Shown here: positions 1-64,000 of the stretch, piece after piece | Layout of the letters: each line of letters starts with the position of its first letter | Numbering within the stretch: the stretch's first letter is position 1 | Source of the DNA: an uncultured Planctomycetales bacterium | GTDB lineage: Bacteria; Omnitrophota; Gorgyraeia; Aquiviventales; Aquiviventaceae | DNA: 64,000 nucleotides | Direction: 5' to 3' | NCBI GenBank assembly: GCA_964556925.1 | Contig: CAZKXY010000002.1 | Coordinates: 1,953-65,952 of the forward strand | Notes under the pieces: model-generated | What the model was told of the DNA's origin: nothing | The model's input: only the letters and a program-made list of their open reading frames with translations | Databases searched by the model: none | Translations under genes and position numbers: made by a program

Positions 1-522
1 TCGACGCCTGAGGTGACGCGGCGGTGCCTGGAGTCGGGCATGGCGCTGTATTGGTGGAACCCGATGGTGGATGACGTCGACCGCCCGGACAGCGTCACGA
101 AGCGGCTCTATCAGATGAACCGGGCCCCCTGCATGGCGAGCGGGGGCAATGTCGGCACCGCGGCCTGGATGGTCGCGAGCCAGCTGCTGCGCAAGCGCGA
201 GGTCGCGGTGGTGGGGATGGATCTGGGCTACGCGCCCGGCACCCCCCTCGAGAAGACGCAATACTATCCCGAGCTGCGGGAGCTCTTCGGCGACCGGCTG
301 CAGGAGGCGATCATCCCGGTCGAGAATCCTTACCTGCGGGAGACGTGGTTCGCCGATCCGGCGTACTACTGGTACCGGGAACTGTTCCTGCAGATGGCCG
401 CGCAGGCGCGGTGCGTGACCGTGAATTGCACGGGGGGTGGGATCCTGTTCGGGCAGTCGGTGCGCTGGATGCCGCTGGGGGAGTTTCTCGCGAGCCGTTG
501 TCCGGCGAGCGTGGCGTCGTGA
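1..522 (+). CDS. DUF115/MptE-like (Maf-type) protein, C-terminal part; 5' end outside window
   Basis: Frame 1 is open from nt 1 to the stop at 520-522. GGNVGTAAWMVASQLLRKREVAVVGMDLGY resembles the conserved core of DUF115 / motility-accessory-factor-like proteins found in nonulosonic-acid loci. Family assignment is by eye only. Confidence 0.45.
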   Translation, partial: STPEVTRRCLESGMALYWWNPMVDDVDRPDSVTKRLYQMNRAPCMASGGNVGTAAWMVASQLLRKREVAVVGMDLGYAPGTPLEKTQYYPELRELFGDRLQEAIIPVENPYLRETWFADPAYYWYRELFLQMAAQARCVTVNCTGGGILFGQSVRWMPLGEFLASRCPASVAS

Positions 523-525
523 CCG

Positions 526-2130
526 ATGGCGAAGGTGCTGTTCGTGAATCCGCTGATTCGGGAGGAGGACGACCCCAAGCACGTCCCCATCGGCCTGGCC
601 CTGATGGCGGCCGTCGCCATGCGCCAGGGACACCGCGTGCAGGTCTACGACGCGAATGCCTGGCGGCTCGGGGATGAGGCGCTCATCGAGGCGCTGCGCG
701 CGGACCGGTGGGATGCCGTCGCCACCGGCTCGATCACTACGGCGTACGGGTACATCAAGAAGATCGTGCAGTTCGCCAAAGCGCATGCGCCGCAGGCGGT
801 CGTCATCCTCGGGGGCGGCGTCCTCACGAGCATGCCCATCGAGATCATGACCTTGCTGCCCCAGGTCGATGTCGGGGTGGTGGGGGAGGCGTTCGTGACG
901 TTTCCGGAGCTGCTCGCCAAGGTGGACCAGGGGGATCACGACTGGTCCGTCATCCAGGGGGTCGCCTACCGCGACGCCGCGGGGCAGATCCAATTGACCG
1001 ACATCCGGCCGCTCATCAGCATGCAGGAGATGGACCGGCTGCCCTATCCCGCCTGGGAGCTGTTCCCGCAGGACATCTACTGGAAGAACAGCAAGCTGCT
1101 CTACAGCGAGGAGAACTTCACGGCCAAGCGCCGGCTCGACATCAACACGAGCTACGGCTGCTCGCTGATCTGCCGCTTCTGCTACCACCTGGGCATCGCG
1201 GGGGACCTCAGCTACACGAAGAACGAGCATGGCCAGACCGATGTGGAGTTCACCTACAAGCGCGACATCCGCTGGCACAGCGCACGCTACGTCGTGGACA
1301 TGGTGAAGTACGCCCGGGACCGGTTCGGCATCGACTTCGTGCTCTTCCTGGACGAAAACCTCATGACGATGAATTCGTACAGCCACTGGAAGTGGCTGCC
1401 GGAGATCGCCGACCTGTGGATCAAGGAAGGGCTCCAGCCCATCTGCCGCCGGCAGAAGCGCCCGCACGACGCCAGGTGCAAAGGCATCCACTGGGGCGGA
1501 ACCAGCCACGCCACGCTGGTGCGCCAGGACCTCCTGGGCCTGCTCTATGAGTCGGGCTGCAGCCAGCTCTGCTACGGCTACGAGTCGTTTTCCGACCGGA
1601 TCCTGAAAAACCTCGGCAAGGGCACGACCGCCGCGCTCAATGAGCGCTCGCTGAAGTGGACGATCGACGCCGGGATCCGCCCCATCCCGAACCAGATCAT
1701 CGGGTTCCCGGATGAGTTCTTCGACAGCATCCGGGACAGCGTCGCCGCGTGGGAGCGGATGGGGATCAACGTCGTGCCGTTCTTCGCCACGCCGTACCCC
1801 GGCTCCGAGTGGTACTACACCTACAAGGACCGGATCCTCGAGCAGTACCAGGGGGATCTGGAGGCGTTTCTCCTCGACCTCGGTGACGCGACCAAGATCA
1901 CCGCGGTCATCAGCGAGAACTTCAATGCGGTGGAGCTGCTCGGGCTGCGCGAGCTCATGGTGCACCGCGATCTCAAGCGGATCAACGAGTATGAACAGCA
2001 ATGGCGCACGCGGCACGGGGAGCCGTTCATCCCGGATTTCCGGCGGTTCCCCCGGGTGCCGGCGAAGCAGCTCCGGGTGCTGCAGGAGCAGACGGCCACG
2101 CCGCCGGCTGCCGTTGCGGTGACAGGATGA
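526..2130 (+). CDS. B12-binding-domain radical SAM enzyme (class B, no. 1)
   Basis: N-terminal Rossmann-like cobalamin-domain pattern (KVLFVNP...PIGLALMAAVAMRQGHRVQVYDAN) followed by the CX3CX2C cluster motif YGCSLICRFCYH. The ATG lies 4 nt after the upstream stop. Confidence 0.85.
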   Translation: MAKVLFVNPLIREEDDPKHVPIGLALMAAVAMRQGHRVQVYDANAWRLGDEALIEALRADRWDAVATGSITTAYGYIKKIVQFAKAHAPQAVVILGGGVLTSMPIEIMTLLPQVDVGVVGEAFVTFPELLAKVDQGDHDWSVIQGVAYRDAAGQIQLTDIRPLISMQEMDRLPYPAWELFPQDIYWKNSKLLYSEENFTAKRRLDINTSYGCSLICRFCYHLGIAGDLSYTKNEHGQTDVEFTYKRDIRWHSARYVVDMVKYARDRFGIDFVLFLDENLMTMNSYSHWKWLPEIADLWIKEGLQPICRRQKRPHDARCKGIHWGGTSHATLVRQDLLGLLYESGCSQLCYGYESFSDRILKNLGKGTTAALNERSLKWTIDAGIRPIPNQIIGFPDEFFDSIRDSVAAWERMGINVVPFFATPYPGSEWYYTYKDRILEQYQGDLEAFLLDLGDATKITAVISENFNAVELLGLRELMVHRDLKRINEYEQQWRTRHGEPFIPDFRRFPRVPAKQLRVLQEQTATPPAAVAVTG

Positions 2131-2567
2131 AGCTGGATCATCTCGGGGTGGCGGTCGAACGGCTGGAGGCCAGCCTGGCGTACTACCGGGAAGACCTGGG
2201 CTATTCCTGGGATGGCATCATTCTGGTCGATCCGCTCCAGCAGGCACGAGCGGCGTTTGTCCGCCCGCCTGAGGGGGGGATCCGGTTTGAGCTGCTGGAG
2301 CCGATCGGTCCGGATTCTCCGCTGGCCGGCTGGCTGAAGCGCCGGACGAGATTCTTCCATGTGTGCTATCTGGTGGACAATCTCCCCCAGGCGCTCGAGC
2401 GGTTCGTGGCGCAGGGCAGCCGCGTCGTGTCCGAGCCGAAGCCGGCCGTGGCGTTTCAGGGGCGTTGCGTCGCGTTTGTGTTTACCAGGGACCGGGAACT
2501 CATCGAGCTGGCCGAAGCGGCTACCGCGCCAGCCGTGTCGCAGGAGGCGGTGCATGGACGAGGTTGA
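2127..2567 (+). CDS. VOC-family (glyoxalase / methylmalonyl-CoA-epimerase-like) protein
   Basis: MKLDHLGVAVERLEASLAYY... and FHVCYLVDNL are typical VOC beta-alpha-beta-beta-beta module signatures. The ATG at 2127 forms an ATGA overlap with the upstream stop. The ORF-track start at 2001 is rejected because it lies inside the preceding gene. Confidence 0.75.
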   Translation: MKLDHLGVAVERLEASLAYYREDLGYSWDGIILVDPLQQARAAFVRPPEGGIRFELLEPIGPDSPLAGWLKRRTRFFHVCYLVDNLPQALERFVAQGSRVVSEPKPAVAFQGRCVAFVFTRDRELIELAEAATAPAVSQEAVHGRG

Positions 2568-2814
2568 ACAGCGGGTTCAGCCGGGGCTGGAACAGCGGCT
2601 GCAGGCGGTCTTTCAGTCCGTGTTCCATTTGAGCGGGGCGCCGCTACAGGATGACTGGGGGCCCGGCACGCTGGAGGGCTGGGACTCGATGGGGCACCTC
2701 ACCTTGCTGGCCGCCCTGGAGCAGGAGTTCAAGATCAAGTTGGAGATGGACGACCTCATCGCGATGGACAGCGTCAAGGCGATCAAGGAACTGCTGGTCA
2801 AGAAAGAGGTCTGA
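2554..2814 (+). CDS. acyl carrier protein
   Basis: 86 aa. LEGWDSMGHLTLLAALEQEF contains the phosphopantetheine-attachment DS(M/L) motif in helix-II context. The ATG at 2554 overlaps the VOC gene by 14 nt. Confidence 0.8.
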   Translation: MDEVEQRVQPGLEQRLQAVFQSVFHLSGAPLQDDWGPGTLEGWDSMGHLTLLAALEQEFKIKLEMDDLIAMDSVKAIKELLVKKEV

Positions 2815-2816
2815 AG

Positions 2817-4355
2817 TTGTTGATCACCGATTGGATCTGCAGCGCCCGTGCGCGCCAGCCGTCCGCGCCGGCCATCATCGATGGCGAGCGCTGTTTCACC
2901 TATGAGGCGTGCGCCCGTGAGATCGCGAAGCTGGCCTGGGCGCTGAAGGGCCGCGTGCCGGCCGGGGCACGGGTGGGGCTCCTGATGGGCAATTGCGCCG
3001 AGCTGCTCTTCGCCCAGTATGCGGTGGTCAGCCTCGGCGCCATCGCCGTGCCGATCAACGTCGCCCTCCATGCGCAGAGGGTGGAGGAGATCCTGCGTGA
3101 TGCCGGGGTCAGCGTGGTGCTCGCGCAGGATCGGGCGCTGCGCCGGTATCAGGCGGTGCTGGAAGCGTGCCCGGACATTGCGTTGGTGGTGCAGGACGGG
3201 CGGGAGGCGGCGCTCGGCAAGGAGACGGCGTTGTGGGACACCCTGGAGGAACGCGCCGACTTCGAGCCGCGCAGGGATGTCAGCGAGCAGGCGACGGCGC
3301 TCATCCTGTACACCACCGGCACGACCGGCCGGCAAAAGGGGGTGGAGTTGACCCACGCCAACTTGATGGCGGCAACCCGCAACATCAACGAGGTGATGGG
3401 CCTCACGGAAGGCGAGCGGGAGGTCGTCTCGCTGCCGTTGACGCATTCGTTTGGCCTGGGACGGACGCGGTGCCTCTTGGAGACGCGAAGCACGGTGATC
3501 ATCGAGTCCGGGTTGGACCGGCCGGACAAGGTGCTCTCGAGCTGCCTGCGCCATCAGGCGACCGGGCTGGCGTCGGTGCCGGCGGGGTTTGCCATCTTTC
3601 TGTCGCGGTATGCTGACCTGCTGAACCAATGCGCTGGCTTCTTGCGGTACGTGGAGATCGGCAGCGCCCCCATGCCGCTGGCGCACAAGCGGGCCTTGAT
3701 GGAGGCGCTGCCGCGCACCCGGCTGTTCATGCACTACGGGCTGACTGAAGCCTCCCGGTCGGCGTTCATCGAATTCCATGCCGAGCCGGACCGGCTGGAG
3801 TCGGTAGGCAAGCCAGCGGTCAACGTGTCTATCAAGGTGGCGGATGACCAAGGACGCGCCGTGCCGCCTGGCCAGGTCGGGACGATCTGGATCGCCAGCG
3901 ACACGGTCATGAAGGGGTACTGGAACCGGCCGGAGGACACGGCGCGCGCGCTGGTGGACAGCTGGCTGATGACCGGCGACCTCGGATCGCTGGATGAGCA
4001 GGGCTATCTGACGCTCTGGGGCAGGACCCAGGACCTCATCAATGTGGGCGGGTACAAGGTACTCGCACGCGAGGTCGAAGACGTGCTGACGGGCCACCCG
4101 CGCGTGGAGGAATCCGCGGTGGTGGGGGTGCGGGATCCCTTGGAGATTTCGGGCGAGGTCGTGAAAGCGTTTGTCGTCCGGAAGGACGACGGGGTGTCGG
4201 CGGAGGAGCTGAAGCGCCATTGCCTCAAGCATCTGGAGCCGTGGAAGGTGCCCGCCATCGTGAGCTTCGTGCCCCGGCTACCGAAGACCGGCTCAGGCAA
4301 GGTCCAGAAGCAGCTGCTGGCCGACGCACTCGATGCCATGGCGAGGGCGGCATGA
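2817..4355 (+). CDS. ANL-superfamily acyl-CoA/acyl-ACP ligase (AMP-forming)
   Basis: AMP-binding core LILYTTGTTGRQKGVELTHANL, hinge TGDLG, and C-terminal catalytic Lys motif PKTGSGKVQK. TTG start 2 nt after the ACP stop. Confidence 0.85.
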   Translation: MLITDWICSARARQPSAPAIIDGERCFTYEACAREIAKLAWALKGRVPAGARVGLLMGNCAELLFAQYAVVSLGAIAVPINVALHAQRVEEILRDAGVSVVLAQDRALRRYQAVLEACPDIALVVQDGREAALGKETALWDTLEERADFEPRRDVSEQATALILYTTGTTGRQKGVELTHANLMAATRNINEVMGLTEGEREVVSLPLTHSFGLGRTRCLLETRSTVIIESGLDRPDKVLSSCLRHQATGLASVPAGFAIFLSRYADLLNQCAGFLRYVEIGSAPMPLAHKRALMEALPRTRLFMHYGLTEASRSAFIEFHAEPDRLESVGKPAVNVSIKVADDQGRAVPPGQVGTIWIASDTVMKGYWNRPEDTARALVDSWLMTGDLGSLDEQGYLTLWGRTQDLINVGGYKVLAREVEDVLTGHPRVEESAVVGVRDPLEISGEVVKAFVVRKDDGVSAEELKRHCLKHLEPWKVPAIVSFVPRLPKTGSGKVQKQLLADALDAMARAA

Positions 4356-5560
4356 TCGGCGCAGCCCTCGAACGCGAGCGGCTGCCGGCCGCTGGACTGG
4401 ATGCCATCCGGTGGCTGGTGCCGCGCCTGGTCCTGCCTCGACATGTCTGTTTTCGAGCCGGGTCGTTATCGATGCTGAAGCAGCTTGGCGCCCGCCGCGC
4501 GTTCGTGATCACTGGCCCTTCCTCGGCCAGGGCCTCTGGCGCCCTGGACAAGGTGCTCGGCCATGTGGTGAGCGGCGGGGGCGAGGCGGTCTGTTATGAC
4601 CGGATCGCCGGGGAGCCGACGTGGTCCAGGATTCGCGAAGGGGTGGAGGCCATGCGGGCGGCTGGACCGGACTGGATCATCGGGATCGGCGGGGGCTCGG
4701 TGCTGGATGCGGCCAAGCTCATGTATGCGTGGTACGAGCACCCTGCGCTGGAGCCGGCGGCCTGCGCGCGGCCCTTCAGCATCCCGCCGCTGCCGCGCCG
4801 CAGCCGGCTGGGGCTGATCCCGACCACCGCCGGCACGGGGTCCGAGGTGAGCTGCTCGGCCATCGTCCAGAATAGCGAGCGGCGGATCAAAGAGATCATC
4901 GTGTCGCACGAGCTGTTGCCGGATGTCGCGCTCCTGGACCCCTTGCTGACCGTCAGCCTGCCGGCGCCCATGACGGCCGCGACCGGGATGGATGCGTTGA
5001 CGCACGCCATCGAAGCCTTCGTGTCCCTGGCGCACAACCCGTTCACGGATGCGTGCGCCGCGGCGGCGGTGCGCCTCATCCTGTGCCACTTGCCGCCGGC
5101 CGTCCAGGATGGCAGCCGCCTGGAGGCGCGCGATGGCATGCTCCACGCCGCCTGCCTGGCCGGCATCGCCCAGAGCAATGTGTCTGTCGGGCTCGTCCAT
5201 GCGATCGCGCACAAGCTGGGGGCGATGGCGATGAGCCCGCTCCCGCACGGGGTGCTCAACAGCCTGATGCTGCTTCCGGTGATGCGGTTCAACGCCCAGG
5301 CGCAGCCCGGGCGGTACGAGGCGCTGGCCGTCGCATCCGGCTTCAGCGGATTCGAAGCGCTGGTGTCCGCGATCGAGCGCCTCCAGCAGGGGGCGCGGAT
5401 GCCCCGGCGCCTGAGCGCGGCCGCGCCGGCAGAGGAGCTGCTGGGACGCATGGACGAGCTCTGCCGGGACATCCTGGCGGATCCGTGCGCGCGGACCAAC
5501 CCGCGGTGCGCTTCGGCGGAGGACATCGCGCGGCTGCTCGAAGCCGCGCTGGCGGAGTGA
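4352..5560 (+). CDS. iron-containing (group III) alcohol dehydrogenase
   Basis: GIGGGSVLDAAKLM (GGGSxxD NAD motif) and metal-His region DALTHAIEAF. The ATG at 4352 forms an ATGA overlap with the ligase stop. Confidence 0.8.
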   Translation: MIGAALERERLPAAGLDAIRWLVPRLVLPRHVCFRAGSLSMLKQLGARRAFVITGPSSARASGALDKVLGHVVSGGGEAVCYDRIAGEPTWSRIREGVEAMRAAGPDWIIGIGGGSVLDAAKLMYAWYEHPALEPAACARPFSIPPLPRRSRLGLIPTTAGTGSEVSCSAIVQNSERRIKEIIVSHELLPDVALLDPLLTVSLPAPMTAATGMDALTHAIEAFVSLAHNPFTDACAAAAVRLILCHLPPAVQDGSRLEARDGMLHAACLAGIAQSNVSVGLVHAIAHKLGAMAMSPLPHGVLNSLMLLPVMRFNAQAQPGRYEALAVASGFSGFEALVSAIERLQQGARMPRRLSAAAPAEELLGRMDELCRDILADPCARTNPRCASAEDIARLLEAALAE

Positions 5561-7983
5561 TGGACTCGATCGAGGCCTTGTTGAGGCAGCCGCCGTTTGC
5601 GGCCGGTCCGGAGGAGAAAACGGCGCTGTTGGTGCCCGCGGTCCAGGCGGCGCTGCAACGTCATTACGAGCATTGCGCCGCCTTCAGGACCGTGTGCGAC
5701 ACGCGCAGGTTCGCGCCTGCGCGCGGTGTCTCTGATCTTGCCGCGATCCCGTATCTGCCGGCGCAGTTCTTCAAGCAGATGGCGCTCAGCACGAACGACG
5801 GGGGCGGGCCGACCGTGACGCTGCGGTCCAGTGCGACGACCTCCGGGGTCCCGAGCCAGATCGTCGTGGACGCCGTGACGGCCAGGCGGCACAAGCTCGC
5901 CGTGGTGTCGGTCCTCAAGAGTTACCTGGGGCCGGAGCGCCTGCCGTTCGTGGTGTTTGACGCCGACCCGTCGTTGCAGGGGCTGGCGCCCTCATCGCTT
6001 ACCGCGCGGGGGGCGGCGATCCGAGGGTTCCTCCTGGCCGCCAACGCGGTGGACTATGTGATGGTCGAAGAGGGGGAGGGCGGCCTCCGGCTGGACACAG
6101 AGCGGCTCGGGCGGACCCTGGCCCAATTCGGAGACGGCGAGCGGATGTGTCTCTTTGGCTTCACCGCACCCCTGTACCAGGCCATGCGCCAGGTCCTGGA
6201 AGGGAGCATGCGGTACTGGCTGCCGCAGGCGACGGTGCTGCATATCGGCGGCTGGAAGAAGCTGCAGCAGCAGGCCGTGACGAAATCCGCGTTCGCCGCG
6301 CTCATGGGCGAGACGGTTGGCGTGCCGCCCGACCGGGTGATCGACGTGTACGGATTCACCGAGCAGATCGGCATGATCTACCCGGACTGCGAGCAGGGGG
6401 TCAAGCATGCCCCGGTGTTCGCCGAGGTCATCGTGCGCGATCCGCGCACGCTCCAGCTGGCGGACGACGGCCAGGAGGGGCTGCTGCAGTTCATCTTCCC
6501 CGTCCCGCACAGCTACCCCGGGGTGTCGGTCATCACGGATGACGTGGGCCGGATTGTTGGGAGAGACCGGTGCGGCTGCGGGCGCCGCGGCACCGCCTTT
6601 GTCGTCTTGGGACGCGCGCCGGCGGCCGAGCCGCGCGGGTGCGGAGACCTGGCCCCGGCGCCTGCGGCGCTCGGGCCGCGTGACGCCATGGCGAGGCATG
6701 CCTTGTCGCAGGCCACGACTGAGCGCGAGCTCGCGCTCGACGAGCTGATCCAGGAGCTGCGCCGACACGCCGACGCGGTCCATGCGCTGGAGAGCGACCA
6801 GATCCTCGGCCTGCTCGGCGAGCTGCGCCGCGTCCTGGCTGACCCCGCCCACCCGCTGCACCAGCAGCTGCGGCCGCTCGGGCTGCCGTTCCTCTTGCGC
6901 TGGCTCGCGCCTGAGCGGCTTGCAGCCCAGTTGGATCTCGCGATGCACGGCACGCGCCGCTATCTGGATGCCTTTTTGCCGTCCGGGGACCGGCTGCTCC
7001 ATGCGCAGCCGCGCGGGCTCGTGGTGCACTGGATCGCCGGGAATGTGCCGCTCCTAGGCGTGTTCTCGCTCGTGCAGGCCTGGCTGACGAAAAACGTCAG
7101 CCTGATCAAGGTGCCGGCCGACTGGCCGGGCGTGATCCCCGCGCTGCTGGATACACTCTCGCAGGTGACGTATCTCGCGGCGGACGGCCGGGCGACCTCC
7201 GGGGTGGCGCTCGCGCGCGGCGCGGCGGCACTGTATGTCGATCGCGATGACCGCGCCGCCCAGGAAACACTCTCTCTGGCGGCGGATGCGCGGGTGGCGT
7301 GGGGCGGCCGCGAGGCCATTGAAGCGATCCAGGCGCTGCCGAAGGTGCCCGGCGTGGAAGACATCCTGTTCGGGCCCAAGTACTCGTACATGGTGATCGG
7401 CAGGGAACGTCTGGCGGCAGGGGCCGGGGTGCTCGACCTGGCCACGCGCGCCGCGTTCGACGTCTGCCTCTTCGACCAGCAGGGGTGCAACTCGCCGCAC
7501 ACCATCTTCGTCGAGCGGGGCGGGGCGGTGAGCCCCCGCGAGTTCGCCGCCAGGCTGGCCGAGGCCATGGAGCGGGTGTGCGCCACGATTCCGAAGGCTC
7601 CGCCCAGTCCGCAGGACGTCTCACGCCTGCTCACGCTGCGGGCGACGTATGACGTGCGCGGCCTCGCGCATTACTCCCCGGGGCCGGAGTGGACGGTGCT
7701 GTATGGGGAGGATGACGAGGGGTTGGCCGAGGCGTGCGGCGGCCGCGTGGCGTTCGTCCGGCCGATCGCGGACGCGATGGATGCGGCCGAGCTGGCCAGC
7801 CGGCGCACCCAATCGATCGGCGTGGCGTTGGACCACAGCCGCCGGATCGCGTTTGCCGAGCGGGCCACGTGGGGCGGGGCCGAACGCTGTCCCCCCGTCG
7901 GCGAGATGAGCCATTACGAATCGCCTTGGGACGGGGTCTTCATGATGGACCGGCTCGTGCGGTGGGTGACGACCTATGCGTAA
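5560..7983 (+). CDS. fused LuxE-like acyl-protein synthetase / LuxC-like acyl-CoA (acyl-ACP) reductase
   Basis: The N-terminal ~370 aa (QPPFAAGPEEKTALLVPAVQAALQRHYEHCAAFRTVC, SSATTSGVPSQIVVD, VIDVYGFTEQ, GCGRRGT) looks LuxE-like. The C-terminal ~430 aa (HWIAGNVPLLGVFSLVQAWLTKNVSLIKVP, FDQQGCNSPHTIFVE) looks LuxC-like. It is one uninterrupted frame. The ATG at 5560 shares 1 nt with the upstream TGA. Confidence 0.7.
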   Translation: MDSIEALLRQPPFAAGPEEKTALLVPAVQAALQRHYEHCAAFRTVCDTRRFAPARGVSDLAAIPYLPAQFFKQMALSTNDGGGPTVTLRSSATTSGVPSQIVVDAVTARRHKLAVVSVLKSYLGPERLPFVVFDADPSLQGLAPSSLTARGAAIRGFLLAANAVDYVMVEEGEGGLRLDTERLGRTLAQFGDGERMCLFGFTAPLYQAMRQVLEGSMRYWLPQATVLHIGGWKKLQQQAVTKSAFAALMGETVGVPPDRVIDVYGFTEQIGMIYPDCEQGVKHAPVFAEVIVRDPRTLQLADDGQEGLLQFIFPVPHSYPGVSVITDDVGRIVGRDRCGCGRRGTAFVVLGRAPAAEPRGCGDLAPAPAALGPRDAMARHALSQATTERELALDELIQELRRHADAVHALESDQILGLLGELRRVLADPAHPLHQQLRPLGLPFLLRWLAPERLAAQLDLAMHGTRRYLDAFLPSGDRLLHAQPRGLVVHWIAGNVPLLGVFSLVQAWLTKNVSLIKVPADWPGVIPALLDTLSQVTYLAADGRATSGVALARGAAALYVDRDDRAAQETLSLAADARVAWGGREAIEAIQALPKVPGVEDILFGPKYSYMVIGRERLAAGAGVLDLATRAAFDVCLFDQQGCNSPHTIFVERGGAVSPREFAARLAEAMERVCATIPKAPPSPQDVSRLLTLRATYDVRGLAHYSPGPEWTVLYGEDDEGLAEACGGRVAFVRPIADAMDAAELASRRTQSIGVALDHSRRIAFAERATWGGAERCPPVGEMSHYESPWDGVFMMDRLVRWVTTYA

Positions 7984-8698
7984 TCAGTTCCGGTGCCAGG
8001 CACCTCGCCTCCGGCGAGGAGCCAGGCACCGGCGCGAGATTGTGATCGTCGGGGCGGGCGGATTGGGCAAGGAAATCCTCCAGTACGCGAAGGATTTCTG
8101 CGCGGCGACCAGCGGCTACCGCGTGAAGGGCTTTGTCGATCGCGACCCGCTGCGGCAGGGGACCGATCACTGCGGCTATCCGGTCGTCGGGGCTGACGAC
8201 GGGTGCGCGATCGGGGCGCACGACGTGTATCTCCTCGCGCTCGGGACGCCGGAGGGAAGGAAACAGGCGGTGGAGGCGTTGCAGGCGCGGGGCGCGGCCT
8301 TTTTGACGCTGGTGCACCCGTTGGCCTCTGTGGCGCCGTCGGCCGAGGTGAGAACCGGCTCCGTGATCTGCCCCTTTGCCTACGTGGGTCCCGATGCCGT
8401 CGTGGAGGAATACGTGCTCGTGAACCTCTATGCCAGCTGCGGCCATGACGTTCGGATCGGCAGGTATGCCGTCCTCGGCCCCTACGTCTGCACGAACGGC
8501 CACGCCGCCATCGAGGAGGAGGTGTTCCTGGCCACCCATGCCACGGTCACCGTGGGCAAGCGCGTCGGCCGCGGGTCCAAAGTGTCGGCCGGGGCCGTGG
8601 TCACGCAGGATGTGCCGCCCCATGTGCTCGCCGCAGGCAACCCGGTGAGGTGGCGGGAGTTGGAAGCGATGCAAGCGGTGTGGAAGCAGGACCGATGA
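7976..8698 (+). CDS. NeuD/PglB/LegH-family sugar N-acetyltransferase (hexapeptide repeat)
   Basis: N-terminal Rossmann-like EIVIVGAGGLGKEILQYA followed by left-handed beta-helix hexapeptide repeats (GRYAVLGPYVCTNGHAAIEEEVFLATHATVTVGKRVGRGSKVSAGAVV). Confidence 0.75.
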   Translation: MRNQFRCQAPRLRRGARHRREIVIVGAGGLGKEILQYAKDFCAATSGYRVKGFVDRDPLRQGTDHCGYPVVGADDGCAIGAHDVYLLALGTPEGRKQAVEALQARGAAFLTLVHPLASVAPSAEVRTGSVICPFAYVGPDAVVEEYVLVNLYASCGHDVRIGRYAVLGPYVCTNGHAAIEEEVFLATHATVTVGKRVGRGSKVSAGAVVTQDVPPHVLAAGNPVRWRELEAMQAVWKQDR

Positions 8699-8711
8699 GT
8701 CAGGTGGTGCC

Positions 8712-9908
8712 ATGAGGACGATTGGCGTTGTGACCGTCGGGCGCTCAGACTACGGCAACTACGTGCCGCTGTTGCGAGCGATACAGCGGGATGCCGCGCT
8801 GCGCCTTCAGCTCATCGTGGGCGGCATGCACCTGTCAGCCGCGTTCGGCTTGACGGTCGAGGCGATCCGGGCCGATGGCTTTGACATCGCCGACCGCGTC
8901 GAGATGCTCCTGTCGTCAGACGCCCCCGAAGGGATCGCCACGTCGATGGGGGTCGGCGTGATGGGGTTCGCGCAGGCCTACGCGCGTCACCGGCCGGACG
9001 TGCTGGTCGTGCTGGGTGATCGCTTCGAGATGTATGCGGCCGCGTCCGCCGCGGTCCCGTTTCGGATGCCGATCGCCCACATCGCCGGCGGCGAGCTGAC
9101 GGAAGGCGCCATCGACAACAGCTTCCGGCACGCGATCACGAAACTCAGCCACCTGCACTTCGTGACGACCGCCACCTACGCCGCGCGCGTCATCCAAATG
9201 GGGGAGGAGCCGTGGCGGGTGACGGTGTCCGGCGCGCTCGGGTTGGATCATCTGCAGGCCTTCGTCGCCTCCGGCCGCCCGGCGCTGGAGGCCCTGGTGG
9301 GCCTCCGCCTCGATCCTCCTCCCCTGGTGGTGACCTACCATCCGGTGACGTTGGAGTACGACCGCGCCGGGGTCCAGATCGACGCGCTGCTGAACGCGCT
9401 GCAGCCGCTCGACCGGCCGCTCATCTTCACCCTCCCGAACGCGGATACCAATGGGCGCGTGATCCGTCAACGCATCGAGGCGTTCGTGGCGCGCCGGCCC
9501 TCCGCCGTCCTGGTCCCGAATCTTGGCACGCAGGCGTATTTCAGCCTGATGGCGCACGCCGCCGCGATGGTGGGCAATTCGTCCAGCGGCCTTGTCGAGG
9601 CGCCATCCTTCGGCCTGCCGGTCGTGGACATCGGCACGCGACAGGCGGGCCGCCTGCGGGCCGCGAACGTCATTCCCTGCGGGTACGGGGCCGACGAGAT
9701 CCGCCAGGCCCTCGCGCGCGCCCTCTCGCCGGAGTTCCGAGCGGGGTTGCAGGGCCTGCGCAATCCCTACGGCGAGGGTCGCGCGTCCGAGCGCATCCTC
9801 GAGGCGCTCACAGGGGTGGCGATCGACGACCGCCTGCTCGTGAAGGCCTTCCACCAGGTCGGCGCTCGGCAGGCGCCCCAGGAGCTCTCGGCATGGACAC
9901 GGATTTAA
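8712..9908 (+). CDS. neuC: hydrolysing NDP-N-acetylhexosamine 2-epimerase (NeuC/LegG family)
   Basis: MRTIGVVTVGRSDYG, GDRFEMYAAASAAVPFRMPIAHIAGGELTEGAIDNSFRHAITKLSHLHF and GNSSSGLVEAPSFGLP match the NeuC-type epimerase pattern. Confidence 0.8.
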   Translation: MRTIGVVTVGRSDYGNYVPLLRAIQRDAALRLQLIVGGMHLSAAFGLTVEAIRADGFDIADRVEMLLSSDAPEGIATSMGVGVMGFAQAYARHRPDVLVVLGDRFEMYAAASAAVPFRMPIAHIAGGELTEGAIDNSFRHAITKLSHLHFVTTATYAARVIQMGEEPWRVTVSGALGLDHLQAFVASGRPALEALVGLRLDPPPLVVTYHPVTLEYDRAGVQIDALLNALQPLDRPLIFTLPNADTNGRVIRQRIEAFVARRPSAVLVPNLGTQAYFSLMAHAAAMVGNSSSGLVEAPSFGLPVVDIGTRQAGRLRAANVIPCGYGADEIRQALARALSPEFRAGLQGLRNPYGEGRASERILEALTGVAIDDRLLVKAFHQVGARQAPQELSAWTRI

Positions 9909-10966
9909 CCAACTTCTGCGTGGCCCCGGGCACCCCGCTGAGGCGGGTGGTGGCCCAGATGGATGGCAACCGGCTGGGGATTGCGCTCGTGATTGATGGC
10001 GAGCGTCGGCTGGTCGGGACGGTCACGGACGGGGATGTCCGCCGCGCCGTGCTGGCGAACATCGGGTTCGACCAGCCGGTCACCGAAGTCCTGCGCCGCA
10101 AAGCCGGCACCAAGTTTGCGATGCCGGTCACGGCGCCGGCCGGGGCCGACCCGAGCACCTATCTCAGCGTGCTCAAGGAGCACCGGCTGCTGTATCTGCC
10201 CCTGATTGATGGGGACGGCCGCGTGGCCGGGCTGGTGACGCTGGCGGAGTTCGTCCCGGCTGAGCCGCTGACGATCCAGGCCGTGGTGATGGCGGGCGGG
10301 AAGGGCCGCCGGCTCCATCCGCTGACGCAGCAGCTGCCCAAGCCGATGCTGCTGGTCGGCGGACAGCCCGTGCTCGAGATCATCATCAAGCAGCTGCGGG
10401 ACGCCGGCATCAGGCAGGTGACGGTGACGACCCATCACCACCCGGACCGGATCGCGGAACATTTCGGGGATGGGAGCGGCCTGGGGGTGGCGCTCTCCTA
10501 TCTAGAGGAAGAGCGCCCGCTGGGCACGGTCGGCGGCCTGGGGCTGCTGGGCGCCCCGAACGACACCACGCTGGTGATCAACGGCGACATCCTGACCCAG
10601 GTCGATTTCCGCGCGATGCTGGACTACCACCGGGAGCACCAGGCGGACCTCACGGTGGCGGTGCGCCAGTACGACCTGAAAGTCCCCTACGGCGTGGTCG
10701 AATGCGCCGGCGAGCGGGTCCGCCGGATCAGCGAAAAACCGGCGTTCCTGGTGTTTGTCAACGCCGGGATGTACCTCCTGGAACCGCTGGTCTACGGCTA
10801 TATCCCGAAGGGGGAGCGGTTGGACATGACCGACCTGATCCAGCGGGTGATTGATGACGGCCGGACGGTGGTCAGCTTCCCGGTGCGGGAGTACTGGCTG
10901 GATATCGGGCAGCGCGACGAATACGAACAGGCCCAAGCGGAAGTGAAACAGTGGGGCGCTCCATGA
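9893..10966 (+). CDS. CBS-pair + sugar-1-phosphate nucleotidyltransferase (PtmE-like)
   Basis: The N-terminal CBS pair (GIALVIDGERRLVGTVTDGDVRRAVL; YLPLIDGDGRVAGLVT) is followed by the NTP-transferase motif VVMAGGKGRRLHPLTQQLPKPML. The ATG at 9893 overlaps neuC by 16 nt. Confidence 0.75.
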   Translation: MDTDLTNFCVAPGTPLRRVVAQMDGNRLGIALVIDGERRLVGTVTDGDVRRAVLANIGFDQPVTEVLRRKAGTKFAMPVTAPAGADPSTYLSVLKEHRLLYLPLIDGDGRVAGLVTLAEFVPAEPLTIQAVVMAGGKGRRLHPLTQQLPKPMLLVGGQPVLEIIIKQLRDAGIRQVTVTTHHHPDRIAEHFGDGSGLGVALSYLEEERPLGTVGGLGLLGAPNDTTLVINGDILTQVDFRAMLDYHREHQADLTVAVRQYDLKVPYGVVECAGERVRRISEKPAFLVFVNAGMYLLEPLVYGYIPKGERLDMTDLIQRVIDDGRTVVSFPVREYWLDIGQRDEYEQAQAEVKQWGAP

Positions 10967-11946
10967 GGTGGGCCGGCGCGCGGGTGCTCGTGACCGGGGC
11001 GGGAGGGTTCATCGGCAGCCATCTCGCCGAGCGGTTGGTGGAGCTCGGGGCGACGGTGCGGGCGCTGGTCCGCTACCGGTCCCAGGGCTCCTGGGGATGG
11101 CTCGACCACAGCCCGCTGAAGCAGGAGCTCGAGGTCGTGGCGGGCGACATCACCGACCGCGATGCGGTCGCCCACGCGATGCAGGAGGTCCAGGTCGTGT
11201 TCCACCTGGCCGCCTTCATCGCCATCCCGTACTCGTATCAGGCCCCGGAGTCGTTCCTGCGGGCGAACGCGGGAGGCACCCTCACCGCGCTGCAGGCGGC
11301 GCGCGCGCAGGGCGTGGCGCGGTTCATCCACACCTCGACGAGCGAAGTCTACGGGACCGCCCGGTCCGTGCCGATCAACGAGCAGCATCCGTTGCAGGCC
11401 CAGTCGCCGTACGCGGCCAGCAAGGTCGCCGCCGACAAGCTGGTGGAATCCTTCGGATGCGCATTTGGCTTGCCGGTGGTGACGGTGCGGCCCTTCAACA
11501 CCTTCGGCCCCCGGCAGTCGGCGCGGGCGATCGTGCCCACGATTATCACCCAGTGCTTGACGGACACGACGGTGCGGCTGGGCAACCTCGCGCCCACGCG
11601 GGATCTGACCTATGTGAGCGATACCGTGGAGGGCTTCGTGCGGGCGGGCGCCTCGCCCCACGCGGTCGGCCGCACGATCAACCTGGGGTCGGGGCGCGAG
11701 ATCGCCATCGGCGAGCTGGCGCGGCGGATCGCTGAGCTGGCCGAGCAGCGCGTGCAGATCGCGCAGGAGCAGCAGCGCATGCGGCCGCAGGACAGCGAAG
11801 TGGAGCGTCTCCTCTCGGATAACCGCCTGGCGAAGGAGCTGCTCGGCTGGCAGCCCGCGGTGTCGCTGGATGAGGGGCTGCGACTGACGATCGAGTGGAT
11901 GCGGGAACACCTTGATGGCTACCGTCCAGGCGCCTACGTCCTTTGA
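10963..11946 (+). CDS. NAD-dependent NDP-sugar 4,6-dehydratase/epimerase (extended SDR; LegB-like position)
   Basis: VLVTGAGGFIGSHLAERLV (GxxGxxG), catalytic STSEVYG and YAASKVAADKL (YxxxK). ATGA overlap with the upstream stop. Confidence 0.8.
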   Translation: MRWAGARVLVTGAGGFIGSHLAERLVELGATVRALVRYRSQGSWGWLDHSPLKQELEVVAGDITDRDAVAHAMQEVQVVFHLAAFIAIPYSYQAPESFLRANAGGTLTALQAARAQGVARFIHTSTSEVYGTARSVPINEQHPLQAQSPYAASKVAADKLVESFGCAFGLPVVTVRPFNTFGPRQSARAIVPTIITQCLTDTTVRLGNLAPTRDLTYVSDTVEGFVRAGASPHAVGRTINLGSGREIAIGELARRIAELAEQRVQIAQEQQRMRPQDSEVERLLSDNRLAKELLGWQPAVSLDEGLRLTIEWMREHLDGYRPGAYVL

Positions 11947-13156
11947 CGCGCCCGCCCCACCGCGGCGCATTCCGCTCAGCGAGCCGAGGCTCGCCGGCAA
12001 CGAGTGGACGTATCTGAAGGCGTGCCTGGACAGCGGCTGGATCTCGTCGGTCGGGCCGTTCGTCAGCCGGTTTGAGCAGGCCTTTGCGGCCAACGTCGGG
12101 GCCGCGCACGCCGTGGCGGTGGTGAACGGCACCGCAGGGCTGCATCTGGCGCTGCGCGCCGCCGGGGTCGGGCCCGGTGATGAAGTGCTGGTGCCGACCC
12201 TCACGTTCATCGCGCCGGTGAACGCGATCCGCTATTGCGGGGCGCATCCGGTGTTCATCGACGCCGATCCGCAGACCTGGCAGATGGACGCCGCCGGCGT
12301 GCGGCGGTTCCTGGAGCATCAGTGCGAGCGGCGAGGCGGCGCCTGCGTCAACACCCGGACCGGCCGCCGCGTGCGCGCCATCCTGCCGGTGCACCTCCTC
12401 GGCTCGGCGTGCGCGATGGACGAGATCATGGAGCTAGGCCGTCGCTATGGCCTGATGGTGGTGGAGGATGCGTGCGAGGCGATCGGCGTGCGCTCTCGCG
12501 GCCGCCATGTGGGGACGGTGGGGGACCTGGGCGTCTTCAGTTTTAACGGCAACAAGACCCTGACCTGCGGAGGGGGCGGCATGGTGGTGGCGGCCGATGC
12601 GCGGCAGGCCGACTATGTCCGCTATGTCTCGGCCCAGGCGCGGGATGATCAACGGGAATATCACCACCGCGACGTCGGCTACAACTACCGACTCACGAAC
12701 CTGCATGCGGCGATTGGATTGGCGCAACTCGAGCAGATGGATCAGTTGCTGGATCGCAAACGCCGCATCGCCGCCGCCTACGAGCGCGCGTTGCGCGGCA
12801 TCGACGGCATCACGCTGATGCCCACACCGCCGCAGACCGACCCGGGGTTTTGGCTGTACACCGTCCTGTTGACGCCAGGCACCACGGTGGGCCAACGGAA
12901 CGCGGTGCTTGATCGACTGGCTGCCGAGGGGTTGGAGGCGCGGCCGCTGTGGCAGCCGATCCACACGCTGCCGCCCTATCGGGGCTGCCAGGCGTTCGAC
13001 GTGCAGGTGGCGCCCGACTTGTACGCGCGCGCCGTGAGCCTGCCCAGCAGCGCGGGGATGACGGAGGACGAGCTGCAGCGATGCGTCGCTGTGGCGAACG
13101 CCGTGCTACGACTATCAGGGACGGACGATCGCCGTGGAGAATCGGGGAGCACATAG
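11915..13156 (+). CDS. DegT/DnrJ/EryC1/StrS PLP-dependent sugar aminotransferase (LegC-like position)
   Basis: IPLSEPRLAGNEWTYLKACLDSGWISSVGPFV, and FSFNGNKTLTCGGGGMVV with the PLP-binding Lys context. Confidence 0.8.
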   Translation: MATVQAPTSFDAPAPPRRIPLSEPRLAGNEWTYLKACLDSGWISSVGPFVSRFEQAFAANVGAAHAVAVVNGTAGLHLALRAAGVGPGDEVLVPTLTFIAPVNAIRYCGAHPVFIDADPQTWQMDAAGVRRFLEHQCERRGGACVNTRTGRRVRAILPVHLLGSACAMDEIMELGRRYGLMVVEDACEAIGVRSRGRHVGTVGDLGVFSFNGNKTLTCGGGGMVVAADARQADYVRYVSAQARDDQREYHHRDVGYNYRLTNLHAAIGLAQLEQMDQLLDRKRRIAAAYERALRGIDGITLMPTPPQTDPGFWLYTVLLTPGTTVGQRNAVLDRLAAEGLEARPLWQPIHTLPPYRGCQAFDVQVAPDLYARAVSLPSSAGMTEDELQRCVAVANAVLRLSGTDDRRGESGST

Positions 13157-13166
13157 GGGGGAACCC

Positions 13167-14942
13167 ATGGAGGAGCAGGGGGAAGTGAAGGGCTCGTGTG
13201 GATGCGGCTCCTGCGGCTGCGGCTCTCACGACGCCGACCAGGAGGGGGGGCACGTCACGCCGGTGCGGGTGCAGCTGCAGACAACGGCTGAAGATGGCCC
13301 GAGCAAGTTGACGCGCGTCCTGTTGATCGATATTGAACGGGATGCGCCCAATGGGGGGTGGGGGCAGCTTGATGCGAGTTGGCGGAGCCACCCGACTGGG
13401 CTCCTGTACCTGGTGTCCTTCGTCCGACAGCGGTTCCCCGATATGGAGTTCAAGGTGTTTCATACCTCAACCGTTGACAATCCCCGTGAGACCGTCAAGG
13501 CCATGATCGGGGAGTTTGCCCCTGAGCTGATCGGCCTGCGGTCGTTGTCCAGTGCCCGGGATGCGTTCATCGCCATGGCGCAATTCCTTCGCACCGTCGC
13601 CCCAGGGGTTCCCCTGATCGGCGGCGGGCCGTATCCCAACGCCTCCCCGGAGGAGTTGGTCGAGCCGCAGCTCCTCGATCTCGCCGTCATGGGGGAGGGG
13701 GAGGAAACCTTTCTTGAAATCGTCCAAGCCCTGCGCACCACCGGTCGGCTCCCCTTGGACGTCCTGGGGACGGCCGTCCTCAAGGCCGGGCAGTTTCACG
13801 TCAATCCCCCCCGCCCCTTGATGAAGGATTTGAACGTGGTGCCGTTTCCCGACTACGATCTGATTGATCTGCACGCGTACAGCAATATGGCCAACCAGGC
13901 CTTCCAAGACCTCTCCAAGAGCGCCGTGATCTGCGGCTCGCGGGGATGTCCGTACTCCTGCTTCTACTGCCATCAACTCTTCGGGAAGCAGATTCGCCGC
14001 CGCACCCCGGAGAACATCGTGGGGGAGCTGCAGTATCACGTCAATCGCGGGATCAGGAACTTCATGTTTGTCGATGACATTTTCAACGTCCCCAAGGACA
14101 AATGTAAGGACATCCTGCGGTTGGTAATCAAGGAGGTCCCGGGGATTCGACTCAACTTCCCCCAGGGCTTGCGGGCGGATCAGATGGACGAGGAGGTGCT
14201 GGACCTGTTTCAGGAGGCGGGGACGGTGCTCATGGCGCTGGCGGTGGAATCCTCCAGTGCGCGCTTGCAGAGACTGATGGGGAAGAATCTCCAGATCGAA
14301 CGCGCCCGGCGTTCGATTGAGTACGCGTCCACCCGCTTTGTGGTGACCTGCTTCTTTATCGTGGGGTTCCCGACCGAGACCTACGAGGAAGCGATGGGCA
14401 CCATTCAGTTCGCCAAGGACCTCGAATACGTCTCGCAGCCGGTCCTCTCCGTCCTGCGGGTGTATCCGGGGACGTTCCTGTACGACCTGTTGAAACCCAC
14501 CAAAGAAGAGACCCAGCGGCTGCTCGAACAGCAAGCGCAACCCTATACGCCCACCCTCTTTCGGGAGACCCCGTTTTATGGGGATGTTTTTCCGCCGGAG
14601 AAGGTGCCGCTGCGGGGGACCGACATTCGGAAGATTCGCTGGGAGTGGATGATGCGGATCGTGAGAAACCCGCAGCGAATGGCCAAGAGCCATGCGATGC
14701 TCAAGCAGCATTTTACCTACGAGGAGATCATTGAGTTCTATCGGAACTTCTACGACAAGCGCACGTTTGGACACGACGATTACATGGCCATCGAGAACGT
14801 CCAGAAGCAGGTCGAACAAGGTGAAGCGAGCAAGAATGGCGAAGCGAGCAAGAACCGTGAGAATATCGACCCCCTCTTCGCCGAGGCAGAGTCATCCGGC
14901 GCCCGGTGGACCACGACGGGGTGGCGGGTGGTCAAGGAGTGA
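13167..14942 (+). CDS. B12-binding-domain radical SAM enzyme (no. 2) with Cys/Gly-rich N-terminal extension
   Basis: B12-domain pattern (VLLIDIE...PTGLLYLVSFVRQRFPDMEFKVF) and cluster motif GSRGCPYSCFYCHQ. The ATG at 13167 follows a GGGGGG SD-like run. The N-terminus is MEEQGEVKGSCGCGSCGCGSHD. The C-terminus carries an 18-bp x2 repeat (GEASKN GEASKN, 14820-14855). Confidence 0.85.
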   Translation: MEEQGEVKGSCGCGSCGCGSHDADQEGGHVTPVRVQLQTTAEDGPSKLTRVLLIDIERDAPNGGWGQLDASWRSHPTGLLYLVSFVRQRFPDMEFKVFHTSTVDNPRETVKAMIGEFAPELIGLRSLSSARDAFIAMAQFLRTVAPGVPLIGGGPYPNASPEELVEPQLLDLAVMGEGEETFLEIVQALRTTGRLPLDVLGTAVLKAGQFHVNPPRPLMKDLNVVPFPDYDLIDLHAYSNMANQAFQDLSKSAVICGSRGCPYSCFYCHQLFGKQIRRRTPENIVGELQYHVNRGIRNFMFVDDIFNVPKDKCKDILRLVIKEVPGIRLNFPQGLRADQMDEEVLDLFQEAGTVLMALAVESSSARLQRLMGKNLQIERARRSIEYASTRFVVTCFFIVGFPTETYEEAMGTIQFAKDLEYVSQPVLSVLRVYPGTFLYDLLKPTKEETQRLLEQQAQPYTPTLFRETPFYGDVFPPEKVPLRGTDIRKIRWEWMMRIVRNPQRMAKSHAMLKQHFTYEEIIEFYRNFYDKRTFGHDDYMAIENVQKQVEQGEASKNGEASKNRENIDPLFAEAESSGARWTTTGWRVVKE

Positions 14943-14972
14943 CGTGGCGCGCGAGGGAACCAGCGATCGGGG

Positions 14973-17105
14973 ATGAACGTCTTTGTCGAGTGCTTGACGC
15001 TGCGGACCTGGGTGCAGGGCATCCTGCCGTCTCTCATACGGCAGGGCCCCCGTGCGGCCGCGCGGTGGTATGTGGTGGACGCCTCGCGGCTCGGCCTGGC
15101 GGCCGCCCGCCTGACCGGGCGGCTCCTGGGGGTGTCGCTTGAGCCGTTGGCGTTTCGCATGGAGGAGATCCGCGACGCGCACGGCCGCTCGGTCTGGTTG
15201 CGGATGCTGTATCAGGATCTGCTTGAGGTGCACGCCGAGGTCATGCGCGAGCCGGCGTTTCACGCGGTCGGGGCGCGCGCCGCGAGGTACCTGGCGAAGG
15301 TCGTGGGGGCGTCGACGGCCAACATGACGCAACGGCAGACGCTGTGGCGGGCGCTGCTCGTGATCCAGGTCTGCGCCTGGAAGGTCAGGCGCGAGGCCGG
15401 CGGAGGCGGCCAGGCGGTCTGTTTTCTGGAGCGGCGGCCATGGGATGCGGCGGTCGCCCGGTACGCGTCAGCGCACGGCATCACGTGCGTGCCGATCCCT
15501 CCCACGCCTCCGCTGCGGAGCCGGTTGACCGCGCTGGTGTCCCCGGAGCTCCGCCGCGGCCTTGGCGATCTTCGGGGCCTCTGGCAGGAGGCCAGGCGAC
15601 GTCGCCGGCCTGGCGCCTCCCGCCCGCCGCCGCCCGCCCGGGCGTCTCAGGCCGCGCCGGGAGGCGCGCGCATCGCCGTGGACTACTGGGGGCACTTGAA
15701 CCTCGCCGATCCGTCCCGGCACTCCAACCTCTTTTTCTGGCAGCAGTCGTCGCTGCCGGCCGACCGGCTCGTCGTGACCTTCGATCTGCCGCAAGCCCCG
15801 CTGGACGACGCGAAGTGGGCTGAGCTGGCCCGGCACGGGATGTCGGCTATTGCCCTGAGGCCGGAGGCAACCACCCTGCCGTGGGCCTCGGCGTGCGTGC
15901 CCCCGCGCCGGCCTGGCGCCGGGCGAGCGAGGACGCCGGAGCGGATCGCGTTCCCCGCCGCTGAAGGCCGGTGGCTGGCGCGCCATCTCCACGCCTACCG
16001 GCAGGAGCGGGCCTTCTGGGCCGAGTTCGCCGCCTCGCAGCGCATCAAGATCTACGTGTCATGGTTCAGGATCACCGAACGGTTCTGCGCGATCGCTGAC
16101 GCCTTGCACGACCGGGGCGGGATCTCCGCGATCTACCAGCGGTCAGTGGAAATGCACCCCTCGCCGCAACTGCGCACGGCGGCGGACGTCATGTTTGGCT
16201 GCTCCGCCATGAGCGCTGACGTCGAACGGCGGGCCGGCTCGACCATCCCCTATTTCGTGGTGACGGGCTATCTCGGGGACCATCGCGCCGCCTTGTGGCG
16301 CACGCGCGCGCAGGAGATCCGCCAGCGCCTGCACGGGCAGGGGGCGAGACGGCTCCTGGCCTTCTGCGACGAGAACTCATCCGACGACGACCGATGGGTT
16401 CCGGGCCATGCGCTGCCGCGTGAAGCGTATGCGTTTTTGCTCGAGCGCCTGCTCCAGGAGCCATGGCTTGGCCTGCTCCTCAAGCCGAAGACCCCGCAGA
16501 CGCTGCGCCGGCGGCTGGGCCCGGTGGCCGCGTTGCTGGCGCGCGCGGAAGCCACGGGCCGCTGCGTGGTGTTCGAGGACGGCCGGATCCAGGGCTCCAC
16601 CCCGCCGGTGGCGGCGGCGCTGGCCGCTGATGTGATGGTCCACGGCCATCTCTATGGCGCGACCGCCGGGGTGGAATCCGCGCTCGCCGGGGTGCCGACG
16701 CTGCTGATGGATCGCGAAGGGTGGCCGGTCAGCCCGTTGTACCGTCTCGGACTCGGGCGGGTGGTCTTCACGGACTGGCCGGCGCTGTGGGAGGCGTGCT
16801 GCGAGCATTGGCGCCGCCCCGGCGGCGTGCCGGGGTTCGGGGCGTGGGCATCGATCGTGGACGAGCTCGACCCGTTTCGGGATGGGCGCGCGGCCGAGCG
16901 GATGGGCACGTACCTCCAGTGGCTCCTGGAGGGGTTCGACGCCGGCTGGGACCGGCAGACGGTCCTGGCCGCTGCCGCCGAGCGCTACGCGGCTCAGTGG
17001 GGACAGCAGACCGTGATGTCCATCAACACGCCGCCGCGAGCCGCGATGGCCGCCTCATCCCGGATCGCGGGTGACGTCCCAGTGGAGCAGATGGCCTCAT
17101 CATGA
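14973..17105 (+). CDS. hypothetical protein, possible Rossmann/GT-B-like transferase (710 aa)
   Basis: Long ORF with coding-like composition. The C-terminal half (LLAFCDENSSDD...LLLKPKTPQ...VMVHGHLYGATAGVESALAGVPTLLMD) resembles capsule/teichoic-type GT-B transferases. I cannot assign a family. Confidence 0.35.
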   Translation: MNVFVECLTLRTWVQGILPSLIRQGPRAAARWYVVDASRLGLAAARLTGRLLGVSLEPLAFRMEEIRDAHGRSVWLRMLYQDLLEVHAEVMREPAFHAVGARAARYLAKVVGASTANMTQRQTLWRALLVIQVCAWKVRREAGGGGQAVCFLERRPWDAAVARYASAHGITCVPIPPTPPLRSRLTALVSPELRRGLGDLRGLWQEARRRRRPGASRPPPPARASQAAPGGARIAVDYWGHLNLADPSRHSNLFFWQQSSLPADRLVVTFDLPQAPLDDAKWAELARHGMSAIALRPEATTLPWASACVPPRRPGAGRARTPERIAFPAAEGRWLARHLHAYRQERAFWAEFAASQRIKIYVSWFRITERFCAIADALHDRGGISAIYQRSVEMHPSPQLRTAADVMFGCSAMSADVERRAGSTIPYFVVTGYLGDHRAALWRTRAQEIRQRLHGQGARRLLAFCDENSSDDDRWVPGHALPREAYAFLLERLLQEPWLGLLLKPKTPQTLRRRLGPVAALLARAEATGRCVVFEDGRIQGSTPPVAAALAADVMVHGHLYGATAGVESALAGVPTLLMDREGWPVSPLYRLGLGRVVFTDWPALWEACCEHWRRPGGVPGFGAWASIVDELDPFRDGRAAERMGTYLQWLLEGFDAGWDRQTVLAAAAERYAAQWGQQTVMSINTPPRAAMAASSRIAGDVPVEQMASS

Positions 17106-18670
17106 CGGTCGTGACCCTTGAGCGATTGGGGCAGGCGCTGCACGAGATCCGGCAGCGGTGTCCTGATCTGCCGCTGTTGGCGATCCGCTGGATGCACATC
17201 AAGCATCCGCTGCATGAGACGCAAGAGCGGCTCTTGCAGCGCGAGGGACACGCGGCGTGGCAGGTCGCGGCCTGGCGGGGTCGTCTGACGCGTGTCCGCC
17301 GGCTGGGGCAGTGCGTGGTGTACGCGTGCCTCGTGAGCGTCCGGCTCGCGCGGATGCGTTGGCTGGTGCGGCGGCAGATGGCCATGCTGGCACGCCGGCC
17401 GTTTGATGTCCTGGCCAGGACGTGGTGCTTCGGCACCGAGCGGCCGCACGATGATCGGGACTTCTACTATGGCGACCTCCAGCAGCGGCTGGCGCAGCGG
17501 AACGTCCAGATGCTGCTGCTGTGCGGCGATGTCTCTGGGAAGGTTCGGGGCGGGTTTGCCAGGGGCCAGGTGGCCGTGTCGCCACTCGCCCGGATGCCGG
17601 ACCTGTGCCTTGTGCATCCGCTGGCCCCATTCCACATGATGGCCAAGCAGCTGCTGACGTGCTGGAGGCTGTGGCGGCTCCGGCGGAAGGAAGCGGATCC
17701 GTTGATCCGGGCGATCCTCGCGTTCGCCGGCCGCGATTGCCTCGCCCCGGACACGGCGCTGACAGGCCTGTTGTTCTGGGTCGGGAGGGCCGCCGCCCGC
17801 ACCTGGGGCCCCAAGGCGGTCGTGACGTTCTATGAAGGCCAGGCGTATGAGTCCTGTCTCTGGCGGGGCGTCAAAGCGGCGCAGGCGTCCTGCCAGACGG
17901 TGGGGTATCAGCATACCGTCCTGCTGCGCCACAACCTCGCGCTGCTGGGCGCCGAGGATCGTCGAGCCGTCGTCGCGCAGCCTGACGTCGTGCTCTGTCT
18001 CGGGCCGGAAACCCAGGCCATGCTCCGGCCCAGCCATCCGCGCGCGAAGCTCGTGGTGTTCGGGACGTTCCGGCAGCTGCCGGACGCAGCGCAACGCCAT
18101 GCGCCCCGCCCGCAGGTCCGGGTGGCGCTCGTCGTGCCGGAATCGGGCCTCATCCCTGAGTCGCAGGCGCTCTTCCAGTTCACGCTGCGCGCGGCCCGCG
18201 CCCTGCCTGACTACCGGTTCCTGTTCCGGTGCCACCCCATCATGCCGTTCGCCCGCCTGCGCCCGCTGCTCCCGGAGCCCCCCGAGGAGCTGCCCAACTT
18301 GGAGGTCTCGCAGACCGCCTCCATCGCGGACGACTTCGCCCGCTCGTCGGTGGTGCTCTACCGCGGCTCCTCCTCGGTCCTCTATGCGGTCCTGCACGGG
18401 CTCAAACCCGTCTACGTCCGCCTCGCCCGCTGCCCGGACGGCGACCCGCTCTTCGAGCTGGACGGGTGGCGGGAGCGCGCGTCCTCCGTCGACGAGCTCG
18501 CGCAGGTGTTGCGCCGCTACGCGGCGGTCGCTGCGGAGGACGCGCGGCGTCAGTGGCGCGACGCGGCGCGCTATGTCGAGCGCTACACGACCGCGGTGAG
18601 CGAGGCGTCCGTGGAGGCGTTGTGCTCCGCCGTCGGCCTGTCATCGGCTGGGGCCCCATGCGGTGCCTGA
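17102..18670 (+). CDS. uncharacterised surface-carbohydrate-locus protein, paralog A (of 53441-55036)
   Basis: Collinear similarity to 53441-55036: LERLGQALHEIRQRCPDLPLLAIRWMHIKHPLH vs LERLAEVLATVQRQCPELAVLAIRWMHLRHPLH; DFYYGDLQQRLA..LLLCG in both; GYQHT in both. ATGA overlap with the upstream gene. Confidence 0.4.
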   Translation: MTVVTLERLGQALHEIRQRCPDLPLLAIRWMHIKHPLHETQERLLQREGHAAWQVAAWRGRLTRVRRLGQCVVYACLVSVRLARMRWLVRRQMAMLARRPFDVLARTWCFGTERPHDDRDFYYGDLQQRLAQRNVQMLLLCGDVSGKVRGGFARGQVAVSPLARMPDLCLVHPLAPFHMMAKQLLTCWRLWRLRRKEADPLIRAILAFAGRDCLAPDTALTGLLFWVGRAAARTWGPKAVVTFYEGQAYESCLWRGVKAAQASCQTVGYQHTVLLRHNLALLGAEDRRAVVAQPDVVLCLGPETQAMLRPSHPRAKLVVFGTFRQLPDAAQRHAPRPQVRVALVVPESGLIPESQALFQFTLRAARALPDYRFLFRCHPIMPFARLRPLLPEPPEELPNLEVSQTASIADDFARSSVVLYRGSSSVLYAVLHGLKPVYVRLARCPDGDPLFELDGWRERASSVDELAQVLRRYAAVAAEDARRQWRDAARYVERYTTAVSEASVEALCSAVGLSSAGAPCGA

Positions 18671-19677
18671 TTTTCGGCTACGGCTATATGGGCCAGATCC
18701 GGTACCGCGCCTTGCGCGGCCATCCACAGGTGCGGGACATCAAGATCATCGATCCCGCGGTGGATCCGGAGGCCTGCGGGCTGGACGGGATCGTCTTGCC
18801 GGCGGAGGCGCAGGTCCCGTGGGACGCCGTCGACGCGGTGTTCGTCTGCACGCCGAACCACGTCACGCCCGAGCTGTGCATCGCGGGCCTGACGCACTGC
18901 GGCCGGGTGTTCTGCGAGAAGCCCCCGGGGCGGAACTGGGACGACTTCTGCCGCATCGCGGACGCCGCCGAGCGCGTCCCCAGCTCCACGCTGATGTTCG
19001 GCTTCAATCACCGCCTGCACCCCTCGGTCCAGGCGGCCAAGGCCATGATCGGGGACGGCGGGTTGGGCGAGATCCTGTACGTCAAGGGCACCTACGGCAA
19101 GTCGGGGGGGACCCGGTACCGAGAGGGCTGGCGCAGCAAACCCGAGGTGGCCGGCGGGGGCATCCTGCTCGACCAGGGGATCCACATGCTTGACCTGTTC
19201 CTCATGCTGCTGGGCCCGCTCACGGTCGTTGACGCGGTGCTGGTCGACGCGTTCTGGGGCTTCGGGCTCGAGGACAACGCGTTCGTGCTGTTGAAGTCCG
19301 AGCGCAACGTGCCCGCGTTCCTGCATTCGTCCGCGACCCTCTGGAAGCACACCTTCCGCCTGGAGATCGGCTGCCGCAACGGCTACATGACCGCCAGCGG
19401 CCTGCTGTCGCAGACCGGCAGCTACGGCCGCGAGCAGCTCGTCATCGGCAAGCGCCAGTTCGAAGACGAGGCCTTGGCGCTCGGCAACCCGCGGGAGGAG
19501 ATCATCCATTTTGACCGGGACGAGTCCTGGGATCGGGAAGTCCAGGAGTTCCTCGCCGCCATCACAGAGGGCCGGCCGGCGGCCCACGGCACCCTCGAGG
19601 AGGCGCGGCGCGTGATGGAGCTCGTCCGGGATATCTACGCGGTCTCGGAACGGCATGTGGCCGCGAGGAGGGCCTAA
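18658..19677 (+). CDS. Gfo/Idh/MocA-family NAD(P)-dependent oxidoreductase (no. 1)
   Basis: MRCLIFGYGYMGQIRYRAL (N-terminal Rossmann), VFCEKPPG (EKP motif), and a C-terminal alpha/beta domain. Confidence 0.75.
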   Translation: MRCLIFGYGYMGQIRYRALRGHPQVRDIKIIDPAVDPEACGLDGIVLPAEAQVPWDAVDAVFVCTPNHVTPELCIAGLTHCGRVFCEKPPGRNWDDFCRIADAAERVPSSTLMFGFNHRLHPSVQAAKAMIGDGGLGEILYVKGTYGKSGGTRYREGWRSKPEVAGGGILLDQGIHMLDLFLMLLGPLTVVDAVLVDAFWGFGLEDNAFVLLKSERNVPAFLHSSATLWKHTFRLEIGCRNGYMTASGLLSQTGSYGREQLVIGKRQFEDEALALGNPREEIIHFDRDESWDREVQEFLAAITEGRPAAHGTLEEARRVMELVRDIYAVSERHVAARRA

Positions 19678-19682
19678 GAGCC

Positions 19683-20675
19683 ATGTGGTCCATCGAGACC
19701 GATCACGTCGTCCCGCTCTGCTTCGTCAAGCCCTTCGAGCAGCTCATGCCCTATCGCGAGCGGTGCCTGACGGAGGCGCGGCAAGCCGCTCGAGCGGGAA
19801 CCCGACGCCGGGAGCGGTCGCCCGTCACGGGCGCCGCGCTCCAGCCGCTGGGGCAGGTGGAGGGGTTCGAGTACCTCCGATGCCCTGACACCGGCAGCGT
19901 GTTCCTGGCGGAGCTGCCCCCCTCGGCCACCTGGATCGAGGTCTTGGGCGCCGTGAACCGCACCCGGCGTTCCGCCGAAACCTTTCACGCGGGCATCGCG
20001 GAGCAACGCCAGGAGCACGTCCACAGCCCGAAGCTGGAGTGGATCCGGAGCAGCTTGCGGATGCAGGGCATGGCCCGGCCGGCCGCGCTGGAAGTCGCGA
20101 CGCCGCCGAGCGAAGCCACCAGGCTGCTGGAGGACTGCGGCGCGTTTTCCCGCGTGACGACGGTCAATGAGATGGAGCTGGCCGCGGGACGGCGGCCGAC
20201 GGGGCTCGACGGGATCGGGGCCGCGGTGCTGTTTGAATCGCTGGACCGGGTCGACGACCCGGCCTCCCTGCTGGAGGCGGTCCGGGGCTGTCTCGCGCCC
20301 GGCGGCCTGCTCTTCGTGACGGCGCTGGTGTGCTCGGGATTTGACGTGGCGGTCCTGGGCCTGCGCAACGTCTACCTGTACCCCCCGGATCGGACGAACT
20401 GCTTCAGCCTCAGCGGGCTGGAAGAGCTCTTGCGACGGGCGGGGTTCGCCCTGCTGGAAGTGAGCACGCCCGGGGTGCTGGACGTCGAGATCGTGCAGGC
20501 GCATCTGCGCGCGGATCCGTCGCTGCCGCTCTCGGACTTCGAGCGGCAGCTCCTCGCGGCGGATGGCCAGACGCAGCAGGCCTTCCAGACCTTCTTGCAG
20601 CAGCACCGGATGAGCTCGTTCGCGCGCATCATCGGCAGGACACGGGAAGGGGACGGCCACAGGGAGGGGTCATGA
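19683..20675 (+). CDS. class-I methyltransferase-fold protein with degenerate SAM motif I
   Basis: AAVLFESLDRVDDPASLLEAVRGCLAPGGLLFVTA matches post-II/III methyltransferase motifs. The expected GxGxG motif I is replaced by LEVATPPSEATRLL. Confidence 0.4.
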   Translation: MWSIETDHVVPLCFVKPFEQLMPYRERCLTEARQAARAGTRRRERSPVTGAALQPLGQVEGFEYLRCPDTGSVFLAELPPSATWIEVLGAVNRTRRSAETFHAGIAEQRQEHVHSPKLEWIRSSLRMQGMARPAALEVATPPSEATRLLEDCGAFSRVTTVNEMELAAGRRPTGLDGIGAAVLFESLDRVDDPASLLEAVRGCLAPGGLLFVTALVCSGFDVAVLGLRNVYLYPPDRTNCFSLSGLEELLRRAGFALLEVSTPGVLDVEIVQAHLRADPSLPLSDFERQLLAADGQTQQAFQTFLQQHRMSSFARIIGRTREGDGHREGS

Positions 20676-22234
20676 TCGAGCCGCAGGAGTTCCGCGTGCT
20701 GGTGGTCTATCCAAACCTCAGCATGATGCTGACGCCGTCCTATGCGGTGGCCTTGTTCACGGCCATCCTCAACGAGCAGGGCTATCGGGTGGAGCTGTTC
20801 GACTGCACGCCCTACCTGGCCAAGTATGAGTTCTTGCACGAGCCGCTGCCCGTCACGCGGGCGAACAAGCTGCTCAACAGCCGCAAGTTCGACGCGCTGT
20901 CCCTCTGGGGCGCGCCCAAGACCGACCTGGCGGGGGATTTCGCCAAGGCGCTGGACCGCTACCGGCCGCATGCGGCCATCTTCTCCACGCTGGTGGAGGA
21001 CACCTGGCCGCAGGCCAGGGAACTGCTCGATGTCCTCGCCCACTACCCCCAGATCAAAACGCTCATCGGCGGCGTGTTCTCGACGATGGCCCCGCAGGTG
21101 GTGAGCGAAGCCCCCCATGTCCAGTGCCTGGGGCTCGGGGAGGGGGAAGCCACCATCGTGGAGTTCTGCGAAACCGTCCGCCACGGAGAGGCGCCCGCCC
21201 ATCTGCAGGGGACCTGGGTGAAGGATCAGGACGGCGTGGTGATCCCCAATCCGCCGCGGCCGCTCGTCGACATCAACCGGGTGATTCCGGACTTCTCGCT
21301 CTTTGACGAGCGCCGGTTCCTCCGCCCCCTGGGGGCGCGGATCTGGAAGGCGATCCCGCTGGAGACCTATCGGGGCTGCCCCTACACGTGCACCTTCTGC
21401 AACTCGCCCACCCAGGTGAAGCTGGCCAAGGAAAAGCAGCAGGGCTTCTTCCTTCGCCGGAAGACCATGGAGACGCTCCGGCGGGAAATCCGGACGATGA
21501 TCGAGCGGTACGAGCCGGAGTTTTTCTACATCAATGATGACGCGTTCCTCGCCAGGCCGAAGGAGGAGGCGGCGGCGTTCGTCACGATGTACGAGGAGTT
21601 CAAGCTCCCGTTCTGGTTCCAGACGCGCTTCGAGGACATCGACGCCGAGAAGCTGGAGTGGCTGGCGCGGGTCGGCTGCTACCGGATCTCCTTCGGGCTG
21701 GAGCACGGCAACGAGCGGTACCGGCAGGAGAAGCTGCGGCGGAAGATGACGAACGCATTCATCCTCCAGCAGTCCAAGATCGTCGCCGCCTCGGGCATCC
21801 CCTATACGCTGAACGTCCTGGTGGGCATGCCCTATGAGACCCGGGAGCTGCTGTTCGACAGCATCCAGCTCGTCCGGGAGATCGGCACCTACGACGCGCT
21901 GAGCGTGAACGTGTTCGTCCCGTACCACGGCACGCCCTTGCGCGAGATGGCGATCCGGGAAGGGTGGCTGGACCCGGCCCTCCAGACCACCTCGGTGATT
22001 TCGAAGTCGCTGCTGACCATGCCGAAGCCCTATCTGCAGCCTGATGAGATCCTCGGCTTGCAGCGGACCTTCCCCCTGTACGCGAAGCTGCCGGCATCCC
22101 GCTATCCGGAGATCGCGCGGGCGGAGCAGTTCGACGAGGAGGGCGAAGCGCTCTTCGAGGCGCTCTCGCGCGAGTTCTACCAGCTGGTCTACGGGAAGGA
22201 CGAAGCGGAGCGCATGCTCACCTACGCCGGATGA
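20672..22234 (+). CDS. B12-binding-domain radical SAM enzyme (no. 3)
   Basis: FRVLVVYPNLSMMLTPSYAVALFTAILNEQGYRVELFD (B12 domain) and YRGCPYTCTFCNS (CX3CX2C). ATGA overlap with the upstream gene. Confidence 0.85.
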   Translation: MIEPQEFRVLVVYPNLSMMLTPSYAVALFTAILNEQGYRVELFDCTPYLAKYEFLHEPLPVTRANKLLNSRKFDALSLWGAPKTDLAGDFAKALDRYRPHAAIFSTLVEDTWPQARELLDVLAHYPQIKTLIGGVFSTMAPQVVSEAPHVQCLGLGEGEATIVEFCETVRHGEAPAHLQGTWVKDQDGVVIPNPPRPLVDINRVIPDFSLFDERRFLRPLGARIWKAIPLETYRGCPYTCTFCNSPTQVKLAKEKQQGFFLRRKTMETLRREIRTMIERYEPEFFYINDDAFLARPKEEAAAFVTMYEEFKLPFWFQTRFEDIDAEKLEWLARVGCYRISFGLEHGNERYRQEKLRRKMTNAFILQQSKIVAASGIPYTLNVLVGMPYETRELLFDSIQLVREIGTYDALSVNVFVPYHGTPLREMAIREGWLDPALQTTSVISKSLLTMPKPYLQPDEILGLQRTFPLYAKLPASRYPEIARAEQFDEEGEALFEALSREFYQLVYGKDEAERMLTYAG

Positions 22235-22249
22235 CCGAGGAGCCGGGGG

Positions 22250-22864
22250 ATGACTGACGCATTTCTGTCCCGGCATTTCGCCGAGGCGGCGGAGATCGCC
22301 AGGCGGCTGGACGTCGCCGTCGTGGAGCGGATGGTGGAGCGGCTCGTCCGGCTGCGGGAGGAGGGCGGACGGCTCTTCCTCTGCGGCGTCGGCGGCAGCG
22401 CCGGCAACTGCTCGCACGCCGTCAACGATTTCCGCAAGCTGGCGGGGATCGAGGCGTACAGCCCCGTGGACAACGTCTCGGAGCTGACGGCGCGCACGAA
22501 CGATGAGGGGTGGGAGACGGTGTTTGCGGAATGGCTGAAGGTGAGCCGCGCGTGCGAGCGCGACGCGCTCTTCATCCTGTCGGTCGGCGGCGGCAGCCGG
22601 GACCGGCGGATCAGCGTCAATCTCATCGCCGCCGTCGATGAGGCGAAGGCGCGCGGCCTGGATGTGCTCGGGATCGTCGGGCGCGATGGCGGCTACACGA
22701 AGGAGCGGGGCGATCTCGTCCTCGTGATCCCCACGGTGAACGAGCGGTCGGTGACGCCGCACACCGAGGCGTTCCAGGCGGTGGTGTGGCACGCGCTGGT
22801 GTGCGACCCCCGGCTCATGCGCTACGGGAATAAGTGGGAAACCGCGATGGCGGCGCACCGCTGA
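22250..22864 (+). CDS. SIS-domain sugar-phosphate isomerase (GmhA-like)
   Basis: LFLCGVGGSAGNCSHAVNDFRK and ILSVGGGS are typical of phosphoheptose-isomerase-type SIS domains. Confidence 0.7.
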   Translation: MTDAFLSRHFAEAAEIARRLDVAVVERMVERLVRLREEGGRLFLCGVGGSAGNCSHAVNDFRKLAGIEAYSPVDNVSELTARTNDEGWETVFAEWLKVSRACERDALFILSVGGGSRDRRISVNLIAAVDEAKARGLDVLGIVGRDGGYTKERGDLVLVIPTVNERSVTPHTEAFQAVVWHALVCDPRLMRYGNKWETAMAAHR

Positions 22865-22871
22865 GGGAGCG

Positions 22872-24659
22872 ATGAGCGCGCATCACAAGGCGCCGGGATC
22901 GATCGCGCTGCTGATCGTGGCGATGAGCGCCCTGTTCTCACTCGCCATGTTTCGCGGCCTGGAACACAGCGCGGGCTACGGGGGGAGCGTATACCAGGTG
23001 TTGCACCCGGGCAGTTTTCCCGGCGACCGGTTTATGTCGCTCTTCCGTCCAACGATGGTGTCCGCCTATTATCTCCTGGTCAAGCTCGTGGGGGACGTGT
23101 GGTTGGATGACCGGTTTACCATCGTCGTGTTCGCCGCCCTTGCCGTGCTGGCGCTGGCCGGGGTGGACAAAACCGTCCAGCTCTTGGGGGGAAGGCGCAC
23201 CGGCGAGCGCGTCGCCATGCTGTCGTTGATCTTCGTGGCCCATCGGGTCCTCGACAACCAGGCGCAGCTCCTCGGCTCCGAGTTTAACGCGACGCTCTTC
23301 TCCAGCCCCCTGAACATCTGGCTGCTGTATTGGTGTCTCGCGGGTCCGCGGCCGCTGGTGGTGATCCCGTTGATGGTCCTGATCCTCTCCCTCTCTGTGA
23401 AAAACGGCTGGCTCCCTTGCCTCATTACCGGAGTGCTGCTCTGGAAAGAGCGATTGCGGCCTCGGGGTCAAGTGATCGCCGTTGCGGCCACCGGGCTGCT
23501 TGGGGTGCTCGCGTGGCTCGGCTATGCCGCGTTCCTGCGGCGGCCTGATGGCACCGATGTCGCGCTCTTTGATTATCTCCATCGCGAGCTGGAGAACGCT
23601 GAAGCCGATCCTTTTCTGAACCCCTTGGCCGCCAACTTGGTGTTCGTGGGTCTCTGTCTGGCAGGGATGATGGTGAAAGGCCTGCCGGATGCCGTCTCGG
23701 TCAGACTCCGGATCCTGGCCGGCACGGGGCTTGCGGTGTGGTTGGCGGGAGGGCTGTACCTTTCCTCTGCACCCGATCCGATCAAGATCCCCTACCTCGT
23801 CCCCCTTGACGTGACGAGGGCCTTGTGGTGGATCCAGTACGTGATGGGTGCAGCCCTTGGCGTGGCGCTGCTGAAGTGGTTGCAGCGCACCGCCTCCAGC
23901 GCAGGCGTGTGTGTGGCGTGGGGGCTGCTGATGGGGTTGTATCTGGTCCATGAGACGTTTCGAGCGAAGCTTGCCGCGGTGGTGGCCGTGGTCACCCTCG
24001 TGATGGTCGGGATGGCGTGGCGGCGAAACGTGTCAGACACCCTTCGACCTGTCGTCTCGCCGCGGGAAAAGTGCCTGGCACGTTTTGCTGGCCTGCCTGG
24101 CGTGTTGTCGGCCCGCACACGGCTTCGGATCGTGGCGGTCGCGATGTGCCTCGGGACGCTGAGTCTCTATAGCGTTGGCATCGTGCACCGCCGGTGGGAC
24201 GCCCTGGCCTTCTTGGTGCGCCACGGCATCGTGGGGGATAACAGCGGGGCCATCTGGGTCGAGGTCAATCCGTACATCCGGGAGCACACGCCTGCCTCCG
24301 CCACGGTCTTCGCGCTGGCGAGCCGAAACGCGCTCGGGGAGCCATGGGGCCTCCGGTATGAGGGCTCGTTGCGCAACCGGACAGGCCGGTCGATGCCGCT
24401 GGGCTCTGCCTCAGCGTTTTACGTTGACTACCAGGACGTCCAATGGCTCAAAGCCCAGCGCCGACATGTGCAGCTCGTGGTTGAGGCGTGGGAGCTCCAG
24501 GACCTTGCGGGCGTCTCGACGCATCTCGCGGCACTCGGATCCCCGGATTACCTCGTCGTTCCAATCGAGGAGTCTGCGTGGTTGCGCGAGCAACCGGATT
24601 TTGGCTATCAGTTTGAAACCGCGCGCGGAGCCTACGGCATCTTCCGCAGACGCTCATGA
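22872..24659 (+). CDS. polytopic membrane protein, paralog 1 (putative polymerase / GT-C-like)
   Basis: Many hydrophobic segments. Collinear with 26787-28535: MFRGLEHSAGYGGSVYQVLHPGSFPGDRFM vs MFRGLEPTSGYFGNAYQALHPDSFPDDPFM; YLLVKLVGDVWLDDRFTIVVF vs YLLVKLVGERWLDDRVTFVVF. Soluble C-terminal domain. Confidence 0.5.
   Translation: MSAHHKAPGSIALLIVAMSALFSLAMFRGLEHSAGYGGSVYQVLHPGSFPGDRFMSLFRPTMVSAYYLLVKLVGDVWLDDRFTIVVFAALAVLALAGVDKTVQLLGGRRTGERVAMLSLIFVAHRVLDNQAQLLGSEFNATLFSSPLNIWLLYWCLAGPRPLVVIPLMVLILSLSVKNGWLPCLITGVLLWKERLRPRGQVIAVAATGLLGVLAWLGYAAFLRRPDGTDVALFDYLHRELENAEADPFLNPLAANLVFVGLCLAGMMVKGLPDAVSVRLRILAGTGLAVWLAGGLYLSSAPDPIKIPYLVPLDVTRALWWIQYVMGAALGVALLKWLQRTASSAGVCVAWGLLMGLYLVHETFRAKLAAVVAVVTLVMVGMAWRRNVSDTLRPVVSPREKCLARFAGLPGVLSARTRLRIVAVAMCLGTLSLYSVGIVHRRWDALAFLVRHGIVGDNSGAIWVEVNPYIREHTPASATVFALASRNALGEPWGLRYEGSLRNRTGRSMPLGSASAFYVDYQDVQWLKAQRRHVQLVVEAWELQDLAGVSTHLAALGSPDYLVVPIEESAWLREQPDFGYQFETARGAYGIFRRRS
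24026..24086 (-). repeat. 61-bp double-palindrome repeat unit, inverted copy, embedded in-frame in the membrane-protein CDS
   Basis: The reverse complement AAAACGTGCCAGGCACTTTTCCCGCGGCGAGACGACAGGTCGAAGGGTGTCTGACACGTTT matches 45576-45636 at 53 of 61 positions (hand alignment, no gaps). The palindrome centres are 41 bp apart. Confidence 0.8.
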
Positions 24660-25429
24660 CGACGAAGCTGTTTCCCTCGGACGGTCCGGTGTTCGGCGCC
24701 TGGACCTCCCTGGGGCACCCCTCGATCACGGAGCTGCTCGCGGCCTCCGGGGTGGAGTTCGTGGGGATCGATCTGGAGCACAGCACCATCAGCCAGGAGC
24801 AGGCCCAGCGCATCATCGCGGCCGCGCAGGCGGGCGGCGTCGCGTGCCTGCCGCGGGTGGCGTCGCACAACGGCGAGCAGATCAAGCGGCTGCTGGACTC
24901 CGGGGCCGACGGCGTGATCGTGCCGAACGTCTCGACCCGCGCCGAGGTCGAGCAGGTGGTCGCCTGGTGCAAGTACCCGCCGCTCGGCGCGCGCAGCTAC
25001 GGGGTGGCCCGGGCGCAGGGCTACGGCGCGGCGTTCGAGGCGTACGTCGCGAGCTGGAACGAGCGGTCGACGATCATCATCCAGATCGAGTCCGTCAGGG
25101 CGGTTGAGGCGATCGACGAGCTGTTGGGCGAGGAGGCGGTCGACGGCGTGATGATCGGCCCGTACGACATCTCCGGCTCCCTGGGGATTCCCGGCCAGCT
25201 TGGGCACCCGCGCGTGACAGAGGCCTGCGCGCGCGTCATCGAGGCGTGCCGGCGCCGCCGCAAAGCCTGCGGCACCCAGGTCATCGAACCGGCCGAGCCC
25301 GCGGTGGCGGCTGCGCTGGAGGCGGGCTACACCTTCGTCGTGCTCGCGTCGGACGTGTTTGTCCTCTGGAAGTGGAGCGAGCGGATGCGCCAGGTGACCG
25401 AGGCCCTTCGTCATGTCCGAAGCCGCTGA
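24656..25429 (+). CDS. HpcH/HpaI-family (class II, pyruvate-dependent) aldolase
   Basis: GAWTSLGHPSITELLAASGVEFVGIDLEHS, VIVPNVSTRAEVEQVV and IIQIES match the HpcH/HpaI aldolase pattern. Confidence 0.75.
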   Translation: MTTKLFPSDGPVFGAWTSLGHPSITELLAASGVEFVGIDLEHSTISQEQAQRIIAAAQAGGVACLPRVASHNGEQIKRLLDSGADGVIVPNVSTRAEVEQVVAWCKYPPLGARSYGVARAQGYGAAFEAYVASWNERSTIIIQIESVRAVEAIDELLGEEAVDGVMIGPYDISGSLGIPGQLGHPRVTEACARVIEACRRRRKACGTQVIEPAEPAVAAALEAGYTFVVLASDVFVLWKWSERMRQVTEALRHVRSR

Positions 25430-26060
25430 CCTCGTCCGCGGGGCGCGCGCCCTGGTGCTCGATTTCGACGGGACGCTGGTCGACTCGAACCCCATCAAGC
25501 GCCGCGCCTTTGAAGCCTGCTTTGCGGAGTGTCCGCAGCGCGACGAGATCCTGGCGTACTGCTGGGGCAGCCACCACGCGCCGCGGTGGGAAAAGTTCCG
25601 CCATGTCTACGAGCAGATCCTGCGGCAGCCGTATACCGAGGCGCGGGCGGCATCCCTCCACGAGCGGTTTGAGGCCGCGACCACGGCGCAGATCATCGCC
25701 GCGGCCGAGATCCCGGGGGCCACGGCGTTCCTGCGGCGCGTTCACGGCCGCTACCTCGTGGCGGTGCTATCCAGCACGCCGGATGCGGTGCTGCGCGAGA
25801 TCCTCGCACACCGCGGCTGGCAGGACTGGTTCGACGTGGTGCAGGGTGCGCCGGTCCACAAGGCGTCGTGGCTGACGGCCTTCCGCGAGCAGCAGGGGCT
25901 TGACCGCCAGAGCCTGGTGTTCTTCGGGGACACGCTGGAGGACGCCGCGGCGGCCGACGAAGCCGGCTGCGCCTTCATTGCCGTGGGCGAGCCGGACGGC
26001 CCCCTGGGAGGCCGCGCGGTGCCCAACTTCATGAGCATGCTCCGCGATGACGATCGATGA
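25413..26060 (+). CDS. HAD-superfamily phosphatase
   Basis: Motif I ALVLDFDGTLVDS (DxDxT) and C-terminal FFGDTLEDAAAADEAG (motif IV). Confidence 0.75.
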   Translation: MSEAADLVRGARALVLDFDGTLVDSNPIKRRAFEACFAECPQRDEILAYCWGSHHAPRWEKFRHVYEQILRQPYTEARAASLHERFEAATTAQIIAAAEIPGATAFLRRVHGRYLVAVLSSTPDAVLREILAHRGWQDWFDVVQGAPVHKASWLTAFREQQGLDRQSLVFFGDTLEDAAAADEAGCAFIAVGEPDGPLGGRAVPNFMSMLRDDDR

Positions 26061-26790
26061 GCGGTTTCGCCTCAACGGCAAGGTGGCGGCCGTCATTGGG
26101 GGCGCCGGCTACTTGTGCTCGACGCTGGCCCGGGCGATGGAGGACTCCGGCATGACCGTGATCCGCCTGGATGCCCGGACGCCTTCAGGGGGAGCCGCAG
26201 CCAGCCACCTGCGTTGTGATGTGACCTCCAAGCGGTCGCTGGCGCGTTGCCGGGATGCGATCCTGCGCCGGCATGGGCGCGTGGACGTGCTGCTGAATGG
26301 CGCTGGGACCAACGCCCCGACGCCGTTTTTCAGGATTTCCGCCAAGGAGATCGAGCGCATCATCGGCGTGAACCTCATCGGCACGCTCTACGGCTGCCAG
26401 GTGTTCGGCGAGGCGATGGTCGCCCGGCGCCGCGGCAGCATCATCAATTTCACCTCGGTGTCGATGGGGCCCCCGCTGTCGAAGGCCTTCGTGTACTCCA
26501 CCGCCAAGGCCGGGGTGGCGAACCTGACGCAGAATCTGGGGCGGGAGTGGGCGCCGTTTGGCGTCCGGGTGAACGCGCTGCGGCCAGGTTTTTTCCCAAC
26601 CGCGTGGAGCCTGCAGCACTTTATCGACCGGGAGCGCAAGCGCAAGATCCTCACGCACACCCCGATGGGGCGGTTCGGCCGTCCGGAGGAGCTGATCGGC
26701 GCGGTCCTGTGGCTGGCCTCGGATGCGGCGAGCTTCGTGACCGGCGCGATCGTCACCGTGGACGGCGGGTTCACCGCGATGACCATATGA
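26047..26790 (+). CDS. short-chain dehydrogenase/reductase (SDR)
   Basis: GKVAAVIGGAGYLCSTLA, NGAG, and YSTAKAGVANLTQNL (YxxxK). Confidence 0.75.
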   Translation: MTIDERFRLNGKVAAVIGGAGYLCSTLARAMEDSGMTVIRLDARTPSGGAAASHLRCDVTSKRSLARCRDAILRRHGRVDVLLNGAGTNAPTPFFRISAKEIERIIGVNLIGTLYGCQVFGEAMVARRRGSIINFTSVSMGPPLSKAFVYSTAKAGVANLTQNLGREWAPFGVRVNALRPGFFPTAWSLQHFIDRERKRKILTHTPMGRFGRPEELIGAVLWLASDAASFVTGAIVTVDGGFTAMTI

Positions 26791-28535
26791 GCGTCGTCGC
26801 CGTGTTTATGATGGGCATGACCCTCCTCTATCCGCTAGCGATGTTTCGGGGCCTGGAGCCGACCTCCGGCTATTTTGGCAACGCCTACCAGGCCCTCCAT
26901 CCGGACAGCTTCCCCGACGATCCGTTCATGTCGCCCGCGCGCCCGACAATGCACTCGCTCGTGTATCTGCTCGTCAAACTGGTGGGGGAGCGCTGGCTGG
27001 ATGACCGGGTGACCTTCGTCGTGTTCATGGGCCTCACGGCGGCAGCGCTCCTCGGCATCGATCGGACCGCCCGGCTCCTTGGGGCGACGCGCGCCGGGGA
27101 GCGCATCGCGATCCTCTCGCTCATGCTGCTGGGGCACCAGATCCTGAACAACCGCGGCTTTGCCGTCGATTGCATTGATTTCAGTCCGACCGTCTTCGCG
27201 GCCCCGGTCATCATCTGGCTGCTGCACGCGAGCCTCGCCGGCAGCGCGCCGCGCCGCGTGATCCCCCTGATGGCGCTGGTGCCGCTGATCTCGCTCAAAA
27301 GCGCGGCGATGCCGCTGCTCCTCGCCGGCACGCTCCTCTGGAAGGACCGGCTGGGCGCGCGGGGCCGGCGCATCGCCGGCCTGGCGGCCCTGGGGCTCGT
27401 CGCCGCGTCGCTGGCCGTCTACTACGCGTTCGTGCGGCCGCCTGACGGGAGCCACCCGTGGGTCTTTGATCACCTGGTCCGCGAAGATCCGAGCGAAGCC
27501 GACCCGTTCAAGAACCCCCCCATGGGCAGCGCCCTGTTCCTCGCGATGTGCGCGGCCGGGTTGGTGATGCGCGGGCCGAACCCCGCGGCGATGGAGCGGG
27601 TCAAGGTGGTGGCCGGGCTCGGCGGGCTCGTGTGGCTGCTCGGCGGCCTGTACGTCTCGTTGGCCCCTGATGGGCTGAAAATTCCGTATCTGGCCGCCGC
27701 GCATCCCCCCCGGATGCTCTGGTGGACGCAGTACGTGCTGTACCTGGCGCTGGGCGTCGGGCTGCTGAAGGGGGTGCAGCAGGCCCGGTCGTGGGCGGGG
27801 CTCGGGGCCGCCTGGGGCGTGTTGATGGCGCTCTATCTGCTCCACGACACGTTCCACGCCAAGCTGGCGGTCGTGGTGATCGGGATGAGCGTCGTGATGA
27901 CCGGGGTTGCGCTCCGAAGGCTATCCGGCTCTGGCGCCCAGAGCCCCCAGCCCTCAGCCCGGAGCCAAGGGATCGTTGTCGCCATGCGTCCAGCCTGGCG
28001 GCTGCGCGCGGTGTCGGTGGCCATGGCGGTCGGGGTCCTGAGCCTCTACGGCATCGGCACGCTCCATCATCGGCTGGACGCCCTGCGCTCTCTCGTGCGC
28101 CACGGCGTCATGGGCGACAATGAGACGGCGAAGTGGGTGGGGGTGAACGAGTACGTCCGCAGCTCCACCCCCGCATCCGCCACGTTCCTCGCGTTGTCGG
28201 TGGCTCGCGACGGGAGGACCTTGATGCACGATGGGTTCTTGCGGGTTCGCACAGGCCGGTCCATGCTCTTTGGGCACCCGGTGGGGTTGTACTTTGATGC
28301 GCGGAGCCTGCGCTGGTATGACGAGCAGCTGGGGCGCATCAACGCGCTGCTCTCGGCGTGGGATCGGCGGCAGCCCGACGAGGTGTCGCGCGCGCTCTCC
28401 GACTTGGGGGCGCCGGACTACGTCGTGGCGCCCACGGGTCGGTCCGAGTGGCTGCGCGAGCACCCGGAGTTCCCCTACGCCGCAGACACGGCGATCGGAC
28501 ACTTTACCGTCTTGCGAAAAGGCTCGCCGGGATGA
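26787..28535 (+). CDS. polytopic membrane protein, paralog 2 (of 22872-24659)
   Basis: See 22872-24659 for the shared blocks. The ATG at 26787 forms an ATGA overlap with the SDR stop. The ORF-track start at 26247 is rejected because it lies inside the SDR gene. Confidence 0.5.
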   Translation: MSVVAVFMMGMTLLYPLAMFRGLEPTSGYFGNAYQALHPDSFPDDPFMSPARPTMHSLVYLLVKLVGERWLDDRVTFVVFMGLTAAALLGIDRTARLLGATRAGERIAILSLMLLGHQILNNRGFAVDCIDFSPTVFAAPVIIWLLHASLAGSAPRRVIPLMALVPLISLKSAAMPLLLAGTLLWKDRLGARGRRIAGLAALGLVAASLAVYYAFVRPPDGSHPWVFDHLVREDPSEADPFKNPPMGSALFLAMCAAGLVMRGPNPAAMERVKVVAGLGGLVWLLGGLYVSLAPDGLKIPYLAAAHPPRMLWWTQYVLYLALGVGLLKGVQQARSWAGLGAAWGVLMALYLLHDTFHAKLAVVVIGMSVVMTGVALRRLSGSGAQSPQPSARSQGIVVAMRPAWRLRAVSVAMAVGVLSLYGIGTLHHRLDALRSLVRHGVMGDNETAKWVGVNEYVRSSTPASATFLALSVARDGRTLMHDGFLRVRTGRSMLFGHPVGLYFDARSLRWYDEQLGRINALLSAWDRRQPDEVSRALSDLGAPDYVVAPTGRSEWLREHPEFPYAADTAIGHFTVLRKGSPG

Positions 28536-28548
28536 GCGGGCTGATGGA

Positions 28549-29607
28549 ATGCGCCGCCGCGCGCTGATTACCGGCGTGACCGGACAGGACGGCTCCTTCA
28601 TGGCGGAGTTTTTGCTGAGCAAGGGCTACGAGGTGTACGGCCTCAGCCGCCGTGGCCCGGACCCCGCCGCGGCTCCATCGAACGCGGGCCGGATCGATGT
28701 CCTCGGCGATCTCGCGGACGGCGCGCGCCTCGTCGAGGTCATGCAGGACACTCGGCCCCACGAGCTCTATCATCTCGGCGCCCAGTCGGACTCCAGGGTC
28801 AGCTTCGCGATCCCGGCCTACACGACCGACATCACCGGGCTGTCGACGCTGCGCCTGCTGGAGGCGATCCGGAGGGCGGATCCGGCGATCCGGTTCGTGC
28901 AGGCCTCAAGCTGCGAGATCTTCGGGGAGGCACCCCCGCCTCAGCATGAGGCCTCGCCCATGAACCCCAAGAACCCGTACGCGGTTGCGAAGCTTTACGC
29001 GTATCACCTGGCGCGCATCTATCGGGAGGCGCACGGGGTGTTTGCCGCAAGCGGCATCCTCTACAACCACGAGTCGCACCGCCGCGGAGAGGATCATGTC
29101 GCGCGCAAGATCACCCGCGGGATGGCCCGCATCCTCGCGGGCGAGCAGGAGACGATCGGGCTCGGCAGCCTGTCGGCCAGGCGGGACTGGGGCTATGCGC
29201 CGGAGTACGTCGAGGCGATGTGGGCCTTGCTGCAGCGGGACGCGCCTGACGACGTGGTGCTCGGCACCGGAGAGGATCACGCGGTCGCCGACTTTGTCGA
29301 TGTCGCGTTCGGCTATGTCGGGCTGCGCCGGGAGGGGCGCGTGACGACCGATCCGGAGCAGTGTCGGACCAGCGATGCCACGGTGCTGCGGGCGGATGGC
29401 TCGAAGGCCAGGCGCCTGCTCAACTGGGCGCCGAAGCTCTCGTTCGAGGAGCTGGTCAAGGTGCTCGTCGACGCGGACCTGAAGCTCGCCGGCCTCGACG
29501 TCATCGGCGAAGGCGTGGCGGCCGTCCGGCGGGCGGGGCTGGAGTGGAGCCTGGCCGGCCTGTTCGATGCCACGATGACGGGCGCCTCACGCGAGCGCGC
29601 GCGATGA
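28549..29607 (+). CDS. GDP-mannose-4,6-dehydratase-family enzyme (divergent paralog)
   Basis: ALITGVTGQDGSFMAEFLLSKGYEVYGLSRR, YAVAKLYAYHL, and ILYNHESHRRGEDHVARKIT (canonical [18 protein letters not shown]). 352 aa. Confidence 0.75.
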   Translation: MRRRALITGVTGQDGSFMAEFLLSKGYEVYGLSRRGPDPAAAPSNAGRIDVLGDLADGARLVEVMQDTRPHELYHLGAQSDSRVSFAIPAYTTDITGLSTLRLLEAIRRADPAIRFVQASSCEIFGEAPPPQHEASPMNPKNPYAVAKLYAYHLARIYREAHGVFAASGILYNHESHRRGEDHVARKITRGMARILAGEQETIGLGSLSARRDWGYAPEYVEAMWALLQRDAPDDVVLGTGEDHAVADFVDVAFGYVGLRREGRVTTDPEQCRTSDATVLRADGSKARRLLNWAPKLSFEELVKVLVDADLKLAGLDVIGEGVAAVRRAGLEWSLAGLFDATMTGASRERAR

Positions 29608-30965
29608 GCGGCTCCCAGGCGGCCCTCGAGCCGTGGATCCGGCAGGTCCAGGAGATCCACGCCTGTCGGATCTGCGGCAACCCGATCCTGTCGCCGGTCA
29701 TCGACCTGGGGCGCCAGGCCATCGCCGGCCTGTTCATCCCGCCCCATGTGGACGTCCTGCCCATCAGGGCGGGGCGGGCAGGCCGTGGGGCGGGGCTCAA
29801 CGACGGCCCGTCGGAGCATCACTGGGACGAGCCGATTCCGTTGCAGGTCGTCCGGTGCCAGGCGCAGCCCGGGCGGGCCTCCTGCGGCTTCGTCCAATTG
29901 CAGCACACCGTGCCGCCGTCGATCCTGTACCGGGACTACGGGTACCGCTCCGGCATCAACCCGATGATGCGGCGGCACCTCGAGGGGCTGGTGCGGGAGA
30001 TCGAATCGCGCATCCCGCTGCGCCGGGGCGATCTGGTCGTGGATATCGGGGCCAACGATGGCACGACGTTGCTCGCGTACCAGCAGGCGGGCCTCGTGAA
30101 GGTCGGCTTCGAGCCCTCCAACGTCCGGCCGGACGCCGAGGGCCACGGGATCGTGTACCTGCCGACGGTCTTCAGCCGGCGCGAGTTTGCGCGGCAGCTG
30201 CCGGGCCGGCGCGCGAAGGTCGTGACGAGCATCGCGATGTTCTATGACGTCGAGGCCCCGCGGGAGTTCTGCCGCGACGTCCACGGGATCCTGGCGGACG
30301 ACGGCGCCTGGGTGCTCGAGATGAGCTATCTGGGCGCGATGCTGGAGCATACCGCGTTTGACGCCATCTGCCATGAGCACCTCGGCTACTACAGCCTCCA
30401 CACGCTGCGGCGGCTGGTGGAGGAGGCCGGCTTCGCGTTCCAGGACATCACCTTCAACGAGGCGAACGGCGGCAGCCTCCGCTGCACCCTGGTCAAGCGC
30501 GACGGCGGGGTGCCGGTCCCGTCAGCCAACCAGGAGCGGATCGACGGCGCCTTCGCGGAAGAGCGCCGGCGCGGCTACGACACCCCGGCCCCCTACGCGA
30601 GGTTTCGGGCCAACGTCCAGCGCGTCCGGGAGGAGCTCCTGGGTCTTCTGGCCGAGCGGCGGCGATCGGGCCGGCGCCTCTTCGGCTACGGCGCCTCGAC
30701 GAAGGGCAACGTCCTCCTGCAGTACTGCGGCATCGGGCCGGAGACCCTGATCGCCATCGCGGATCGGAACCCGGCCAAGGTGGGCCGCACCACCTCGGGT
30801 AGCCGGATCCCGATTTGCTCAGAGGACGAGATGCGCCAGGCGCGTCCCGACGACCTCTTGGTCCTCCCCTGGCATTTTCTGGAGGAGTTTCTTGAGCGGG
30901 AACGGCCGCTGCGCGACGCGGGCACCAGGTTCATTGTCCCCCTGCCGCAGGTGCGGATCGTCTGA
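29604..30965 (+). CDS. NDP-hexose C-methyltransferase (TylCIII-like; Zn-ribbon + class-I MTase + C-terminal domain), no. 1
   Basis: N-terminal CRICGNPILSPVIDLGRQAIAGLF ... CGFVQLQHT, then VVDIGANDGTTL (SAM motif I), HEHLGYYSL and a C-terminal FIVPLP tail. Collinear with 44205-45446. Carries a ~45-aa insertion in the Zn-ribbon region. Confidence 0.7.
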   Translation: MSGSQAALEPWIRQVQEIHACRICGNPILSPVIDLGRQAIAGLFIPPHVDVLPIRAGRAGRGAGLNDGPSEHHWDEPIPLQVVRCQAQPGRASCGFVQLQHTVPPSILYRDYGYRSGINPMMRRHLEGLVREIESRIPLRRGDLVVDIGANDGTTLLAYQQAGLVKVGFEPSNVRPDAEGHGIVYLPTVFSRREFARQLPGRRAKVVTSIAMFYDVEAPREFCRDVHGILADDGAWVLEMSYLGAMLEHTAFDAICHEHLGYYSLHTLRRLVEEAGFAFQDITFNEANGGSLRCTLVKRDGGVPVPSANQERIDGAFAEERRRGYDTPAPYARFRANVQRVREELLGLLAERRRSGRRLFGYGASTKGNVLLQYCGIGPETLIAIADRNPAKVGRTTSGSRIPICSEDEMRQARPDDLLVLPWHFLEEFLERERPLRDAGTRFIVPLPQVRIV

Positions 30966-31018
30966 CATGAAGCCGAGACTTGCGGAGCGAAGCGAACGCA
31001 AGTCTCTGGCTGAAGGTC

Positions 31019-31118
31019 ACCCCACCACCTGTCTGCCTCCGCCGAAGGCGGAGGCTCGAGCGGCGGACAACGGTGACCGGTGCCGCCGGTGGCGGGACCG
31101 GAGGACAGGTGGTGGGGT
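31019..31118. repeat. 100-bp palindromic (MITE/REP-like) element with 15-bp perfect terminal inverted repeats
   Basis: ACCCCACCACCTGTC (31019-31033) and GACAGGTGGTGGGGT (31104-31118) are exact reverse complements. Internal hairpin GCCTCCGCC-GAA-GGCGGAGGC at 31035-31055. Lies in the 222-bp gap upstream of gmd. Confidence 0.8.
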
Positions 31119-31160
31119 TCAATTCGCACAGCAACGTACGTCGCCCTCCGGGCTCCGTAA

Positions 31161-32944
<1,784 letters not shown>

Positions 32945-32946
32945 CG

Positions 32947-33747
32947 ATGGCACGAACAGGGACGCTCGCCGTACCGGCTCTCCGGCGCCTGAAGACACGA
33001 GCCACGCAGCCGGTCGCCCTGATCACCGGAGGGACCTCCGGGATCGGGCGGGCGATCGCCGATCGCTTGCGCGCCCAGGGCTATCGCGTGGCGGTCTGCG
33101 CCCGGTCGCCGAAGGGCGCCTCGTTGCCGCGCGCCGTCCTGCACGCGAGCCTCGATGTGCGCGAGCGGGACGCGGTGCGCCGGTTTGTGGACACGGCCGT
33201 GGCGCGGTTCGGCCGGCTGGATGTCATGGTGAACTGCGCCGGCGTGTCCCGATGGCGGGCGATCGCAGACATCGATGAGGCCTTCGTGAGGGAGATCATC
33301 GACACGACGGTCTTGGGGACGCTGTGGGGCTGCGCGGCGGCGGCGGCGGTGTTGCGGCAGGGCGGCTGCATCGTGAACGTCTCCAGCCTCGCGGGCAAGC
33401 GCGGCAGCGCGAACAACAGCGTCTACTGCGCCGCGAAGTTCGCGGTGAACGGCCTCACCCAGGCCCTGGCGAAGGAGCTCGGCCCCCGCGGCATTCGGGT
33501 GAACGCGGTCTGTCCGGTCTACGTGGAGACCGCGCGCCTCCTCGCCGCGCTCGCCGAGCCGGCGTCGCCGGCGCATGGCCAGGGGGTCGGCGCGTACCTC
33601 GCGTCGTTCGCCTCGACCCAGACCGCGCTCGGCCGGTTGCCGACGGCCCAGGAGGTGGCGGAGGCCGTCGCGTTCCTGGTCAGCCCGGCCGCGTCGGCCA
33701 TCACCGGGCAATGTCTCAACGTGGACTGTGGTACATGCCCGCAATAG
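32947..33747 (+). CDS. short-chain dehydrogenase/reductase (SDR)
   Basis: VALITGGTSGIGRAIADRL, NCAG and YCAAKFAVNGLTQAL. Confidence 0.75.
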   Translation: MARTGTLAVPALRRLKTRATQPVALITGGTSGIGRAIADRLRAQGYRVAVCARSPKGASLPRAVLHASLDVRERDAVRRFVDTAVARFGRLDVMVNCAGVSRWRAIADIDEAFVREIIDTTVLGTLWGCAAAAAVLRQGGCIVNVSSLAGKRGSANNSVYCAAKFAVNGLTQALAKELGPRGIRVNAVCPVYVETARLLAALAEPASPAHGQGVGAYLASFASTQTALGRLPTAQEVAEAVAFLVSPAASAITGQCLNVDCGTCPQ

Positions 33748-33760
33748 GAGGCGTGGCGAG

Positions 33761-34519
33761 ATGAGCGCGGTCGATGTGTTGCGCCCACCGGTCCGTCTGG
33801 TGAGGGCGTGGGTGCGCCGGCACAACGGGTGGCTCATCAACGACCTGCAGCGCCGCTACAACTTCAATCAGCTGCAGCGCTTTGACGCGGTGCTCACCCG
33901 GCACGGCCGCTCCTTCAGGACGTGCTCCTCGATCTTTGACTTCGGCTGCGGGCCCGGCCGGCTGACCCAACACCTCGCCGCGCTGGCACCGGCGGCCTCG
34001 GTGTTCGGGTGCGACGTGCGCCGCGAGGCGGTCGCCGAGTGCCGGCGGCGGTGCCCGTGGGGCCGCTTCGTGGTCAACCGCGCCACCCCGCCCCTTGACG
34101 TGGAGGATGCGGCCTTCGACCTCATCTATTCCTACAGCGTCTTCACGCATCTGACCGAGCCCAACCACAAGGCGTGGCTGAAGGAGCTGGCGCGGATGCT
34201 GCAACCCGGCGGGGTGATGCTGCACACCGTGCATTCCTATGAGTACCTCAGGCGGACCGCGGCCTTCAGCCCTGAGAGCCTGGAGAAGTACCGGTTCACC
34301 GAGCCGGTGGACTCGTTCATCCGCAGCGGCCGCGACTACCTCTATGTGGTGGATGATCCGGCCACGCCGGAATACGGCTATACCGTCATGCGCAAGGAGT
34401 ACGTGCTGGACATCTGGCCGCGCGAGTCCGGTCTGGCGCTGGTCGATTACGTGGAGGGCGCGATCGAGTCCTACCCCGAAGGATGCCAGGATCTCGTCGT
34501 GCTGCAGAAGGGCGGATGA
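33761..34519 (+). CDS. class-I SAM-dependent methyltransferase
   Basis: IFDFGCGPGRLTQHLA (motif I) and LIYSYSVFTHL...LKELARMLQPGGVML. AGGAGG SD upstream of the ATG at 33761. Confidence 0.7.
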   Translation: MSAVDVLRPPVRLVRAWVRRHNGWLINDLQRRYNFNQLQRFDAVLTRHGRSFRTCSSIFDFGCGPGRLTQHLAALAPAASVFGCDVRREAVAECRRRCPWGRFVVNRATPPLDVEDAAFDLIYSYSVFTHLTEPNHKAWLKELARMLQPGGVMLHTVHSYEYLRRTAAFSPESLEKYRFTEPVDSFIRSGRDYLYVVDDPATPEYGYTVMRKEYVLDIWPRESGLALVDYVEGAIESYPEGCQDLVVLQKGG

Positions 34520-34534
34520 CGCGCATGCTCGCCA

Positions 34535-34649
34535 GCTGCGGGTGGCCAGGCCTCCGCGCGCCGCTCAGCGAATGTTGCTGCGCCCGGCTCATGACGAAAG
34601 CTCGCAACATTCGAATTCGCGGCGCGCGGAGCGCCTGGCCACCCGCAGC
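34535..34649. repeat. 115-nt extended hairpin nested in cassette A
   Basis: GCTGCGGGTGGCCAGG (34535-34550) pairs perfectly with CCTGGCCACCCGCAGC (34634-34649). CTCCGCGCGCCGC pairs with GCGGCGCGCGGAG. The inner stem CGAATGTTGC (34569-34578) pairs with GCAACATTCG (34604-34613), with a 25-nt loop. Absent from cassette B. Confidence 0.75.
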
Positions 34650-34670
34650 CAGCGCGCGGCCGGTCGCTCA

Positions 34671-34730
34671 AAAGGTGTCTGACACCTTTCCCGACGCCAG
34701 ACGAGCGGTCGACAGGTGTCTGACACCTGT
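34671..34730. promoter_or_regulatory. two perfect 19-nt palindromes 41 bp apart (operator- or REP-like)
   Basis: AAAGGTGTC-T-GACACCTTT (34671-34689) and ACAGGTGTC-T-GACACCTGT (34712-34730). Located ~90 nt upstream of the KdsB-like start. Confidence 0.6.
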
Positions 34731-34816
34731 TGCGATGCGCAGCGGCCTGCCTGCCGGGCAGGCAGGCAGGACCCGGCGGGCTAGCGTTAGGCCGGCAGGC
34801 TGAGGCGGGTGGGGGG

Positions 34817-36703
34817 ATGAGCCGCGTGCGCGTCGCCGCCATCATCCCGGCCCGCCTGGCCTCGCGCCGGTTTCCGGGAAAGCCGCTCGTGCCGGTCCAC
34901 GGGCTGCCGATGGTCGAGCATGTCCGCAGGCGCGCCCTGTTGTGCGGCCGGTTCACCGAGGTCGTGGTGGCGACCTGCGATCACGAGATCCGCGACGCGG
35001 TCGAGCGGTTCGGCGGGCGGTGCGCGATGACCTCTCCCGAGCACCCGGCGGCGACCGACCGCGTGGCGGAGGCCGCGCGGTCGCTCGACTGCACGCACGT
35101 GGTCAACGTGCAGGGGGATGAGATCCTCGTGCTGCCGGCGGATCTGGCGGCGTTCGTGGAGGCGATCGAGTCGGATCCCACCACCCCGGCCTGGAACGCC
35201 CTCGGCCGGATCGAGCAGGCGGAGGCGCTGCGCGACCGCGGCGTGGTCAAGTGCGTCATCTCCGCGTCCAGGCGGATCCTGTGTTGCGCGAGGGATTTTT
35301 CGGCGCTGCCGCTCGACGGGGCCGGCGGATGGGAGCCGGTCCGGGTCATCCTGGGGATCCTCGGCTACCGGCGGGATCTCCTCGAGCGGTACGGCCGGCT
35401 GGCGCGGACCCCGCTGGAGCGCGCGGAGGCGATCGATCAGTCGCGGCTCCTTGAGCATGATCTCACGCTCCGGGGGGTTGAGTTCAGCCGGGGCTATCCG
35501 GCGATCAACGAGCCGCAGGATGTCGCGCGGGTGCAGGCGTCTCTCGCGCGCGATCCGGGGCAACAGGCCGTGCTGCAGCAGGTGTTGGGGTCCCCCCACC
35601 TGGGCGCCACCCCACCTGTCTCAGCGTCGCCTTCGGCGAAACCGCCACAGGGACGTGGGCCGCTGGGCCCGCCAGCGACGGCCCAGACAGGTGGGGGGGC
35701 CAGCACGGCGGAACGAGCCTTGGACGGCCTGCCAAAGGCAGGCCGAGCACAGGTGGGGGGACGTCCCATTGTCTACGTGACGTTGCAGCAGTTCTGCGAG
35801 TTCGATGACCGGCCCCGCGAGGCGCTGCGGGACGCCGGGTTTGAGGTCAGGGAAAACCGCGTCGGCCGGCGCCTGCGCCAGGAGGAGCTGCCGGAGCTGC
35901 TGCGGGAGGCGGAGGCCGTGCTCGCGGGGGTGGAACCCTATCGCGCCGAGCTGCTGGAGGGTCTGCCCAAGCTGCGCTGCATCAGCCGCTGCGGGGTGGG
36001 GACGGACGCGATCGACCTGGCGGCCGCCCGCCGGCGCGGCGTTGCGGTGTACACGACGCCGGATGAGGTGGTGGAGCCGGCCGCGCAGCTGACGGTCGCC
36101 ATGATGCTCGCGCTGGCGAGGAACCTGCCGTGGCATGCGAGCGAGAGCCGCCAAGGATTGTGGACCAAACGGACGGGCAGGCTGCTGTCGGAGTGGACCA
36201 TCGGGTTGCTGGGCTTTGGGCGGATCGGCCGGCTCGTGGAGCGCTACCTGCGGGCGTTCGGTCCCGGGATCCTGGTGCATGACCCCGCGGTGCGCGCGGA
36301 TCTCCCGCCGGGGGTGGTCTGGCGCGAGCTGGACCCCCTGCTGGCCGAGTCCGACCTCGTCTCGCTCCACGCCGCCCGCCGCGCCGAGGAGGGGCCGCTC
36401 ATCGGCCCCCGCGAGCTGGCCCTCATGAAGCCAGGCAGCCTGCTCGTCAACACGGCGCGGGGGTTCCTGGTGGACGAAGCGGCGCTCGAGCAGTCGTTGC
36501 GCGCCGGGCAGCTCGGCGGGGCCGCGCTCGACGTGTTCGCCGAGGAGCCCTACACCGGGCCGCTCGCGCGGCTGCCGAACGTGCTGTGCACGCCCCATGT
36601 GGCCTCGCTCACGCGCGCCTCGCGGGCGTCGATGGAGCGGCGGGCGGCCGCCAACATTGTGGCGCATGTCGCGCAGATGGCGCCGGCGGGGATGTCCGGG
36701 TGA
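34817..36703 (+). CDS. KdsB-like CMP-ulosonic-acid cytidylyltransferase read through into a D-isomer-specific 2-hydroxyacid dehydrogenase (single open frame)
   Basis: N-terminal VAAIIPARLASRRFPGKPLVPVHGLPMVEHV and VVNVQGDE are KdsB-like. The C-terminal part (from ~35768) has LLGFGRIGRLVERYL, VNTARGFLVDEAAL, LDVFAEEP and TPHVAS. The ~60-codon linker (35590-35765) is encoded by palindromic repeat DNA. An alternative internal start for the dehydrogenase is ATT 35768 or GTG 35777, after a GGTGGGGGG run. Confidence 0.65.
   Translation: MSRVRVAAIIPARLASRRFPGKPLVPVHGLPMVEHVRRRALLCGRFTEVVVATCDHEIRDAVERFGGRCAMTSPEHPAATDRVAEAARSLDCTHVVNVQGDEILVLPADLAAFVEAIESDPTTPAWNALGRIEQAEALRDRGVVKCVISASRRILCCARDFSALPLDGAGGWEPVRVILGILGYRRDLLERYGRLARTPLERAEAIDQSRLLEHDLTLRGVEFSRGYPAINEPQDVARVQASLARDPGQQAVLQQVLGSPHLGATPPVSASPSAKPPQGRGPLGPPATAQTGGGASTAERALDGLPKAGRAQVGGRPIVYVTLQQFCEFDDRPREALRDAGFEVRENRVGRRLRQEELPELLREAEAVLAGVEPYRAELLEGLPKLRCISRCGVGTDAIDLAAARRRGVAVYTTPDEVVEPAAQLTVAMMLALARNLPWHASESRQGLWTKRTGRLLSEWTIGLLGFGRIGRLVERYLRAFGPGILVHDPAVRADLPPGVVWRELDPLLAESDLVSLHAARRAEEGPLIGPRELALMKPGSLLVNTARGFLVDEAALEQSLRAGQLGGAALDVFAEEPYTGPLARLPNVLCTPHVASLTRASRASMERRAAANIVAHVAQMAPAGMSG
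35592..35760. repeat. nested CCCCACCTGTC-type palindromic element(s) inside the KdsB-like/dehydrogenase ORF
   Basis: Inner pair ACCCCACCTGTC (35609-35620) / GACAGGTGGGGGGG (35686-35699). Outer pair CCCCCCACCTGG (35592-35603) / CACAGGTGGGGGG (35748-35760). Hairpin GGCCTGCC-AAA-GGCAGGCC at 35726-35744. Same terminal motif as 31019-31118. Confidence 0.75.
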
Positions 36704-36704
36704 C

Positions 36705-37445
36705 ATGAACGCGCTTCAGGGTTTCTTCTACCGCTACGGATGGGATACGCGCTGTCGGAACCTGTGCCCGGCGCGGCTCCTCCAGGCCGCGTTGCCGGCG
36801 TCCACGCGTCGCAGCCAGCCGACCCTCCTTGATGTCGGCTCCGGCGAGCTGGGCCTGTCGGCGTTCCTCCGCGGCCTGTCGGTGGTGGGCTCGGACCTGG
36901 CGCCCTCGCAGCCACGCAACGGCCGCTTCCGCTTTGTGCGGAGCACGGCGACCGCCCTGCCGTTCCGGGATGGCGCCTTTCCTGCGGTGAGCTGCATCGA
37001 CGTGCTCGAACATCTGGCCCCGGCGCGCCGGGCTGAGGCGATCACCGAATGCATCCGCGTCGCGTCGTCCCTCGTGCTGTTCGCGTTCCCGGATGGGCCG
37101 ACGGCGCACGCGTGCGACCAGGCGTTCCAGGAGGCCTGCCGTCTGCGCTCGCGCCAGGTCCCCGCGTGGGTGGAGGAGCATTTGCGGCACGAGTATCCGG
37201 CGTCCGACGGCGTGGCGGAACAGGTGCGGCAGGCCGCCGCCCGGTTGGGCCGACGGGCGCGTCTGACGGCATCCGCCTGCGAGCCGCTGGCGATTTGCCG
37301 CCTGGTCCGCGCCGCCGCGAGCCGCTCCACGCTCCTCTACGCGCTGTGCAACCTCTGGTTCGGGCTGTGCGCGCCCCTCCTGCGCCCGCCGCGGCCGGGC
37401 GACGGGTACCGGACGGTGCTGCTCGCGGAGCTGACCCCGTCATGA
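36705..37445 (+). CDS. class-I SAM-dependent methyltransferase
   Basis: LLDVGSGELGLSAFL (motif I) and LPFRDGAFPAVSCIDVLEHL. Confidence 0.65.
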   Translation: MNALQGFFYRYGWDTRCRNLCPARLLQAALPASTRRSQPTLLDVGSGELGLSAFLRGLSVVGSDLAPSQPRNGRFRFVRSTATALPFRDGAFPAVSCIDVLEHLAPARRAEAITECIRVASSLVLFAFPDGPTAHACDQAFQEACRLRSRQVPAWVEEHLRHEYPASDGVAEQVRQAAARLGRRARLTASACEPLAICRLVRAAASRSTLLYALCNLWFGLCAPLLRPPRPGDGYRTVLLAELTPS

Positions 37446-38347
37446 GCGGCAGACCGTTGATCAGCGTCATCATCCCGAACCACAATTACGGCGGCTATCT
37501 GGCCCAGGCCATTGAGAGCGTCCTGGCGCAGACCTGCCGGCCGCTGGACGTGGTCGTGGTGGACGACGGCTCGACGGATCACTCGCGCGAGGTGCTCCGC
37601 GGGTACGAAGGGCGCCTCCGGGTCGTCTGCCAGCCGCGCCAGGGCGTGTCCGCGGCGCGCAACCGCGGGGTGCGGGAAAGCCGCGGCGAGCTGGTGGCGT
37701 TTCTGGATGCCGATGACGTGTGGCTCCCGGACAAGTTGGCGCGGCAGGCGCAGCGGCTGCGCGCCGAGCCGGCGCTGGGCCTGGTCCACTGCGGCGCGCA
37801 GCTCATCGATCCGACGGGCCGCGTCCTCAGGGACGTCACCGATGGCGTCGCCGGGGAGGTGACCCGCGACCTGCTCCTGTTCCGGCGCTCCGGCGTCGTG
37901 ACGGGCGGCAGCGGGATGCTGCTGTCGCGCGAGGTCTTCGAGGAAGCCGGCGGCTTCGACACGCGCCTGTCGACCTCCGCGGATTGGGATTTCTTCTTCC
38001 GGGTCGGGCGCCGGAGGCCCTTCGGGTTCATCCCCGAGCCGCTGGTGCAGATGCGGATGCACCGCGCGAACATGCGCTCGAACATCCAGGCGATGGAGCA
38101 CGACATGCTGCTGGCCTTCGAGCACGCGTTCCGGGCCGCGGGGCCGGAGCTGCGGCGCCTGCGCCGAGCCTGCTACGGCCACCTCCATCTGGTGCTGGCC
38201 GGCTCCTTCTTCCAGGCGGGGCAGCCGCTCCCGTGCCTGCGGCATCTCCTGGCCAGCCTCTGGCGCACGCCGGGCGCCAGCGTCCGGCTGGCGGGCTGGC
38301 CCGTGCGCTGGGCGAAACGTCGGCTGGCCGACGCGAGGACGCCATGA
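37442..38347 (+). CDS. GT2 glycosyltransferase
   Basis: ISVIIPNHNYGGYLAQAIESVLAQT, VVVVDDGSTD and FLDADD. ATGA overlap. Confidence 0.8.
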   Translation: MSGRPLISVIIPNHNYGGYLAQAIESVLAQTCRPLDVVVVDDGSTDHSREVLRGYEGRLRVVCQPRQGVSAARNRGVRESRGELVAFLDADDVWLPDKLARQAQRLRAEPALGLVHCGAQLIDPTGRVLRDVTDGVAGEVTRDLLLFRRSGVVTGGSGMLLSREVFEEAGGFDTRLSTSADWDFFFRVGRRRPFGFIPEPLVQMRMHRANMRSNIQAMEHDMLLAFEHAFRAAGPELRRLRRACYGHLHLVLAGSFFQAGQPLPCLRHLLASLWRTPGASVRLAGWPVRWAKRRLADARTP

Positions 38348-39273
38348 ACCGCGTCGCGGTCATCGGGGTGGGGCGATGGGGCAGGCAGCTGCTCCGGGTG
38401 TTGAGCGGTCGGTGCCACGTGCCGGTCTGCTGCCATCAGGGCGACCCGGCGGCGCGCGCCTGGCTGGCCGAGCAGTACCCGCGCGTCCGGCTGACCGCCG
38501 ACTATGCGGAGGTCCTGCGGGATGCCACGCTCGACGCCGTAGTCATCGCGACGCCGATCGCCACGCACGCGACGCTCGCCCGGCAGGCGCTGGAGGCGGG
38601 CAAGCACGTGTTTGTGGAGAAGCCGTTGGCGACGAGCTCGGCTGAGGCGCGCCGGCTTGAGGCGACGGCGAAGGCGCGCGGCCGGGCGCTGTTCGTGGGG
38701 CACATCTTCCTCCATCACCCGATCCTTGAGCGGCTGCGGCGGCGCCTCGCCGACGACCCGGCCCGCTACGCCTCGATGACCTGGCTGAAGCTCGGCACCT
38801 TCGAGGAAGAGCTGTTCTGGAATCTCCTCACGCATGAGGTGGCCATTGCCGCGGCGCTCTTTGGCGCCGAGGTGTCCGGCGCGGAGGTGCTGCACGAGCG
38901 CGGGCTGGTGACCGGGTGCGATCTCGCCACCGTCCGACTCCAGTTCCCCGGCGACCGGGAATGCCTCATCCATGTCGATCGCTGCCACCCGGCCGCCGCC
39001 AAGCATCTCACCGTTGTCACGGAGGGGGGGCAGGTGCTATATTGGGACGGCCCGGCCCTCTCTCGATTCGGGGCCGGGCAGGTCGTTGAACGCATCGAGT
39101 GGGCCGATGAGGAGCCATTGGCCCGCGAGCTGGACGCGTTCCTGCGCCGCCTGGCGACGGGAACGGACGGGGAGCCGGGGCTCGTCTGCGGCTCGCTCGT
39201 CGTGGACCTTGTGGAACGGCTGCTCACCGCGCGCGCCCGCTCCTGCGTTGCCATGCACGGCCCCCCACGATGA
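38344..39273 (+). CDS. Gfo/Idh/MocA-family oxidoreductase (no. 2)
   Basis: VAVIGVGRWGRQLL, DAVVIATPIATHATLARQALEAGKHVFVEKPLA. ATGA overlap. Confidence 0.75.
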   Translation: MNRVAVIGVGRWGRQLLRVLSGRCHVPVCCHQGDPAARAWLAEQYPRVRLTADYAEVLRDATLDAVVIATPIATHATLARQALEAGKHVFVEKPLATSSAEARRLEATAKARGRALFVGHIFLHHPILERLRRRLADDPARYASMTWLKLGTFEEELFWNLLTHEVAIAAALFGAEVSGAEVLHERGLVTGCDLATVRLQFPGDRECLIHVDRCHPAAAKHLTVVTEGGQVLYWDGPALSRFGAGQVVERIEWADEEPLARELDAFLRRLATGTDGEPGLVCGSLVVDLVERLLTARARSCVAMHGPPR

Positions 39274-40382
39274 CCCGCCGCATTGCCGTCGTCGGCGGCG
39301 GCATCTTCGGGGTGACCGCCGCCGTGAAGCTGGCCGAGGAGGGCCACCGCGTGGAGCTGTTCGAGCGGAACCGCGAGCTGCTGATGGCGGCCTCCGGGGT
39401 CAACCAGTTTCGGCTGCACCGCGGCTATCATTATCCCCGCAGCCCGGAAACCGCGCAGAGCTGCCGGGACTCCGAGGCGAGCTTCAGGCAGGAGTATGCG
39501 GGGGCGATCCTGCCGCAGGCCCGTCACTATTACGGGATCGCGAAGCAGGGCAGCTTGACGTCGGCCTCCGACTTCCTGGCCTTCTGCGACCGCCAGGGCC
39601 TGGAGTACGCGGCGTCGTGGCCCGCGGTCGTGCGCCGCAGCGCCCTGGCGCTCTGCCTCCGTGTCCAGGAGCGGCTGATCGATCCGGAGGCGCTGCGGGC
39701 GATCTGCTGGGAGCGGCTGCGCTCGCGCCGCGTCACCGTCCGCCTCGGCACCGACGCGGAGGCGTCGAGGCTTCGGCCGTACGATCACGTCGTCGTGGCC
39801 GCCTACGCGGCGCTCAATGCGCTGCTGGCGGAGCGCCCCGCGGAGCAAGAGGACTATCAGTTTGAGCTGTGCGAGAAGCCCGTCGTGTGGCTGCCGCGCG
39901 CGTTCCAGAGCGTGAGCGTGGTGATCATGGATGGGCCGTTTATGTGCCTGGATCCGTTCGGGCGGACCGGGCTCTTTCTCTTGGGGAACGTCGTCCACGC
40001 GATCCATCAGACGAACATCGGCAAGGCCCCGGTGTGCGACGCGCGCTATCGGCCGCTGCTCAACGCGGGGCTGATCCCGCGTCCCCCCCTGAGCCGGTTC
40101 AACCGGTTCCTTGAGGCGGCCGCGAGGTTCTTTCCCCAGATCCAGCGCGCCGAGCACGTGGGCTCGATGTTCACCTTCAGGGCCGTGCAGCCTGGCAAGG
40201 ACAGCACCGACGAACGCCCGACCCTGGTGCGGCAGGTGACGCCGCGGATCATCACGGTCTTCTCGGGGAAGATCGGCACGTGCGTCCAGGCCGCGGCCGA
40301 GGTGGCCCGGATGATCGCCGAAGGCCCGGCTCGGCGCAGGAGGGCCAGGCCGGCGGCGCAGCCGGTGGCCGCGCAGACCTAA
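39270..40382 (+). CDS. FAD-dependent oxidoreductase
   Basis: N-terminal dinucleotide fold IAVVGGGIFGVTAAVKLAEEGHRVELFER. ATGA overlap. Confidence 0.6.
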   Translation: MTRRIAVVGGGIFGVTAAVKLAEEGHRVELFERNRELLMAASGVNQFRLHRGYHYPRSPETAQSCRDSEASFRQEYAGAILPQARHYYGIAKQGSLTSASDFLAFCDRQGLEYAASWPAVVRRSALALCLRVQERLIDPEALRAICWERLRSRRVTVRLGTDAEASRLRPYDHVVVAAYAALNALLAERPAEQEDYQFELCEKPVVWLPRAFQSVSVVIMDGPFMCLDPFGRTGLFLLGNVVHAIHQTNIGKAPVCDARYRPLLNAGLIPRPPLSRFNRFLEAAARFFPQIQRAEHVGSMFTFRAVQPGKDSTDERPTLVRQVTPRIITVFSGKIGTCVQAAAEVARMIAEGPARRRRARPAAQPVAAQT

Positions 40383-41761
40383 TGGACCGTGAGCGGCCGA
40401 GGGTGCTGTTCATCACGTTTGACGGGCTGCTGGAGCCGCTGGGGCAGTCGCAGATCCTCCCCTACCTCACGGGCTTGGCGGCGCGCGGGGCGGCCATCAC
40501 GGTGCTGTCCTTTGAGAAGCCGGCGGATTGGCGATCCGAGCGGATGGGCGCCTTGCGGGGCGAGATGGCCGCGCGCGGGGTGCGATGGACCGCGCTTCGC
40601 TACCACGCGCGGCCGCGGCTGGTGGCGAGCGCCTTCGATGTGCTGGCTGGCGCGGCCGTCGCCTGGCGGCTCATCCGCCGCGACCGGCTGGCCATCGTCC
40701 ATCCGCGCAGCTACCTCGCCGCGGCGATTGCCTGGCTCCTGAAGCGGCGTTTCGGATCGCGGCTGGTGTTCGACACGAAAGGGTTCTGGGTCGATGAGCG
40801 CGTCCAGGCCGGCTTCTGGGTCCCGGGCAGCCTGCCGTACCGCCTCGCGAAGCGGGTGGAGCAGCGGCTGCTCGAGGATGCGGATGAGATCGTCACGCTG
40901 ACGGAGCGCGGCCGGCGCATGATCGAGCAGTGGCCGGGGCTGCGCGAGCCCCGGGTGACCGCCGTGCCGACCTGCGTGGACCTGGCGCGGTTCGCCGGGC
41001 CTGGCCGGGCGACGGCGCCAAACGGCGCGCCGGTCTTCATCTATATCGGCTCGATCGGCCGCTATTACCTGCTGGACGAGATGCTCCGGTTCGTCGAGTG
41101 CTCCCGACGCCGGTTTCCCCAGGCGCGCTTCGTCTTGGTGACGCGGCAACAGGAGGAAGCGGCCGACGCGCTGGGGCGGACGGCGCTGGGCGCGGGGGCC
41201 GTCACGGTGGCGTCGGCGCCCTATCCCGAGATCCCGCAGTGGGTGGCGGGCTCGCATGCGGGCCTGGCGTTCTACAAGCCCGGGGGGTTCCGGCGCGGGA
41301 CGTGCCCGACGAAGCTCGGCGAATATCTGGCGATGGGCGTGCCCGTGGTGGTCAACGCAGGGATCGGGGATGTGGAAGAGGTCATCGGGGGCTCGGCGGT
41401 CGGCGCCATCGTCACGGACTTCTCCGTCGAGGCCTACGAGCGGGCGCTCGAGGAGCTCCGGCGGCTCTGGGCCGATCCGGCGCTCGCCGAGCGATGCCGG
41501 CGGGTCGCGGAGCGCGCCTTTTCCTTGCAGATGGGGATCGAGCGGTACTGGGCCATCTATGCGCGCCTCGCTGCGTTGTCGAACATCACCGTTACACAGG
41601 GCAGCGGGTCCTGCCACGGGCCAGCCCCACGGCCGTCCTCGCCGCGGCGCACGCTTCCGGCGCCGTCGGCTGCGGGCGGCGTGGGGCGCCCCGGCCCGTG
41701 TCACCCGCTGCCCAGCGGGTTTTCGACAAAGCAGCGCTTGGCCGCGAAGGGGAGCGCGTGA
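40382..41761 (+). CDS. GT4 (GT-B) glycosyltransferase with ~60-aa low-complexity C-terminal tail
   Basis: RVLFITFDGLLEPLGQSQILPYL and PTKLGEYLAMGVPVVV (EX7E region). The tail after ...YWAIYARLAA (from ~41570) is P/G/S/A-rich and overlaps inverted-repeat DNA, so the true C-terminus is uncertain. Confidence 0.7.
   Translation: MDRERPRVLFITFDGLLEPLGQSQILPYLTGLAARGAAITVLSFEKPADWRSERMGALRGEMAARGVRWTALRYHARPRLVASAFDVLAGAAVAWRLIRRDRLAIVHPRSYLAAAIAWLLKRRFGSRLVFDTKGFWVDERVQAGFWVPGSLPYRLAKRVEQRLLEDADEIVTLTERGRRMIEQWPGLREPRVTAVPTCVDLARFAGPGRATAPNGAPVFIYIGSIGRYYLLDEMLRFVECSRRRFPQARFVLVTRQQEEAADALGRTALGAGAVTVASAPYPEIPQWVAGSHAGLAFYKPGGFRRGTCPTKLGEYLAMGVPVVVNAGIGDVEEVIGGSAVGAIVTDFSVEAYERALEELRRLWADPALAERCRRVAERAFSLQMGIERYWAIYARLAALSNITVTQGSGSCHGPAPRPSSPRRTLPAPSAAGGVGRPGPCHPLPSGFSTKQRLAAKGSA
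41703..41724 (+). terminator. weak intrinsic-terminator-like hairpin + T-run inside the GT4 tail
   Basis: ACCCGCTG-CC-CAGCGGGT followed by TTT(C). It is also the distal arm of a longer inverted repeat with CAGCGGGTCCTGCCACGGGCC at 41602-41622. 37 nt upstream of rfbF. The T-run is short and the hairpin lies inside an open frame. Confidence 0.25.
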
Positions 41762-42570
41762 TGGGGGCTCGTCGAGCGGGGCAGCCGCCGGTCATGATCC
41801 TGTGCGGGGGATTGGGCACGAGGCTCAGGGAGGAAACGGAGATCCGCCCCAAGCCGATGGTGGAGATCGGCGGCCGGCCGATGCTGTGGCACATCATGAA
41901 GCTCTACGCGGCGCATGGGTTTGGCGACTTCATCCTGTGCCTGGGCTACAAGGGCCACCTGATCAAGGACTATTTCCTGAACTACCGGGCCTATCAGAGC
42001 GACGTCACGATCCACCTGGGCGATTCGCGGCGCGTCGAGTATCACACCAACGGGGACGAGGACGCCTGGCGGGTGACGCTGGTGGAAACCGGCGAGTCGG
42101 CCCAGACCGGCGCGCGGGTCGCGCGGGCCGGCCGCTACGTGCGGGGCGAGACCTTCTGCCTCACGTACGGCGACGGATTGAGCAACGTGGACCTCAGCCG
42201 GTTGACGGCGTACCATCGCCAGCACGGCCGGACCGGGACGGTGACCGGCGTGCGGCCGGCCGGCCGGTTCGGCGAGCTGGATGTGGACCGCTCGGGCCGG
42301 GCCACCCAGTTCAACGAAAAGCCGCAGGTCGAGAAGGGCTTCATCAACGGCGGCTTCTTCGTGTTCCATCGCCGGTTCCTCGACCGGTACCTGGAGGATC
42401 GGGACGAGCTCATCCTGGAGCAGGAGCCGCTGCAACGGCTCGCCCGGGACGGCCAGCTCATGGTGTACCCCCACCGGGAGTTCTGGCAGCCGATGGATAC
42501 CTACCGGGAGTTCAAGCTGCTGAACGACCTCTGGGCCTCAGGCAACGCGCCCTGGAAGGTGTGGAAGTAA
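41761..42570 (+). CDS. rfbF: glucose-1-phosphate cytidylyltransferase
   Basis: ILCGGLGTRLREETEIRPKPMVEIGGRPMLWHIMKLYAAHGFGDFILCLGYKG and the C-terminal REFWQPMDTYRE match RfbF. The start could instead be the ATG ~33 nt downstream (VMILCGG). Confidence 0.85.
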   Translation: MGARRAGQPPVMILCGGLGTRLREETEIRPKPMVEIGGRPMLWHIMKLYAAHGFGDFILCLGYKGHLIKDYFLNYRAYQSDVTIHLGDSRRVEYHTNGDEDAWRVTLVETGESAQTGARVARAGRYVRGETFCLTYGDGLSNVDLSRLTAYHRQHGRTGTVTGVRPAGRFGELDVDRSGRATQFNEKPQVEKGFINGGFFVFHRRFLDRYLEDRDELILEQEPLQRLARDGQLMVYPHREFWQPMDTYREFKLLNDLWASGNAPWKVWK

Positions 42571-42573
42571 GGT

Positions 42574-42689
42574 GATGACGCAGATTCGCGGAGAAGCACA
42601 CCCCGTCAAGTGCCGATGACGCAGATCAGGCGTTTTATCGGCGTAATCTGTTCGGAGGGGACGGAGCTGCTCTGCGAATCGGCGTAATC
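42574..42689 (+). promoter_or_regulatory. two pairs of 12-bp direct repeats, each with 41-bp period, in the rfbF-rfbG spacer
   Basis: GATGACGCAGAT at 42574 and 42615; ATCGGCGTAATC at 42637 and 42678. The spacer is visibly less GC-rich than the flanking genes. Confidence 0.5.
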
Positions 42690-42704
42690 CAACTGGGTGG
42701 TTTC

Positions 42705-43748
42705 ATGGACAAGCGATTCTGGCGCGACCGGCCGGTCCTGGTGACCGGTGCGACCGGCCTGCAGGGGGCCTGGCTGACCAAGGCGCTCGTGGAGGCTCAG
42801 GCCGATGTCGTCGCCGTGGTGCGGGATTGGGTCCCCCGGTCTGAGCTGGTCCGCGCGGGGCTGCTGGAGCGCGTCAGCGTGGTGCGGGGGGATGTGCGGG
42901 ATCAGGACCTGCTGGAGCGGGTGCTGGGGGAGTACGAGGTCAACACCGTCTTCCACCTGGCCGCCCAGACCATCGTGACGATCGCCAACCGCAATCCGAT
43001 CTCCACCTTCGAGAGCAATATCCGCGGCACCTGGGCGGTGCTGGAGGCCTGCCGGCGCTCCAGCGCCATGCAGCAGGTCATCCTGGCGTCTTCCGACAAG
43101 GCGTACGGGGACCATGAGGAGCTGCCGTACCGGGAAGAGCTCGCGTTGCGCGGCCGGCATCCGTATGACGTGAGCAAGTCCTGCGCGGATTTGCTCGCCC
43201 AGGCCTACGGCGCCACGTACCGGCTGCCGGTGGCCGTGGCCCGCTGCGGCAACCTCTACGGCGGCGGCGACCTGAACTGGAACCGCATCATTCCGGGCAC
43301 GATCCGCTCGGTCCTGCGCGGGGAGCGGCCCGTCATCCGCAGCGACGGCTCGCTGGTGCGGGATTACTTCTATGTGGAAGACGGCGCCGAGGCCTACGGC
43401 CGGCTGGCCGAAGCGCTGGCGCAGGACCAGGGGCTGGCCGGGGAGGCGTTCAACTTCAGCACCGAGCAGCCGGCGACAGTCCTGGCGATCGTCCAGCAGA
43501 TCCTCGCGCTGATGGGCACGCCATCCGTCAAGCCGGTGATCCAGAACCAAGCGCCGAACGAGATCCTCCGCCAGCATCTCGATGCGTCCAAGGCGCGCCA
43601 GCGGCTGGACTGGCGGCCACGGTTCGATCTGGAGGAGGGGCTGCGCCGGACGATCGACTGGTACCGGACGTTTTTCCACGACGCTGGCCGGGCCCCGTCC
43701 CGGCGCGCCCGTCAGCCGGTTGGCGCCGCACGGCGGGAGAGGCGATGA
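42705..43748 (+). CDS. rfbG: CDP-glucose 4,6-dehydratase
   Basis: [31 protein letters not shown] and [11 protein letters not shown]. Confidence 0.85.
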
Positions 43749-44203
43749 GGGGGACCATCCGTGGCGTGGTGATCCACCCGTTGAGGCAGATCCCGGATGA
43801 GCGCGGGAAGGTCATGCACATGCTGAAGGCGACCGACCCCCACTTCGAGCGATTCGGGGAGATCTACTTCTCGATGGTCTACCCCGGGGTCGTGAAGGGA
43901 TGGCACCGGCATCGCCGCATGACGATCAACTACGCGGTGCCGGTCGGGATGATCAAGCTGGTGCTGTACGACGACCGGCCGCGCTCGCCGACGCGCGGAG
44001 GGCTCCAAGAGCTGTTCATCGGGGACTCCGCCTACTGCCTGGTGAAGGTGCCCCCGATGGTGTGGAACGGGTTCAAAGGGATCAGTCCCGTGCCGGCGAT
44101 CGTGGCCAACTGCGCCACGATCCCGCACGATCCGGATGAGATGGAGCGGCTCGACCCCGGGTCCGACAGGATCCCGTACGACTGGAGCCTGAAGCCCCGC
44201 TGA
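43745..44203 (+). CDS. RmlC-like cupin (NDP-4-keto-6-deoxyhexose 3,5-epimerase / ketoisomerase family)
   Basis: [10 protein letters not shown]...[24 protein letters not shown]...[14 protein letters not shown]...[13 protein letters not shown] overlap. Confidence 0.7.
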
Positions 44204-44204
44204 C

Positions 44205-45446
44205 ATGCCTGCGCACACGCGCTGCCGCATCTGCGAGACCACGTTGCCTGCGCCGTTTCTCGATCTGGGCGAGATGGCGCTCGCCAACGCGTTCCTCGCC
44301 TCGCCGGCGGAGTTCGCGCAGGAGCCCCGGTATCCGCTGGCGGTGGCGGGCTGCCCCGGATGCGGCCTGGTCCAGCTGACCCAGGTGGTGCCGGCGGAGC
44401 AGCTCTACCGGCACTACGTGTACGTCTCCTCCACCTCGGAGGCGGTGCGCCGCTACGCCCAGGAGCTGGCCGCGCGGATCGTGGGGCGCTTTCGCTTGAC
44501 GCCGTCACAGCGGGTGGTGGAGCTGGGCAGCAACGACGGGTTGGTGTTGCTGGCCGTCCAGCGCCTCGGGGTGCAGGTGCTCGGGGTGGAGCCGGCGCGC
44601 AACATCGCGGCCGTGGCCAGGGCGAACGGCGTGCCGACCGTTGACGAGTTCTTCACGGCGGCCACCGCCGGCCGCCTCGCGGCCGCCGAAGGCCGCGCGT
44701 CGGTGATCCTGGGCCGCCACGTGTTCGCCCACATCGATGACCTGCACGATTTTTTTGCGGGCATCGACGCGTTGCTGGCGCCGGACGGGGCGCTGCTCAT
44801 CGAAGTCCCGTATCTCGGGACCCTGATCGAGCAGCTGGAGTTTGACACGATCTACCATGAGCACCTGTCCTATCTGGCGCTCGGGCCGATGACCGCGATC
44901 TGCCGGCGGCACGGCTTTGACGTGGCGGATGTCGAGCCGGTGGCGCTCCACGGCGGCTCGGTGCTGTTCACGGTCCAGCGCGCCGGCCCGAGCCTCGCCG
45001 TCTCGCCGCGCGTCGAGGCGATGCGCCGAAAGGAGCAGGCCCTGCGCGTGAGCGATCCCGCCACCCTGCGCGCGTTCGCGCAGCGGGTCGCCGCCTGGAA
45101 GCAGGGGTTCGAATCCTGCGTGGAGCGATTGGTCGATCAGGGCGCGCGGCTCGCCGGCTACGGCGCGGCGGCCAAGGCGAACACCCTGCTGAACTACTGC
45201 CCGGGCGTGGCCAGGCGGCTCACGTGCCTGCTGGACCGCAGCCCGCACAAGCAGGGCCGGTTGACGCCGGGCGCGCACCTGCCGGTCGTCGACCCGGATC
45301 GCTGGGAGGCCGACGGCACCTCGCACCTGCTCATCCTCGCCTGGAATTTCAAGGACGAGATCATGCGGCAGATGCGGCCGTTCGCCGAGCGGGGCGGCCG
45401 GTTCGTGATCCCGATTCCGACGCCCGAGGTCGTGTCAGTCGGATGA
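44205..45446 (+). CDS. NDP-hexose C-methyltransferase (TylCIII-like), no. 2
   Basis: CRICETTLPAPFLDLGEMALANAF...CPGCGLVQL (Zn ribbon), VVELGSNDGLVL (motif I), YHEHLSYL and a C-terminal FVIPIP tail. Confidence 0.75.
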   Translation: MPAHTRCRICETTLPAPFLDLGEMALANAFLASPAEFAQEPRYPLAVAGCPGCGLVQLTQVVPAEQLYRHYVYVSSTSEAVRRYAQELAARIVGRFRLTPSQRVVELGSNDGLVLLAVQRLGVQVLGVEPARNIAAVARANGVPTVDEFFTAATAGRLAAAEGRASVILGRHVFAHIDDLHDFFAGIDALLAPDGALLIEVPYLGTLIEQLEFDTIYHEHLSYLALGPMTAICRRHGFDVADVEPVALHGGSVLFTVQRAGPSLAVSPRVEAMRRKEQALRVSDPATLRAFAQRVAAWKQGFESCVERLVDQGARLAGYGAAAKANTLLNYCPGVARRLTCLLDRSPHKQGRLTPGAHLPVVDPDRWEADGTSHLLILAWNFKDEIMRQMRPFAERGGRFVIPIPTPEVVSVG

Positions 45447-45720
45447 CGCGCATGCCCGCCAGCTGCGGGGTGGGCTCGCCTGCGGGGCGCGGCGTCGCTC
45501 CGGCCGCCCAGCGTGCGGCCGGTCGCTCAAAAGGTGTCAGATACTGCTCTGTCGAAAAGCCGCGGTTCCAGAGCAAAAAGTGTCAGACACGTTTCCCGCT
45601 GCGAGACGACAGGTCAAAAGGTGTCTGACACTTTTTGCGATGCGCAGCGGCCTGCCGGCCAGGCAGGACCCGGCGGGCTAGCGTTAGACCGGCGGGCTGA
45701 GGTGGGGAGAGGATGACGCG
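45441..45720 (+). repeat. composite intergenic cassette B flanked by a perfect 10-bp direct repeat GGATGACGCG
   Basis: GGATGACGCG at 45441-45450 contains the upstream TGA. The same 10-mer at 45711-45720 contains the downstream ATG. The two copies are 270 bp apart. The interior is homologous to cassette A and carries three GTGTC-N-GACAC half-palindromic sites centred at 45539, 45585 and 45626. Confidence 0.8.
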
Positions 45721-46618
45721 GGTGCTGGTGATCGGGGCGGCAGGCCAGCTCGGGCGCGCCCTGTGCGAGGCGCTCCGGCAGGCGCAGCATGAGGTGGTCG
45801 AAAGCGTCCGCCGCGCACCGCAGCCAGGCCAGCTCTGCGTGGATCTCGAGGCGCCTGCTGATGCGATCGCGGCGGTGCGGCGGTGTGCGCCGGACTGGAT
45901 CCTGATCGCCGGCGCCTTCTGCAATGTGGACCTGGCCGAGACGGAAGCCGCTCGATGTCGCACGGTGAACGTGGAAGGCCCCCGGGCCATCGCCGCCTAC
46001 GCCCAGGCCGCTGGCTGCCGGGTGGTCTATTACTCCACCGACCAGGTCTTTGATGGGACGCGCGAGTCGTGCCGGGAGACGGATCCCGTCAACCCGCTGA
46101 ATGCGTACGCGCAGAGCAAGGCCCAGGGCGAAGCGGCGATCCGATCGGCGCTTCCGGATCGGCATCTCATTCTCCGAAGCGCGTGGCTCTACGGCCCGGA
46201 CCCGGCACGGCGCAACTTCGCGCTGCGCCTCATCGACACGCTCAGCGCCGGATCTGCCGTGCGCGTGCCGTCGGATCAGTGGGGGACCCCGACGTACACG
46301 GAGGATCTGGCCGAGGTGACGCGGTTCCTGATGGCGCGCGGCCGGTGCGGGACGCTCCACGCCACCGGGCCGGAGCTCATCGATCGGGTCTCGCTGGCCC
46401 GGCGCATCTGCGCCGCTTTCGAGCTAGATGAGCGCCAGGTGGTGCCGACCCCGACCGCCCAGCTGCGGCAGCCGGCCAGACGCGCCCTGCGCGTCCGGCT
46501 GGAAGGCGGGGCGCTTCAGGCGGTCGGTGCCGGGCCGCTGCGAGGGGTTGAGGAGGGGCTGGCCGCGCTGCGCCAGTGGCAGAGAAACAGTGCCTGGCCC
46601 GTTTCCATCGTCGGATGA
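45713..46618 (+). CDS. NDP-4-dehydro-6-deoxyhexose reductase (RmlD-like)
   Basis: VLVIGAAGQLGRAL, YYSTDQVFDG and NAYAQSKAQGE (YxxxK). Confidence 0.8.
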   Translation: MTRVLVIGAAGQLGRALCEALRQAQHEVVESVRRAPQPGQLCVDLEAPADAIAAVRRCAPDWILIAGAFCNVDLAETEAARCRTVNVEGPRAIAAYAQAAGCRVVYYSTDQVFDGTRESCRETDPVNPLNAYAQSKAQGEAAIRSALPDRHLILRSAWLYGPDPARRNFALRLIDTLSAGSAVRVPSDQWGTPTYTEDLAEVTRFLMARGRCGTLHATGPELIDRVSLARRICAAFELDERQVVPTPTAQLRQPARRALRVRLEGGALQAVGAGPLRGVEEGLAALRQWQRNSAWPVSIVG

Positions 46619-47682
46619 GTCAGTCCGTCCCGTTGGTGTCGATTTGCGTGCCGACCTCCAACCGGGCCGCCGCCCTGCGTGCGGGGCTCACGGACGCCCG
46701 CCGGCAGGACTACCCCCGGATCGAGATCCTGATCAGCGACAACGCCTCGGATGATGAGACCCCGCAGGTCTGCCGCGAGGCCGCGGCGCAGGATCCGCGG
46801 ATCCGGTACGTCCGCCAGCCGGCCAACATCGGGCTCTACCGGAATCACAACTTCTGCGTCGAGGAAAGCCGCGGGGACTTCCTGTGTTTTTTCCATGACC
46901 ACGACGAGCGCGATCCGACGATGATCAGCCGGTACGTCGCCTTCCTCCGGCGCCATCCGGATGTCGGCGCGGTCTGCTCAAACTGGGAGCTGATCGACGA
47001 GGCGGGCCGATGCCTCGGCGTGCGGGATCACCCCGTGCCGTCCGTGATGCCGGGGCTGGACTTTATCGACCGGACGATTCGCAGCGGCCGGTGCTCGCTC
47101 GGCATTCCGGGGACGATGGTCCGCCGGGGCGCCTTGGGGGACATCCGGTTCGACCCGGAGGGTCCGATCGGGTTCGGCGACTTCCCGGTGTGGTGTCAGC
47201 TCGCCGAGCGCTCGCCGATCGGGCACCTGCCCGGGCGGCTGTGGCGTTGGCGCCAACTGCGCTCGTCCCAGAGCGCGTGCACGGTGGAGACCATGGTGCG
47301 CGATTACGAGGCCGCGCTGGCGGCCTACTGCGATGCCCACCTGGCGCGCTGGCCGGGCCACGCCCGCCTCGTGGCCGCGTGGCGGCGGGCGATCCGCCGC
47401 TACATCTTCTGGGCCCTGGCGTTTGAGCTCGGGCTCCAGCACCGCCCCCGGCCGGCGGGGAGGCTGCGGCGCGGCGCGACGCTGTTTGAACTCTTGGACT
47501 ACCGGCTCGAGCCCGCCGCGCTCCAGCGGGTGGTGCAGCAGTTGCGCGCGTACCGCACCGGCCCCATGGAGACGTTGGCCGCCGCGGCCATCGCCGGCCT
47601 GATCCGGTGCCGTCTGCCAGGGCTCTTCGCGTGGGCGACCGATCACAGCTTGGCGTTTCGGCGGCTGTTGCGCTTGCAGTGA
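46615..47682 (+). CDS. GT2 glycosyltransferase
   Basis: VSICVPTSNRAAALRAGL and ILISDNASDDET...ANIGLYRNHN. ATGA overlap. Confidence 0.75.
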   Translation: MSQSVPLVSICVPTSNRAAALRAGLTDARRQDYPRIEILISDNASDDETPQVCREAAAQDPRIRYVRQPANIGLYRNHNFCVEESRGDFLCFFHDHDERDPTMISRYVAFLRRHPDVGAVCSNWELIDEAGRCLGVRDHPVPSVMPGLDFIDRTIRSGRCSLGIPGTMVRRGALGDIRFDPEGPIGFGDFPVWCQLAERSPIGHLPGRLWRWRQLRSSQSACTVETMVRDYEAALAAYCDAHLARWPGHARLVAAWRRAIRRYIFWALAFELGLQHRPRPAGRLRRGATLFELLDYRLEPAALQRVVQQLRAYRTGPMETLAAAAIAGLIRCRLPGLFAWATDHSLAFRRLLRLQ

Positions 47683-47692
47683 GGAGACGACC

Positions 47693-48799
47693 GTGAAGCT
47701 TCGGCTCTTAGACTGGCTGGCCTGCCCGGATTGCGGCGGGCCGGTCGAGGCGGAGGCGTTCAGGCGGGATGACGCCAGCGGCGAGATCGAGGAGGGGCTG
47801 CTGCGCAGCGGCTGCGGGCGGGTCTACCCGGTGGTCCAGGCGATCCCGCGCATGCTCGATGAAGGCGTGGAGCTGTTCCCCGAATTTGCCAGGCGGTACG
47901 CGGATCGGCTGCCGCCGGAGCGCCGCCAACCGGCCGGCGGCAGGTTTTCCGTGTCCGAGCGGTTGATCCGCCGCACCATGGAGAGCTTCGGCTACCAGTG
48001 GACGCTCTTCCCGGAGATGGTCATCGATTTCCGGGAGAATTTCCTCCGGTACATGGAGCCGTTGACGGAGTCCTTTTTCCGCGGGAAAGTCGGCATCGAC
48101 CTCGGCTGCGGCTTCGGCCGGCATGTCTACAACGCGGCCCAGTGCGGGGCGGAGATGGTCGGCGTGGACTTAAGCCGCGCCATCGATGCCGCGCGGCGGA
48201 ACACCCGGCGACTGGCCAACGTCCATCTCGTCCAGGCCAATCTGTACCGCCTGCCGTTCCGGCGGCAGTGCTTCGATTTCGCCTACAGCCTCGGGGTCCT
48301 GCATCACCTCCCTGATCCCGAGCGGGGGTTTGCGTGCCTGTGGCCGCTGGTCAAGCCGGGCGGCACCGTGCTCATCTGGGTCTACAGCAAGAGCCGGCGG
48401 GTGACCAATTGGCTGCTGGAGACCGTCCGCGGCATCACGACCCGCCTCTCCGCACGGGCGCAGACGGCCATCGCCTATGCGTGCGCCGCGGCGGACTGGT
48501 CGCTGTTCATCGCGCCGTACCGGATCGGATCGCGCCTGCCCGTGATCGGCCGCCTCGTGGACCAAATCACCTTTCCTCGGCTCAAAGTCTACAGCGCGTA
48601 CCCCTTCCAAGTCGTCTGCGCGGACTGGCTCGACCGCCTGACGGCGCCCATCCGGTTTTACTACGACGGGCAGGATTTGGACGGCTGGTTCCGGCGGGCC
48701 GGACTGGATCAGATCCGGGTCCACGCGACCGGCTTGTTCGGTTGGACGGCCTGCGGGCAGACCGCGCCGACTGAGCACCCGTCCCCTATCCCGTCATGA
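47693..48799 (+). CDS. Trm112-like Zn-ribbon + class-I SAM methyltransferase
   Basis: LLDWLACPDCGG...YPVVQAIPRML (Trm112p-like) then GIDLGCGFGRHV (motif I). GTG start 7 nt after GAGGAG. Confidence 0.7.
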   Translation: MKLRLLDWLACPDCGGPVEAEAFRRDDASGEIEEGLLRSGCGRVYPVVQAIPRMLDEGVELFPEFARRYADRLPPERRQPAGGRFSVSERLIRRTMESFGYQWTLFPEMVIDFRENFLRYMEPLTESFFRGKVGIDLGCGFGRHVYNAAQCGAEMVGVDLSRAIDAARRNTRRLANVHLVQANLYRLPFRRQCFDFAYSLGVLHHLPDPERGFACLWPLVKPGGTVLIWVYSKSRRVTNWLLETVRGITTRLSARAQTAIAYACAAADWSLFIAPYRIGSRLPVIGRLVDQITFPRLKVYSAYPFQVVCADWLDRLTAPIRFYYDGQDLDGWFRRAGLDQIRVHATGLFGWTACGQTAPTEHPSPIPS

Positions 48800-51498
48800 C
48801 GAGTCTCGTGTCCATCGTCTGCGTCTCCGCAGGAATCGTGGTGGCCGGCAGTGGGCTGCTCTGGTGGCTCGCGCGCGCGCCGGATGATCGGCGGCTGCGC
48901 CCCATCCTGCTCACCTCGTTCTGGATTCGGGCGTCGCTGGGGATCGCGCTCTACGCCATCTCCTTCCAGCACTGGCCCATCCTGCCCTCCCTGCACGTCC
49001 AAGACGGGTTCTGGACCTTTGCGCTCGACGCCCGCCTCTACCATTCCTGGGGCGTCACGATCGCCGAGGCCTGGCAACATGGCATCGAGCTGCCTGATTC
49101 GGGAGCCACGTACGACTATTACGCGATCATCGCGGCGATCTACCGGCTGCTCGGAGCCCACCCGCTCTACGCGATTCTGCTGCACGCCTGGCTCGGGGCG
49201 CTGACCGGATGGCTGGCGTACCGTATCGGCCAGCGGCTCTTCGACGCGCGGAGCGCCTTGCGTGGGGCGCTCCTCGTGAGTTTTTGGCCCTCATCGGTGC
49301 TCTGGTCCACCCAGATCCTCAGGGATTCAATCAGTTGGTCTCTCATCCTGGCCGTCCTGTGGCTGGTCGCCCTGATGGTTGGACCGGATGCCCGGCCCCT
49401 TCGCGTCCGGGGATGGCGGTGGGCGCTGCAGGCCGCGGCCCTTGCCGGCGCGACCATCCTGCTGGCACGGCTCCGGGTCTACCTGGGCCCCATCCTGGTC
49501 GTGACGGCGCTTGTGACGCTTGTCCCGGCTGGCTTCATGAACCGTCGGGTGGGCCGGCCTCTGTGGCGCACCATCTCGCTGATCAGCCGCCGGGTGGGCC
49601 GGCCTCTGTGGCGCACCATCTCGCTGATCAGCCGCCGGGTGGGCCGGCCCATCTGGCGTTGTGCCCGCCTCATCCGCCGTCCGGTCGTTCAGGCCGCATG
49701 GCCGGCAAGCGTGGCGGCCCTGGTGATCATCGCCGTGGTGGTGGCGAGGGATCTGGATACGACCCGGCTCGTCTCGCCAGCGCATCCTGAGGAAGGGCAC
49801 GTCAGGCTCGGCCTGCAGCATCAGCGGTCCGGCGATCTCGCGCAGGCGGAGGTGGAGTTCAAACGGGCGATCCAGCTCCGGGCGGACTACCAGCCGGCCT
49901 ACCGGCTGTTGGCAGACCTGTTGTCCAAGGCGAACCGGCCGGAGGAGGCGCTTGAGGTCTGCGCGAGTTGGCCAGGCGCCGACGACGATGGCGCGATGCG
50001 CCAGTGCGTCAGCCAGCTCAAGGCTCGCTTGAGCGAGCAGGCGCTTGTCCGGAAGCCGGATGCCACGCAGGCGGCGCCGGCGGTGCCGCCTGCCATGGCG
50101 CAGGCGCCCGCAGCCCCCCAGGCGCCTGGAGAGATGGGAGTCGCTCCCCCATCGCCCGCCACCAGCGCGCGCCTCGGACCGAAGCCACGCCGACGCCGCT
50201 GGGGGAAGAATACGCCGCCTGAGGTGGAGGCCGGGCCGGCCCAGAGCGTTCCCGATCCCCAGTCGGTGGTCCTGAAGGGGGAGGTGGTCGATGACGGGCG
50301 GCCCACCAACACCCTGACGTACCACTGGACCCAGATCTTCGGCCCGGCCCCCGCGCGCTTCGCCACCCCCAACGCCCTGGAGACCAGGGTGGAGCTGCCC
50401 GCGCGCGGGCGCTATAACTTCTATTTCACCGCCTCGGATGGGGACCTCAGCGGCTTCGATGGGCTCTTCGTCACCGTAGAACCGCTCCCAAATACGCCGC
50501 CGAAGGTGGAGGCCGGGCCGGCCCAGAGCGTTCCCGATCCCCAGTCGGTGGTCCTGAAGGGGGAGGTGGTCGATGACGGGCGGCCCACCAACACCCTGAC
50601 GTACCACTGGACCCAGATCTTCGGCCCGGCCCCCGCGCGCTTCGCCACCCCCAACGCCCTGGAGACCAGGGTGGAGCTGCCCGCGCGCGGGCGCTATAAC
50701 TTCTATTTCACCGCCTCGGATGGGGACCTCAGCGGCTTCGATGGGCTCTTCGTCACCGTGGAGGGCTTCCCGGTGCTGGCAGCGCCCCCGACCGAAACCC
50801 AGCCTCGCCTCGCCCTCCACCCCCCGTCAACCGCCCCCCTCATGACCCGGCTGATCACCCAGGGGATGGCCGTGGTGCATGAGATGAGCCCCCAGTGGCT
50901 CTCGTCCCTTCGGACCAGCGTCGTCATGGGCGGCGGCGAGTTGATGGACGCGCAGAAGGAGATCTTGCAGCCGTTCGACCTGATCACCTATCTGCCCCGC
51001 GCGCTGCTCGTGGGGTTTCTCGCCCCGTTTCCGCAGCAGTGGTTCGATACCAGCGGCAGCACGGGGGCGATGCGGCTCTTCGCGGGGGTGGAGATGGCCG
51101 TGAGCTATCTGCTCCTGATCGGGCTCGTGCTGCGCGCCTGGCGAGCGATCCGTCTGTTTGGGCCGATCGGCTGCGTCCGGCTCGCGATCCGGCGGATGCC
51201 GCTTGGGGGGTGGTTCCTCCTCGTCTACGGCCTGGTCATGGGGGCAGGCGTGTCCCTCGTCATGGCGAACATGGGGACGCTCTTCCGGATCCGGCTGCTG
51301 TTCTGGCTGCCGTTGCTCATCCTGGTGGCGGCCGCGGATCCGCTCGGCAGCTCCCGGTGGCGCCAATGGCTCAGTCGCTGGATCGCGCGATGGCGCGGCG
51401 GGCGTCCCGCCCAAGTCATGAAGCCGGAACCGGTCGGCGAGCCAACACCCGTGACGACCTCCATGGAACCGGTCGCCGGCGCGCGGGAGCCACGCTGA
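48796..51498 (+). CDS. GT-C (ArnT/PMT, GT39-like) membrane glycosyltransferase with TPR segment and two identical PKD/Ig-like domains
   Basis: The N-terminal multi-TM region (YYAIIAAIYRLLGAHPLYAILLHAWLGALTGWLAYRIGQRLF...LLVSFWPSSVLWSTQILRDS) looks GT39-like. It also has a TPR-like GDLAQAEVEFKRAIQLRADYQPAYRLLADLL. Two tandem 94-aa repeats match a PKD-like pattern (VEAGPAQSV...L.GEVVDDG...LTYHWTQIFGP...G.Y.F.FTASDG). More TM helices at the C-terminus. Confidence 0.6.
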   Translation: MTSLVSIVCVSAGIVVAGSGLLWWLARAPDDRRLRPILLTSFWIRASLGIALYAISFQHWPILPSLHVQDGFWTFALDARLYHSWGVTIAEAWQHGIELPDSGATYDYYAIIAAIYRLLGAHPLYAILLHAWLGALTGWLAYRIGQRLFDARSALRGALLVSFWPSSVLWSTQILRDSISWSLILAVLWLVALMVGPDARPLRVRGWRWALQAAALAGATILLARLRVYLGPILVVTALVTLVPAGFMNRRVGRPLWRTISLISRRVGRPLWRTISLISRRVGRPIWRCARLIRRPVVQAAWPASVAALVIIAVVVARDLDTTRLVSPAHPEEGHVRLGLQHQRSGDLAQAEVEFKRAIQLRADYQPAYRLLADLLSKANRPEEALEVCASWPGADDDGAMRQCVSQLKARLSEQALVRKPDATQAAPAVPPAMAQAPAAPQAPGEMGVAPPSPATSARLGPKPRRRRWGKNTPPEVEAGPAQSVPDPQSVVLKGEVVDDGRPTNTLTYHWTQIFGPAPARFATPNALETRVELPARGRYNFYFTASDGDLSGFDGLFVTVEPLPNTPPKVEAGPAQSVPDPQSVVLKGEVVDDGRPTNTLTYHWTQIFGPAPARFATPNALETRVELPARGRYNFYFTASDGDLSGFDGLFVTVEGFPVLAAPPTETQPRLALHPPSTAPLMTRLITQGMAVVHEMSPQWLSSLRTSVVMGGGELMDAQKEILQPFDLITYLPRALLVGFLAPFPQQWFDTSGSTGAMRLFAGVEMAVSYLLLIGLVLRAWRAIRLFGPIGCVRLAIRRMPLGGWFLLVYGLVMGAGVSLVMANMGTLFRIRLLFWLPLLILVAAADPLGSSRWRQWLSRWIARWRGGRPAQVMKPEPVGEPTPVTTSMEPVAGAREPR
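49546..49660 (+). repeat. 45-bp tandem repeat x ~2.5 inside the GT-C gene
   Basis: CGGGTGGGCCGGCCTCTGTGGCGCACCATCTCGCTGATCAGCCGC begins at 49546, 49591 and (diverging) 49636. It encodes RRVGRPLWRTISLIS repeated. Confidence 0.85.
50209..50772 (+). repeat. 282-bp tandem duplication (2 copies) inside the GT-C gene
   Basis: The copies start at 50209 and 50491. A central ~255-bp stretch is identical by eye. Differences occur only in the first ~12 and last ~18 nt. Each copy encodes one 94-aa PKD/Ig-like domain. Confidence 0.9.
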
Positions 51499-53444
51499 TG
51501 TGCGGGCTGGTGGGCCTGGTCCACTTCGACGGGCAGCCGATTGACGTCGGCCTTCTTGGCCGGATGACCGACGCCCTGGCCCATCGGGGGCCTGACGCCA
51601 GGGGGCTGCAGGTCGTCTCGGGCGGCGCGGCGCGCGTCGGCCTGGGCCATACGCGGCTGAAAATCGTGGATTGCTCGGAGGCGGCCGGCCAGCCCATGTC
51701 GAATGACGACGGCTCGATCTGGGTGGTCTTCAACGGCGAGATCTACAACTTCAGGGAGCTGCGGGCGTCGCGGGAAGCGCGGGGGGATCGCTTCAAGACC
51801 TCGTCGGATACCGAGGTGCTCCTGCGGCTGTATGAAGCGGAGGGCGAGCGATGCCTCGAGCGGCTCGACGGGATGTTCGCCTTCGCCGTCTGGGACAGCC
51901 GGCGGGGCGGCCTGCTCCTGGCCCGCGATCGTGTCGGCAAGAAACCGCTCTTCTACTGCGCCACGCCGACGCGGATCGCGTTTGCGTCGGAGATCAAGGC
52001 GCTCCTGCGCCATCCCGAGATCGCGCCGGAGGTCAACGTCGAGGCGCTGCCGGCGTTGTTCCTCTACGGCTACGTGCCGACGCCGCAGACGTGCTACCGC
52101 GGCATCCGCTCGCTGCCGCCGGGGCACCTGCTGCGCGCCGGCGCCGACGGCCGGATCCGCGTCGAGGAGTACTGGGACGTCCCCTTGGCTGCTGCCGCGC
52201 CTCGACGCCGGGTCGCTGATGCGGAGGCGCTGGCCAGGGTCCGGGAGCTGGTCATCGCGGCGGTGCGGCGCCGGCTCATTGCGGATGTGCCGCTGGGGGC
52301 GTTCCTCAGCGGCGGCATCGATTCCACCGTCGTCGTCGGGATCATGAGCCGGCTGATGGGCGAGCCGGTCCGCACCTTCAGCATCGGGTTCGCGGGCGAT
52401 GCCCGGTTCGATGAGACCGCCTACGCGCGGCTCGCGGCGCGCCGGTTCGGCACGGCGCACACCGAGTTTGTGGCGCAGCCCTCCTCGGTCGCGCTCGTCG
52501 AGGAGCTCGTCTGGCACCACGATGGGCCGTTCGCCGATTCCTCCGCGATCCCGACGTACCTGCTGTCGCGCCAGACGCGCCGGCACGTCACCGTCGCCCT
52601 GAACGGGGACGGCGGCGATGAGCTGTTCGCCGGCTACCTGCGCTTCTACGCGGCGCTCGTCGCGGAGCGTGCGCCGCGCTGGGCCCGCCGCGCCGCCGGA
52701 CGGCTCCTGGCTGGCCTGCCCGACTGGAGCACCCCCCGCAGCCTCCCTGCGCGGCTGCGGAAATTCGTGGGCAGCGCGGCCCTGCCGTTCACCGAGCGGT
52801 TCACGCGGTGGATCTCGGTGTTCTACGAGGATCTGCCGCGGCTGCTGGGGGGAGAGGGCGCCGGCAGCGCCCCGGAGCCGCTCGCCAGGCTCCAGCCGTA
52901 CCTGGCGCGGTGCCAGGAGGCCTCCCCCTTGAGCCGGCTCCTCTACCTCAACCTCAAGACCTACCTGCTGGATGATCTCCTGGTGAAAATGGACCGCTGC
53001 TCGATGGCGCATGGCCTGGAGACCCGCTCCCCGTTGCTGGACCGAGACCTCATCCACTACGTCTTCGGGCTGCCGGATCGCCTGAAGCTCCGGTGGGGCC
53101 GGACCAAGGTCATCCTGCGGGACGCCTTCGCGGACCTGATTCCTCCCGAGATCCTCCGGCGAGGGAAGATGGGTTTCGGCGTGCCGCTGCGCGCGTGGTT
53201 CACCAGCGACCTGCGCGAGGGGCTTCAGGACGCGCTGCTCGCGCCCGACGCGCGCCTGCGCCGCTACGTCGACGCCGGCTATGTCGAACACCTCTGCCAC
53301 GAGTATCTTGACGGCCGGGCGGACCACTCGCATCGGATCTGGACCTTGTTGACGTTCGAGGTGTGGCTGCGCAATCTGTCGTTGGAGCCCGTGGCCGGCG
53401 AGCCGACGGCTGCCCCAGTTGACGCGATGGTGACCGCCTCATGA
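51498..53444 (+). CDS. asparagine-synthase-family glutamine amidotransferase (no. 1)
   Basis: N-terminal nucleophile MCGLVG, RGPD, and PP-loop FLSGGIDSTVVV. Confidence 0.85.
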   Translation: MCGLVGLVHFDGQPIDVGLLGRMTDALAHRGPDARGLQVVSGGAARVGLGHTRLKIVDCSEAAGQPMSNDDGSIWVVFNGEIYNFRELRASREARGDRFKTSSDTEVLLRLYEAEGERCLERLDGMFAFAVWDSRRGGLLLARDRVGKKPLFYCATPTRIAFASEIKALLRHPEIAPEVNVEALPALFLYGYVPTPQTCYRGIRSLPPGHLLRAGADGRIRVEEYWDVPLAAAAPRRRVADAEALARVRELVIAAVRRRLIADVPLGAFLSGGIDSTVVVGIMSRLMGEPVRTFSIGFAGDARFDETAYARLAARRFGTAHTEFVAQPSSVALVEELVWHHDGPFADSSAIPTYLLSRQTRRHVTVALNGDGGDELFAGYLRFYAALVAERAPRWARRAAGRLLAGLPDWSTPRSLPARLRKFVGSAALPFTERFTRWISVFYEDLPRLLGGEGAGSAPEPLARLQPYLARCQEASPLSRLLYLNLKTYLLDDLLVKMDRCSMAHGLETRSPLLDRDLIHYVFGLPDRLKLRWGRTKVILRDAFADLIPPEILRRGKMGFGVPLRAWFTSDLREGLQDALLAPDARLRRYVDAGYVEHLCHEYLDGRADHSHRIWTLLTFEVWLRNLSLEPVAGEPTAAPVDAMVTAS

Positions 53445-55036
53445 GCGACCAGGATTCGTCTGCGGCATCCTCCGGTGGAGCGGTGTCGCTCGAGCGCCTG
53501 GCCGAGGTGCTGGCGACGGTGCAGCGGCAGTGCCCTGAGCTGGCCGTGCTGGCTATTCGCTGGATGCATCTCAGGCATCCGCTCCATCCGCTCCAGGACG
53601 CGCTCCTGCGCGGCGCGCCAGCTCCAGGCGGGAGCGGACCGCTCAGGGGGATCCGTCGGCTGACGGAGAGCGTGATCTACGCGGGGTACTGCTGGGGCCG
53701 GCTCCTGGCCCTGCGCCTTCGGACGCGGCAGGAGCTGGCGGCGGTGACGCGCCAATCCTTCGACCTCATCGCCAAAAGCTGGGTGCGCAGCATGGAGGGC
53801 GCAGACTGCGACGGGGACTTCTACTACGGAGACCTGCAACAGCGGTTGGCGCGGCAGGGCATCCGGGTGCTGCTGCTCTGCGGCAACCTCGGTGGCGAGG
53901 GGTGGACGCGGTTTGCGAAGGCGTGCGCGCGCGCGCCGTTGCCGCGGCTGTCGGAGCTGTGCCTGCTGCCGCTCGCGGCCCCGCTGCGCATGCTGGCGCG
54001 GCAGTGGCGCGCCTGCCGCCGGCTTCGGCGCCTTGCGGCCACGGCCGAGGATGCGCTGGTGAAGCGGATCAGCCGGCTCGCCAGCCTCGAGTGCCTGGCC
54101 CCGGAAACGGCCCGCGCCGGGTTCTATTATTGGATCGGCCAGACCGCCGTCCGCGCGTGGCGGCCCCGCGCCTTCCTGACCGTCTACGAAGCGCAGGGAT
54201 GGGAGCAGGCCCTGCGGTGGGGCCTCAAGACGGCAGACCCAGCCTGCTGCGTGCTCGGCTACCAGCACACCTTTGTCTTTCCGGAGGCCCGATCGCTGGT
54301 GGCCCCGCCGCGCACGACCGGCCTGCCGCTGCATCCGGATGTCGTGCTGTGCCTGGGCCAGAGGCCGCGCGAGCAGCTGCGGGCAGGGCATGAGCCGTAC
54401 GGCGCCCGGCTGGTGCCGTTCGGCAGCTTGTGGTACCGCCCCGCACGCGCCGAGGCGCCGGCGGCGCCGTCGCGTCGCACGGTCTTGGTCGTGCCTGAGG
54501 GGCATCCTTCAGCGGTGCAGCCGCTCTTTCAATTTGCGTGCGCCTGCGCGCGCCGCCTGCCGTCCTACACGTTCCTCCTCAGGGGCCATCCGGTGTTCCC
54601 CCGGACGCCGGCCCTGCGAGCGGTGCTGGAGGGGCTCCCGCAGCAGCCGAATGCGGTCTTCTCCGAGCGCCACGTCCTCGAGGACGACATCGGACGGTCG
54701 TCCATCGTCTTGTATCGCGGGTCATGGGCTGTGGTGTCCGCGATCCTGCACGGCCTGCTGCCCGTCTACGTGATGCTGCCTGGCGGCGACGGCCACGATC
54801 CGCTCGCCGGGCTGACGGCGTGGCACGCACGGTGCGAGACGCCTGAGGAGCTAGCGGGGGTGCTCGCCCGTCATGAGCGCGCCCCGCGGGACCGCCTGGA
54901 GGCGGACTGGCGGGCTGCGGCGCAGGATCTGCACGACTGGACCGGTCCAGTGACCGAGGCATCGCTTGAGGCCTTGCTCGAGGCGGCGGGCCTGAGGAGC
55001 CAGGCGAGAGCTATCACGGAGGCGATCCATGCCTGA
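53441..55036 (+). CDS. uncharacterised surface-carbohydrate-locus protein, paralog B (of 17102-18670)
   Basis: See 17102-18670 for the shared blocks. ATGA overlap with asnB-like no. 1. Confidence 0.4.
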   Translation: MSDQDSSAASSGGAVSLERLAEVLATVQRQCPELAVLAIRWMHLRHPLHPLQDALLRGAPAPGGSGPLRGIRRLTESVIYAGYCWGRLLALRLRTRQELAAVTRQSFDLIAKSWVRSMEGADCDGDFYYGDLQQRLARQGIRVLLLCGNLGGEGWTRFAKACARAPLPRLSELCLLPLAAPLRMLARQWRACRRLRRLAATAEDALVKRISRLASLECLAPETARAGFYYWIGQTAVRAWRPRAFLTVYEAQGWEQALRWGLKTADPACCVLGYQHTFVFPEARSLVAPPRTTGLPLHPDVVLCLGQRPREQLRAGHEPYGARLVPFGSLWYRPARAEAPAAPSRRTVLVVPEGHPSAVQPLFQFACACARRLPSYTFLLRGHPVFPRTPALRAVLEGLPQQPNAVFSERHVLEDDIGRSSIVLYRGSWAVVSAILHGLLPVYVMLPGGDGHDPLAGLTAWHARCETPEELAGVLARHERAPRDRLEADWRAAAQDLHDWTGPVTEASLEALLEAAGLRSQARAITEAIHA

Positions 55037-55766
55037 GACGGTGATCGCGGTGATTCCCATTCGCGGCTCGGATGAAGAGTTCGCCGACGGTCCGCTGCCG
55101 CGGCTTGGCGGACGGCCGTTGATTGAGTATACGCTCCTCGCGGCCAAGGAGGCGAAGCGCCTGGATCGGATGCTCGTCTCCACGGACAGCTCGGCGATCG
55201 CCGAGGCGTGCCGAGGCTATGGGGTCGAGGCGCCGTTCCTGAGGCCGGTGTCGCTGAGCGAGCCCGGCGTCGCTGAGACCGCTGTCTTGCGCCATGCCGT
55301 CGAATGGCTGGAGCGGCAGGAGGGCTATCGGGTGGACTGGGTGGTCAAGCTGGAGATCACGCACCCGTTTCGCCCGCCCGGGATCATCGACCGGGTGATT
55401 GAGACGGCGCTGGCCACGCCGGTCGATTCCGCCTTCCTGGCATACGAAGAGATCCACAGCTATTGGACGCTCGACGAGCAGGGTCAGCCGCAGCAGGTGG
55501 GCCAGGAGGTCGACGTGCCGCGGACCGCCCGCCGCCCGTTTTATCGGGACGTCAGCGGGCTGGCCGCGATCACGCGGGCGTCGAACCTCAGGGCGGGGTC
55601 GCTGTATGGCGAGCGGATCGGGCTCATCCCCTGCCATGAGCTCGTTGCGATCGTGGACACCCACGAGGGCCCCACGGGTCCCGATGGCAAGCGCGCAGGA
55701 TTCCGCCTGGCCGAGCTGCTGGCCCCTGACTACCACCGGATCATGGCCGAATGCAAAACGGGCTGA
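55029..55766 (+). CDS. neuA: acylneuraminate (nonulosonate) cytidylyltransferase, NeuA/LegF-like
   Basis: VIAVIPIRGS...LGGRPLIEYTLLAAKEAKRLDRMLVSTDSSAIAEACRGYGVEAPFLRP matches the CMP-NulO synthetase pattern. Confidence 0.75.
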   Translation: MPETVIAVIPIRGSDEEFADGPLPRLGGRPLIEYTLLAAKEAKRLDRMLVSTDSSAIAEACRGYGVEAPFLRPVSLSEPGVAETAVLRHAVEWLERQEGYRVDWVVKLEITHPFRPPGIIDRVIETALATPVDSAFLAYEEIHSYWTLDEQGQPQQVGQEVDVPRTARRPFYRDVSGLAAITRASNLRAGSLYGERIGLIPCHELVAIVDTHEGPTGPDGKRAGFRLAELLAPDYHRIMAECKTG

Positions 55767-56794
55767 CGCAAGGCGAGCTCACGCGCGCCCTGCAGGCGCT
55801 GCAGGCCGCGGTGGAGCAACGGGATCCGGCCGGGATCCAGGCGTTGCTGCGTCTGACCGTCAGCTACAGCCTCTATGCCGCCTTTGACGCCTTGCGGTGC
55901 GAGGACCGGCCCTTTGACCGGGCGGCCTTCGCAGCCCGGGTCCGGTCGGTCCAGCGCCTCGTCGAGCAGTCACCGGCGATCGCCGCGCAGCCGGCGCGCA
56001 CGCCGCAGTGGACGGCCGAAGCGTTCGTGGCCGAGCTCTACAGCCGCTGCTGGGCCCACTATGACGACGCGGCGTTCGTGGAGACGATCGGGCTCTTCGA
56101 GGAGCGGTTCCGGCTCAACGAGGTCGAGCCCGGCTTCCTCCGGGGCGCCGAGTGCCTCGATGCGGGGTGCGGCAGCGGCCGGTTCACGCTCGCCATGGCG
56201 AAGCTGGGCGCGCGTCGGTCGGTGGGGATTGACCTCAGCGAGCGGGCGGTGCGCGAGGCGGCTGAGCGCAGCCGGCGGCTGGGAGGGGGCGATACGGTGA
56301 CCTTTTGCCAGGGGTCGGTGCTCGACATGCCGACGGCGTGGGCCGGCCGGTTCGACTTCGTCTGTTCGAGCGGGGTGCTCCACCACACCCTGAGCCCCGT
56401 CAAGGGCTTGGAGGAAATCTTCCGCGTGCTCAGGCCAGGCGGGCGGGCGTACGTGTTCGTCTACGGCTCCGGCGGGCTGTTCTGGGCGCTGGTGGACGTG
56501 ATCCGGGCGCTCGTCGAGCCCGTGCCGCTGGAGCTCGCCGACGCGTGGCTGCAGAGCCTGGGGGTGCCGCCGGGGAAGCTCTTCAACTGCCTCGACCACT
56601 GGTACACGCCGATCCAGGAGCGGGTGACGCAGCAGGAGTTCGAGTCGCGCGTGCGCCGATGCGGCTTCACAGGGCTACGGTTCATGCCCCGCGCGAAAGT
56701 GTACGACGCCTCGGAGCGCCGGGTGCGGTTCCCGGAAGAGCGTGACCTCGTCGGCGAGGGGGACATGCGCTACCTCGTGGAGAAACCGGCGTAA
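55751..56794 (+). CDS. class-I SAM-dependent methyltransferase
   Basis: CLDAGCGSGRFTLAMAKLGARRSVGIDLSERAV (motif I) and FDFVCSSGVLHHT...LRPGGRAYVFVYG. Confidence 0.7.
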   Translation: MQNGLTQGELTRALQALQAAVEQRDPAGIQALLRLTVSYSLYAAFDALRCEDRPFDRAAFAARVRSVQRLVEQSPAIAAQPARTPQWTAEAFVAELYSRCWAHYDDAAFVETIGLFEERFRLNEVEPGFLRGAECLDAGCGSGRFTLAMAKLGARRSVGIDLSERAVREAAERSRRLGGGDTVTFCQGSVLDMPTAWAGRFDFVCSSGVLHHTLSPVKGLEEIFRVLRPGGRAYVFVYGSGGLFWALVDVIRALVEPVPLELADAWLQSLGVPPGKLFNCLDHWYTPIQERVTQQEFESRVRRCGFTGLRFMPRAKVYDASERRVRFPEERDLVGEGDMRYLVEKPA

Positions 56795-56805
56795 GGGGGC
56801 TTGGG

Positions 56806-57738
56806 ATGCGCGTGGCGCTGCTGAACCTCATCTCGACGCCGGCGGCGGTCCTGCCCCGGTTGGGGCTGCGGCTGAGCGTCGGCCTCAGCTCCGAGGATCC
56901 GATGGTCGGGCGCCACCCGTCAGAGCCCTATGCGATGTATCTCAGCGTGTATGCGCCGGATGGGACCTTCGCGAAGCGGCTGGCGCTGGGGCGGATCGAG
57001 CCGCGGCGCCGCCGGCTGCTGGACGTGTCGTCGCTGCTGACGCCGTTTGGCTTTGACGACAACCATCTCGTCGTGGCGCATCGCGTGCCGGCGAGCCTGG
57101 CGGACCGGTATGGGGTCGTGGACGAACCGGTGGTCCTGGCCGGGGAACCGGACTACGGGTGGTTCCGGGCCTACGTGCAGTACGCCTACCCCGACAGCCT
57201 CGGGGCGCACGGCAGCGTCATCTATGAGGTCCCGCCCCGGTTCAATGAGCCCTCCCCCGGCGCGCGGCCCCCGGTGGTCCTCACGTTCACCACGAAGATC
57301 GTCCTCTCGGCCATGGTGAAGACCTACGTCGTGCTGGTCAACCACTCGACCGATCCGTCCTACGCGACGACGGCCGACTACCGCTTTGCCGTGCACGCCG
57401 GCGATGGGGTCCGGGCGGCGGTCGGGCGGTGCGCGGTCGACCCGTTTACGGTCCGCGTCATCGACCTGAGCCACGCCATCCCGGAGCGGCGCGCGGCCTG
57501 CGCCCGCGATCCGCAGGACGGCCTGGCCCACTTCTGCTTGTATGGCATCTGCGAGAACGCCGCCGTCGCGGTGCTGGTCCTCAATCTCGCGCCGGCCGCC
57601 GGCGGGGTCAGCATCGAGCACACGCACCCGACGCAAACCTACCTGCTGGCGCCGGCGGATGAGAAGCAACGGATCAAGCGGGAGGCCATCGCGGCATGGC
57701 GCGGCCTCATGGCGGCTACAGGAGACGACGAGCCATGA
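56806..57738 (+). CDS. hypothetical protein (310 aa), remote paralog of 57735-58613
   Basis: Coding-like ORF with no recognisable motif. It shares architecture with the next gene: YLSVYAPDGTFAKRLALGRIEP...LDVSSLL vs AVTVFDAGGHRLGATEVAVGH...LTLSRLL; YVVLVNHS vs FVILMNRT; C-terminal SIEHTHP vs ISTMHC. Confidence 0.35.
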   Translation: MRVALLNLISTPAAVLPRLGLRLSVGLSSEDPMVGRHPSEPYAMYLSVYAPDGTFAKRLALGRIEPRRRRLLDVSSLLTPFGFDDNHLVVAHRVPASLADRYGVVDEPVVLAGEPDYGWFRAYVQYAYPDSLGAHGSVIYEVPPRFNEPSPGARPPVVLTFTTKIVLSAMVKTYVVLVNHSTDPSYATTADYRFAVHAGDGVRAAVGRCAVDPFTVRVIDLSHAIPERRAACARDPQDGLAHFCLYGICENAAVAVLVLNLAPAAGGVSIEHTHPTQTYLLAPADEKQRIKREAIAAWRGLMAATGDDEP

Positions 57739-58613
57739 ACGCGGTCGCGCAGGCGCTGACACGACTCGCCCCGCCCCCGGTCAGGCGGATCGGCGGCGGG
57801 CTCGCGCGCCGGTGGCAGGGGGTGGGGCTGCCGGCGGCGGGCCGCGGCACGGTGCAGGATCTCTACTACTGGGTCGCGGACGGGGACGTGGACACGAACG
57901 TGCTGCTCAACAATTTCTACAGCGTGTTCTTTCCGACGGTCGCGACGGACACGCGCGGCGCGGTGACCGTCTTTGATGCCGGCGGCCACCGCCTGGGCGC
58001 GACGGAGGTGGCGGTGGGGCACCTGCAGTGCGCGAAGCTGACCCTGTCGCGCCTGCTGCGCCAGTGGCCTCGCGAGGGCGCCGCGGCGCCGCCGTTCGGC
58101 GGCCTGCTGTTCCATCTGGAGGTCCCGCCGGCGGTGCTGGAGCGGCTCGCCGGGATCCCGGGGCCGTGGTATTTCTGGCACCGGTTTTACATCGAATACG
58201 TGACCGCCGCCTCCCAGCCGGCGTTCGTCCACTGCGTTGACAAGACCTGGGTGCTCCGCCACGGCGCGCGCCGGCCGCTGGCGTGGTATCGTCGGCCCCG
58301 GCCGCGCGACTGGGCCCCGGAGATGCCGTTGAATATCGCGGACTATCGCCGGCTGTTCGTGATCCTCATGAACCGCACGCGCCAGCCCGCCACGCTGACC
58401 TTGACGGTGGAGGATTGCCACGACCGCGCCGAGCGGTTCACGGCCACGATCCCGCCACACGGCGTGCACCGGTTTGAGCTGACCCGCGAGCGCCTGCGAG
58501 GGCTGGCGCCCCGGGAGCTGCGGATGCGCGTGTCCGGATTGCCGACGACGTGGGCGCGGCCGGTCCTCTTCAAGGAATTTGCGAACGGGACGATCTCGAC
58601 CATGCACTGTTGA
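57735..58613 (+). CDS. hypothetical protein (292 aa), remote paralog of 56806-57738
   Basis: See 56806-57738. ATGA overlap with the upstream gene. Confidence 0.35.
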   Translation: MNAVAQALTRLAPPPVRRIGGGLARRWQGVGLPAAGRGTVQDLYYWVADGDVDTNVLLNNFYSVFFPTVATDTRGAVTVFDAGGHRLGATEVAVGHLQCAKLTLSRLLRQWPREGAAAPPFGGLLFHLEVPPAVLERLAGIPGPWYFWHRFYIEYVTAASQPAFVHCVDKTWVLRHGARRPLAWYRRPRPRDWAPEMPLNIADYRRLFVILMNRTRQPATLTLTVEDCHDRAERFTATIPPHGVHRFELTRERLRGLAPRELRMRVSGLPTTWARPVLFKEFANGTISTMHC

Positions 58614-58617
58614 CGCG

Positions 58618-60483
58618 ATGTGCGGCATCTTCGGCGCCATAGGTCGTGCGGGCACGGAGGCGCTGGCGCGCCAGGTGCTGGAACGCCTCAGGCACCGCGG
58701 CCCTGACGATGAAGGGATCCAGCGGTTTGCGGACGGGTGGCTGGCGCACACGCGGCTGTCCATCATCGACCTGAGCGCGTCCGGCCGCCAGCCGATGGCG
58801 AACGCGCGCGGCACCGCCTGGATCGCCTATAACGGGGAGATCTACAACTACCAGGAGCTGCGCGAGGAGCTCTCCGGCTATCCCTTCCGGACGCGCACCG
58901 ACACCGAGGTCATCCTGGCGGCCTACGAGCGCTGGGGCGACGACTGCGTCCGGCATCTCCGGGGGATGTTCGCGTTCGGGCTCTGGGATCTGGCGCGGCG
59001 CGAGCTGTTCTGCGCGACCGACCGGTTCGGCATCAAGCCGCTCTACTATGCGTGGGATGGGAGGCGGTTCGTCTTCTGCTCGGAGGTGACCCCGATGGCG
59101 CTGTGCGGCGTGCCGCTGGCGCCGAACGAGCAGGCGCTGTACGCGTATCTGGCCTGCGGGCTGTTGGATCATGGGCCGGACACCCTGTTCGAGGGCATCC
59201 GGCAGCTCCGCCCCGGCACCACGCTGACCCTCCACGAGGGATCGCTCGCGATCCGTCGGTACTGGGATGTGCCCGACGGCGAGGACCGGCGGGAGGAGGA
59301 TCCGTCCGCGCTTAAGGCGCGCATCGAGGCGAGGTTGCTCGACGCGGTCCGGCTGCATCTGCGGGGGGATGTGGAGGTGGGGCTCAGCCTCAGCGCCGGC
59401 TTGGATTCCACCCTGTTGCGCGCGCTGGTCCTCGAGCTCGACGGCCGGGCTGCGCCGCTGCAGTGTTTCACGTACGCCTTCCCCGGCACCCCGTACGACG
59501 AAGGGCCAGCGGCCCGCGCGGAGGCGCCCGACCGTTGTCGGGTCCACGCGATTGACGTCCGGCCCGAGCGCGCGCTGGAGGAGCTCTCGCGGCTGGTGGA
59601 GGTCATGGAGGGGCCGGTCGGAGGGTTGGGCATTTATGGGTACTGGCGCAGCGCCCAGCTCGCCGCCGATCAGGGGATCAAGGTGCTCCTGGATGGGCAG
59701 GGGGCCGACGAGACGTTTGCCGGCTACCGCTATTACTATGAGGCGAAGCTCCGGCAGCTCTGGGAGCAGGGCCGGCGCGATGCGGCGATGGACGAGTTCC
59801 GGCAGTTGTGCGAGCTGCACGCCGAGCCGGTCCGCCGGTTCGAGCCGGGGCGATCTGTGCCGGTGGCTGAGGCAGGGGTCCTGGCGCCGGACAGCACCCC
59901 GCTGACCAGCACCTATGCGCATCCGGACTTCGCCGCCCGCGCGCGCGGTCGCCGGGAGGACTTCCCGGCGCCGTTTGCCTGCGCGGTGAAGAACGCGATG
60001 TATCGCGACCTCGTCTTCCTGAAGATCCCGAAGCTGTTGCGGTTTCAGGATAAGTGCGCGATGGCCTGGGGCGTGGAGGTCCGCGTGCCGTACCTGGATC
60101 ACCCCTTGGTGGAAGCGCTCTTCGCGGCGCCGACCGACCGGTTGCTGGCGGCCGGCCGGCCCAAAGCCCTCCTGCGGGCGATTGCCCGGCGCTACCTGTC
60201 AGGGGACTGCCTGAGCGCTCCGAAGCGCTACGTGGCGGCGCCCCAGCGGGAGTGGATCAAGACCGTGTGGCGGCGGCCGATCGAGGAGATGATTCAGGAC
60301 TCCGTGCTGGCCGCGCGCGGCTATATCCTCAAGGACGCCTTGCTGAGCCAGTTCCAGGCCTACGTCGACAGCCCGGCGTTGGGCAACTCGTTCTTCATCT
60401 GGAAGTTCGTCAATCTCGAGCTCTGGTACCGGCGGTTTTGCGCCGCCTCGCAGCCCGCCGGCTTGGCCGCGGGGCATCCCTGA
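58618..60483 (+). CDS. asparagine-synthase-family glutamine amidotransferase (no. 2)
   Basis: MCGIFG, HRGPDD, and PP-loop LSAGLDSTLL. Confidence 0.85.
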   Translation: MCGIFGAIGRAGTEALARQVLERLRHRGPDDEGIQRFADGWLAHTRLSIIDLSASGRQPMANARGTAWIAYNGEIYNYQELREELSGYPFRTRTDTEVILAAYERWGDDCVRHLRGMFAFGLWDLARRELFCATDRFGIKPLYYAWDGRRFVFCSEVTPMALCGVPLAPNEQALYAYLACGLLDHGPDTLFEGIRQLRPGTTLTLHEGSLAIRRYWDVPDGEDRREEDPSALKARIEARLLDAVRLHLRGDVEVGLSLSAGLDSTLLRALVLELDGRAAPLQCFTYAFPGTPYDEGPAARAEAPDRCRVHAIDVRPERALEELSRLVEVMEGPVGGLGIYGYWRSAQLAADQGIKVLLDGQGADETFAGYRYYYEAKLRQLWEQGRRDAAMDEFRQLCELHAEPVRRFEPGRSVPVAEAGVLAPDSTPLTSTYAHPDFAARARGRREDFPAPFACAVKNAMYRDLVFLKIPKLLRFQDKCAMAWGVEVRVPYLDHPLVEALFAAPTDRLLAAGRPKALLRAIARRYLSGDCLSAPKRYVAAPQREWIKTVWRRPIEEMIQDSVLAARGYILKDALLSQFQAYVDSPALGNSFFIWKFVNLELWYRRFCAASQPAGLAAGHP

Positions 60484-60487
60484 GCTG

Positions 60488-61540
60488 ATGCGGCCCCCGA
60501 TGGACATTGTGCAGGTGGGCTTGGGCAACTTCGGCAAGCGGCACCTGGAGGCCTGGCGCCGCTTGGGCTTCGGCGAGCGGCTCTGGATCGTCGAGCCGGA
60601 CGAGGCGAAGTGGCCGGAGGCGCGCCGCGCCGAGATCCCCGAGCGGCGGATCCTCCGGTCGCTGGATGCGGCGCTGGAGCGCGCGCCGCTGGTCGATCTC
60701 GTCACGCCGACCGACAGCCATGACGCGCTCTGCCGGCAGGCGCTGGACGCCGGGAAGGACGTCTTCGTCGAGAAACCCATGACGATGACCTCGGCGCAGG
60801 CCAGGGCATTGGCCGCGCTGGCCGAGGGACGCGGCCGCCTGATCCAAGTCGGCTATTACTACCGCTTCCATCCGGCCGCGCGCCGGCTCAAGGCGGATGT
60901 CGAGGCCGGGCGGCTTGGGCGGCTGCGCTATCTCAGCGGGACGTTCTGCGGGTTCAAGCGCGCGCGGAATGACGTGGGGGTCATGCACACGGACGGCATC
61001 CACTTCCTCGACCTGTTCAACTGGCTGCTCGGCCGCCCGCCGGTCGAGGTGGACGCGGTCTGCCGCGACCACTTCGGGCGGGGGCTGGAGGATTTCTCCA
61101 TCGCGCTCCTGACCTATCCGGACGGGGCGGTGGGGAAGGTGGAGTCCGGCTACATCCAGCCCGGCCGGTGGGAGGATCGCGTGGTGGCTGGGGCGATGAC
61201 GACCAAGGAGCTGGTCGCCGTCGGCGAGGCCGCGACGGCCGAGATTGATTTCGAAGCGGGCAGCTATCGGCTGACCGAGGTCCGGCATGAGCCGGTGAAC
61301 GGCGTGTGGACGCCGCGCTTCGGTCAGCGGGCCGAGGAGTCGGCCGGCGTCGTGGACCCGGCGCAGATGATCGGCTGGGAGCTGGAGGCGTTCCTGTCCT
61401 GTGTGGCGAACCGGCAGCCGACCGCGGCCGGGCCGGTGGAGTGCGGGGTCGCGTTGGCCGCGGTGATGGAAGCGCTGTACGAGTCAGCGACCTGCCGCGA
61501 GCGGGTGGCGGTGGACCTGGACTCGCTTGTACGGGGATGA
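60488..61540 (+). CDS. Gfo/Idh/MocA-family oxidoreductase (no. 3)
   Basis: IVQVGLGNFGKRHL, and VTPTDSHDALCRQALDAGKDVFVEKPMT. The start could be the ATG at 60500. Confidence 0.75.
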   Translation: MRPPMDIVQVGLGNFGKRHLEAWRRLGFGERLWIVEPDEAKWPEARRAEIPERRILRSLDAALERAPLVDLVTPTDSHDALCRQALDAGKDVFVEKPMTMTSAQARALAALAEGRGRLIQVGYYYRFHPAARRLKADVEAGRLGRLRYLSGTFCGFKRARNDVGVMHTDGIHFLDLFNWLLGRPPVEVDAVCRDHFGRGLEDFSIALLTYPDGAVGKVESGYIQPGRWEDRVVAGAMTTKELVAVGEAATAEIDFEAGSYRLTEVRHEPVNGVWTPRFGQRAEESAGVVDPAQMIGWELEAFLSCVANRQPTAAGPVECGVALAAVMEALYESATCRERVAVDLDSLVRG

Positions 61541-61559
61541 GGCGCTGTCGGGCACGGCG

Positions 61560-61653
61560 GTTCGAGCGGCGAGGACGCCGTGGGGTGCGCGGCGGCCTGT
61601 CTGCCCGGCAGGCAGGCAGGACCCGCTGCCAGGCGACTGTTCGAGCGAGGAGA
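61560..61653 (+). repeat. short hairpin element flanked by direct repeat GTTCGAGCG(GC)GAGGA
   Basis: GTTCGAGCGGCGAGGA (61560-61575) and GTTCGAGCGAGGAGA (61639-61653). They flank CCTGTCTGCC-C-GGCAGGCAGG(CAGG) at 61596-61620. That is the same hairpin family as 34746-34770 and 45651-45667. Confidence 0.65.
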
Positions 61654-62546
61654 TGAAAGATATCAGTGGGGAGGATCTCGTGTCGAACCTGAAGCTGGCG
61701 GCCAAGCGCGACGAGTCGCACCGGAGCGTCGTGCGGGTGAAGTCGCACGCCATCGGGGGCGAGGGCTTCACCGTGATCGCCGGCCCGTGCGCGGTCGAAG
61801 GCCGCGACCAGATCCTGGAGATCGCCGGGCGGGTCAAGGCGGCCGGGGCGCATCTGTTGCGCGGCGGGGCCTTCAAGCCGCTGACGTTTCCGTACCGCAA
61901 CGCCCAGACGTTCGAGCTGGGGGAAGCGGGGTTGCGGTACTTGCGGGAGGCGGGCGATCGGACCGCCCTTCCCGTGGTGACGGAAGTGCTCGACGTGCGG
62001 CTCGTGGACACCGTGGCGCAGTACGCCGACATGCTCCAGATCGGCGCGCGGAACATGCAGAACTTCCCATTGCTTGAAGCCGTGGCCAAGACGGGCAAGC
62101 CCGTCCTCTTGAAGCGGCACTTCGGCGCGTCGCTGCGCGACTGGTTGGGCGCGGCGGAGTACCTGCTCTATCATGGGAACGCCTCGGTCGCGCTGTGCGA
62201 GCGGGGTGTCGCGGCTCCCCATACGCACGCGCCGGCCTCGCGCTTCCTCCCCGACCTGGCGGTCGTGCCGGCGGCGCAGGAGGTCACGCACCTGCCGATT
62301 CTGATCGATCCGAGCCACGCGACGTTCCGCCGCCGGTGGGTGATCCCGGTCGCGCGGGCGGCGCTCGCGGTCGGCGCTGACGGCATCATGGTCGACGTGC
62401 ACCCTGATCCCGAGCGAGCCGCGGTGGATCCGCTGCAGGCGCTCGGCTTCGACGCGTTTGAGCACCTGATGCGGCAGCTGGACGCCATGGCCCCGGCCGT
62501 GGGGCGCACGCTGCGGAGGGCGGCTGCGGTCGTTCGTGATGGCTGA
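61653..62546 (+). CDS. DAHP-synthase (class I-beta) / KDO8P-synthase-family PEP-aldolase, divergent substrate loop
   Basis: FTVIAGPCAVEG, HLLRGGAFKP, PVVTEVLD, MLQIGARNMQNF and LIDPSHA...GADGIMVDVHPDP are conserved. The canonical KPRTSPYSFQGLG loop reads KPLTFPYRNAQTFELG. GAGGAG SD before the ATG at 61653. Confidence 0.7.
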   Translation: MKDISGEDLVSNLKLAAKRDESHRSVVRVKSHAIGGEGFTVIAGPCAVEGRDQILEIAGRVKAAGAHLLRGGAFKPLTFPYRNAQTFELGEAGLRYLREAGDRTALPVVTEVLDVRLVDTVAQYADMLQIGARNMQNFPLLEAVAKTGKPVLLKRHFGASLRDWLGAAEYLLYHGNASVALCERGVAAPHTHAPASRFLPDLAVVPAAQEVTHLPILIDPSHATFRRRWVIPVARAALAVGADGIMVDVHPDPERAAVDPLQALGFDAFEHLMRQLDAMAPAVGRTLRRAAAVVRDG

Positions 62547-62579
62547 TCGCTTCGTCGGGCGTGTTCAACAGGTGGGGGG

Positions 62580-63713
62580 ATGACCGTCACGCAGCGGACG
62601 TGGGTTGACGAACTTCAGGCGTTGGTGACGAACCGCCTGGATCCCGCGGCGCTGGGCGAGCGCCGCTTCGCGGCGATCCTGGGCGATGTCCCCTCGACGT
62701 ACGCCAAGAGCCCTCGGCTGTGGAACGCGGCCTTCGCGGCCCTGGGCCTGCCGGCGGCGTTCGTGCCGCTGGATATCCCCCCGGGCCGCCTGCCGGAGGT
62801 CGTGCGGGCGCTTCGCGAGCGCGACGCGTGGCTGGGCGGAAGCGTGACCGTGCCGTACAAGACGCAGATCATCCCCCTGCTCGATGCGGTGGAGCCGATG
62901 GCCGCGCGCATCGGGGCGGTGAACGTCGTCGTTCGCGAAGCCGACGGCCGCCTCGTGGGGCACAACACCGACGGCCGGGCCGGGGTGCGGGCGTTGACCG
63001 ACGACGTCCTTCCCGGAAGCCCGCCGCCCCTTGAGCGCCTCGCAGGCGCCCGGGTCTTGTTGATCGGCGGCGGCGGGGCGGCCCAGGCGATGGCGTGTCA
63101 TCTCTGGGAGGCGCTTGGTGATGGCGAGCTGTTGATCGCCACTCGCGCGCGCCAGCAGGCGGAGCACCTGATCCAGCGGCTGGCCGCGATGCGGCCAGGC
63201 CGGCTGGCAGCCATCGACGACGCGGAGATTTCTCACCGCGCGCCGGGCATGGATCTGGTGGTCAACGCGACCCTCAAAGGCCAAGCCGGCATCCGCACCC
63301 TGTCGGACGGGCGCCGCACGACACTGGAACCGTATTCCGCGCTCGCGCCGGCCGCTCCGGCCGCGGTGGCTGCGACGGAGGGGTCCGACGAGGGCGCGTT
63401 CTTCGAGGCGTGGTATCGGGGGTCGTCGGCGGATCTGTGGCAGAACCAGGAGCGGTCGCTCGCGCTCTGCGCGCGCCTGCCGCGCCAGACCCTCTGCTAC
63501 GACATCATCTACGCGCCGCCGGAAACGGTCTTCTTGCGCCATGCCCGCTGGAGCGGTCACCGGACCCTGAACGGCAAAGCCATGAACGTCGCGCAGGCGG
63601 TGGACGCCTTCACGCGATACGTCTGCCGCGACTGGCTGCGGGATTTCGGGAGGGATCCGGACGACGCGCCCCGGCAGGTCGCACACGCGATGGCGGAGGC
63701 GTGGGGGCGATGA
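62580..63713 (+). CDS. shikimate/quinate-dehydrogenase-family (AroE-like) oxidoreductase, long form
   Basis: SPRLWNAAFAALGLPAAFVPLDI, GGSVTVPYKTQIIPLLD, NTDGRAGVRAL and LLIGGGGAAQAM. At 377 aa it is longer than I expect for this family, with an apparent insertion near residues 255-300. Confidence 0.65.
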   Translation: MTVTQRTWVDELQALVTNRLDPAALGERRFAAILGDVPSTYAKSPRLWNAAFAALGLPAAFVPLDIPPGRLPEVVRALRERDAWLGGSVTVPYKTQIIPLLDAVEPMAARIGAVNVVVREADGRLVGHNTDGRAGVRALTDDVLPGSPPPLERLAGARVLLIGGGGAAQAMACHLWEALGDGELLIATRARQQAEHLIQRLAAMRPGRLAAIDDAEISHRAPGMDLVVNATLKGQAGIRTLSDGRRTTLEPYSALAPAAPAAVAATEGSDEGAFFEAWYRGSSADLWQNQERSLALCARLPRQTLCYDIIYAPPETVFLRHARWSGHRTLNGKAMNVAQAVDAFTRYVCRDWLRDFGRDPDDAPRQVAHAMAEAWGR

Positions 63714-64000
63714 CCGCGACCCCGGTCCTGATCGCTGAGCTGCGGCTGGACGAGCGCGCGCCGGAGCGGTCCGGCGCGAGACTCATCGAGTGGGCGGCGG
63801 TGTGCGGCGCCTCGGGCGTCATCCTTCCGCGCGCGTGGCAGGCGACGGCGCCGGCGGACGCACTGCGGCAGGCGACGGCGGCCCTGGGGCTCGCGTGGCA
63901 CGAGGAGACCCCGCCGTCCTCCTACGTGGATCGGAACGCGGACCCTGAAGCGGCGCTGCAGGGCCTGCTGAATGCGGCGCTGCGACGCGCCCCCGCGCTG
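63710..64000 (+). CDS. 5' part of an ORF running off the window; weak NeuB (sialic-acid-synthase)-like N-terminus
   Basis: The ATG at 63710 forms an ATGA overlap, and the frame is open to nt 64000 (97 codons, not in the ORF track because it has no stop). MTATPVLIAELRLDERAPERSGARLIEWAAVCGASGVILPR loosely parallels the NeuB pattern P(LV)xIAE(IG)xNHNG..ELAxxLIxxAxxxGAxxVKFQ but lacks INHNG. Confidence 0.3.
   Translation, partial: MTATPVLIAELRLDERAPERSGARLIEWAAVCGASGVILPRAWQATAPADALRQATAALGLAWHEETPPSSYVDRNADPEAALQGLLNAALRRAPAL

Follow-up and report, generated by a model that had tools for sequence, protein, structure and literature searches.

A probable RfbK-L-M-N-type N-acyl tailoring cassette within a legionaminic acid gene cluster

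Related gene sets in other glycan loci

The closest described relative of the locus analyzed here is in V. cholerae O1, where genes for an acyl carrier protein (ACP), an ANL ligase, an iron alcohol dehydrogenase (Fe-ADH), a LuxE-LuxC protein and a hexapeptide transferase follow one another as rfbK-L-M-N-O, also named wbeK-O (Morona et al. 1995, Gene 166:19, as cited in PMC12208996). The wbeL gene is required for the O1 antigen and has a predicted role in tetronate synthesis (PMC3441752), and the activation of 2,4-dihydroxybutanoate, with either CoA or RfbK as the acceptor, is ascribed to RfbL (PMC12208996, citing Morona 1995). The rfbKLMN genes are predicted to form an N-acyl cassette for 3-deoxy-L-glycero-tetronate (2,4-dihydroxybutyryl), a short hydroxy acid assembled on the carrier protein and then joined to an amino sugar. 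That chemistry, as later work cites it, goes back to a sequence-based proposal of 1995; in the literature searched we found no in vitro reconstitution of any member of the cassette family, V. cholerae included. Sets comprising an ACP, a 3-oxoacyl-ACP reductase, an AMP-dependent synthetase, LuxE and LuxC are present in the Aeromonas group II and enterobacterial flagellin glycosylation islands, where the authors read them as serving fatty-acid or liposugar synthesis (PMC7874193, PMC4875605).

The ACP-ligase-ADH-LuxE/LuxC core of our locus is, as judged by sequence, a homolog of V. cholerae O1 rfbK-L-M-N with the gene order conserved. The ACP matches RfbK with an E value of 5e-8 (against a subject set of five proteins) and has the WDS motif in common with it, the ligase is 29% identical to RfbL over its full length (E = 3e-57), the Fe-ADH is 33% identical to RfbM over 361 aa (E = 2e-61), and the LuxE-LuxC fusion is 37.5% identical over its full length to RfbN, annotated as "acyl protein synthase/acyl-CoA reductase." Both cassettes sit in a glycan locus and adjoin a DegT-type aminotransferase. 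They differ in the transferase, which is RfbO in V. cholerae and a dissimilar NeuD/PglD-type protein here, in the acceptor pathway (GDP-perosamine in V. cholerae and a GDP/Leg-type nonulosonic acid here), and in a gene for a methylmalonyl-CoA epimerase (MMCE)-like VOC-fold protein that our locus adds. Because V. cholerae lacks a VOC gene, the acid used here may differ from malate. The flagellin-island sets, compared by annotation, likewise place an ACP-centered ligase, LuxE and LuxC amid nonulosonic acid genes, but there LuxE and LuxC are annotated separately, an SDR replaces the Fe-ADH, the pathway leads to pseudaminic acid and flagellin is the target, whereas our locus has the fused protein, an Fe-ADH and a legionaminic acid cluster. 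The original prediction for this DNA had missed the kinship with both the tetronate set and the flagellin-island sets.

Gene content and layout of the window

The window, the whole 64-kb stretch of DNA that was analyzed, is a single co-directional array, and third-position GC frame plots gave one unbroken plus-strand gene run. The gaps at successive junctions, from Maf-like/radical SAM (rSAM) through LuxE-LuxC/NeuD, are +3, -4 (ATGA), -14, +2, -4 (ATGA), -1 (TGATG) and -8, bearing out the tight translational coupling that had been proposed for the block at 526-7983. The coupling extends past the NeuD-like gene into NeuC, PtmE, LegB and LegC, and because it persists beyond the block in a window that is co-directional throughout, it is by itself no proof of a functional unit. 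The block and the NeuD-like gene together are in fact two units, not one (Table 1). The domain calls of the original prediction were correct by Pfam and NCBIfam; its count of seven genes holds for the total, but six of these lie inside 526-7983 and the seventh is the NeuD-like gene. Immediately upstream of the window are NeuB, a CMP-transferase and an SDR (read in locus L001). No flagellar genes were found in the window.

TABLE 1. Coordinates of the genes, domains and sites discussed in the text
Feature	Coordinates (nt)	Strand	Size or residues	Family match or remark
Unit 1 (acyl cassette)	2127-8698	+		VOC, ACP, ANL ligase, Fe-ADH, LuxE-LuxC, NeuD/PglD-type acyltransferase
Unit 2 member, B12-radical SAM gene	526-2130	+		Triad of ~67-aa protein, MptE/Maf-like protein and rSAM
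MptE-like/Maf-like gene, 3' part	1-522	+		Start lies upstream of window
B12-binding radical SAM enzyme	526-2130	+	534 aa	Pfam B12-binding and Radical_SAM
CxxxCxxC motif	1159-1182	+	aa 212-219
VOC-fold protein, MMCE-like	2127-2567	+	146 aa	Pfam Glyoxalase_4
Stand-alone acyl carrier protein	2554-2814	+	86 aa	PF00550, 26.8 bits
Predicted phosphopantetheine site	2686-2688	+	Ser45	Motif WDSMG
ANL acid-thiol ligase, RfbL/WbeL-like	2817-4355	+	512 aa	Pfam AMP-binding and AMP-binding_C
Group III iron alcohol dehydrogenase, RfbM-like	4352-5560	+	402 aa	Pfam Fe-ADH and ADH_Fe_C
LuxE-LuxC fusion, RfbN-like	5560-7983	+	807 aa	Pfam LuxE and LuxC, single ORF
LuxE domain	5578-6648	+	aa 7-363
Conserved cysteine	6640-6642	+	Cys361
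LuxC domain	6781-7965	+	aa 408-802
Conserved cysteine	7486-7488	+	Cys643
NeuD/PglD-family left-handed β-helix N-acyltransferase	7976-8698	+	240 aa	PglD_N and hexapeptide
NeuC/LegG-like 2-epimerase	8712-9908	+		Legionaminic acid core; Pfam, NCBIfam
CBS and nucleotidyltransferase, PtmE-like	9893-10966	+		Legionaminic acid core; Pfam, NCBIfam
4,6-Dehydratase, LegB-like	10951-11946	+		Legionaminic acid core; Pfam, NCBIfam
DegT aminotransferase, LegC-like	11912-13156	+		Legionaminic acid core; Pfam, NCBIfam

The VOC protein counts as an accessory part of the cassette. Its top NCBIfam match is methylmalonyl-CoA epimerase (TIGR03081), below the cutoff at 63 bits against 115, its matches in the PDB include human MMCE (3RMU, E = 2e-11), and its conserved residues are His-5, Gln-38, Glu-55, His-78 and Glu-127. 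The ligase carries TTGTTG and GSGKV motifs and starts with a TTG codon at 2817, with 2820 picked by other gene callers. The closest NCBIfam families to the Fe-ADH are short-chain aldehyde/hydroxy-acid enzymes, each scoring below its cutoff.

The LuxE-LuxC ORF was identical in the independent assemblies retrieved, and the fusion is therefore no assembly artefact. It has two folds in common with the LuxC-LuxE fatty-acid reductase of luminous bacteria (PDB 7XC6), from which it differs in joining both in one chain, in its setting of glycan synthesis and in a predicted substrate that is short and polar. Cys-361 aligns with the C-terminal cysteine of LuxE and Cys-643 with the cysteine of the LuxC DQQACFS motif, and both residues, together with the LuxE serine/threonine-rich motif, are invariant across 14 diverse homologs. 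With the acyl-accepting cysteines thus aligned, a shared mechanism from acyl-AMP through acyl-Cys to aldehyde is expected.

Fusions of this kind were found in 248 species genomes, and the neighborhoods of the best 80 of these 248 loci were counted. Among those 80, an ACP is present in 70, an ANL ligase in 76, an Fe-ADH in 50 with an SDR, as in the flagellin islands, frequent in the others, and a DegT-type aminotransferase in 29; a NeuD-type transferase lies within 3 kb in 30, some of them without NeuB, a VOC homolog within 3 kb in 14, and NeuB within 10 kb in 13. Confinement of homologous cassettes to lipid or wax loci had been named as the outcome that would tell against a role in glycans; the cassettes occur instead in amino-sugar and nonulosonic acid loci.

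The NeuD-like protein scores 171 bits against TIGR03570 (NeuD/PglB/VioB), above the cutoff of 160.8, and the solved structures closest to it are those of VioB, WeeI, PglB and PerB, which are 4-amino-sugar N-acetyltransferases. In the closest syntenic cluster that lacks the cassette (L089), the genes flanking NeuD are 59-77% identical to those of the window, whereas NeuD itself is 31% identical over just 107 aa. The window protein groups with cassette-linked NeuDs in a single neighbor-joining tree computed without support values, and the gene order from VOC to NeuD is kept in two sister lineages. On these sequence comparisons, the NeuD-like gene is not an ortholog of the ancestral LegH-type acetyltransferase gene but appears to have come with the cassette and to replace it, and its product is the predicted cassette transferase. 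At the equivalent place L089 has a WbuX/WbuZ/HisH acetamidino module, a sign that one tailoring module has been exchanged for another. Like the cassette, the WbuX/WbuY/WbuZ-type module, known from nonulosonic acid and O-antigen clusters, is a plug-in that diversifies a sugar N-substituent, and in L089 it lies next to NeuD; its proteins and chemistry are unrelated, however, because it carries out amidotransfer onto an N-acetyl group, whereas the cassette would make a new acyl group and transfer it.

Proposed chemistry and the acceptor

With moderate confidence, we read Unit 1 as a six-gene RfbK-L-M-N-type N-acyl tailoring cassette inserted in the cluster for legionaminic acid, a sialic acid-like sugar, and its hydroxyacyl product as ending on N7 of that sugar. 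The LuxE domain would activate one carboxyl of a short dicarboxylic acid as the adenylate and pass it to Cys-361, after which the acyl group would move to Cys-643 of LuxC, where reduction by NAD(P)H would give the semialdehyde, which the Fe-ADH would convert to an ω-hydroxy acid. The ligase would then activate the second carboxyl and load Ser-45 of the ACP, although loading of the ACP first, with reduction on the carrier, is an equally possible order. At a guess, the VOC protein probably sets the C2 configuration of the thioester. The NeuD/PglD-type transferase would take the hydroxyacyl group off the ACP and attach it at the 4-amino group of a nucleotide-linked intermediate, 4-amino-4,6-dideoxy-GlcNAc, and NeuC and NeuB would act next, so that hydroxyacyl replaces acetyl on N7 of legionaminic acid. 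Which acid is used, in which order the steps run, what the VOC protein does and which nitrogen accepts the group are all inferred here; the 64-kb island has genes for many other sugars, and the true acceptor could be among them.

A non-acetyl N-acyl substituent for the diamino-nonulosonate, made by a block directly followed by the NeuD-like N-acyltransferase gene, was already one of the roles named in the original prediction, and this idea, with transfer by the NeuD-like protein, gains from the full-length, same-order homology of the core to rfbKLMN and from the cassette-type NeuD. Its reading of an aldehyde, ether or alkyl product is less likely than the half-reduction of a dicarboxylate, because the ligase and LuxE both adenylate and N-acyl transfer needs an activated product.

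It is possible, although we think it unlikely, that the hydroxyacyl-ACP is made as proposed while the NeuD-like enzyme works with acetyl-CoA as LegH ordinarily does. An unrecognised transferase would then put the hydroxyacyl group somewhere else: on N5 once its acetyl group has been removed, in an O-ester linkage, or on a different amino sugar that the island makes. To our knowledge, the NeuD/PglD-family enzymes characterized to date use acyl-CoA and not acyl-ACP. The island also has genes for additional aminotransferases and dehydratases and for many proteins that match no Pfam family, and in four loci with both the cassette and nonulosonic acid genes (L027, L031, L041 and L050) NeuD falls in or beside the canonical LegH-type clade of the neighbor-joining tree. 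Against this, no second acyltransferase-family gene was found in the window, and the NeuD-like gene, which shares 8 nt with the end of the LuxE-LuxC gene, is not the ortholog of the LegH-type gene in related clusters. The recurrence of NeuD-type genes within or beside the cassette, NeuB-less loci included, also favors the transfer of the hydroxyacyl group by the NeuD-like protein itself.

Improbable, in our view, is a cassette that works in the manner of a fatty-acid reductase, with a long-chain fatty aldehyde or acyl group as its product. LuxE and LuxC are fatty-acid reductase components in bioluminescence, the liposugar proposal for the flagellin islands is of this kind, and among NCBIfam models the ligase scores best, though below cutoff, against a subfamily of long-chain fatty-acid CoA ligases. 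However, the equivalog scores of the fusion are far from their cutoffs (92 bits against 750 for LuxC and 68 against 550 for LuxE), neither LuxD nor a luciferase gene was found, and the Fe-ADH, which is of the short-chain aldehyde type, is integral to the cassette. The sole cassette linked to a known structure, that of V. cholerae O1, pairs with a C4 dihydroxy acid. Moreover, the pseudaminic acid derivative of A. piscicola AH-3 has a mass of 376.14 Da, by our arithmetic ∼60 Da over di-N-acetyl-pseudaminic acid, which leaves no room for a fatty chain.

The B12-radical SAM gene and its triad

Gene neighborhoods point to the B12-radical SAM gene as a member of a conserved triad rather than of the acyl cassette. 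Every NCBIfam match of its product is far under cutoff and the PDB has no sequence homolog; homologs at 63-89% identity occur in MAGs assigned to several different phyla. Orthologs at 50-83% identity are present in 86 nonulosonic acid loci, and in none of the 86 does an ACP, ligase, ADH, LuxE/LuxC or VOC gene stand beside them; in most of those with upstream sequence, the rSAM gene directly follows a small ORF and an MptE/Maf-like gene. Conversely, close relatives of the window rSAM are absent from all of the best 80 of the 248 LuxE-LuxC loci. The Maf-like gene at the edge of the window is likewise a triad member outside the cassette: the fragment alone has no Pfam match, whereas the full-length gene (L001, 3941-4963) matches PF01973 (MptE-like), and its protein matches the fragment with 400 bits (phmmer).

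The least probable reading is that of the original prediction, in which all seven genes form one module: a monocarboxylic acid goes onto the ACP, is C-methylated by the rSAM enzyme and isomerized by the VOC protein, and leaves the carrier by reduction, the resulting aldehyde or alcohol serving for a substituent of the N-acyl, ether or alkyl kind. In its favor, the rSAM stop overlaps the VOC start (ATGA) and two sister lineages preserve this adjacency. However, the rSAM gene adjoins the cassette only in lineages where rSAM identity is 88% or more, which reflects shared ancestry of one insertion, and if the thioester were reduced off the ACP, the N-acyltransferase would have no substrate and the LuxE adenylation domain would be redundant. 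With the rSAM gene tied to the triad, there is no support for a radical methylation of the acyl chain, an artefact of adjacency; the N-acyl substituent of that interpretation holds up.

The V. cholerae-type cassette is already known, though little studied, and the copy inside this legionaminic acid cluster adds an example of it. The triad of small ORF, Maf-like gene and rSAM is the more intriguing leftover.

The gene block and its setting

The gene block and its tight coupling are real, as start and stop codons overlap or lie 2-3 nt apart at every junction and the genes carry the Pfam and NCBIfam domains listed in the table. In the original prediction the radical SAM gene and the genes after it formed one acyl module of seven; the range singled out there contains six genes, with the NeuD/PglD-family gene directly after them. 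The same close packing runs on into NeuC-, PtmE-, LegB- and LegC-like genes, third-position GC in the window indicates plus-strand genes in unbroken succession, and all ~55 window genes point the same way, so coupling alone does not delimit a module. The cassette (VOC to NeuD-type transferase) has a GC content of 65-70% and is not set apart from the remaining window (65-72% overall), so that base composition speaks neither for nor against a recent horizontal insertion.

An identical LuxE-LuxC protein was found on metagenomic contigs, among them L001, which reaches upstream of the window and carries, in order, a CMP-transferase, an SDR, a PDDEXK_3-domain gene, NeuB, a 67-aa ORF, an MptE-like (Maf-like) gene and the radical SAM gene. 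Because these upstream genes (NeuA, a PtmA-like SDR and NeuB) and the downstream homologs of NeuD, NeuC, PtmE, LegB and LegC flank the block, it lies in mid-pathway. We take the surrounding genes to be a Campylobacter-type GDP-sugar pathway to legionaminic acid (Leg). Pathway naming is after Schoenhofen et al. 2009.

Features of the window and, for the triad, of the overlapping upstream contig
Feature	Position	Strand	Basis or remark
Triad (~67-aa ORF, MptE/Maf-like gene, radical SAM gene)	1-2130		upstream part at L001 3766-4963
B12-binding radical SAM	526-2130	+	Pfam, NCBIfam
VOC/Glyoxalase_4	2127-2567	+	Pfam, NCBIfam
ACP	2554-2814	+	Pfam, NCBIfam
ANL ligase	2817-4355	+	Pfam, NCBIfam
Fe-ADH	4352-5560	+	Pfam, NCBIfam
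LuxE (aa 7-363) + LuxC (aa 408-802), single ORF	5560-7983	+	Pfam, NCBIfam
NeuD/PglD-family hexapeptide acyltransferase	7976-8698	+	Pfam, NCBIfam
Further B12-binding radical SAM	13167-14942
Large protein	14973-17105
Large protein	17102-18670		paralog of 53483-55036 (370 bits)
Further B12-binding radical SAM	20672-22234
Large protein	22872-24659		paralog of 26787-28535 (528 bits)
HpcH/HpaI aldolase, HAD phosphatase, SDR in succession	24656-26790
Large protein	26787-28535
Sugar C-methyltransferase	29604-30965
CMP-sugar cytidylyltransferase domain fused to D-2-hydroxyacid dehydrogenase	34730-36703
Sugar C-methyltransferase	44205-45446
PMT_2/TPR/PKD protein, 900 aa	48796-51498
Asparagine-synthase-like amidotransferase	51498-53444
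Large protein	53483-55036
Second, stand-alone CTP_transf_3 gene	55029-55766		besides NeuA-like gene upstream of window
Asparagine-synthase-like amidotransferase	58618-60483
DAHP-synthase-I-family gene (weak NeuB match), then shikimate-dehydrogenase-like gene	61527-63713		end of sugar island

Kinship with the tetronate cassette and the proposed chemistry

Searching with the LuxE-LuxC protein, we found over 180 full-length two-domain homologs; one of their clusters (P0082; 38% identity, 100% coverage) is "acyl protein synthase/acyl-CoA reductase RfbN" of V. cholerae. In the V. cholerae O1 rfb locus, perosamine genes and an ABC transporter are followed by an ACP (77 aa), an ANL ligase (471 aa), an Fe-ADH (374 aa), LuxE-LuxC (825 aa) and a hexapeptide transferase (188 aa); both systems thus have this order, from ACP through ligase, ADH and LuxE-LuxC to the acyltransferase, inside a glycan locus. 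Pairwise BLASTP aligned the window fusion with RfbN over its full length (37.5% identity, 826 aligned positions), the ligase with RfbL over its full length (29%, E 3e-57) and the ADH with RfbM (33%, E 2e-61), whereas the ACP match to RfbK is weak (19%, E 5e-8 in a subject set of five proteins), with a WDS serine motif in both. The NeuD-type protein showed no significant similarity to RfbO in the same comparison, and the two transferases have hexapeptide repeats in common but are otherwise unrelated. Tetronate is the N-acyl group on the perosamine of the O1 antigen, an antigen that requires wbeL (= rfbL) (PMC3441752), and the part of PMC12208996 that cites Morona et al. 1995 has RfbL activating 2,4-dihydroxybutanoate onto CoA or RfbK. 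The cassette hence belongs to the known, poorly characterised RfbK-L-M-N-O kind; its VOC accessory and NeuD-type transferase recur in other genomes, and no description of them was found in the literature searched.

Among 14 diverse homologs there is no variation in the LuxE motif SSATSG-PS, in Cys361 or in the LuxC residue Cys643. Cys361 aligns with the C-terminal cysteine of LuxE and Cys643 with the cysteine of the LuxC DQQACFS motif in PDB entry 7XC6; these are the acylated residues. The cassette combines two adenylate-forming activities (ANL and LuxE) with a domain for thioester reduction and an ADH that reduces aldehydes, and the presence of two steps that activate a carboxyl fits a dicarboxylic acid as substrate. 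One carboxyl end would be reduced to an alcohol through LuxE, LuxC and the ADH, and the other would stay as a thioester on the ACP for amide formation; with L-malate as substrate, the product would be the (S)-2,4-dihydroxybutanoyl group of V. cholerae. Loading might come before or after reduction, an order that the sequence does not tell. The predicted product is Leg whose N7 carries a hydroxyacyl group, not acetyl. The original prediction had thus been right in outline in assigning a non-acetyl N-acyl group to the nonulosonate, although its reduction chemistry was vague and its radical SAM step has to be removed (see below).

The two closest sister lineages (L173 15049-17473 and the contig of ENA ERZ27297570) encode LuxE (374-375 aa) and LuxC (430-443 aa) in neighbouring genes of their own, which raised the possibility that the fusion is an assembly error. 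We rejected this explanation, since the same fused ORF occurs in independent assemblies and fusion is usual in the family, the two domains being joined in the window and in most of its homologs.

VOC proteins linked to other cassettes have 26-35% identity to that of the window and H5, Q38, E55, H78 and E127 in common with it, a residue pattern similar to the metal site of methylmalonyl-CoA epimerase. Relatives of the VOC fold found in a PDB search include structures of that enzyme; against TIGR03081, the methylmalonyl-CoA epimerase model, the window protein scores 63 bits, below the cutoff of 115, and is not counted as a member. We assign it to the cassette as an accessory and infer that it probably epimerises the thioester at C2. 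With this additional gene present, the acid may differ from the 3-deoxy-L-glycero-tetronyl (2,4-dihydroxybutanoyl) group of V. cholerae.

Similar gene sets have been given a different meaning in flagellin glycosylation islands. In Aeromonas group II islands, genes for an ACP, a 3-oxoacyl-ACP reductase and an AMP-dependent synthetase are found together with luxE and luxC downstream of pseH (PMC7874193), many enterobacterial islands hold the same kinds of gene (PMC4875605), and both papers interpret the sets as fatty-acid or liposugar synthesis. The pseudaminic acid derivative of A. piscicola AH-3 has a mass of 376.14 Da (PMC7874193), which by our arithmetic is Pse5Ac7Ac (316.13) plus 60.02, the amount by which a C4H7O3 acyl group, for instance dihydroxybutanoyl, exceeds acetyl. 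O-methylglyceroyl is isomeric, so the mass is consistent with dihydroxybutanoyl and is not proof of it; it does argue against a long chain. The window fusion likewise falls far short of the equivalog cutoffs for LuxC and LuxE of the Lux fatty-acid reductase (92 bits against 750 for NF052251, 68 against 550 for NF052244), and neither LuxD nor luciferase domains are present in any window gene. The analysis as a whole speaks against the liposugar reading of such sets.

Spread of the cassette and a proposed exchange of tailoring modules

When one genome of each species was scanned by pattern, 248 were found to have the LuxE-LuxC fusion, and neighbours were counted by phmmer, using the window proteins as queries, in the best 80 of these 248 loci. 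The gene order of the V. cholerae O1 cassette is kept in most of the 80 analysed. An ANL gene is present in 76/80 and an ACP in 70/80; Fe-ADH is found in 50/80, and the others often have an SDR gene immediately before that of the ACP. NeuD-type transferases are found at 30 loci and VOC homologs at 14, in each case no more than 3 kb away; an RfbO-type transferase, counted at any position of the locus, is present in 4, a DegT-type aminotransferase accompanies 29 and NeuB lies within 10 kb in 13 of the 80. These counts describe a module that supplies N-acyl groups to amino sugars in general, with nonulosonic acids as one recurrent client. Confinement of homologous blocks to lipid or wax loci had been named as grounds for abandoning the glycan role; the blocks are not so confined, as amino-sugar and nonulosonic acid genes recur among the best 80 loci.

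In Vibrio fortis (L046) the cassette adjoins NeuB, NeuC and NeuA; ACP, LuxE and ADH genes go unmentioned in the account of Vibrionaceae nab clusters (PMC7371886). The oral treponeme Treponema parvum has VOC-ACP-ANL-ADH-LuxEC near NeuB and a PtmE-like gene (L048 6699-12448). Flagellin of T. denticola is reported to bear a nonulosonic acid with a 2-methoxy-4,5,6-trihydroxyhexanoyl group (PMC13439194), which could be the product of a cassette like that of T. parvum and serves as a lead only. None of the papers searched mentions 4-hydroxybutanoyl or dihydroxybutanoyl groups together with nonulosonic acids.

The window transferase scores 171.4 bits against TIGR03570 (NeuD/PglB/VioB, cutoff 160.8) and has PglD_N and Hexapep domains (Pfam). 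Its nearest solved structures, VioB, WeeI, PglB and PerB, are all 4-amino-sugar N-acetyltransferases, which fits acylation of a 4-amino group, later N7 of Leg. The closest relative of the cluster that lacks the cassette is L089, from an Omnitrophica MAG, where identity to the window is 65% for NeuA, 69% for the SDR, 68% for NeuB, 59% for the small ORF, 65% for the Maf-like protein, 77% for the radical SAM protein, 61% for NeuC, 72% for PtmE and 70% each for LegB and LegC. The NeuD proteins of the two clusters are 31% identical over 107 aa only, and across cassette-less loci NeuD identity to the window is 21-35%, with NeuC typically at 50-64%. By bit score the window NeuD is closest to NeuDs adjoining LuxE-LuxC cassettes, and in a neighbour-joining tree drawn without support values the cassette-less NeuDs form a clade that does not include it; on identity and tree, it is not orthologous to the LegH-type gene carried by the most closely related Leg clusters without the cassette. 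Beside its NeuD, L089 carries HisF-like WbuZ, HisH and the WbuX "N-acetyl sugar amidotransferase" (11483-14263), an acetamidino module, in the position equivalent to that of the hydroxyacyl cassette in the window. The simplest history would be that tailoring modules were swapped along with their transferase.

The radical SAM gene, its triad and the wider island

The protein encoded at the start of the block has an N-terminal B12-binding domain and a radical SAM domain with CxxxCxxC at aa 212-219, placing it in class B (cobalamin-dependent). Every NCBIfam match is far below cutoff, so that no named subfamily fits, and a sequence homolog in the PDB was not found. Homologs 63-89% identical come from MAGs annotated as Omnitrophota, Rokubacteria, Dehalococcoidia and Chloroflexota, and the protein is far better conserved than any cassette protein, ranking top in its clusters (50-89% identity). 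Its neighbourhoods were surveyed in three looked-up and 80 metagenomic loci, with 86 loci in the count. The order small ORF, MptE-like gene, radical SAM gene within Leg-type clusters is seen in most of the 86 where upstream DNA is present, and ACP, ANL, Fe-ADH, LuxE/LuxC and VOC genes occur in none (0/86). Adjacency to VOC is repeated only in the two sister lineages, whose radical SAM proteins are 88-89% identical to that of the window. From the side of the cassette, the best 80 loci contain no Maf-like gene (0/80) and any B12-radical SAM gene in one alone (1/80), where the genes are paralogs of the window's other radical SAM genes and not of this one. Given these neighbourhood statistics, we rejected the proposal that the enzyme belongs to the acyl module as an acyl-chain methylase.

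The triad, found in diverse uncultivated lineages, is a more unusual item than the cassette. Its small protein (~67 aa) forms a conserved family in alignment, with FLKGNY and KLGGS-x-x-FV motifs and an acidic tail, and has no NCBIfam match; the MptE/Maf-like protein is minimal, at ~340 aa. A literature search for a B12-radical SAM/MptE-like unit in nonulosonic acid clusters found nothing relevant. Tentatively, and with more doubt than confidence, we propose that the triad is an undescribed nonulosonate-linked system, in which the small protein would be a sugar carrier or acceptor and the radical SAM enzyme would catalyse C-methylation or another radical edit of the nonulosonate, and, separately, that the VOC-bearing subtype of the cassette places a new 2-substituted hydroxyacyl group on N7 of Leg.

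The whole window is a tightly packed co-directional array of ~55 glycan-related genes, and no flagellar genes were seen within its 64 kb. Several 4,6-dehydratases and GT2 and GT4 transferases are also present in the island. The two further radical SAM genes are distant paralogs of the first and of each other (28-63 bits), with PhpK-type and BchE-type proteins as best NCBIfam neighbours, all below cutoff. Five large proteins (517-710 aa) have no Pfam or NCBIfam match. The aldolase, phosphatase and SDR set could serve synthesis or modification of a keto-deoxy acid sugar.

The radical SAM gene is hence set apart as a different, widely conserved unit that deserves its own study. For the cassette, the analysis links three separately annotated sets, the tetronate genes of V. 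cholerae O1, the "fatty-acid synthesis" genes of flagellin islands and the sets in 248 species genomes, all of which can be interpreted as one portable cassette for converting a small diacid to a hydroxyacyl group in amide linkage to an amino sugar. The position of the hydroxyacyl cassette, occupied in L089 by an acetamidino module, indicates that nonulosonic acid clusters can vary their N-substituents by exchange of whole tailoring modules.

Follow-up and report, generated by a model that had tools for sequence, protein, structure and literature searches.

The stretch of DNA analysed here (64,000 nucleotides, hereafter the window) forms one glycan-biosynthesis island, over 60 kb long and with a GC content of 69%, which has all its genes on a single strand and its nearest relatives among groundwater MAGs (Table 1). 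Its very large sugar locus, which includes a legionaminic-acid-type pathway, holds three ORFs, rSAM1, rSAM2 and rSAM3, that a sequence-only reading had described as cobalamin-type radical SAM enzymes, and the same three-gene arrangement occurs in two relatives. All three ORFs were recovered at the predicted positions with normal coding statistics (GC3 0.80–0.92), and Pfam found a B12-binding and a Radical_SAM domain in each: PF02310 at residues 18–129 (61.4 bits; cut-off 32.1) and PF04055 at 206–405 in rSAM1, the corresponding domains at 74–185 (43.9 bits) and 258–416 (77.7 bits) in rSAM2, and at 50–164 (34.7 bits, barely over the cut-off) and 231–398 in rSAM3, where the marginal B12-binding domain is missing from some family members in precomputed Pfam. 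The three Cys motifs given in that reading are likewise present (C212/C216/C219 in rSAM1, C261/C265/C268 in rSAM2, C236/C240/C243 in rSAM3), their CX3CX2C cysteines are invariant in 121 members of each family, and the N-domains of all three families contain many invariant residues. That the proteins are not close paralogs was borne out by pairwise BLASTP identities of 22–24% and by family HMMs scoring their own family at 686 bits or more and the other two at no more than 108 bits. Domain architecture, family separation and conserved gene partnerships are established: rSAM1, rSAM2 and rSAM3 are three separate, widespread, uncharacterised orthologous families, each with its own partner genes.

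Table 1. Positions of the radical SAM genes, their partners and further sugar genes in the window.
Feature	Position	Strand	Basis
MptE-like/DUF115 gene, C-terminal 169 aa, truncated by window start	13..522	+	Identity to L001
rSAM1, B12-binding-domain radical SAM enzyme, 534 aa	526..2130	+	Pfam; motif CSLICRFC
VOC/glyoxalase-family protein, 146 aa, methylmalonyl-CoA epimerase-like	2127..2567	+	92% identity to L001 glyoxalase gene
Acyl/peptidyl carrier protein	2554..2814	+	PF00550 PP-binding, 24.6 bits (cut-off 20.8); 85% identity to L001 orthologue
AMP-forming acyl ligase, likely loader of carrier protein	2817..4355	+	PF00501, PF13193
Iron-containing alcohol dehydrogenase	4352..5560	+	PF00465, PF25137
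LuxE-LuxC fusion (acyl-protein synthetase and acyl reductase)	5560..7983	+	PF04443, PF05893
Legionaminic-acid-type block, five genes	7976..13156	+	
NeuD/PglD N-acetyltransferase	7976–8698	+	TIGR03570, 171 bits (cut-off 161)
NeuC/LegG	8712–9908	+	TIGR03568, 437 bits (cut-off 236)
CBS-nucleotidyltransferase	9893–10966	+	PF00571, PF00483
LegB-like dehydratase	10951–11946	+	TIGR04180, 436 bits (cut-off 475, not reached)
LegC aminotransferase	11912–13156	+	TIGR04181, 462 bits (cut-off 420)
rSAM2, B12-binding-domain radical SAM enzyme, 591 aa	13167..14942	+	Pfam; motif CPYSCFYC
Two soluble proteins, 710 aa and 522 aa	14973..18670	+	Conserved with rSAM3 cassette
GFO/IDH/MocA oxidoreductase, rSAM3 cassette partner	18658–19677	+	Pfam; conserved adjacency
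Methyltransf_23 protein, 330 aa, rSAM3 cassette partner	19683–20675	+	Pfam; conserved adjacency
rSAM3, B12-binding-domain radical SAM enzyme, 520 aa	20672..22234	+	Pfam; motif CPYTCTFC
SIS_2 GmhA-like isomerase	22250–22864	+	Pfam/NCBIfam
Membrane protein, 8 hydrophobic segments	22872–24659	+	Hydrophobicity
HpcH/HpaI pyruvate aldolase	24656–25429	+	Pfam/NCBIfam
HAD phosphatase	25413–26060	+	Pfam/NCBIfam
SDR	26047–26790	+	Pfam/NCBIfam
GDP-mannose-4,6-dehydratase paralogues adjoining C-methyltransferase 1	28231–29607, 31173–32174		
TylCIII-type sugar C-methyltransferase 1	29361..30965	+	PF08421, PF13489, PF08484
KdsB-like cytidylyltransferase fused to D-2-hydroxyacid dehydrogenase	34730..36703	+	PF02348, PF00389, PF02826
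4,6-dehydratase-like SDR, flanking C-methyltransferase 2	42705–43748		NCBIfam
TylCIII-type sugar C-methyltransferase 2	44205..45446	+	PF08421, PF13489, PF08484
RmlD-like reductase, flanking C-methyltransferase 2	45713–46618		NCBIfam

At the related locus L001, the rSAM1 orthologue directly follows a PF01973 gene, to whose C-terminal half the fragment preceding rSAM1 in the window is 88% identical. We surveyed 80 rSAM1 loci from different species, 77 of them with upstream sequence, and found the MptE-like gene in 76 of these 77 (directly upstream and on the same strand in 65), as well as an ORF of about 66 aa in 72 of the 80, which lies immediately 5′ of the MptE-like gene in 68, the order of the trio being ~66-aa ORF, MptE-like/DUF115 gene and rSAM1 last. 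The family retains at least 63% identity across many phyla (hosts include Omnitrophota, Methylomirabilota/Rokubacteria, Chloroflexota, Nitrospirota, Elusimicrobia, CPR, a Nitrosotalea archaeon and Alphaproteobacteria including Pelagibacteraceae), and NeuB and/or CTP_transf_3 homologues are present in most loci, which are mostly nonulosonic-acid loci. Apart from the motif cysteines, C307, H314, C318, H322, H328 and C345 are invariant in the rSAM1 family alignment. The MptE-like partner (PF01973, 52 bits) belongs to a small and separate family of 271 representatives in 1.84 billion proteins, and a search against PDB sequences returned a single, insignificant match. PF01973 and the NeuB/CMP-synthetase loci are shared with the Maf/DUF115 nonulosonic-acid glycosyltransferases of flagellin and general O-glycosylation, by analogy with which we assume the partner to be a transferase; Maf proteins, however, comprise about 600 aa or more, whereas the MptE-like partner has about 340 aa, and Maf genes are not described in the constant company of a radical SAM gene and an ORF of ~66 aa that marks the MptE-like family. 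In this setting, rSAM1 would perform a radical edit of a nonulosonic acid, either as CMP-sugar or at the transfer step, with C-methylation as the likeliest reaction.

Several genes separate rSAM1 from the legionaminic-acid-type block (Table 1). The small VOC gene 2127–2567, overlooked in the sequence-only reading, has TIGR03081 as its top NCBIfam match (63 bits; cut-off 115, not reached), and the alcohol dehydrogenase matches, among others, 4-hydroxybutyrate dehydrogenase at 222 bits, also under the cut-off; the LuxE and LuxC parts are two separate genes in L001.

At its N-terminus, rSAM2 carries a lineage-specific Cys/Gly-rich extension (CGCGSCGCGSH) and at its C-terminus a tail, and it shares both with P0121 only. 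Its homologues (45–52% identity) adjoin FkbH, ACP, MBOAT and AlgX genes: within the four independent loci that make up this context evidence (L009, L010, L011, L184/L185), FkbH and ACP occur in all four, MBOAT in three and an AlgX-type acyltransferase in two, and a methylmalonyl-CoA-epimerase-like VOC gene stands beside both the window ACP and the L010 ACP. In L006 and L109, DegT and the 710-aa gene have no rSAM2 between them, and eight cassette loci whose upstream sequence extends over 6 kb or more likewise lack it; rSAM2 was probably inserted between LegC and the following module in this lineage only. Since its relatives travel with carrier proteins and with FkbH or AMP-ligase loaders, a link between rSAM2 and an acyl decoration is plausible. 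It could modify a small acyl group on a carrier protein, which would later decorate the sugar, in a manner resembling TokK and CysS on pantetheinyl-bound substrates, again with C-methylation as the likeliest reaction.

rSAM3, whose family shows 58–88% identity over the full length, sits in a cassette with the core order GFO, methyltransferase, rSAM3 and SIS, and with aldolase, phosphatase and SDR genes close by. This cassette is kept in Omnitrophota and Nitrospirota MAGs as well as at about 15 metagenome loci with an rSAM3 homologue of at least 70% identity, and is absent around the ~60%-identical relatives on marine and viral contigs. The downstream genes (22250..26790) accompany rSAM3 in L007, L095, L099, L109, L130 and L169. 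The 710-aa and 522-aa proteins have no Pfam or NCBIfam match; their homologues (37–58% identity) precede the cassette in L006, L007, L093, L096, L098–L102, L148, L149 and L169. With a GFO oxidoreductase and a SAM methyltransferase as its neighbours, rSAM3 may resemble the gentamicin set GenD2/GenN/GenD1. Together, the 522-aa protein, GFO, Methyltransf_23, SIS, HpcH, HAD and SDR proteins would make a second, aldolase-derived and CMP-activated ulosonic-type sugar, the carbon skeleton of which rSAM3 may edit by C-methylation or by an AprD4-like dehydration; a candidate activator of this sugar is the KdsB-like fusion protein (PRK13368 201 bits, cut-off 255; PRK05450.1-5 195 bits, cut-off 193).

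Two TylCIII-type C-methyltransferases, which the sequence-only reading had counted with the radical SAM enzymes, do exist but lie outside the range 526–22234; the dehydratase gene at 31173–32174 reaches the gmd family (TIGR01472, 425 bits; cut-off 415). Of the view that such methylation would be unusual for a cell-surface polysaccharide, the rarity of C-methyl branched sugars stands, but there is a precedent in the LPS of Coxiella burnetii, where virenose, a 3-C-methyl-6-deoxyhexose, is made from GDP-mannose via a TylCIII-type enzyme (PMC3539893, PMC3204966). Both that pathway and window positions 28231–32174 have, within a locus for surface polysaccharide, a GDP-mannose 4,6-dehydratase alongside a C-methyltransferase of the TylCIII type; the Coxiella pathway has no radical SAM enzyme, however, and bears on the two class I C-methyltransferases only.

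The chemistry of rSAM1-3, like their substrates and cobalamin use, we infer from comparison with characterised enzymes. Against curated NCBIfam families (BchE, PhpK, HpnR, TsrM, AprD4 and others) none of the three reached a cut-off, scores amounting to 10–25% of these, for methylase and for non-methylating (BchE, AprD4) models alike. In Foldseek searches, the rSAM1 AF2 model (pLDDT 86.4) matched TsrM, OxsB, AprD4, MgmA, TokK and CysS at TM 0.53–0.60 and the rSAM3 model (pLDDT 85.9) matched MgmA (top), AprD4, OxsB, TsrM, CysS and TokK at TM 0.57–0.66, so that the methylases TokK, CysS, MgmA and TsrM scored about the same as OxsB and AprD4. MgmA/QCMT (PDB 9CCB), the methyl-coenzyme M reductase glutamine C-methyltransferase, is the sole solved enzyme aligning across both domains (profile E-values 4e-15 for rSAM2 and 2e-10 for rSAM3), but it is archaeal, acts on a protein, and its model TIGR04014 gives 41–84 bits (cut-off 360). 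For the iterative B12-radical SAM methylases TokK and CysS, structures including pantetheinylated substrates are available (PDB 7KDX/7KDY, 9N1B-D); they share the fold class of the rSAM1 and rSAM3 models, and their carrier-bound substrates parallel the ACP genes near the rSAM2 family at four independent loci. In its B12-domain region, the rSAM2 family profile aligns with TokK residues 64–285 (E 4e-13), but identity is about 15%, TokK and CysS (645–681 aa) have an extra C-terminal domain, and in a low-confidence alignment TokK W76, the lower axial residue, is replaced by Ser129 in rSAM2 and by Ile in the family consensus, and W215 lacks a counterpart in rSAM2. With GenK, GenD1, Fom3, Fms7 and MoeK5 (PMC12931638), our enzymes share the N-terminal Rossmann B12-type domain, the CX3CX2C radical SAM barrel and a carbohydrate-pathway context, but no family-level relationship to this class was detected among the curated NCBIfam models and solved structures compared. 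C-methyltransferases are by far the commonest characterised activity of the superfamily, and its non-methylating members have no distinguishing structural features (2026 review, PMC12931638). As no curated cut-off is reached and the folds do not discriminate, C-methylation is the most likely activity of rSAM1-3 only from the base rate; the earlier expectation that such class B enzymes methylate keeps its architectural half and, in place of a family placement, this base rate.

The sequence-only reading went further and took all three for cobalamin-dependent C-methyltransferases which, with the TylCIII pair, would add as many as five C-methyl groups to a single glycan and its acyl group. The common class-B architecture, the frequency of C-methylation in the superfamily and the presence of two TylCIII-type genes in one co-oriented island speak for this model, which we nevertheless consider unlikely: none of the three falls into a methylase family, and at an independent prior of ~0.6 per enzyme the probability of three methylases is ~0.2. 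The TylCIII genes belong to separate GDP- or dTDP-type deoxyhexose sub-clusters 7–22 kb downstream, and because the island encodes several different sugars, methyl groups would spread over different residues. Gene context in relatives also speaks against a single pathway, where the partners of the three families differ and form three separable modules. Rather less doubtful is that at least one enzyme, most plausibly rSAM3, is no methylase and instead dehydrates or deoxygenates in the manner of AprD4, epimerises or rearranges its substrate, with a Rossmann domain that binds no cobalamin or, like that of OxsB, employs the cofactor as an electron sink; we regard this, too, as the lesser possibility. 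Among PDB sequences, the rSAM2 and rSAM3 cores matched best (E 4e-17 and 2e-15; profiles 3e-19 and 1e-17) with AprD4 (PDB 6FD2), the cobalamin-independent radical SAM 1,2-diol dehydratase of apramycin biosynthesis, which acts on a sugar diol with a partner reductase and fits the rSAM1 and rSAM3 models at TM 0.59–0.64. The GFO oxidoreductase and SDRs flanking rSAM3, and its marginal B12 score, point the same way, and rSAM1 orthologues occur in Pelagibacteraceae and CPR, lineages not known to make cobalamin, so that dependence of rSAM1 on this cofactor becomes less likely. AprD4 and ArsL, neither of which binds cobalamin, belong to the same similarity network (PMC12931638). However, the similarity to AprD4 is confined to the radical SAM core, starting at the Cys motif (AprD4 residue ~197), and the AprD4 NCBIfam model gives 56–76 bits (cut-off 500) and no match to rSAM1; the N-domains, not alignable with AprD4, align instead with the cobalamin-binding MgmA, TokK, OxsB and CysS, keep the GG...GEGE region, and their invariant residues are as numerous as expected of a cofactor site.

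For the rSAM1 trio, a peptide- or protein-modifying system in place of sugar editing seems improbable. Here, rSAM1 would act by radical chemistry on the ~66-aa protein, which the MptE-like protein might also glycosylate; this would be in keeping with the high frequency of the small ORF, its two conserved motifs around a variable linker, the fact that Maf-type DUF115 proteins glycosylate proteins, and the RiPP enzymes ApyD (91 bits) and rSAM_ocin_1 (80 bits) among the top rSAM1 NCBIfam matches. These scores are, however, far under the cut-offs (750 and 282) and equalled by the BchE model; across the surveyed loci the ~66-aa protein has neither a leader/core-like pattern nor a conserved Cys, its one conserved Ser lying in the motif LGGSI, and the trio is nearly always found within nonulosonic-acid biosynthesis loci. 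Co-location of genes unrelated to the glycan, with roles in lipid, hopanoid, cofactor or bacteriochlorophyll-type chemistry, would agree with the automatic JGI names of many homologues ("anaerobic Mg-protoporphyrin IX monomethyl ester cyclase" or "YgiQ") and with BchE and HpnJ among the top NCBIfam matches, but is close to refuted by scores of 80–105 bits (BchE; cut-off 481) and 66–87 bits (HpnJ; cut-off 578), by junctions with sugar genes that are tight, often overlapping and kept across phyla, and by a window in which Pfam/NCBIfam annotation found no photosynthesis or hopanoid genes.

On balance, we lean towards three radical SAM enzymes of unrelated families serving three separate sub-pathways and not acting in series; rather than one pathway putting five methyl groups on one glycan, the locus suggests three substrates, each subject to a radical step of its own. 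Whereas GenK, GenD1, Fom3, Fms7 and MoeK5 belong to secondary metabolism, C-methyl steps here would be part of a primary cell-surface glycan pathway, that of nonulosonic or ulosonic acids.

At the coordinates listed in the table, Pfam annotation and motif searches established as real all three ORFs for which the sequence-only reading had claimed a B12-binding domain plus a CX3CX2C motif. They combine the radical SAM domain PF04055 (cut-off 29.5 bits) with CX3CX2C, the ligand motif of the [4Fe-4S] cluster, as defines the radical SAM superfamily, and carry at the N-terminus the Rossmann B12-binding domain PF02310 (gathering score 32.1 bits), the domain order of class B enzymes, in a window of ~69% GC with nearly every gene on the + strand and a GC3 of 0.80–0.92. 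The cysteines of CX3CX2C are invariant across 121 sequences in each of the three families, while the PF02310 score of rSAM3 is marginal and the hit is missing from a few members of its family. As also proposed earlier, the three are not close paralogs, since their pairwise identity is 22–24%, and family HMMs, each made from the 120 best homologues of one protein, never score below 686 bits within their family or above 108 bits in the other two.

Features of the window and its related loci (positions count from the start of the window unless a locus is named)
Feature	Position	Strand	Remarks
MptE-like/DUF115 gene, C-terminal half	13-522	+	88% identical to the L001 protein; window opens mid-gene
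~66-aa ORF	L001:8801-8971, L002:8797-9000, L004:8781-8987		precedes the MptE-like gene; window counterpart lies upstream of window start
rSAM1	526-2130	+	534 aa; PF02310 61.4 bits, PF04055 47.7 bits; CSLICRFC
VOC/glyoxalase-family gene	2127-2567		overlaps rSAM1 stop codon; best match methylmalonyl-CoA epimerase, below cut-off; overlooked in the sequence-only reading
Fe-alcohol dehydrogenase	4352-5560
LuxE (acyl-protein synthetase)-LuxC (acyl reductase) fusion	5560-7983		807 aa; separate genes in L001
rSAM2	13167-14942	+	591 aa; PF02310 43.9 bits, PF04055 77.7 bits; CPYSCFYC
rSAM2 N-terminal extension	13167-13260		Cys/Gly-rich CGCGSCGCGSH
rSAM2 C-terminal tail	14820-14942		conserved DPLF..GARWTTTGWRVV
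rSAM3	20672-22234	+	520 aa; PF02310 34.7 bits, PF04055 61.4 bits; CPYTCTFC
TylCIII-type enzyme 1	29361-30965		PF08484 163 bits, PF08421 45.5 bits; two GDP-mannose-dehydratase paralogues alongside
KdsB-like cytidylyltransferase fused to D-2-hydroxyacid dehydrogenase	34730-36703
TylCIII-type enzyme 2	44205-45446		PF08484 157 bits, PF08421 72.5 bits; with dehydratase/RmlD pair
PMT_2/TPR/PKD protein	48796-51498		900 aa; possible glycan or protein mannosyltransferase-like enzyme
AsnB-type amidotransferases (two)	50895-53444 and 58579-60483
DAHP synthase and shikimate dehydrogenase pair	61527-63713

The three proteins had further been taken for class B methylases. Domains and fold bear out the class B type, whereas placement in a methylase clade was not obtained: none of the three reached a curated NCBIfam cut-off, from which neither an assignment nor a refutation follows. 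Apart from BchE and AprD4, the best scores were 118 bits for rSAM2 with PhpK (cut-off 600), 106 bits for rSAM2 with BzaD (450) and 91 bits for rSAM1 with ApyD (750); the models for Sden_1168 P-methyltransferases, HpnR, HpnJ, KedN5, TsrM (TIGR04428), MgmA (TIGR04014) and rSAM_ocin_1 scored lower still, likewise below cut-off. Placement in a BchE-like clade, named beforehand as an outcome that would refute methylation, came out negative, with scores of 80–105 bits on TIGR02026 (86.9, 105.4 and 80.3 for rSAM1, rSAM2 and rSAM3) vs a cut-off of 481.

Structural comparisons led to the same few proteins. Searched as a single sequence, rSAM1 had no match among PDB sequences; rSAM2 and rSAM3 matched AprD4 first, followed by MgmA (9CCB) and TokK, and family profiles brought in CysS, TsrM and OxsB. 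Membership in the AprD4 family of diol dehydratases was rejected, as rSAM2 and rSAM3 score 75.6 and 56.3 bits on NF033070 vs a cut-off of 500, rSAM1 does not match it, and the PDB alignments cover the radical SAM core only and not the N-domain. Over the GG...GEGE region, the N-terminal domains in the rSAM2 and rSAM3 profiles align with the cobalamin binders MgmA, TokK, OxsB and CysS; phmmer searches with the N-domain alone, aimed at whether the Rossmann domains are closer to cobalamin binders than to AprD4, gave weak, uninformative matches only (TokK, E 0.008; CysS, 0.27; 4Q37, 0.37) and none for rSAM3. AlphaFold (AF2) models of rSAM1 (pLDDT 86.4) and rSAM3 (pLDDT 85.9) retrieved TsrM, OxsB, AprD4, MgmA, TokK and CysS in Foldseek at near-equal TM scores of 0.53–0.66, with E values of 1e-12 to 1e-19 against class I B12-radical SAM structures. 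The overall class B fold of TokK, TsrM, OxsB and MgmA is thus recovered by model for rSAM1 and rSAM3 and by profile only for rSAM2. Whether by sequence, profile or fold, the searches kept returning one set of six or seven structures at similar scores, which gives no functional discrimination. The position of the lower-axial residue W76 of TokK corresponds to Thr72 in rSAM1 and Ser129 in rSAM2 in low-confidence alignments, and the mapping of W76 and the stacking residue W215 was dropped because these alignments are too weak to trust.

In line with these results, the reaction chemistry of the three enzymes cannot be read from sequences or predicted folds. A B12-radical SAM C-methyltransferase transfers a methyl group to carbon while SAH and 5'-deoxyadenosine are formed. 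Characterised B12-radical SAM members are dominated by C-methyltransferases, most groups of the superfamily are without known function, and no sequence or structure signature parts methylases from non-methylating members (2026 review, PMC12931638). AprD4 and ArsL share the similarity network without binding cobalamin and show that the domain can be present without the cofactor (PMC12931638). Our own estimate, a prior taken from the census in that review, leans modestly towards C-methylation for each enzyme. No cob or btu genes were found within the window.

rSAM1 is part of a conserved trio of genes, and its family is unusually well conserved. Its 120 best matches, from Omnitrophota, Rokubacteria, Chloroflexota and others, share 63–89% identity, and in the first four contexts the gene lies directly 3' of a ~340-aa MptE-like gene inside NeuB/CMP-synthetase loci. 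With each species represented by a single genome, a scan turned up relatives in 95 species. The 80 loci retrieved cover at least 12 phylum-level groups, including CPR, a Nitrosotalea archaeon and Pelagibacteraceae, with one complete genome among them (Kordiimonadales IMCC3096, CP018227). Of the 77 loci that reach far enough upstream, 76 contain an MptE-like homologue, which in 65 immediately precedes the rSAM1 gene on its own strand. The third partner, a ~66-aa ORF, has homologues in 72/80 loci (L012–L091), directly before the MptE-like gene in 68; it consists of M..FLKGNY, a variable charged linker and FE..AL..LGGSI.FV.K...W, and belongs to no Pfam or NCBIfam family. In L001, a syntenic relative of the window, this ORF is not called as a gene.

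Maf-type DUF115 proteins are nonulosonic-acid transferases. The partner of rSAM1 is likewise a DUF115 protein, and the simplest reading of the trio would be that rSAM1 edits the nonulosonic acid during its transfer or close to that step. The rSAM1 family also carries six further invariant Cys/His residues (C307, H314, C318, H322, H328 and C345; residues 307–345, positions 1444–1560), which sit in an inserted segment of the radical SAM barrel and, judged from the alignment, may form an additional metal site. An exception to the trio is seen in a Nitrospirota MAG (L007:16642-17563), where a 58% identical rSAM1-like gene is preceded by the small ORF of the trio and by no MptE-like gene, ~7 kb downstream of the rSAM3 cassette of that MAG.

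The family defined by the C-terminal domain of the MptE-like protein is small (271 representatives in 1.84 billion proteins). A Rosetta-stone search with the window's MptE fragment as query found no MptE-like::rSAM1 fusion, and the long family members considered as fusion candidates were rejected, their extra length being inteins. All ten long members scanned (603–1247 aa; P0432, P0433, P0446, P0448, P0473, P0488, P0490, P0494, P0502 and P0505) carry inteins inside the MptE-like domain (Hint, Intein_splicing, LAGLIDADG). Inteins are unusual in a glycan-pathway protein and point to very conserved active-site motifs.

For rSAM2, the context points to carrier proteins. Two close relatives aside, homologues of rSAM2 reach just 45–52% identity, are roughly 500 aa long and lack both the CGCGSCGCGSH N-terminus and the C-terminal tail; among the sequences examined, both extensions are shared only with P0121, the homologue from GCA_023247285.1, in which the N-terminal motif is doubled. 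An FkbH-type loader and an acyl carrier protein occur in each of the four independent contexts, accompanied by MBOAT (three), an AlgX-like acyltransferase (two), an AMP-ligase (two) and a methylmalonyl-CoA-epimerase-like VOC gene (one). The window counterparts (carrier protein, AMP-ligase and VOC protein) lie 8–11 kb upstream of rSAM2. TokK and CysS, B12-radical SAM methylases acting on pantetheinyl-bound substrates, provide precedents. A VOC-type gene resembling that of the window is found in locus L010 beside FkbH, ACP and a methyltransferase, and the VOC genes of both loci hint at a carrier-bound acyl group with an alpha-branch. In the more distant relatives L006 and L109 rSAM2 is missing and LegC is followed directly by the 710-aa gene, and it is likewise absent from every rSAM3 cassette locus whose upstream sequence extends to 6 kb or more; rSAM2 is therefore a lineage-specific addition.

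rSAM3, whose family is 58–88% identical over the full length, sits in a conserved cassette of its own. Homologues at least about 70% identical, and a few at 59–64%, keep the order 710-aa gene, 522-aa gene, GFO oxidoreductase, Methyltransf_23, rSAM3 and SIS_2, and have an HpcH/HpaI aldolase, a HAD phosphatase and a mannonate-oxidoreductase-like SDR close by; the cassette was found in Omnitrophota and Nitrospirota MAGs and in about 15 metagenome loci. In L007 the cassette directly adjoins genes for a transaldolase/FSA-type aldolase and a cytidylyltransferase, and NeuB is absent from the vicinity; we therefore infer that the cassette would belong to a separate, CMP-activated ulosonic-type sugar made via an aldolase route. 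A distant clade, about 60% identical, occurs without the cassette in marine metagenomes and four IMG/VR viral contigs. In these contigs (L172–L175, 39–284 kb) and in L008, the rSAM3-like gene has as neighbours small ORFs and genes for NUDIX, peptidase M15, PMM and cupin proteins, and the GFO/methyltransferase/SIS cassette is absent around it. Phages may thus carry it as an auxiliary gene for sugar modification. Searches of cultured phage and plasmid collections gave no close homologues.

Pfam and NCBIfam annotation (about 55 genes) shows that the glycan island covers nearly the whole window. Its 5' part is a legionaminic-acid-type block of NeuD/PglD acetyltransferase, NeuC, CBS-nucleotidyltransferase, LegB-like dehydratase and LegC, with LegC (462 bits, cut-off 420), NeuC (TIGR03568; 437, 236) and NeuD (171, 161) above their NCBIfam cut-offs and LegB just below (436 vs 475). 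A locus for the GDP-GlcNAc route requires LegB, LegC, LegH/NeuD, LegG/NeuC, a PtmE-like nucleotidyltransferase, a NeuB-type synthase and a CMP-synthetase. The latter two are not visible in the window; judged by synteny with L001, where NeuB and its cognate CMP-synthetase lie upstream of the matching point, they would precede its start. Before the block stand a carrier protein, an AMP-ligase, the Fe-alcohol dehydrogenase and the LuxE-LuxC fusion, the latter two of which could, speculatively, supply a hydroxy-acyl unit, e.g., 4-hydroxybutanoyl, for N-acylation. Further downstream follow several GT2/GT4 transferases, class I methyltransferases, two cytidylyltransferases and two AsnB-like amidotransferases, and the DAHP synthase/shikimate dehydrogenase pair possibly forms its 3' boundary. 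Between 26790 and 28230 no + strand ORF has a typical GC3, and the long ORF 26247-28535 is without Pfam match.

Both TylCIII-type NDP-hexose C-methyltransferases of the sequence-only reading are present, each with the Zn-binding N-domain PF08421, a class I methyltransferase domain and the C-terminal domain PF08484, though outside the region 526-22234 to which that reading refers. Combined with the three radical SAM enzymes, they had been thought to imply up to five C-methylation-type steps on the glycan or its acyl decoration. The order rSAM1-rSAM2-rSAM3 recurs in two relatives, one being contig JAHFGU010000001.1 of GCA_023247285.1 and the other a 34.7-kb ENA contig, which makes the combination a stable trait of the lineage. 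More distant genomes split the modules, with rSAM1 only in L002 and the rSAM3 cassette only in L006. The ties of these class B enzymes to genes for the glycan and its acyl decoration hold, whereas the one-pathway picture looks unlikely: five methylations on one glycan would draw into one what are three modules independent of each other, plus two deoxyhexose branches that are likewise separate. So many C-methylation steps had also been called unusual for a cell-surface polysaccharide. C-methyl sugars are rare there, yet they are known, e.g., virenose in the surface polysaccharide of Coxiella (PMC3539893, PMC3204966).

In the open-access literature, we found no paper tying a radical SAM enzyme to nonulosonic- or ulosonic-acid biosynthesis, and nothing relevant on radical SAM enzymes with DUF115, FkbH or MBOAT. 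A link between B12-type radical SAM enzymes and these pathways therefore appears undescribed, the near-obligate trio being its clearest example. Microbial surfaces are shaped to a large extent by nonulosonic acids (the sialic, legionaminic and pseudaminic families), whose known decorations comprise N-acyl, O-acyl and O/N-methyl groups. In a bolder reading, which we consider rather improbable, the trio would be an undescribed machine for radical C–C modification (C-methylation or chain extension) of a nonulosonic acid at or around its transfer, and its products, carbon-branched sugars resembling sialic acid, would occur widely among uncultured Bacteria and in some Archaea. Analogous, equally undescribed radical edits would then be made by rSAM2 and rSAM3 on the N-acyl group and on a second, aldolase-derived ulosonic acid.

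The rSAM1 trio, present in at least 95 species, the ten-gene rSAM3 cassette and the carrier-protein-linked rSAM2 family are concrete starting points for tests on those branches of the B12-radical SAM superfamily that are uncharacterised. Whichever chemistry applies, annotation should not carry "five methylations on one glycan" forward: if methylation is true, these enzymes would yield the first carbon-branched nonulosonic or ulosonic acids, and if not, they would represent new non-methylating class B reactions.

Follow-up and report, generated by a model that had tools for sequence, protein, structure and literature searches.

The window examined in this study (the whole stretch of DNA analysed, 64 kb in length) carries a group of closely spaced genes, all on the forward (+) strand, in which a fused LuxE-LuxC gene (5560-7983) is accompanied by the other members of an RfbK-L-M-N cassette in the order typical of that cassette. 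These are (i) a gene for an acyl carrier protein of 86 aa (2554-2814; PP-binding domain, E 6.4e-6; serine motif WDSMGHL), the counterpart of RfbK/WbeK (BLASTP against WbeK, E 1.9e-9), an 86-aa gene that was also called in loci L001-L003, (ii) an AMP-forming acyl ligase of 511 aa (2820-4355; AMP-binding and AMP-binding_C domains), the counterpart of RfbL/WbeL (29 % identity to WbeL, E 3e-57), (iii) an iron-containing alcohol dehydrogenase (Fe-ADH) of 402 aa (4352-5560; Fe-ADH and ADH_Fe_C domains), the counterpart of RfbM/WbeM (33 % identity to WbeM, E 4e-62), (iv) the fused gene itself, and then (v) a hexapeptide N-acyltransferase of the NeuD/PglD family (7976-8698; 240 aa; PglD_N and Hexapep domains; TIGR03570, 171 bits against a cutoff of 160.8), which occupies the LegH position. 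The successive gaps from the acyl carrier protein to the transferase are +5, -4, -1 and -8 nt, the last being the overlap of the transferase with the fused gene. Of 83 loci compared, 77 have a ligase of this type next to the fused gene, and 51 have the Fe-ADH immediately upstream of it.

Two further genes precede the cassette. The first encodes a B12-binding radical SAM enzyme (526-2130; B12-binding and Radical_SAM domains), and the second a VOC/glyoxalase-fold protein of 146 aa (2127-2567; Glyoxalase_4, E 2e-18) from the fold family of methylmalonyl-CoA epimerase. They overlap by 4 nt and are translationally coupled. A VOC-fold gene was present beside the cassette in 13 of the 83 loci, and the radical SAM gene is also found in a fully syntenic, 76 %-identical relative. 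The VOC-fold protein is presumed to be accessory to the cassette, and the radical SAM enzyme is a possible acyl- or sugar-modifying accessory.

Downstream lie genes for a NeuC/LegG protein (8712-9908; NCBIfam TIGR03568, 437 bits, cutoff 236), a PtmE-like protein with CBS and NTP_transferase domains (9893-10966), a LegB-like dehydratase (10963-11946; TIGR04180, 436 bits, just under the cutoff of 475) and the aminotransferase LegC (11915-13156; TIGR04181, 462 bits, cutoff 420), while NeuB and a CMP-transferase (CTP_transf_3) are encoded on the same contig directly upstream of the start of the window. The locus thus contains LegB, LegC, LegH-type, NeuC (LegG), NeuB (LegI), CMP-transferase (LegF) and nucleotidyltransferase (GDP-sugar-forming) genes, as expected of a legionaminic acid cluster, with LegB alone below its cutoff. 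When about 50 ORFs distributed over the window were scanned with Pfam, only sugar and glycan genes came to light; neither tRNA nor housekeeping genes were found in it, nor a second hexapeptide transferase of the PglD type besides that at 7976-8698. In about 13 loci, which represent several phyla, the cassette is part of a Leg-type cluster, in many cases flanked by a LegC-like aminotransferase and a PglD-like transferase.

The fused gene is a single uninterrupted ORF of 2424 nt encoding 807 aa, which bears out the claim of the earlier note that one stop-free frame runs from a LuxE-like N-terminus to a LuxC-like C-terminus; the frame is in fact devoid of stop codons from 5053 to 7983. The A of its ATG at 5560 is also the last base of the TGA stop codon of the Fe-ADH gene (..GAGTGATGGAC..), and this start is backed by independent gene calls and by the N-termini of homologues. 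All of the motifs quoted previously were located in the translation: HYEHCAAFRTVC at aa 35-46, SSATTSGVPS at 90-99 and GCGRRGT at 339-345 in the N-terminal part, HWIAGNVPLLG at 490-500 and FDQQGCNSPH at 638-647 in the C-terminal part. When domain boundaries were determined with Pfam profiles, both domains proved to be nearly full length and, as had been proposed, in the order E then C: LuxE (PF04443) matched aa 7-363 (E 9.8e-69, profile positions 21-384 of 391) and LuxC (PF05893) aa 408-802 (E 1.2e-77, positions 2-401 of 401). Both matches are far beyond chance.

Combining these profiles with alignment to chain E of the structure 7XC6, we delimited a LuxE-like adenylating domain (aa 1-363; 5560-6648) with a P-loop at S90-S99, K233, R352 and an acyl-accepting cysteine, C361 (codon 6640-6642), in the tail ExRGCGD. 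The LuxC-like reductase domain, of the aldehyde-dehydrogenase fold (aa 400-807; 6757-7983; Pfam, 7XC6 chain A and Foldseek), contains the catalytic C643 (codon 7486-7488) and a HWxAGNVP motif at 490-497. K233, R352, C361 and C643 are invariant in all 87 homologues compared (36-47 % identity). The same is true of the tail E357-x-R359-G-C361-G-D363, and it is this motif, rather than the C-terminal GCGRRGT quoted earlier, that is important for function; GCGRRGT is indeed present, but its cysteines are poorly conserved (C338 in 41 and C340 in 26 of the 87 homologues).

Between the domains lies a poorly conserved linker (aa 364-399; 6649-6756), delimited by pLDDT and conservation. It is Ala/Pro-rich, as noted before, although the suggested length of about 40 aa should be reduced to a flexible portion of about 20-36 aa. 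The 36 residues between the invariant D363 and L400 make it the shortest among the 87 homologues (median 56, range 36-72), and conservation drops to 0.34-0.44 within it. The AlphaFold model of the 807-aa protein (pLDDT 89.9, pTM 0.84) comprises two confident domains, and its sole disordered stretch (pLDDT < 50) is aa 365-385, directly after C361. With the full-length model as query, Foldseek hit nothing but LuxC and aldehyde dehydrogenases, LuxC ranking first (7xc6_A, E 4.4e-22, TM 0.70 on target).

The fused gene is real. The case for an artefact, in which a missed frameshift, a missed stop codon or a chimeric assembly had joined separate luxE-like and luxC-like genes, would lie in the aforementioned 76 %-identical, fully syntenic relative (L005), which has two genes (374 aa and 443 aa) and differs by a 1-nt indel in the linker. 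Against this, the 2424-nt gene is identical base for base on three separately assembled metagenome contigs (one from ENA, two from JGI), which constitutes support at the level of assembly, one of these contigs possibly being the source of the window itself. The coding signal is also unbroken, with a GC3 of 0.78-0.94 in every 150-nt bin including those at the junction, and the AlphaFold model is confident, with a disordered linker of an ordinary kind. Moreover, of the best 120 protein clusters of the database 118 share this architecture, as do 77 of 80 reference-genome loci, with at least 10 phyla represented. The identical contigs, the GC3 profile and the prevalence of the architecture throughout the family led us to reject a frameshift or assembly artefact, which is effectively refuted and retains a negligible probability.

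The same counts do not support the view of the earlier note that the fusion is unusual. The database search for the E-C architecture recovered it widely and provided a named prototype, RfbN/WbeN (VC0251) of Vibrio cholerae O1, annotated as “acyl protein synthase/acyl-CoA reductase” (PMC9915646, PMC3441752). The entry P0082 of our comparison corresponds to this protein both by name and by locus. Over query aa 2-804 (826 alignment columns) the window protein is 37.5 % identical to WbeN (BLASTP, E 0); its nearest relative among GTDB species representatives (45 %) is from the Pirellulales. Since the family is widespread and already named, the fused gene is an ordinary finding: fusion is the normal state of RfbN/WbeN proteins and no discovery in itself. 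Nor is it obligatory for function, as the linker is the site of a split in four relatives, one of them the 76 %-identical one and the other three distant. Relatives more distant than the window/L005 pair all carry the fusion, the direction of fusion and splitting events being judged by parsimony alone.

Pfam, the homology to WbeN and the AlphaFold model together indicate that 5560-7983 encodes a fused acyl-protein synthetase/acyl-thioester reductase of the RfbN/WbeN type, and we consider it very probable, from sequence comparison, that this enzyme operates by a Cys-to-Cys relay. In the Photobacterium relay from LuxE to LuxC, K238 and R355 serve adenylation, C364 is the acyl carrier and a LuxC cysteine is catalytic (PMC9157457); in the alignment to 7XC6 these residues correspond to K233, R352, C361 and C643. 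Their alignment and invariance suggest that the protein works like LuxCE without belonging to the lux equivalogs, and support the idea, put forward previously, that the activated acyl group is handed directly from synthetase to reductase. Judging from homology and residue conservation, the N-terminal domain would adenylate a carboxyl group with ATP via K233 and R352 and pass the acyl group to C361 of the same domain, where the flexible segment that doubles as the linker begins. The thioester-bearing tail would then swing into the C-terminal domain, where the acyl group would move to C643 and be reduced to an aldehyde, presumably by NADPH (a cofactor assumed from LuxC). The fusion may simply hold together relay halves that also work as two proteins.

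The protein most likely serves to reduce a carboxyl group to an aldehyde at the expense of ATP and NADPH, a reaction that would form one stage in the synthesis of a short hydroxy-acyl donor for sugar N-acylation. On the strength of cassette conservation and of the tetronate precedent in V. cholerae, the adjoining Fe-ADH would convert the aldehyde to an alcohol, with the joint result that one of the two carboxyls of a short di-acid would become a hydroxymethyl group, while the separate AMP-ligase would load the other carboxyl onto the dedicated acyl carrier protein. The NeuD/PglD-type transferase might then place the hydroxy-acyl group, instead of acetyl, on the 4-amino group (the future N7) of a legionaminic-acid precursor. 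Because the cassette lies within legionaminic-acid genes and not beside perosamine genes, another sugar and possibly another acyl group are to be expected; the decoration is probably intended for a sugar of the legionaminic-acid type. The route through a hydroxy-acyl-ACP to N-acylated legionaminic acid is offered tentatively, as a possibility that falls slightly short of an even chance, although the explanation as a whole, enzyme and pathway taken together, seems likely. A more specific version, in which the products of the VOC-fold and B12-radical-SAM genes modify the acid, the cassette thereby makes an undescribed, possibly methyl-branched hydroxy-acyl group and the transferase uses the acyl-ACP in place of acetyl-CoA to form a new N7-acylated legionaminic acid in this uncultivated, high-GC bacterium, is rather unlikely. 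The transferase at 7976-8698 could simply be an ordinary acetyl-CoA-using LegH, which we count against the proposed pathway.

Homology to LuxC and LuxE also raises the prospect of a lux-like reductase acting on long- or medium-chain fatty acids, whose product would be a fatty aldehyde, a fatty alcohol or, for the glycan, a lipid tail (“liposugar”). The best NCBIfam matches of the cassette ligase, all below cutoff, are long-chain fatty-acid ligase models, and work on the LuxC/LuxE genes in the flagellin islands of Aeromonas and enterobacteria has proposed a liposugar (PMC7874193, PMC4875605). The protein nevertheless scores far under the equivalog cutoffs (LuxC NF052251, 92.2 bits against 750; LuxE NF052244, 67.9 bits against 550), and the Pfam scans of the 64-kb window detected no luciferase (luxA/B), LuxD thioesterase or chain-elongating ketosynthase. 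A dedicated acyl carrier protein and a tightly coupled Fe-ADH would better suit a short polar acyl donor, and the one family member linked to a product of defined chemistry yields a C4 hydroxy-acid (PMC3441752, PMC12208996). Fatty-acid reduction is accordingly improbable here. Slightly less probable still is that the reductase acts on an ACP-bound thioester instead of a carboxyl activated by LuxE, the aldehyde giving rise to a free alcohol or a non-acyl linkage and no N-acyl product. LuxC-type enzymes do accept acyl-CoA thioesters as well (PMC9157457), and the cassette possesses two adenylating activities, which could share the work differently. Strict conservation of the tail cysteine of LuxE and of the residues for adenylation argues, however, for a LuxE half that supplies the reductase itself; in addition, an acyltransferase is translationally coupled downstream of the fused gene, and in V. 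cholerae the acyl group of the product is held in an amide linkage (PMC3441752). We therefore favour the carboxylate reductase feeding a short hydroxy-acyl donor.

If the more specific version, with a new N7-acylated legionaminic acid, is correct, the presence of the cassette in Leg-type clusters of several phyla would mark a widespread, uncharacterised class of acyl-modified sialic-acid-like sugars. LuxE/LuxC matches in polysaccharide or glycosylation clusters should be annotated as RfbN-type carboxylate reductases for short hydroxy-acyl decorations, and an assignment to bioluminescence or to fatty-aldehyde formation should be avoided. Members of this large family occur across many phyla, among them gut Bacteroidales, Lachnospiraceae and Bilophila, and in V. 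cholerae the family influences surface antigens and phage receptors: wbeN mutants are pan-resistant to ICP phages that depend on the O1 antigen (PMC9915646). The repeated natural splits right after the acyl-cysteine tail provide a small but clean case of interchangeable fused and two-protein LuxE-to-LuxC relays.

Among known systems, the fatty acid reductase LuxC-LuxE of luminous bacteria (PDB 7XC6) shares both folds and the key residues with the window protein and uses the same relay chemistry, from adenylation through an acyl-cysteine on the flexible LuxE tail and the LuxC cysteine to the aldehyde, but it is a complex of two separate proteins (PMC9157457) and not a single polypeptide. Its substrate is myristic acid and its genes form part of a lux operon; a true lux system was rejected for the window on the basis of the equivalog scores and the sugar-modification neighbours. 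The same kind of association of the module with nonulosonic-acid genes is seen in Aeromonas (Group II) and in Enterobacteriaceae, whose flagellin glycosylation islands encode LuxE/LuxC, acyl carrier protein and AMP-ligase among pseudaminic acid genes (PMC7874193, PMC4875605). In these islands LuxE and LuxC are encoded by two genes, an SDR (FabG) takes the place of the Fe-ADH as partner reductase, the sugar is pseudaminic and not legionaminic acid, and the function is likewise putative. As regards defined hydroxy-acyl groups made by such a cassette for legionaminic or pseudaminic acid, the only cases in the literature searched were 3-hydroxybutanoyl groups of Acinetobacter, which were not connected with LuxE/LuxC genes.

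The closest parallel is the V. cholerae O1 block rfbKLMNO (wbeK-O, VC0248-VC0252), in which genes for an acyl carrier protein (77 aa), ligase (471 aa), Fe-ADH (374 aa), fused protein (825 aa) and hexapeptide acyltransferase (188 aa), followed by RfbT, stand in the same order. RfbN/WbeN is the same LuxE-then-LuxC polypeptide (825 aa against 807 aa, both in the range of about 800-850 aa that characterises this type) with the same invariant catalytic residues, although its linker measures 47 aa as against 36 aa. In the tetronate route proposed from sequence for V. cholerae, malate would be the starting point for 2,4-dihydroxybutanoate. VC0248-0252 have been assigned to tetronate biosynthesis, with an amide-linked acyl product (PMC3441752), and RfbL reportedly loads 2,4-dihydroxybutanoate onto CoA or RfbK (PMC12208996); no report on the enzymology of RfbN itself was found in the literature searched. 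The V. cholerae product is 3-deoxy-L-glycero-tetronate (2,4-dihydroxybutanoyl), amide-linked to perosamine. The two loci differ in sugar context (GDP-perosamine in V. cholerae, legionaminic acid in the window) and in the downstream transferase, which is WbeO-type in the former and NeuD/PglD-type, of a different hexapeptide family, in the latter (BLASTP between the two, no significant similarity, E 0.024). Finally, the coupled VOC-fold and B12-radical-SAM genes upstream are an addition of the window relative to the V. cholerae block.

We showed that the LuxE and LuxC domains are joined in one fused polypeptide, as the earlier note had correctly observed. The gene (5560-7983, + strand) lies within an open frame spanning 5053-7983 on the same strand. 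Its ATG at 5560 has one base in common with the TGA that ends the preceding gene, the same start was used in independent gene calls on other contigs, and the N-termini of homologues begin at the matching position. A near-complete LuxE domain (aa 7-363, E 9.8e-69) and a complete LuxC domain (aa 408-802, E 1.2e-77) were delimited with Pfam, which upholds both the assignment and the E-then-C order, and all the motifs quoted previously were found in the 807-aa translation. In-frame third-position GC stays at 0.78-0.94 along the whole gene, junction included. Since the 2424-nt gene is identical on three assembled contigs (one from an ENA and two from JGI assemblies, one of the three possibly being the window's own source), at the level of assemblies the fusion is genuine.

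The suggestion that such a fusion is unusual was not borne out. A search of 5.8 billion proteins (E <= 1e-10), which the earlier note had proposed, revealed the same architecture throughout the family: PF04443 and PF05893 occur together in 118 of the best 120 of 184 matches (approximately 800-875 aa, 36-49 % identity); the remaining two are the query and a protein that has LuxC alone. The matches carry public names such as “LuxE/PaaK family acyltransferase”, “acyl-CoA reductase”, “Acyl-protein synthetase, LuxE/Acyl-CoA reductase (LuxC)” and “Acyl protein synthase/acyl-CoA reductase RfbN”. When one genome per GTDB species was scanned, a relative was detected in 248 genomes. The best 80 of these include Planctomycetota, Verrucomicrobiota, Acidobacteriota, Actinomycetota, Bacteroidota, Clostridia, Spirochaetota (Treponema parvum), Nitrospirota, Magnetococcales, Gammaproteobacteria (Vibrio fortis, Marinomonas polaris), Parcubacteria and Marinimicrobia, and in 77 of the 80 the gene is one uninterrupted ORF. 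LuxE followed by LuxC in one polypeptide is the usual layout of a large, already annotated family, and the window gene is a new, divergent RfbN/WbeN-type member of it, situated inside a legionaminic-acid cluster.

Each half of the protein matches its counterpart in the Photobacterium LuxC-LuxE complex of known structure, 7XC6 (E 2.6e-20 and 7.9e-20). In that system LuxE performs adenylation with Lys238 and Arg355 and the acyl group passes to Cys364, within a flexible C-terminal motif that has to cover over 30 Å to reach the catalytic cysteine of LuxC; there the aldehyde is released by NADPH (PMC9157457). The corresponding residues of the fused protein (K233, R352, C361 and, for the LuxC cysteine, C643) align with these and are invariant in 87 homologues, so that the acyl channeling proposed in the earlier note is a reasonable idea. 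The GCGRRGT motif to which attention had been drawn is present in the translation; its cysteines are not conserved. An AlphaFold model built on the 87-sequence alignment was confident (pLDDT 89.9, pTM 0.84), and its top structural match was LuxC (7xc6_A, E 4.4e-22, TM 0.70 on the target), with aldehyde dehydrogenases next. The sole disordered segment of the model, 365-385, directly follows C361, which places the predicted acyl-carrying cysteine at the root of the inter-domain tether. In the RfbN/WbeN family the mobile tail of LuxE doubles as the linker between the domains.

This linker (36 aa, the shortest of the homologue set; median 56) is also the site of natural splits. In the fully syntenic, 76 %-identical relative L005 (318-2770), LuxE (374 aa) and LuxC (443 aa) are encoded by two genes that share an ATGA overlap; its linker differs from that of the window gene by a 1-nt indel, and its LuxE ends with EPRGCADLMPEPLATRSA and a stop. 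Three distant reference genomes (L011, Acidobacteriaceae; L019, Thermoguttaceae; L031, Marinimicrobia) have an in-frame stop 7-12 codons past the GCGD motif, with a Met shortly after. In all four split versions the break comes 7-18 codons past the acyl-cysteine motif, and a restart follows. The L005 indel and the three stops indicate that the gene split independently on at least four occasions, each time in the linker just after the LuxE tail. The LuxE of the split relatives resembles classical LuxE, which stops about 9 residues past Cys364. Since such relatives exist, the fusion appears to be dispensable.

The gene order in the window, all on the + strand, is as follows: a B12-radical-SAM gene (526-2130), a VOC/glyoxalase-fold protein (2127-2567), an ACP (2554-2814; PP-binding, with a WDSMGHL motif), an AMP-ligase (2820-4355), an Fe-ADH (4352-5560), the fused gene and a NeuD/PglD-family transferase (7976-8698). 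Successive junctions from the ACP to the transferase (+5, -4, -1 and -8 nt) show that these genes are tightly coupled. The transferase is followed by NeuC/LegG, a CBS plus nucleotidyltransferase protein, a LegB-like dehydratase and LegC. On the contig, the genes for NeuB, for a CMP-transferase and for an MptE-like (Maf-type) protein immediately precede the window. Judging from these neighbours, the cassette is embedded in a legionaminic-acid operon. No second hexapeptide or PglD-type N-acyltransferase was found within the 64-kb window. By analogy with the V. cholerae precedent and from the cassette itself, the AMP-ligase would load an acid onto the ACP, the Fe-ADH would convert the aldehyde to an alcohol, and the coupled transferase would N-acylate a 4-amino sugar intermediate.

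The window proteins were compared with 83 loci by tblastn, counting genes near the fused gene. The AMP-ligase was present in 77 of the 83 loci, the PglD-like transferase in 34, the LegC-like aminotransferase in 30, and NeuB and the VOC protein in 13 each; the Fe-ADH lay directly upstream of the fused gene in 51, and in the remaining loci, e.g. Bilophila, the ligase leads to the fused gene without it. Several Leg-linked loci (L027, L041, L050) carry the cassette between the aminotransferase and the PglD-like transferase, which makes its association with nonulosonic-acid clusters a recurrent one. A second cassette type, in which the ligase is immediately followed by the fused gene, without Fe-ADH, was seen in a Bilophila wadsworthia-type locus (L006), accompanied by KAS III, SDRs and a split transketolase, and in numerous loci of Bacteroidales (L042 and L061-L066 among them). 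Gut metagenomes contain it very frequently (protein indexed in 1002 collection blocks).

With few exceptions, the genes called in the window (1-64000) are on the + strand and either overlap or lie very close together. No tRNA was found there, and the window has the look of one glycan-biosynthesis island, at least 64 kb long. Its source organism is uncultivated, has a GC content of approximately 68-70 % and is without a close relative among GTDB species representatives. Another fusion (34730-36703, +, 657 aa) combines a KdsB-like CMP-sugar cytidylyltransferase (aa 35-274) with a D-2-hydroxyacid dehydrogenase (aa 362-650). The island also encodes three radical SAM enzymes that bind B12 (526-2130, 13134-14942 and 20672-22234, +); the models they matched best are of the C- and P-methyltransferase type, with scores in every case well under the cutoffs. 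Four large ORFs with a strong coding signal, located among the glycan genes (14973-17105, 17102-18670, 22872-24659 and 26247-28535, +; 710, 522, 595 and 762 aa), had no Pfam or NCBIfam match and could encode novel glycosyltransferases or Maf-like transferases. A SIS-domain protein, an HpcH/HpaI aldolase, a HAD phosphatase, a second CTP_transf_3 cytidylyltransferase and a KdsA/DAHP-synthase-family gene (22250-26060, 55029-55766 and 61527-62546, +) hint at a second ulosonic-acid-type pathway within the island. Two TylC3-type sugar C-methyltransferases (29361-30965, 44205-45446, +) and two asparagine-synthase-like amidotransferases (50895-53444, 58579-60483, +) suggest that the island sugars are heavily methylated and amidated.

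The family prototype, RfbN/WbeN of V. cholerae O1, was reportedly described in 1995. Our search recovered it as P0082 (825 aa), in a cluster named [quoted passage not shown]. Its locus is of the O1 wbe type, in which perosamine genes and an ABC transporter precede the cassette: ACP (77 aa), AMP-ligase (471), Fe-ADH (374), fused gene (825), hexapeptide transferase (188) and then RfbT. Mutations in wbeN confer pan-resistance to ICP phages, which require the O1 antigen (PMC9915646). The window proteins resemble WbeN (37.5 % identity, E 0), WbeK (ACP; 19 %, E 2e-9), WbeL (AMP-ligase; 29 %, E 3e-57) and WbeM (Fe-ADH; 33 %, E 4e-62), whereas the NeuD/PglD transferase had no significant similarity to WbeO in pairwise comparison (E 0.024). 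On this sequence evidence, the window carries the same cassette as V. cholerae in a different sugar pathway. Modules of ACP, ligase, LuxE and LuxC are also known from Aeromonas and Enterobacteriaceae, in pseudaminic-acid islands for flagellin glycosylation (PMC7874193, PMC4875605), but there LuxE and LuxC are encoded by separate genes, whereas in the window they are fused.
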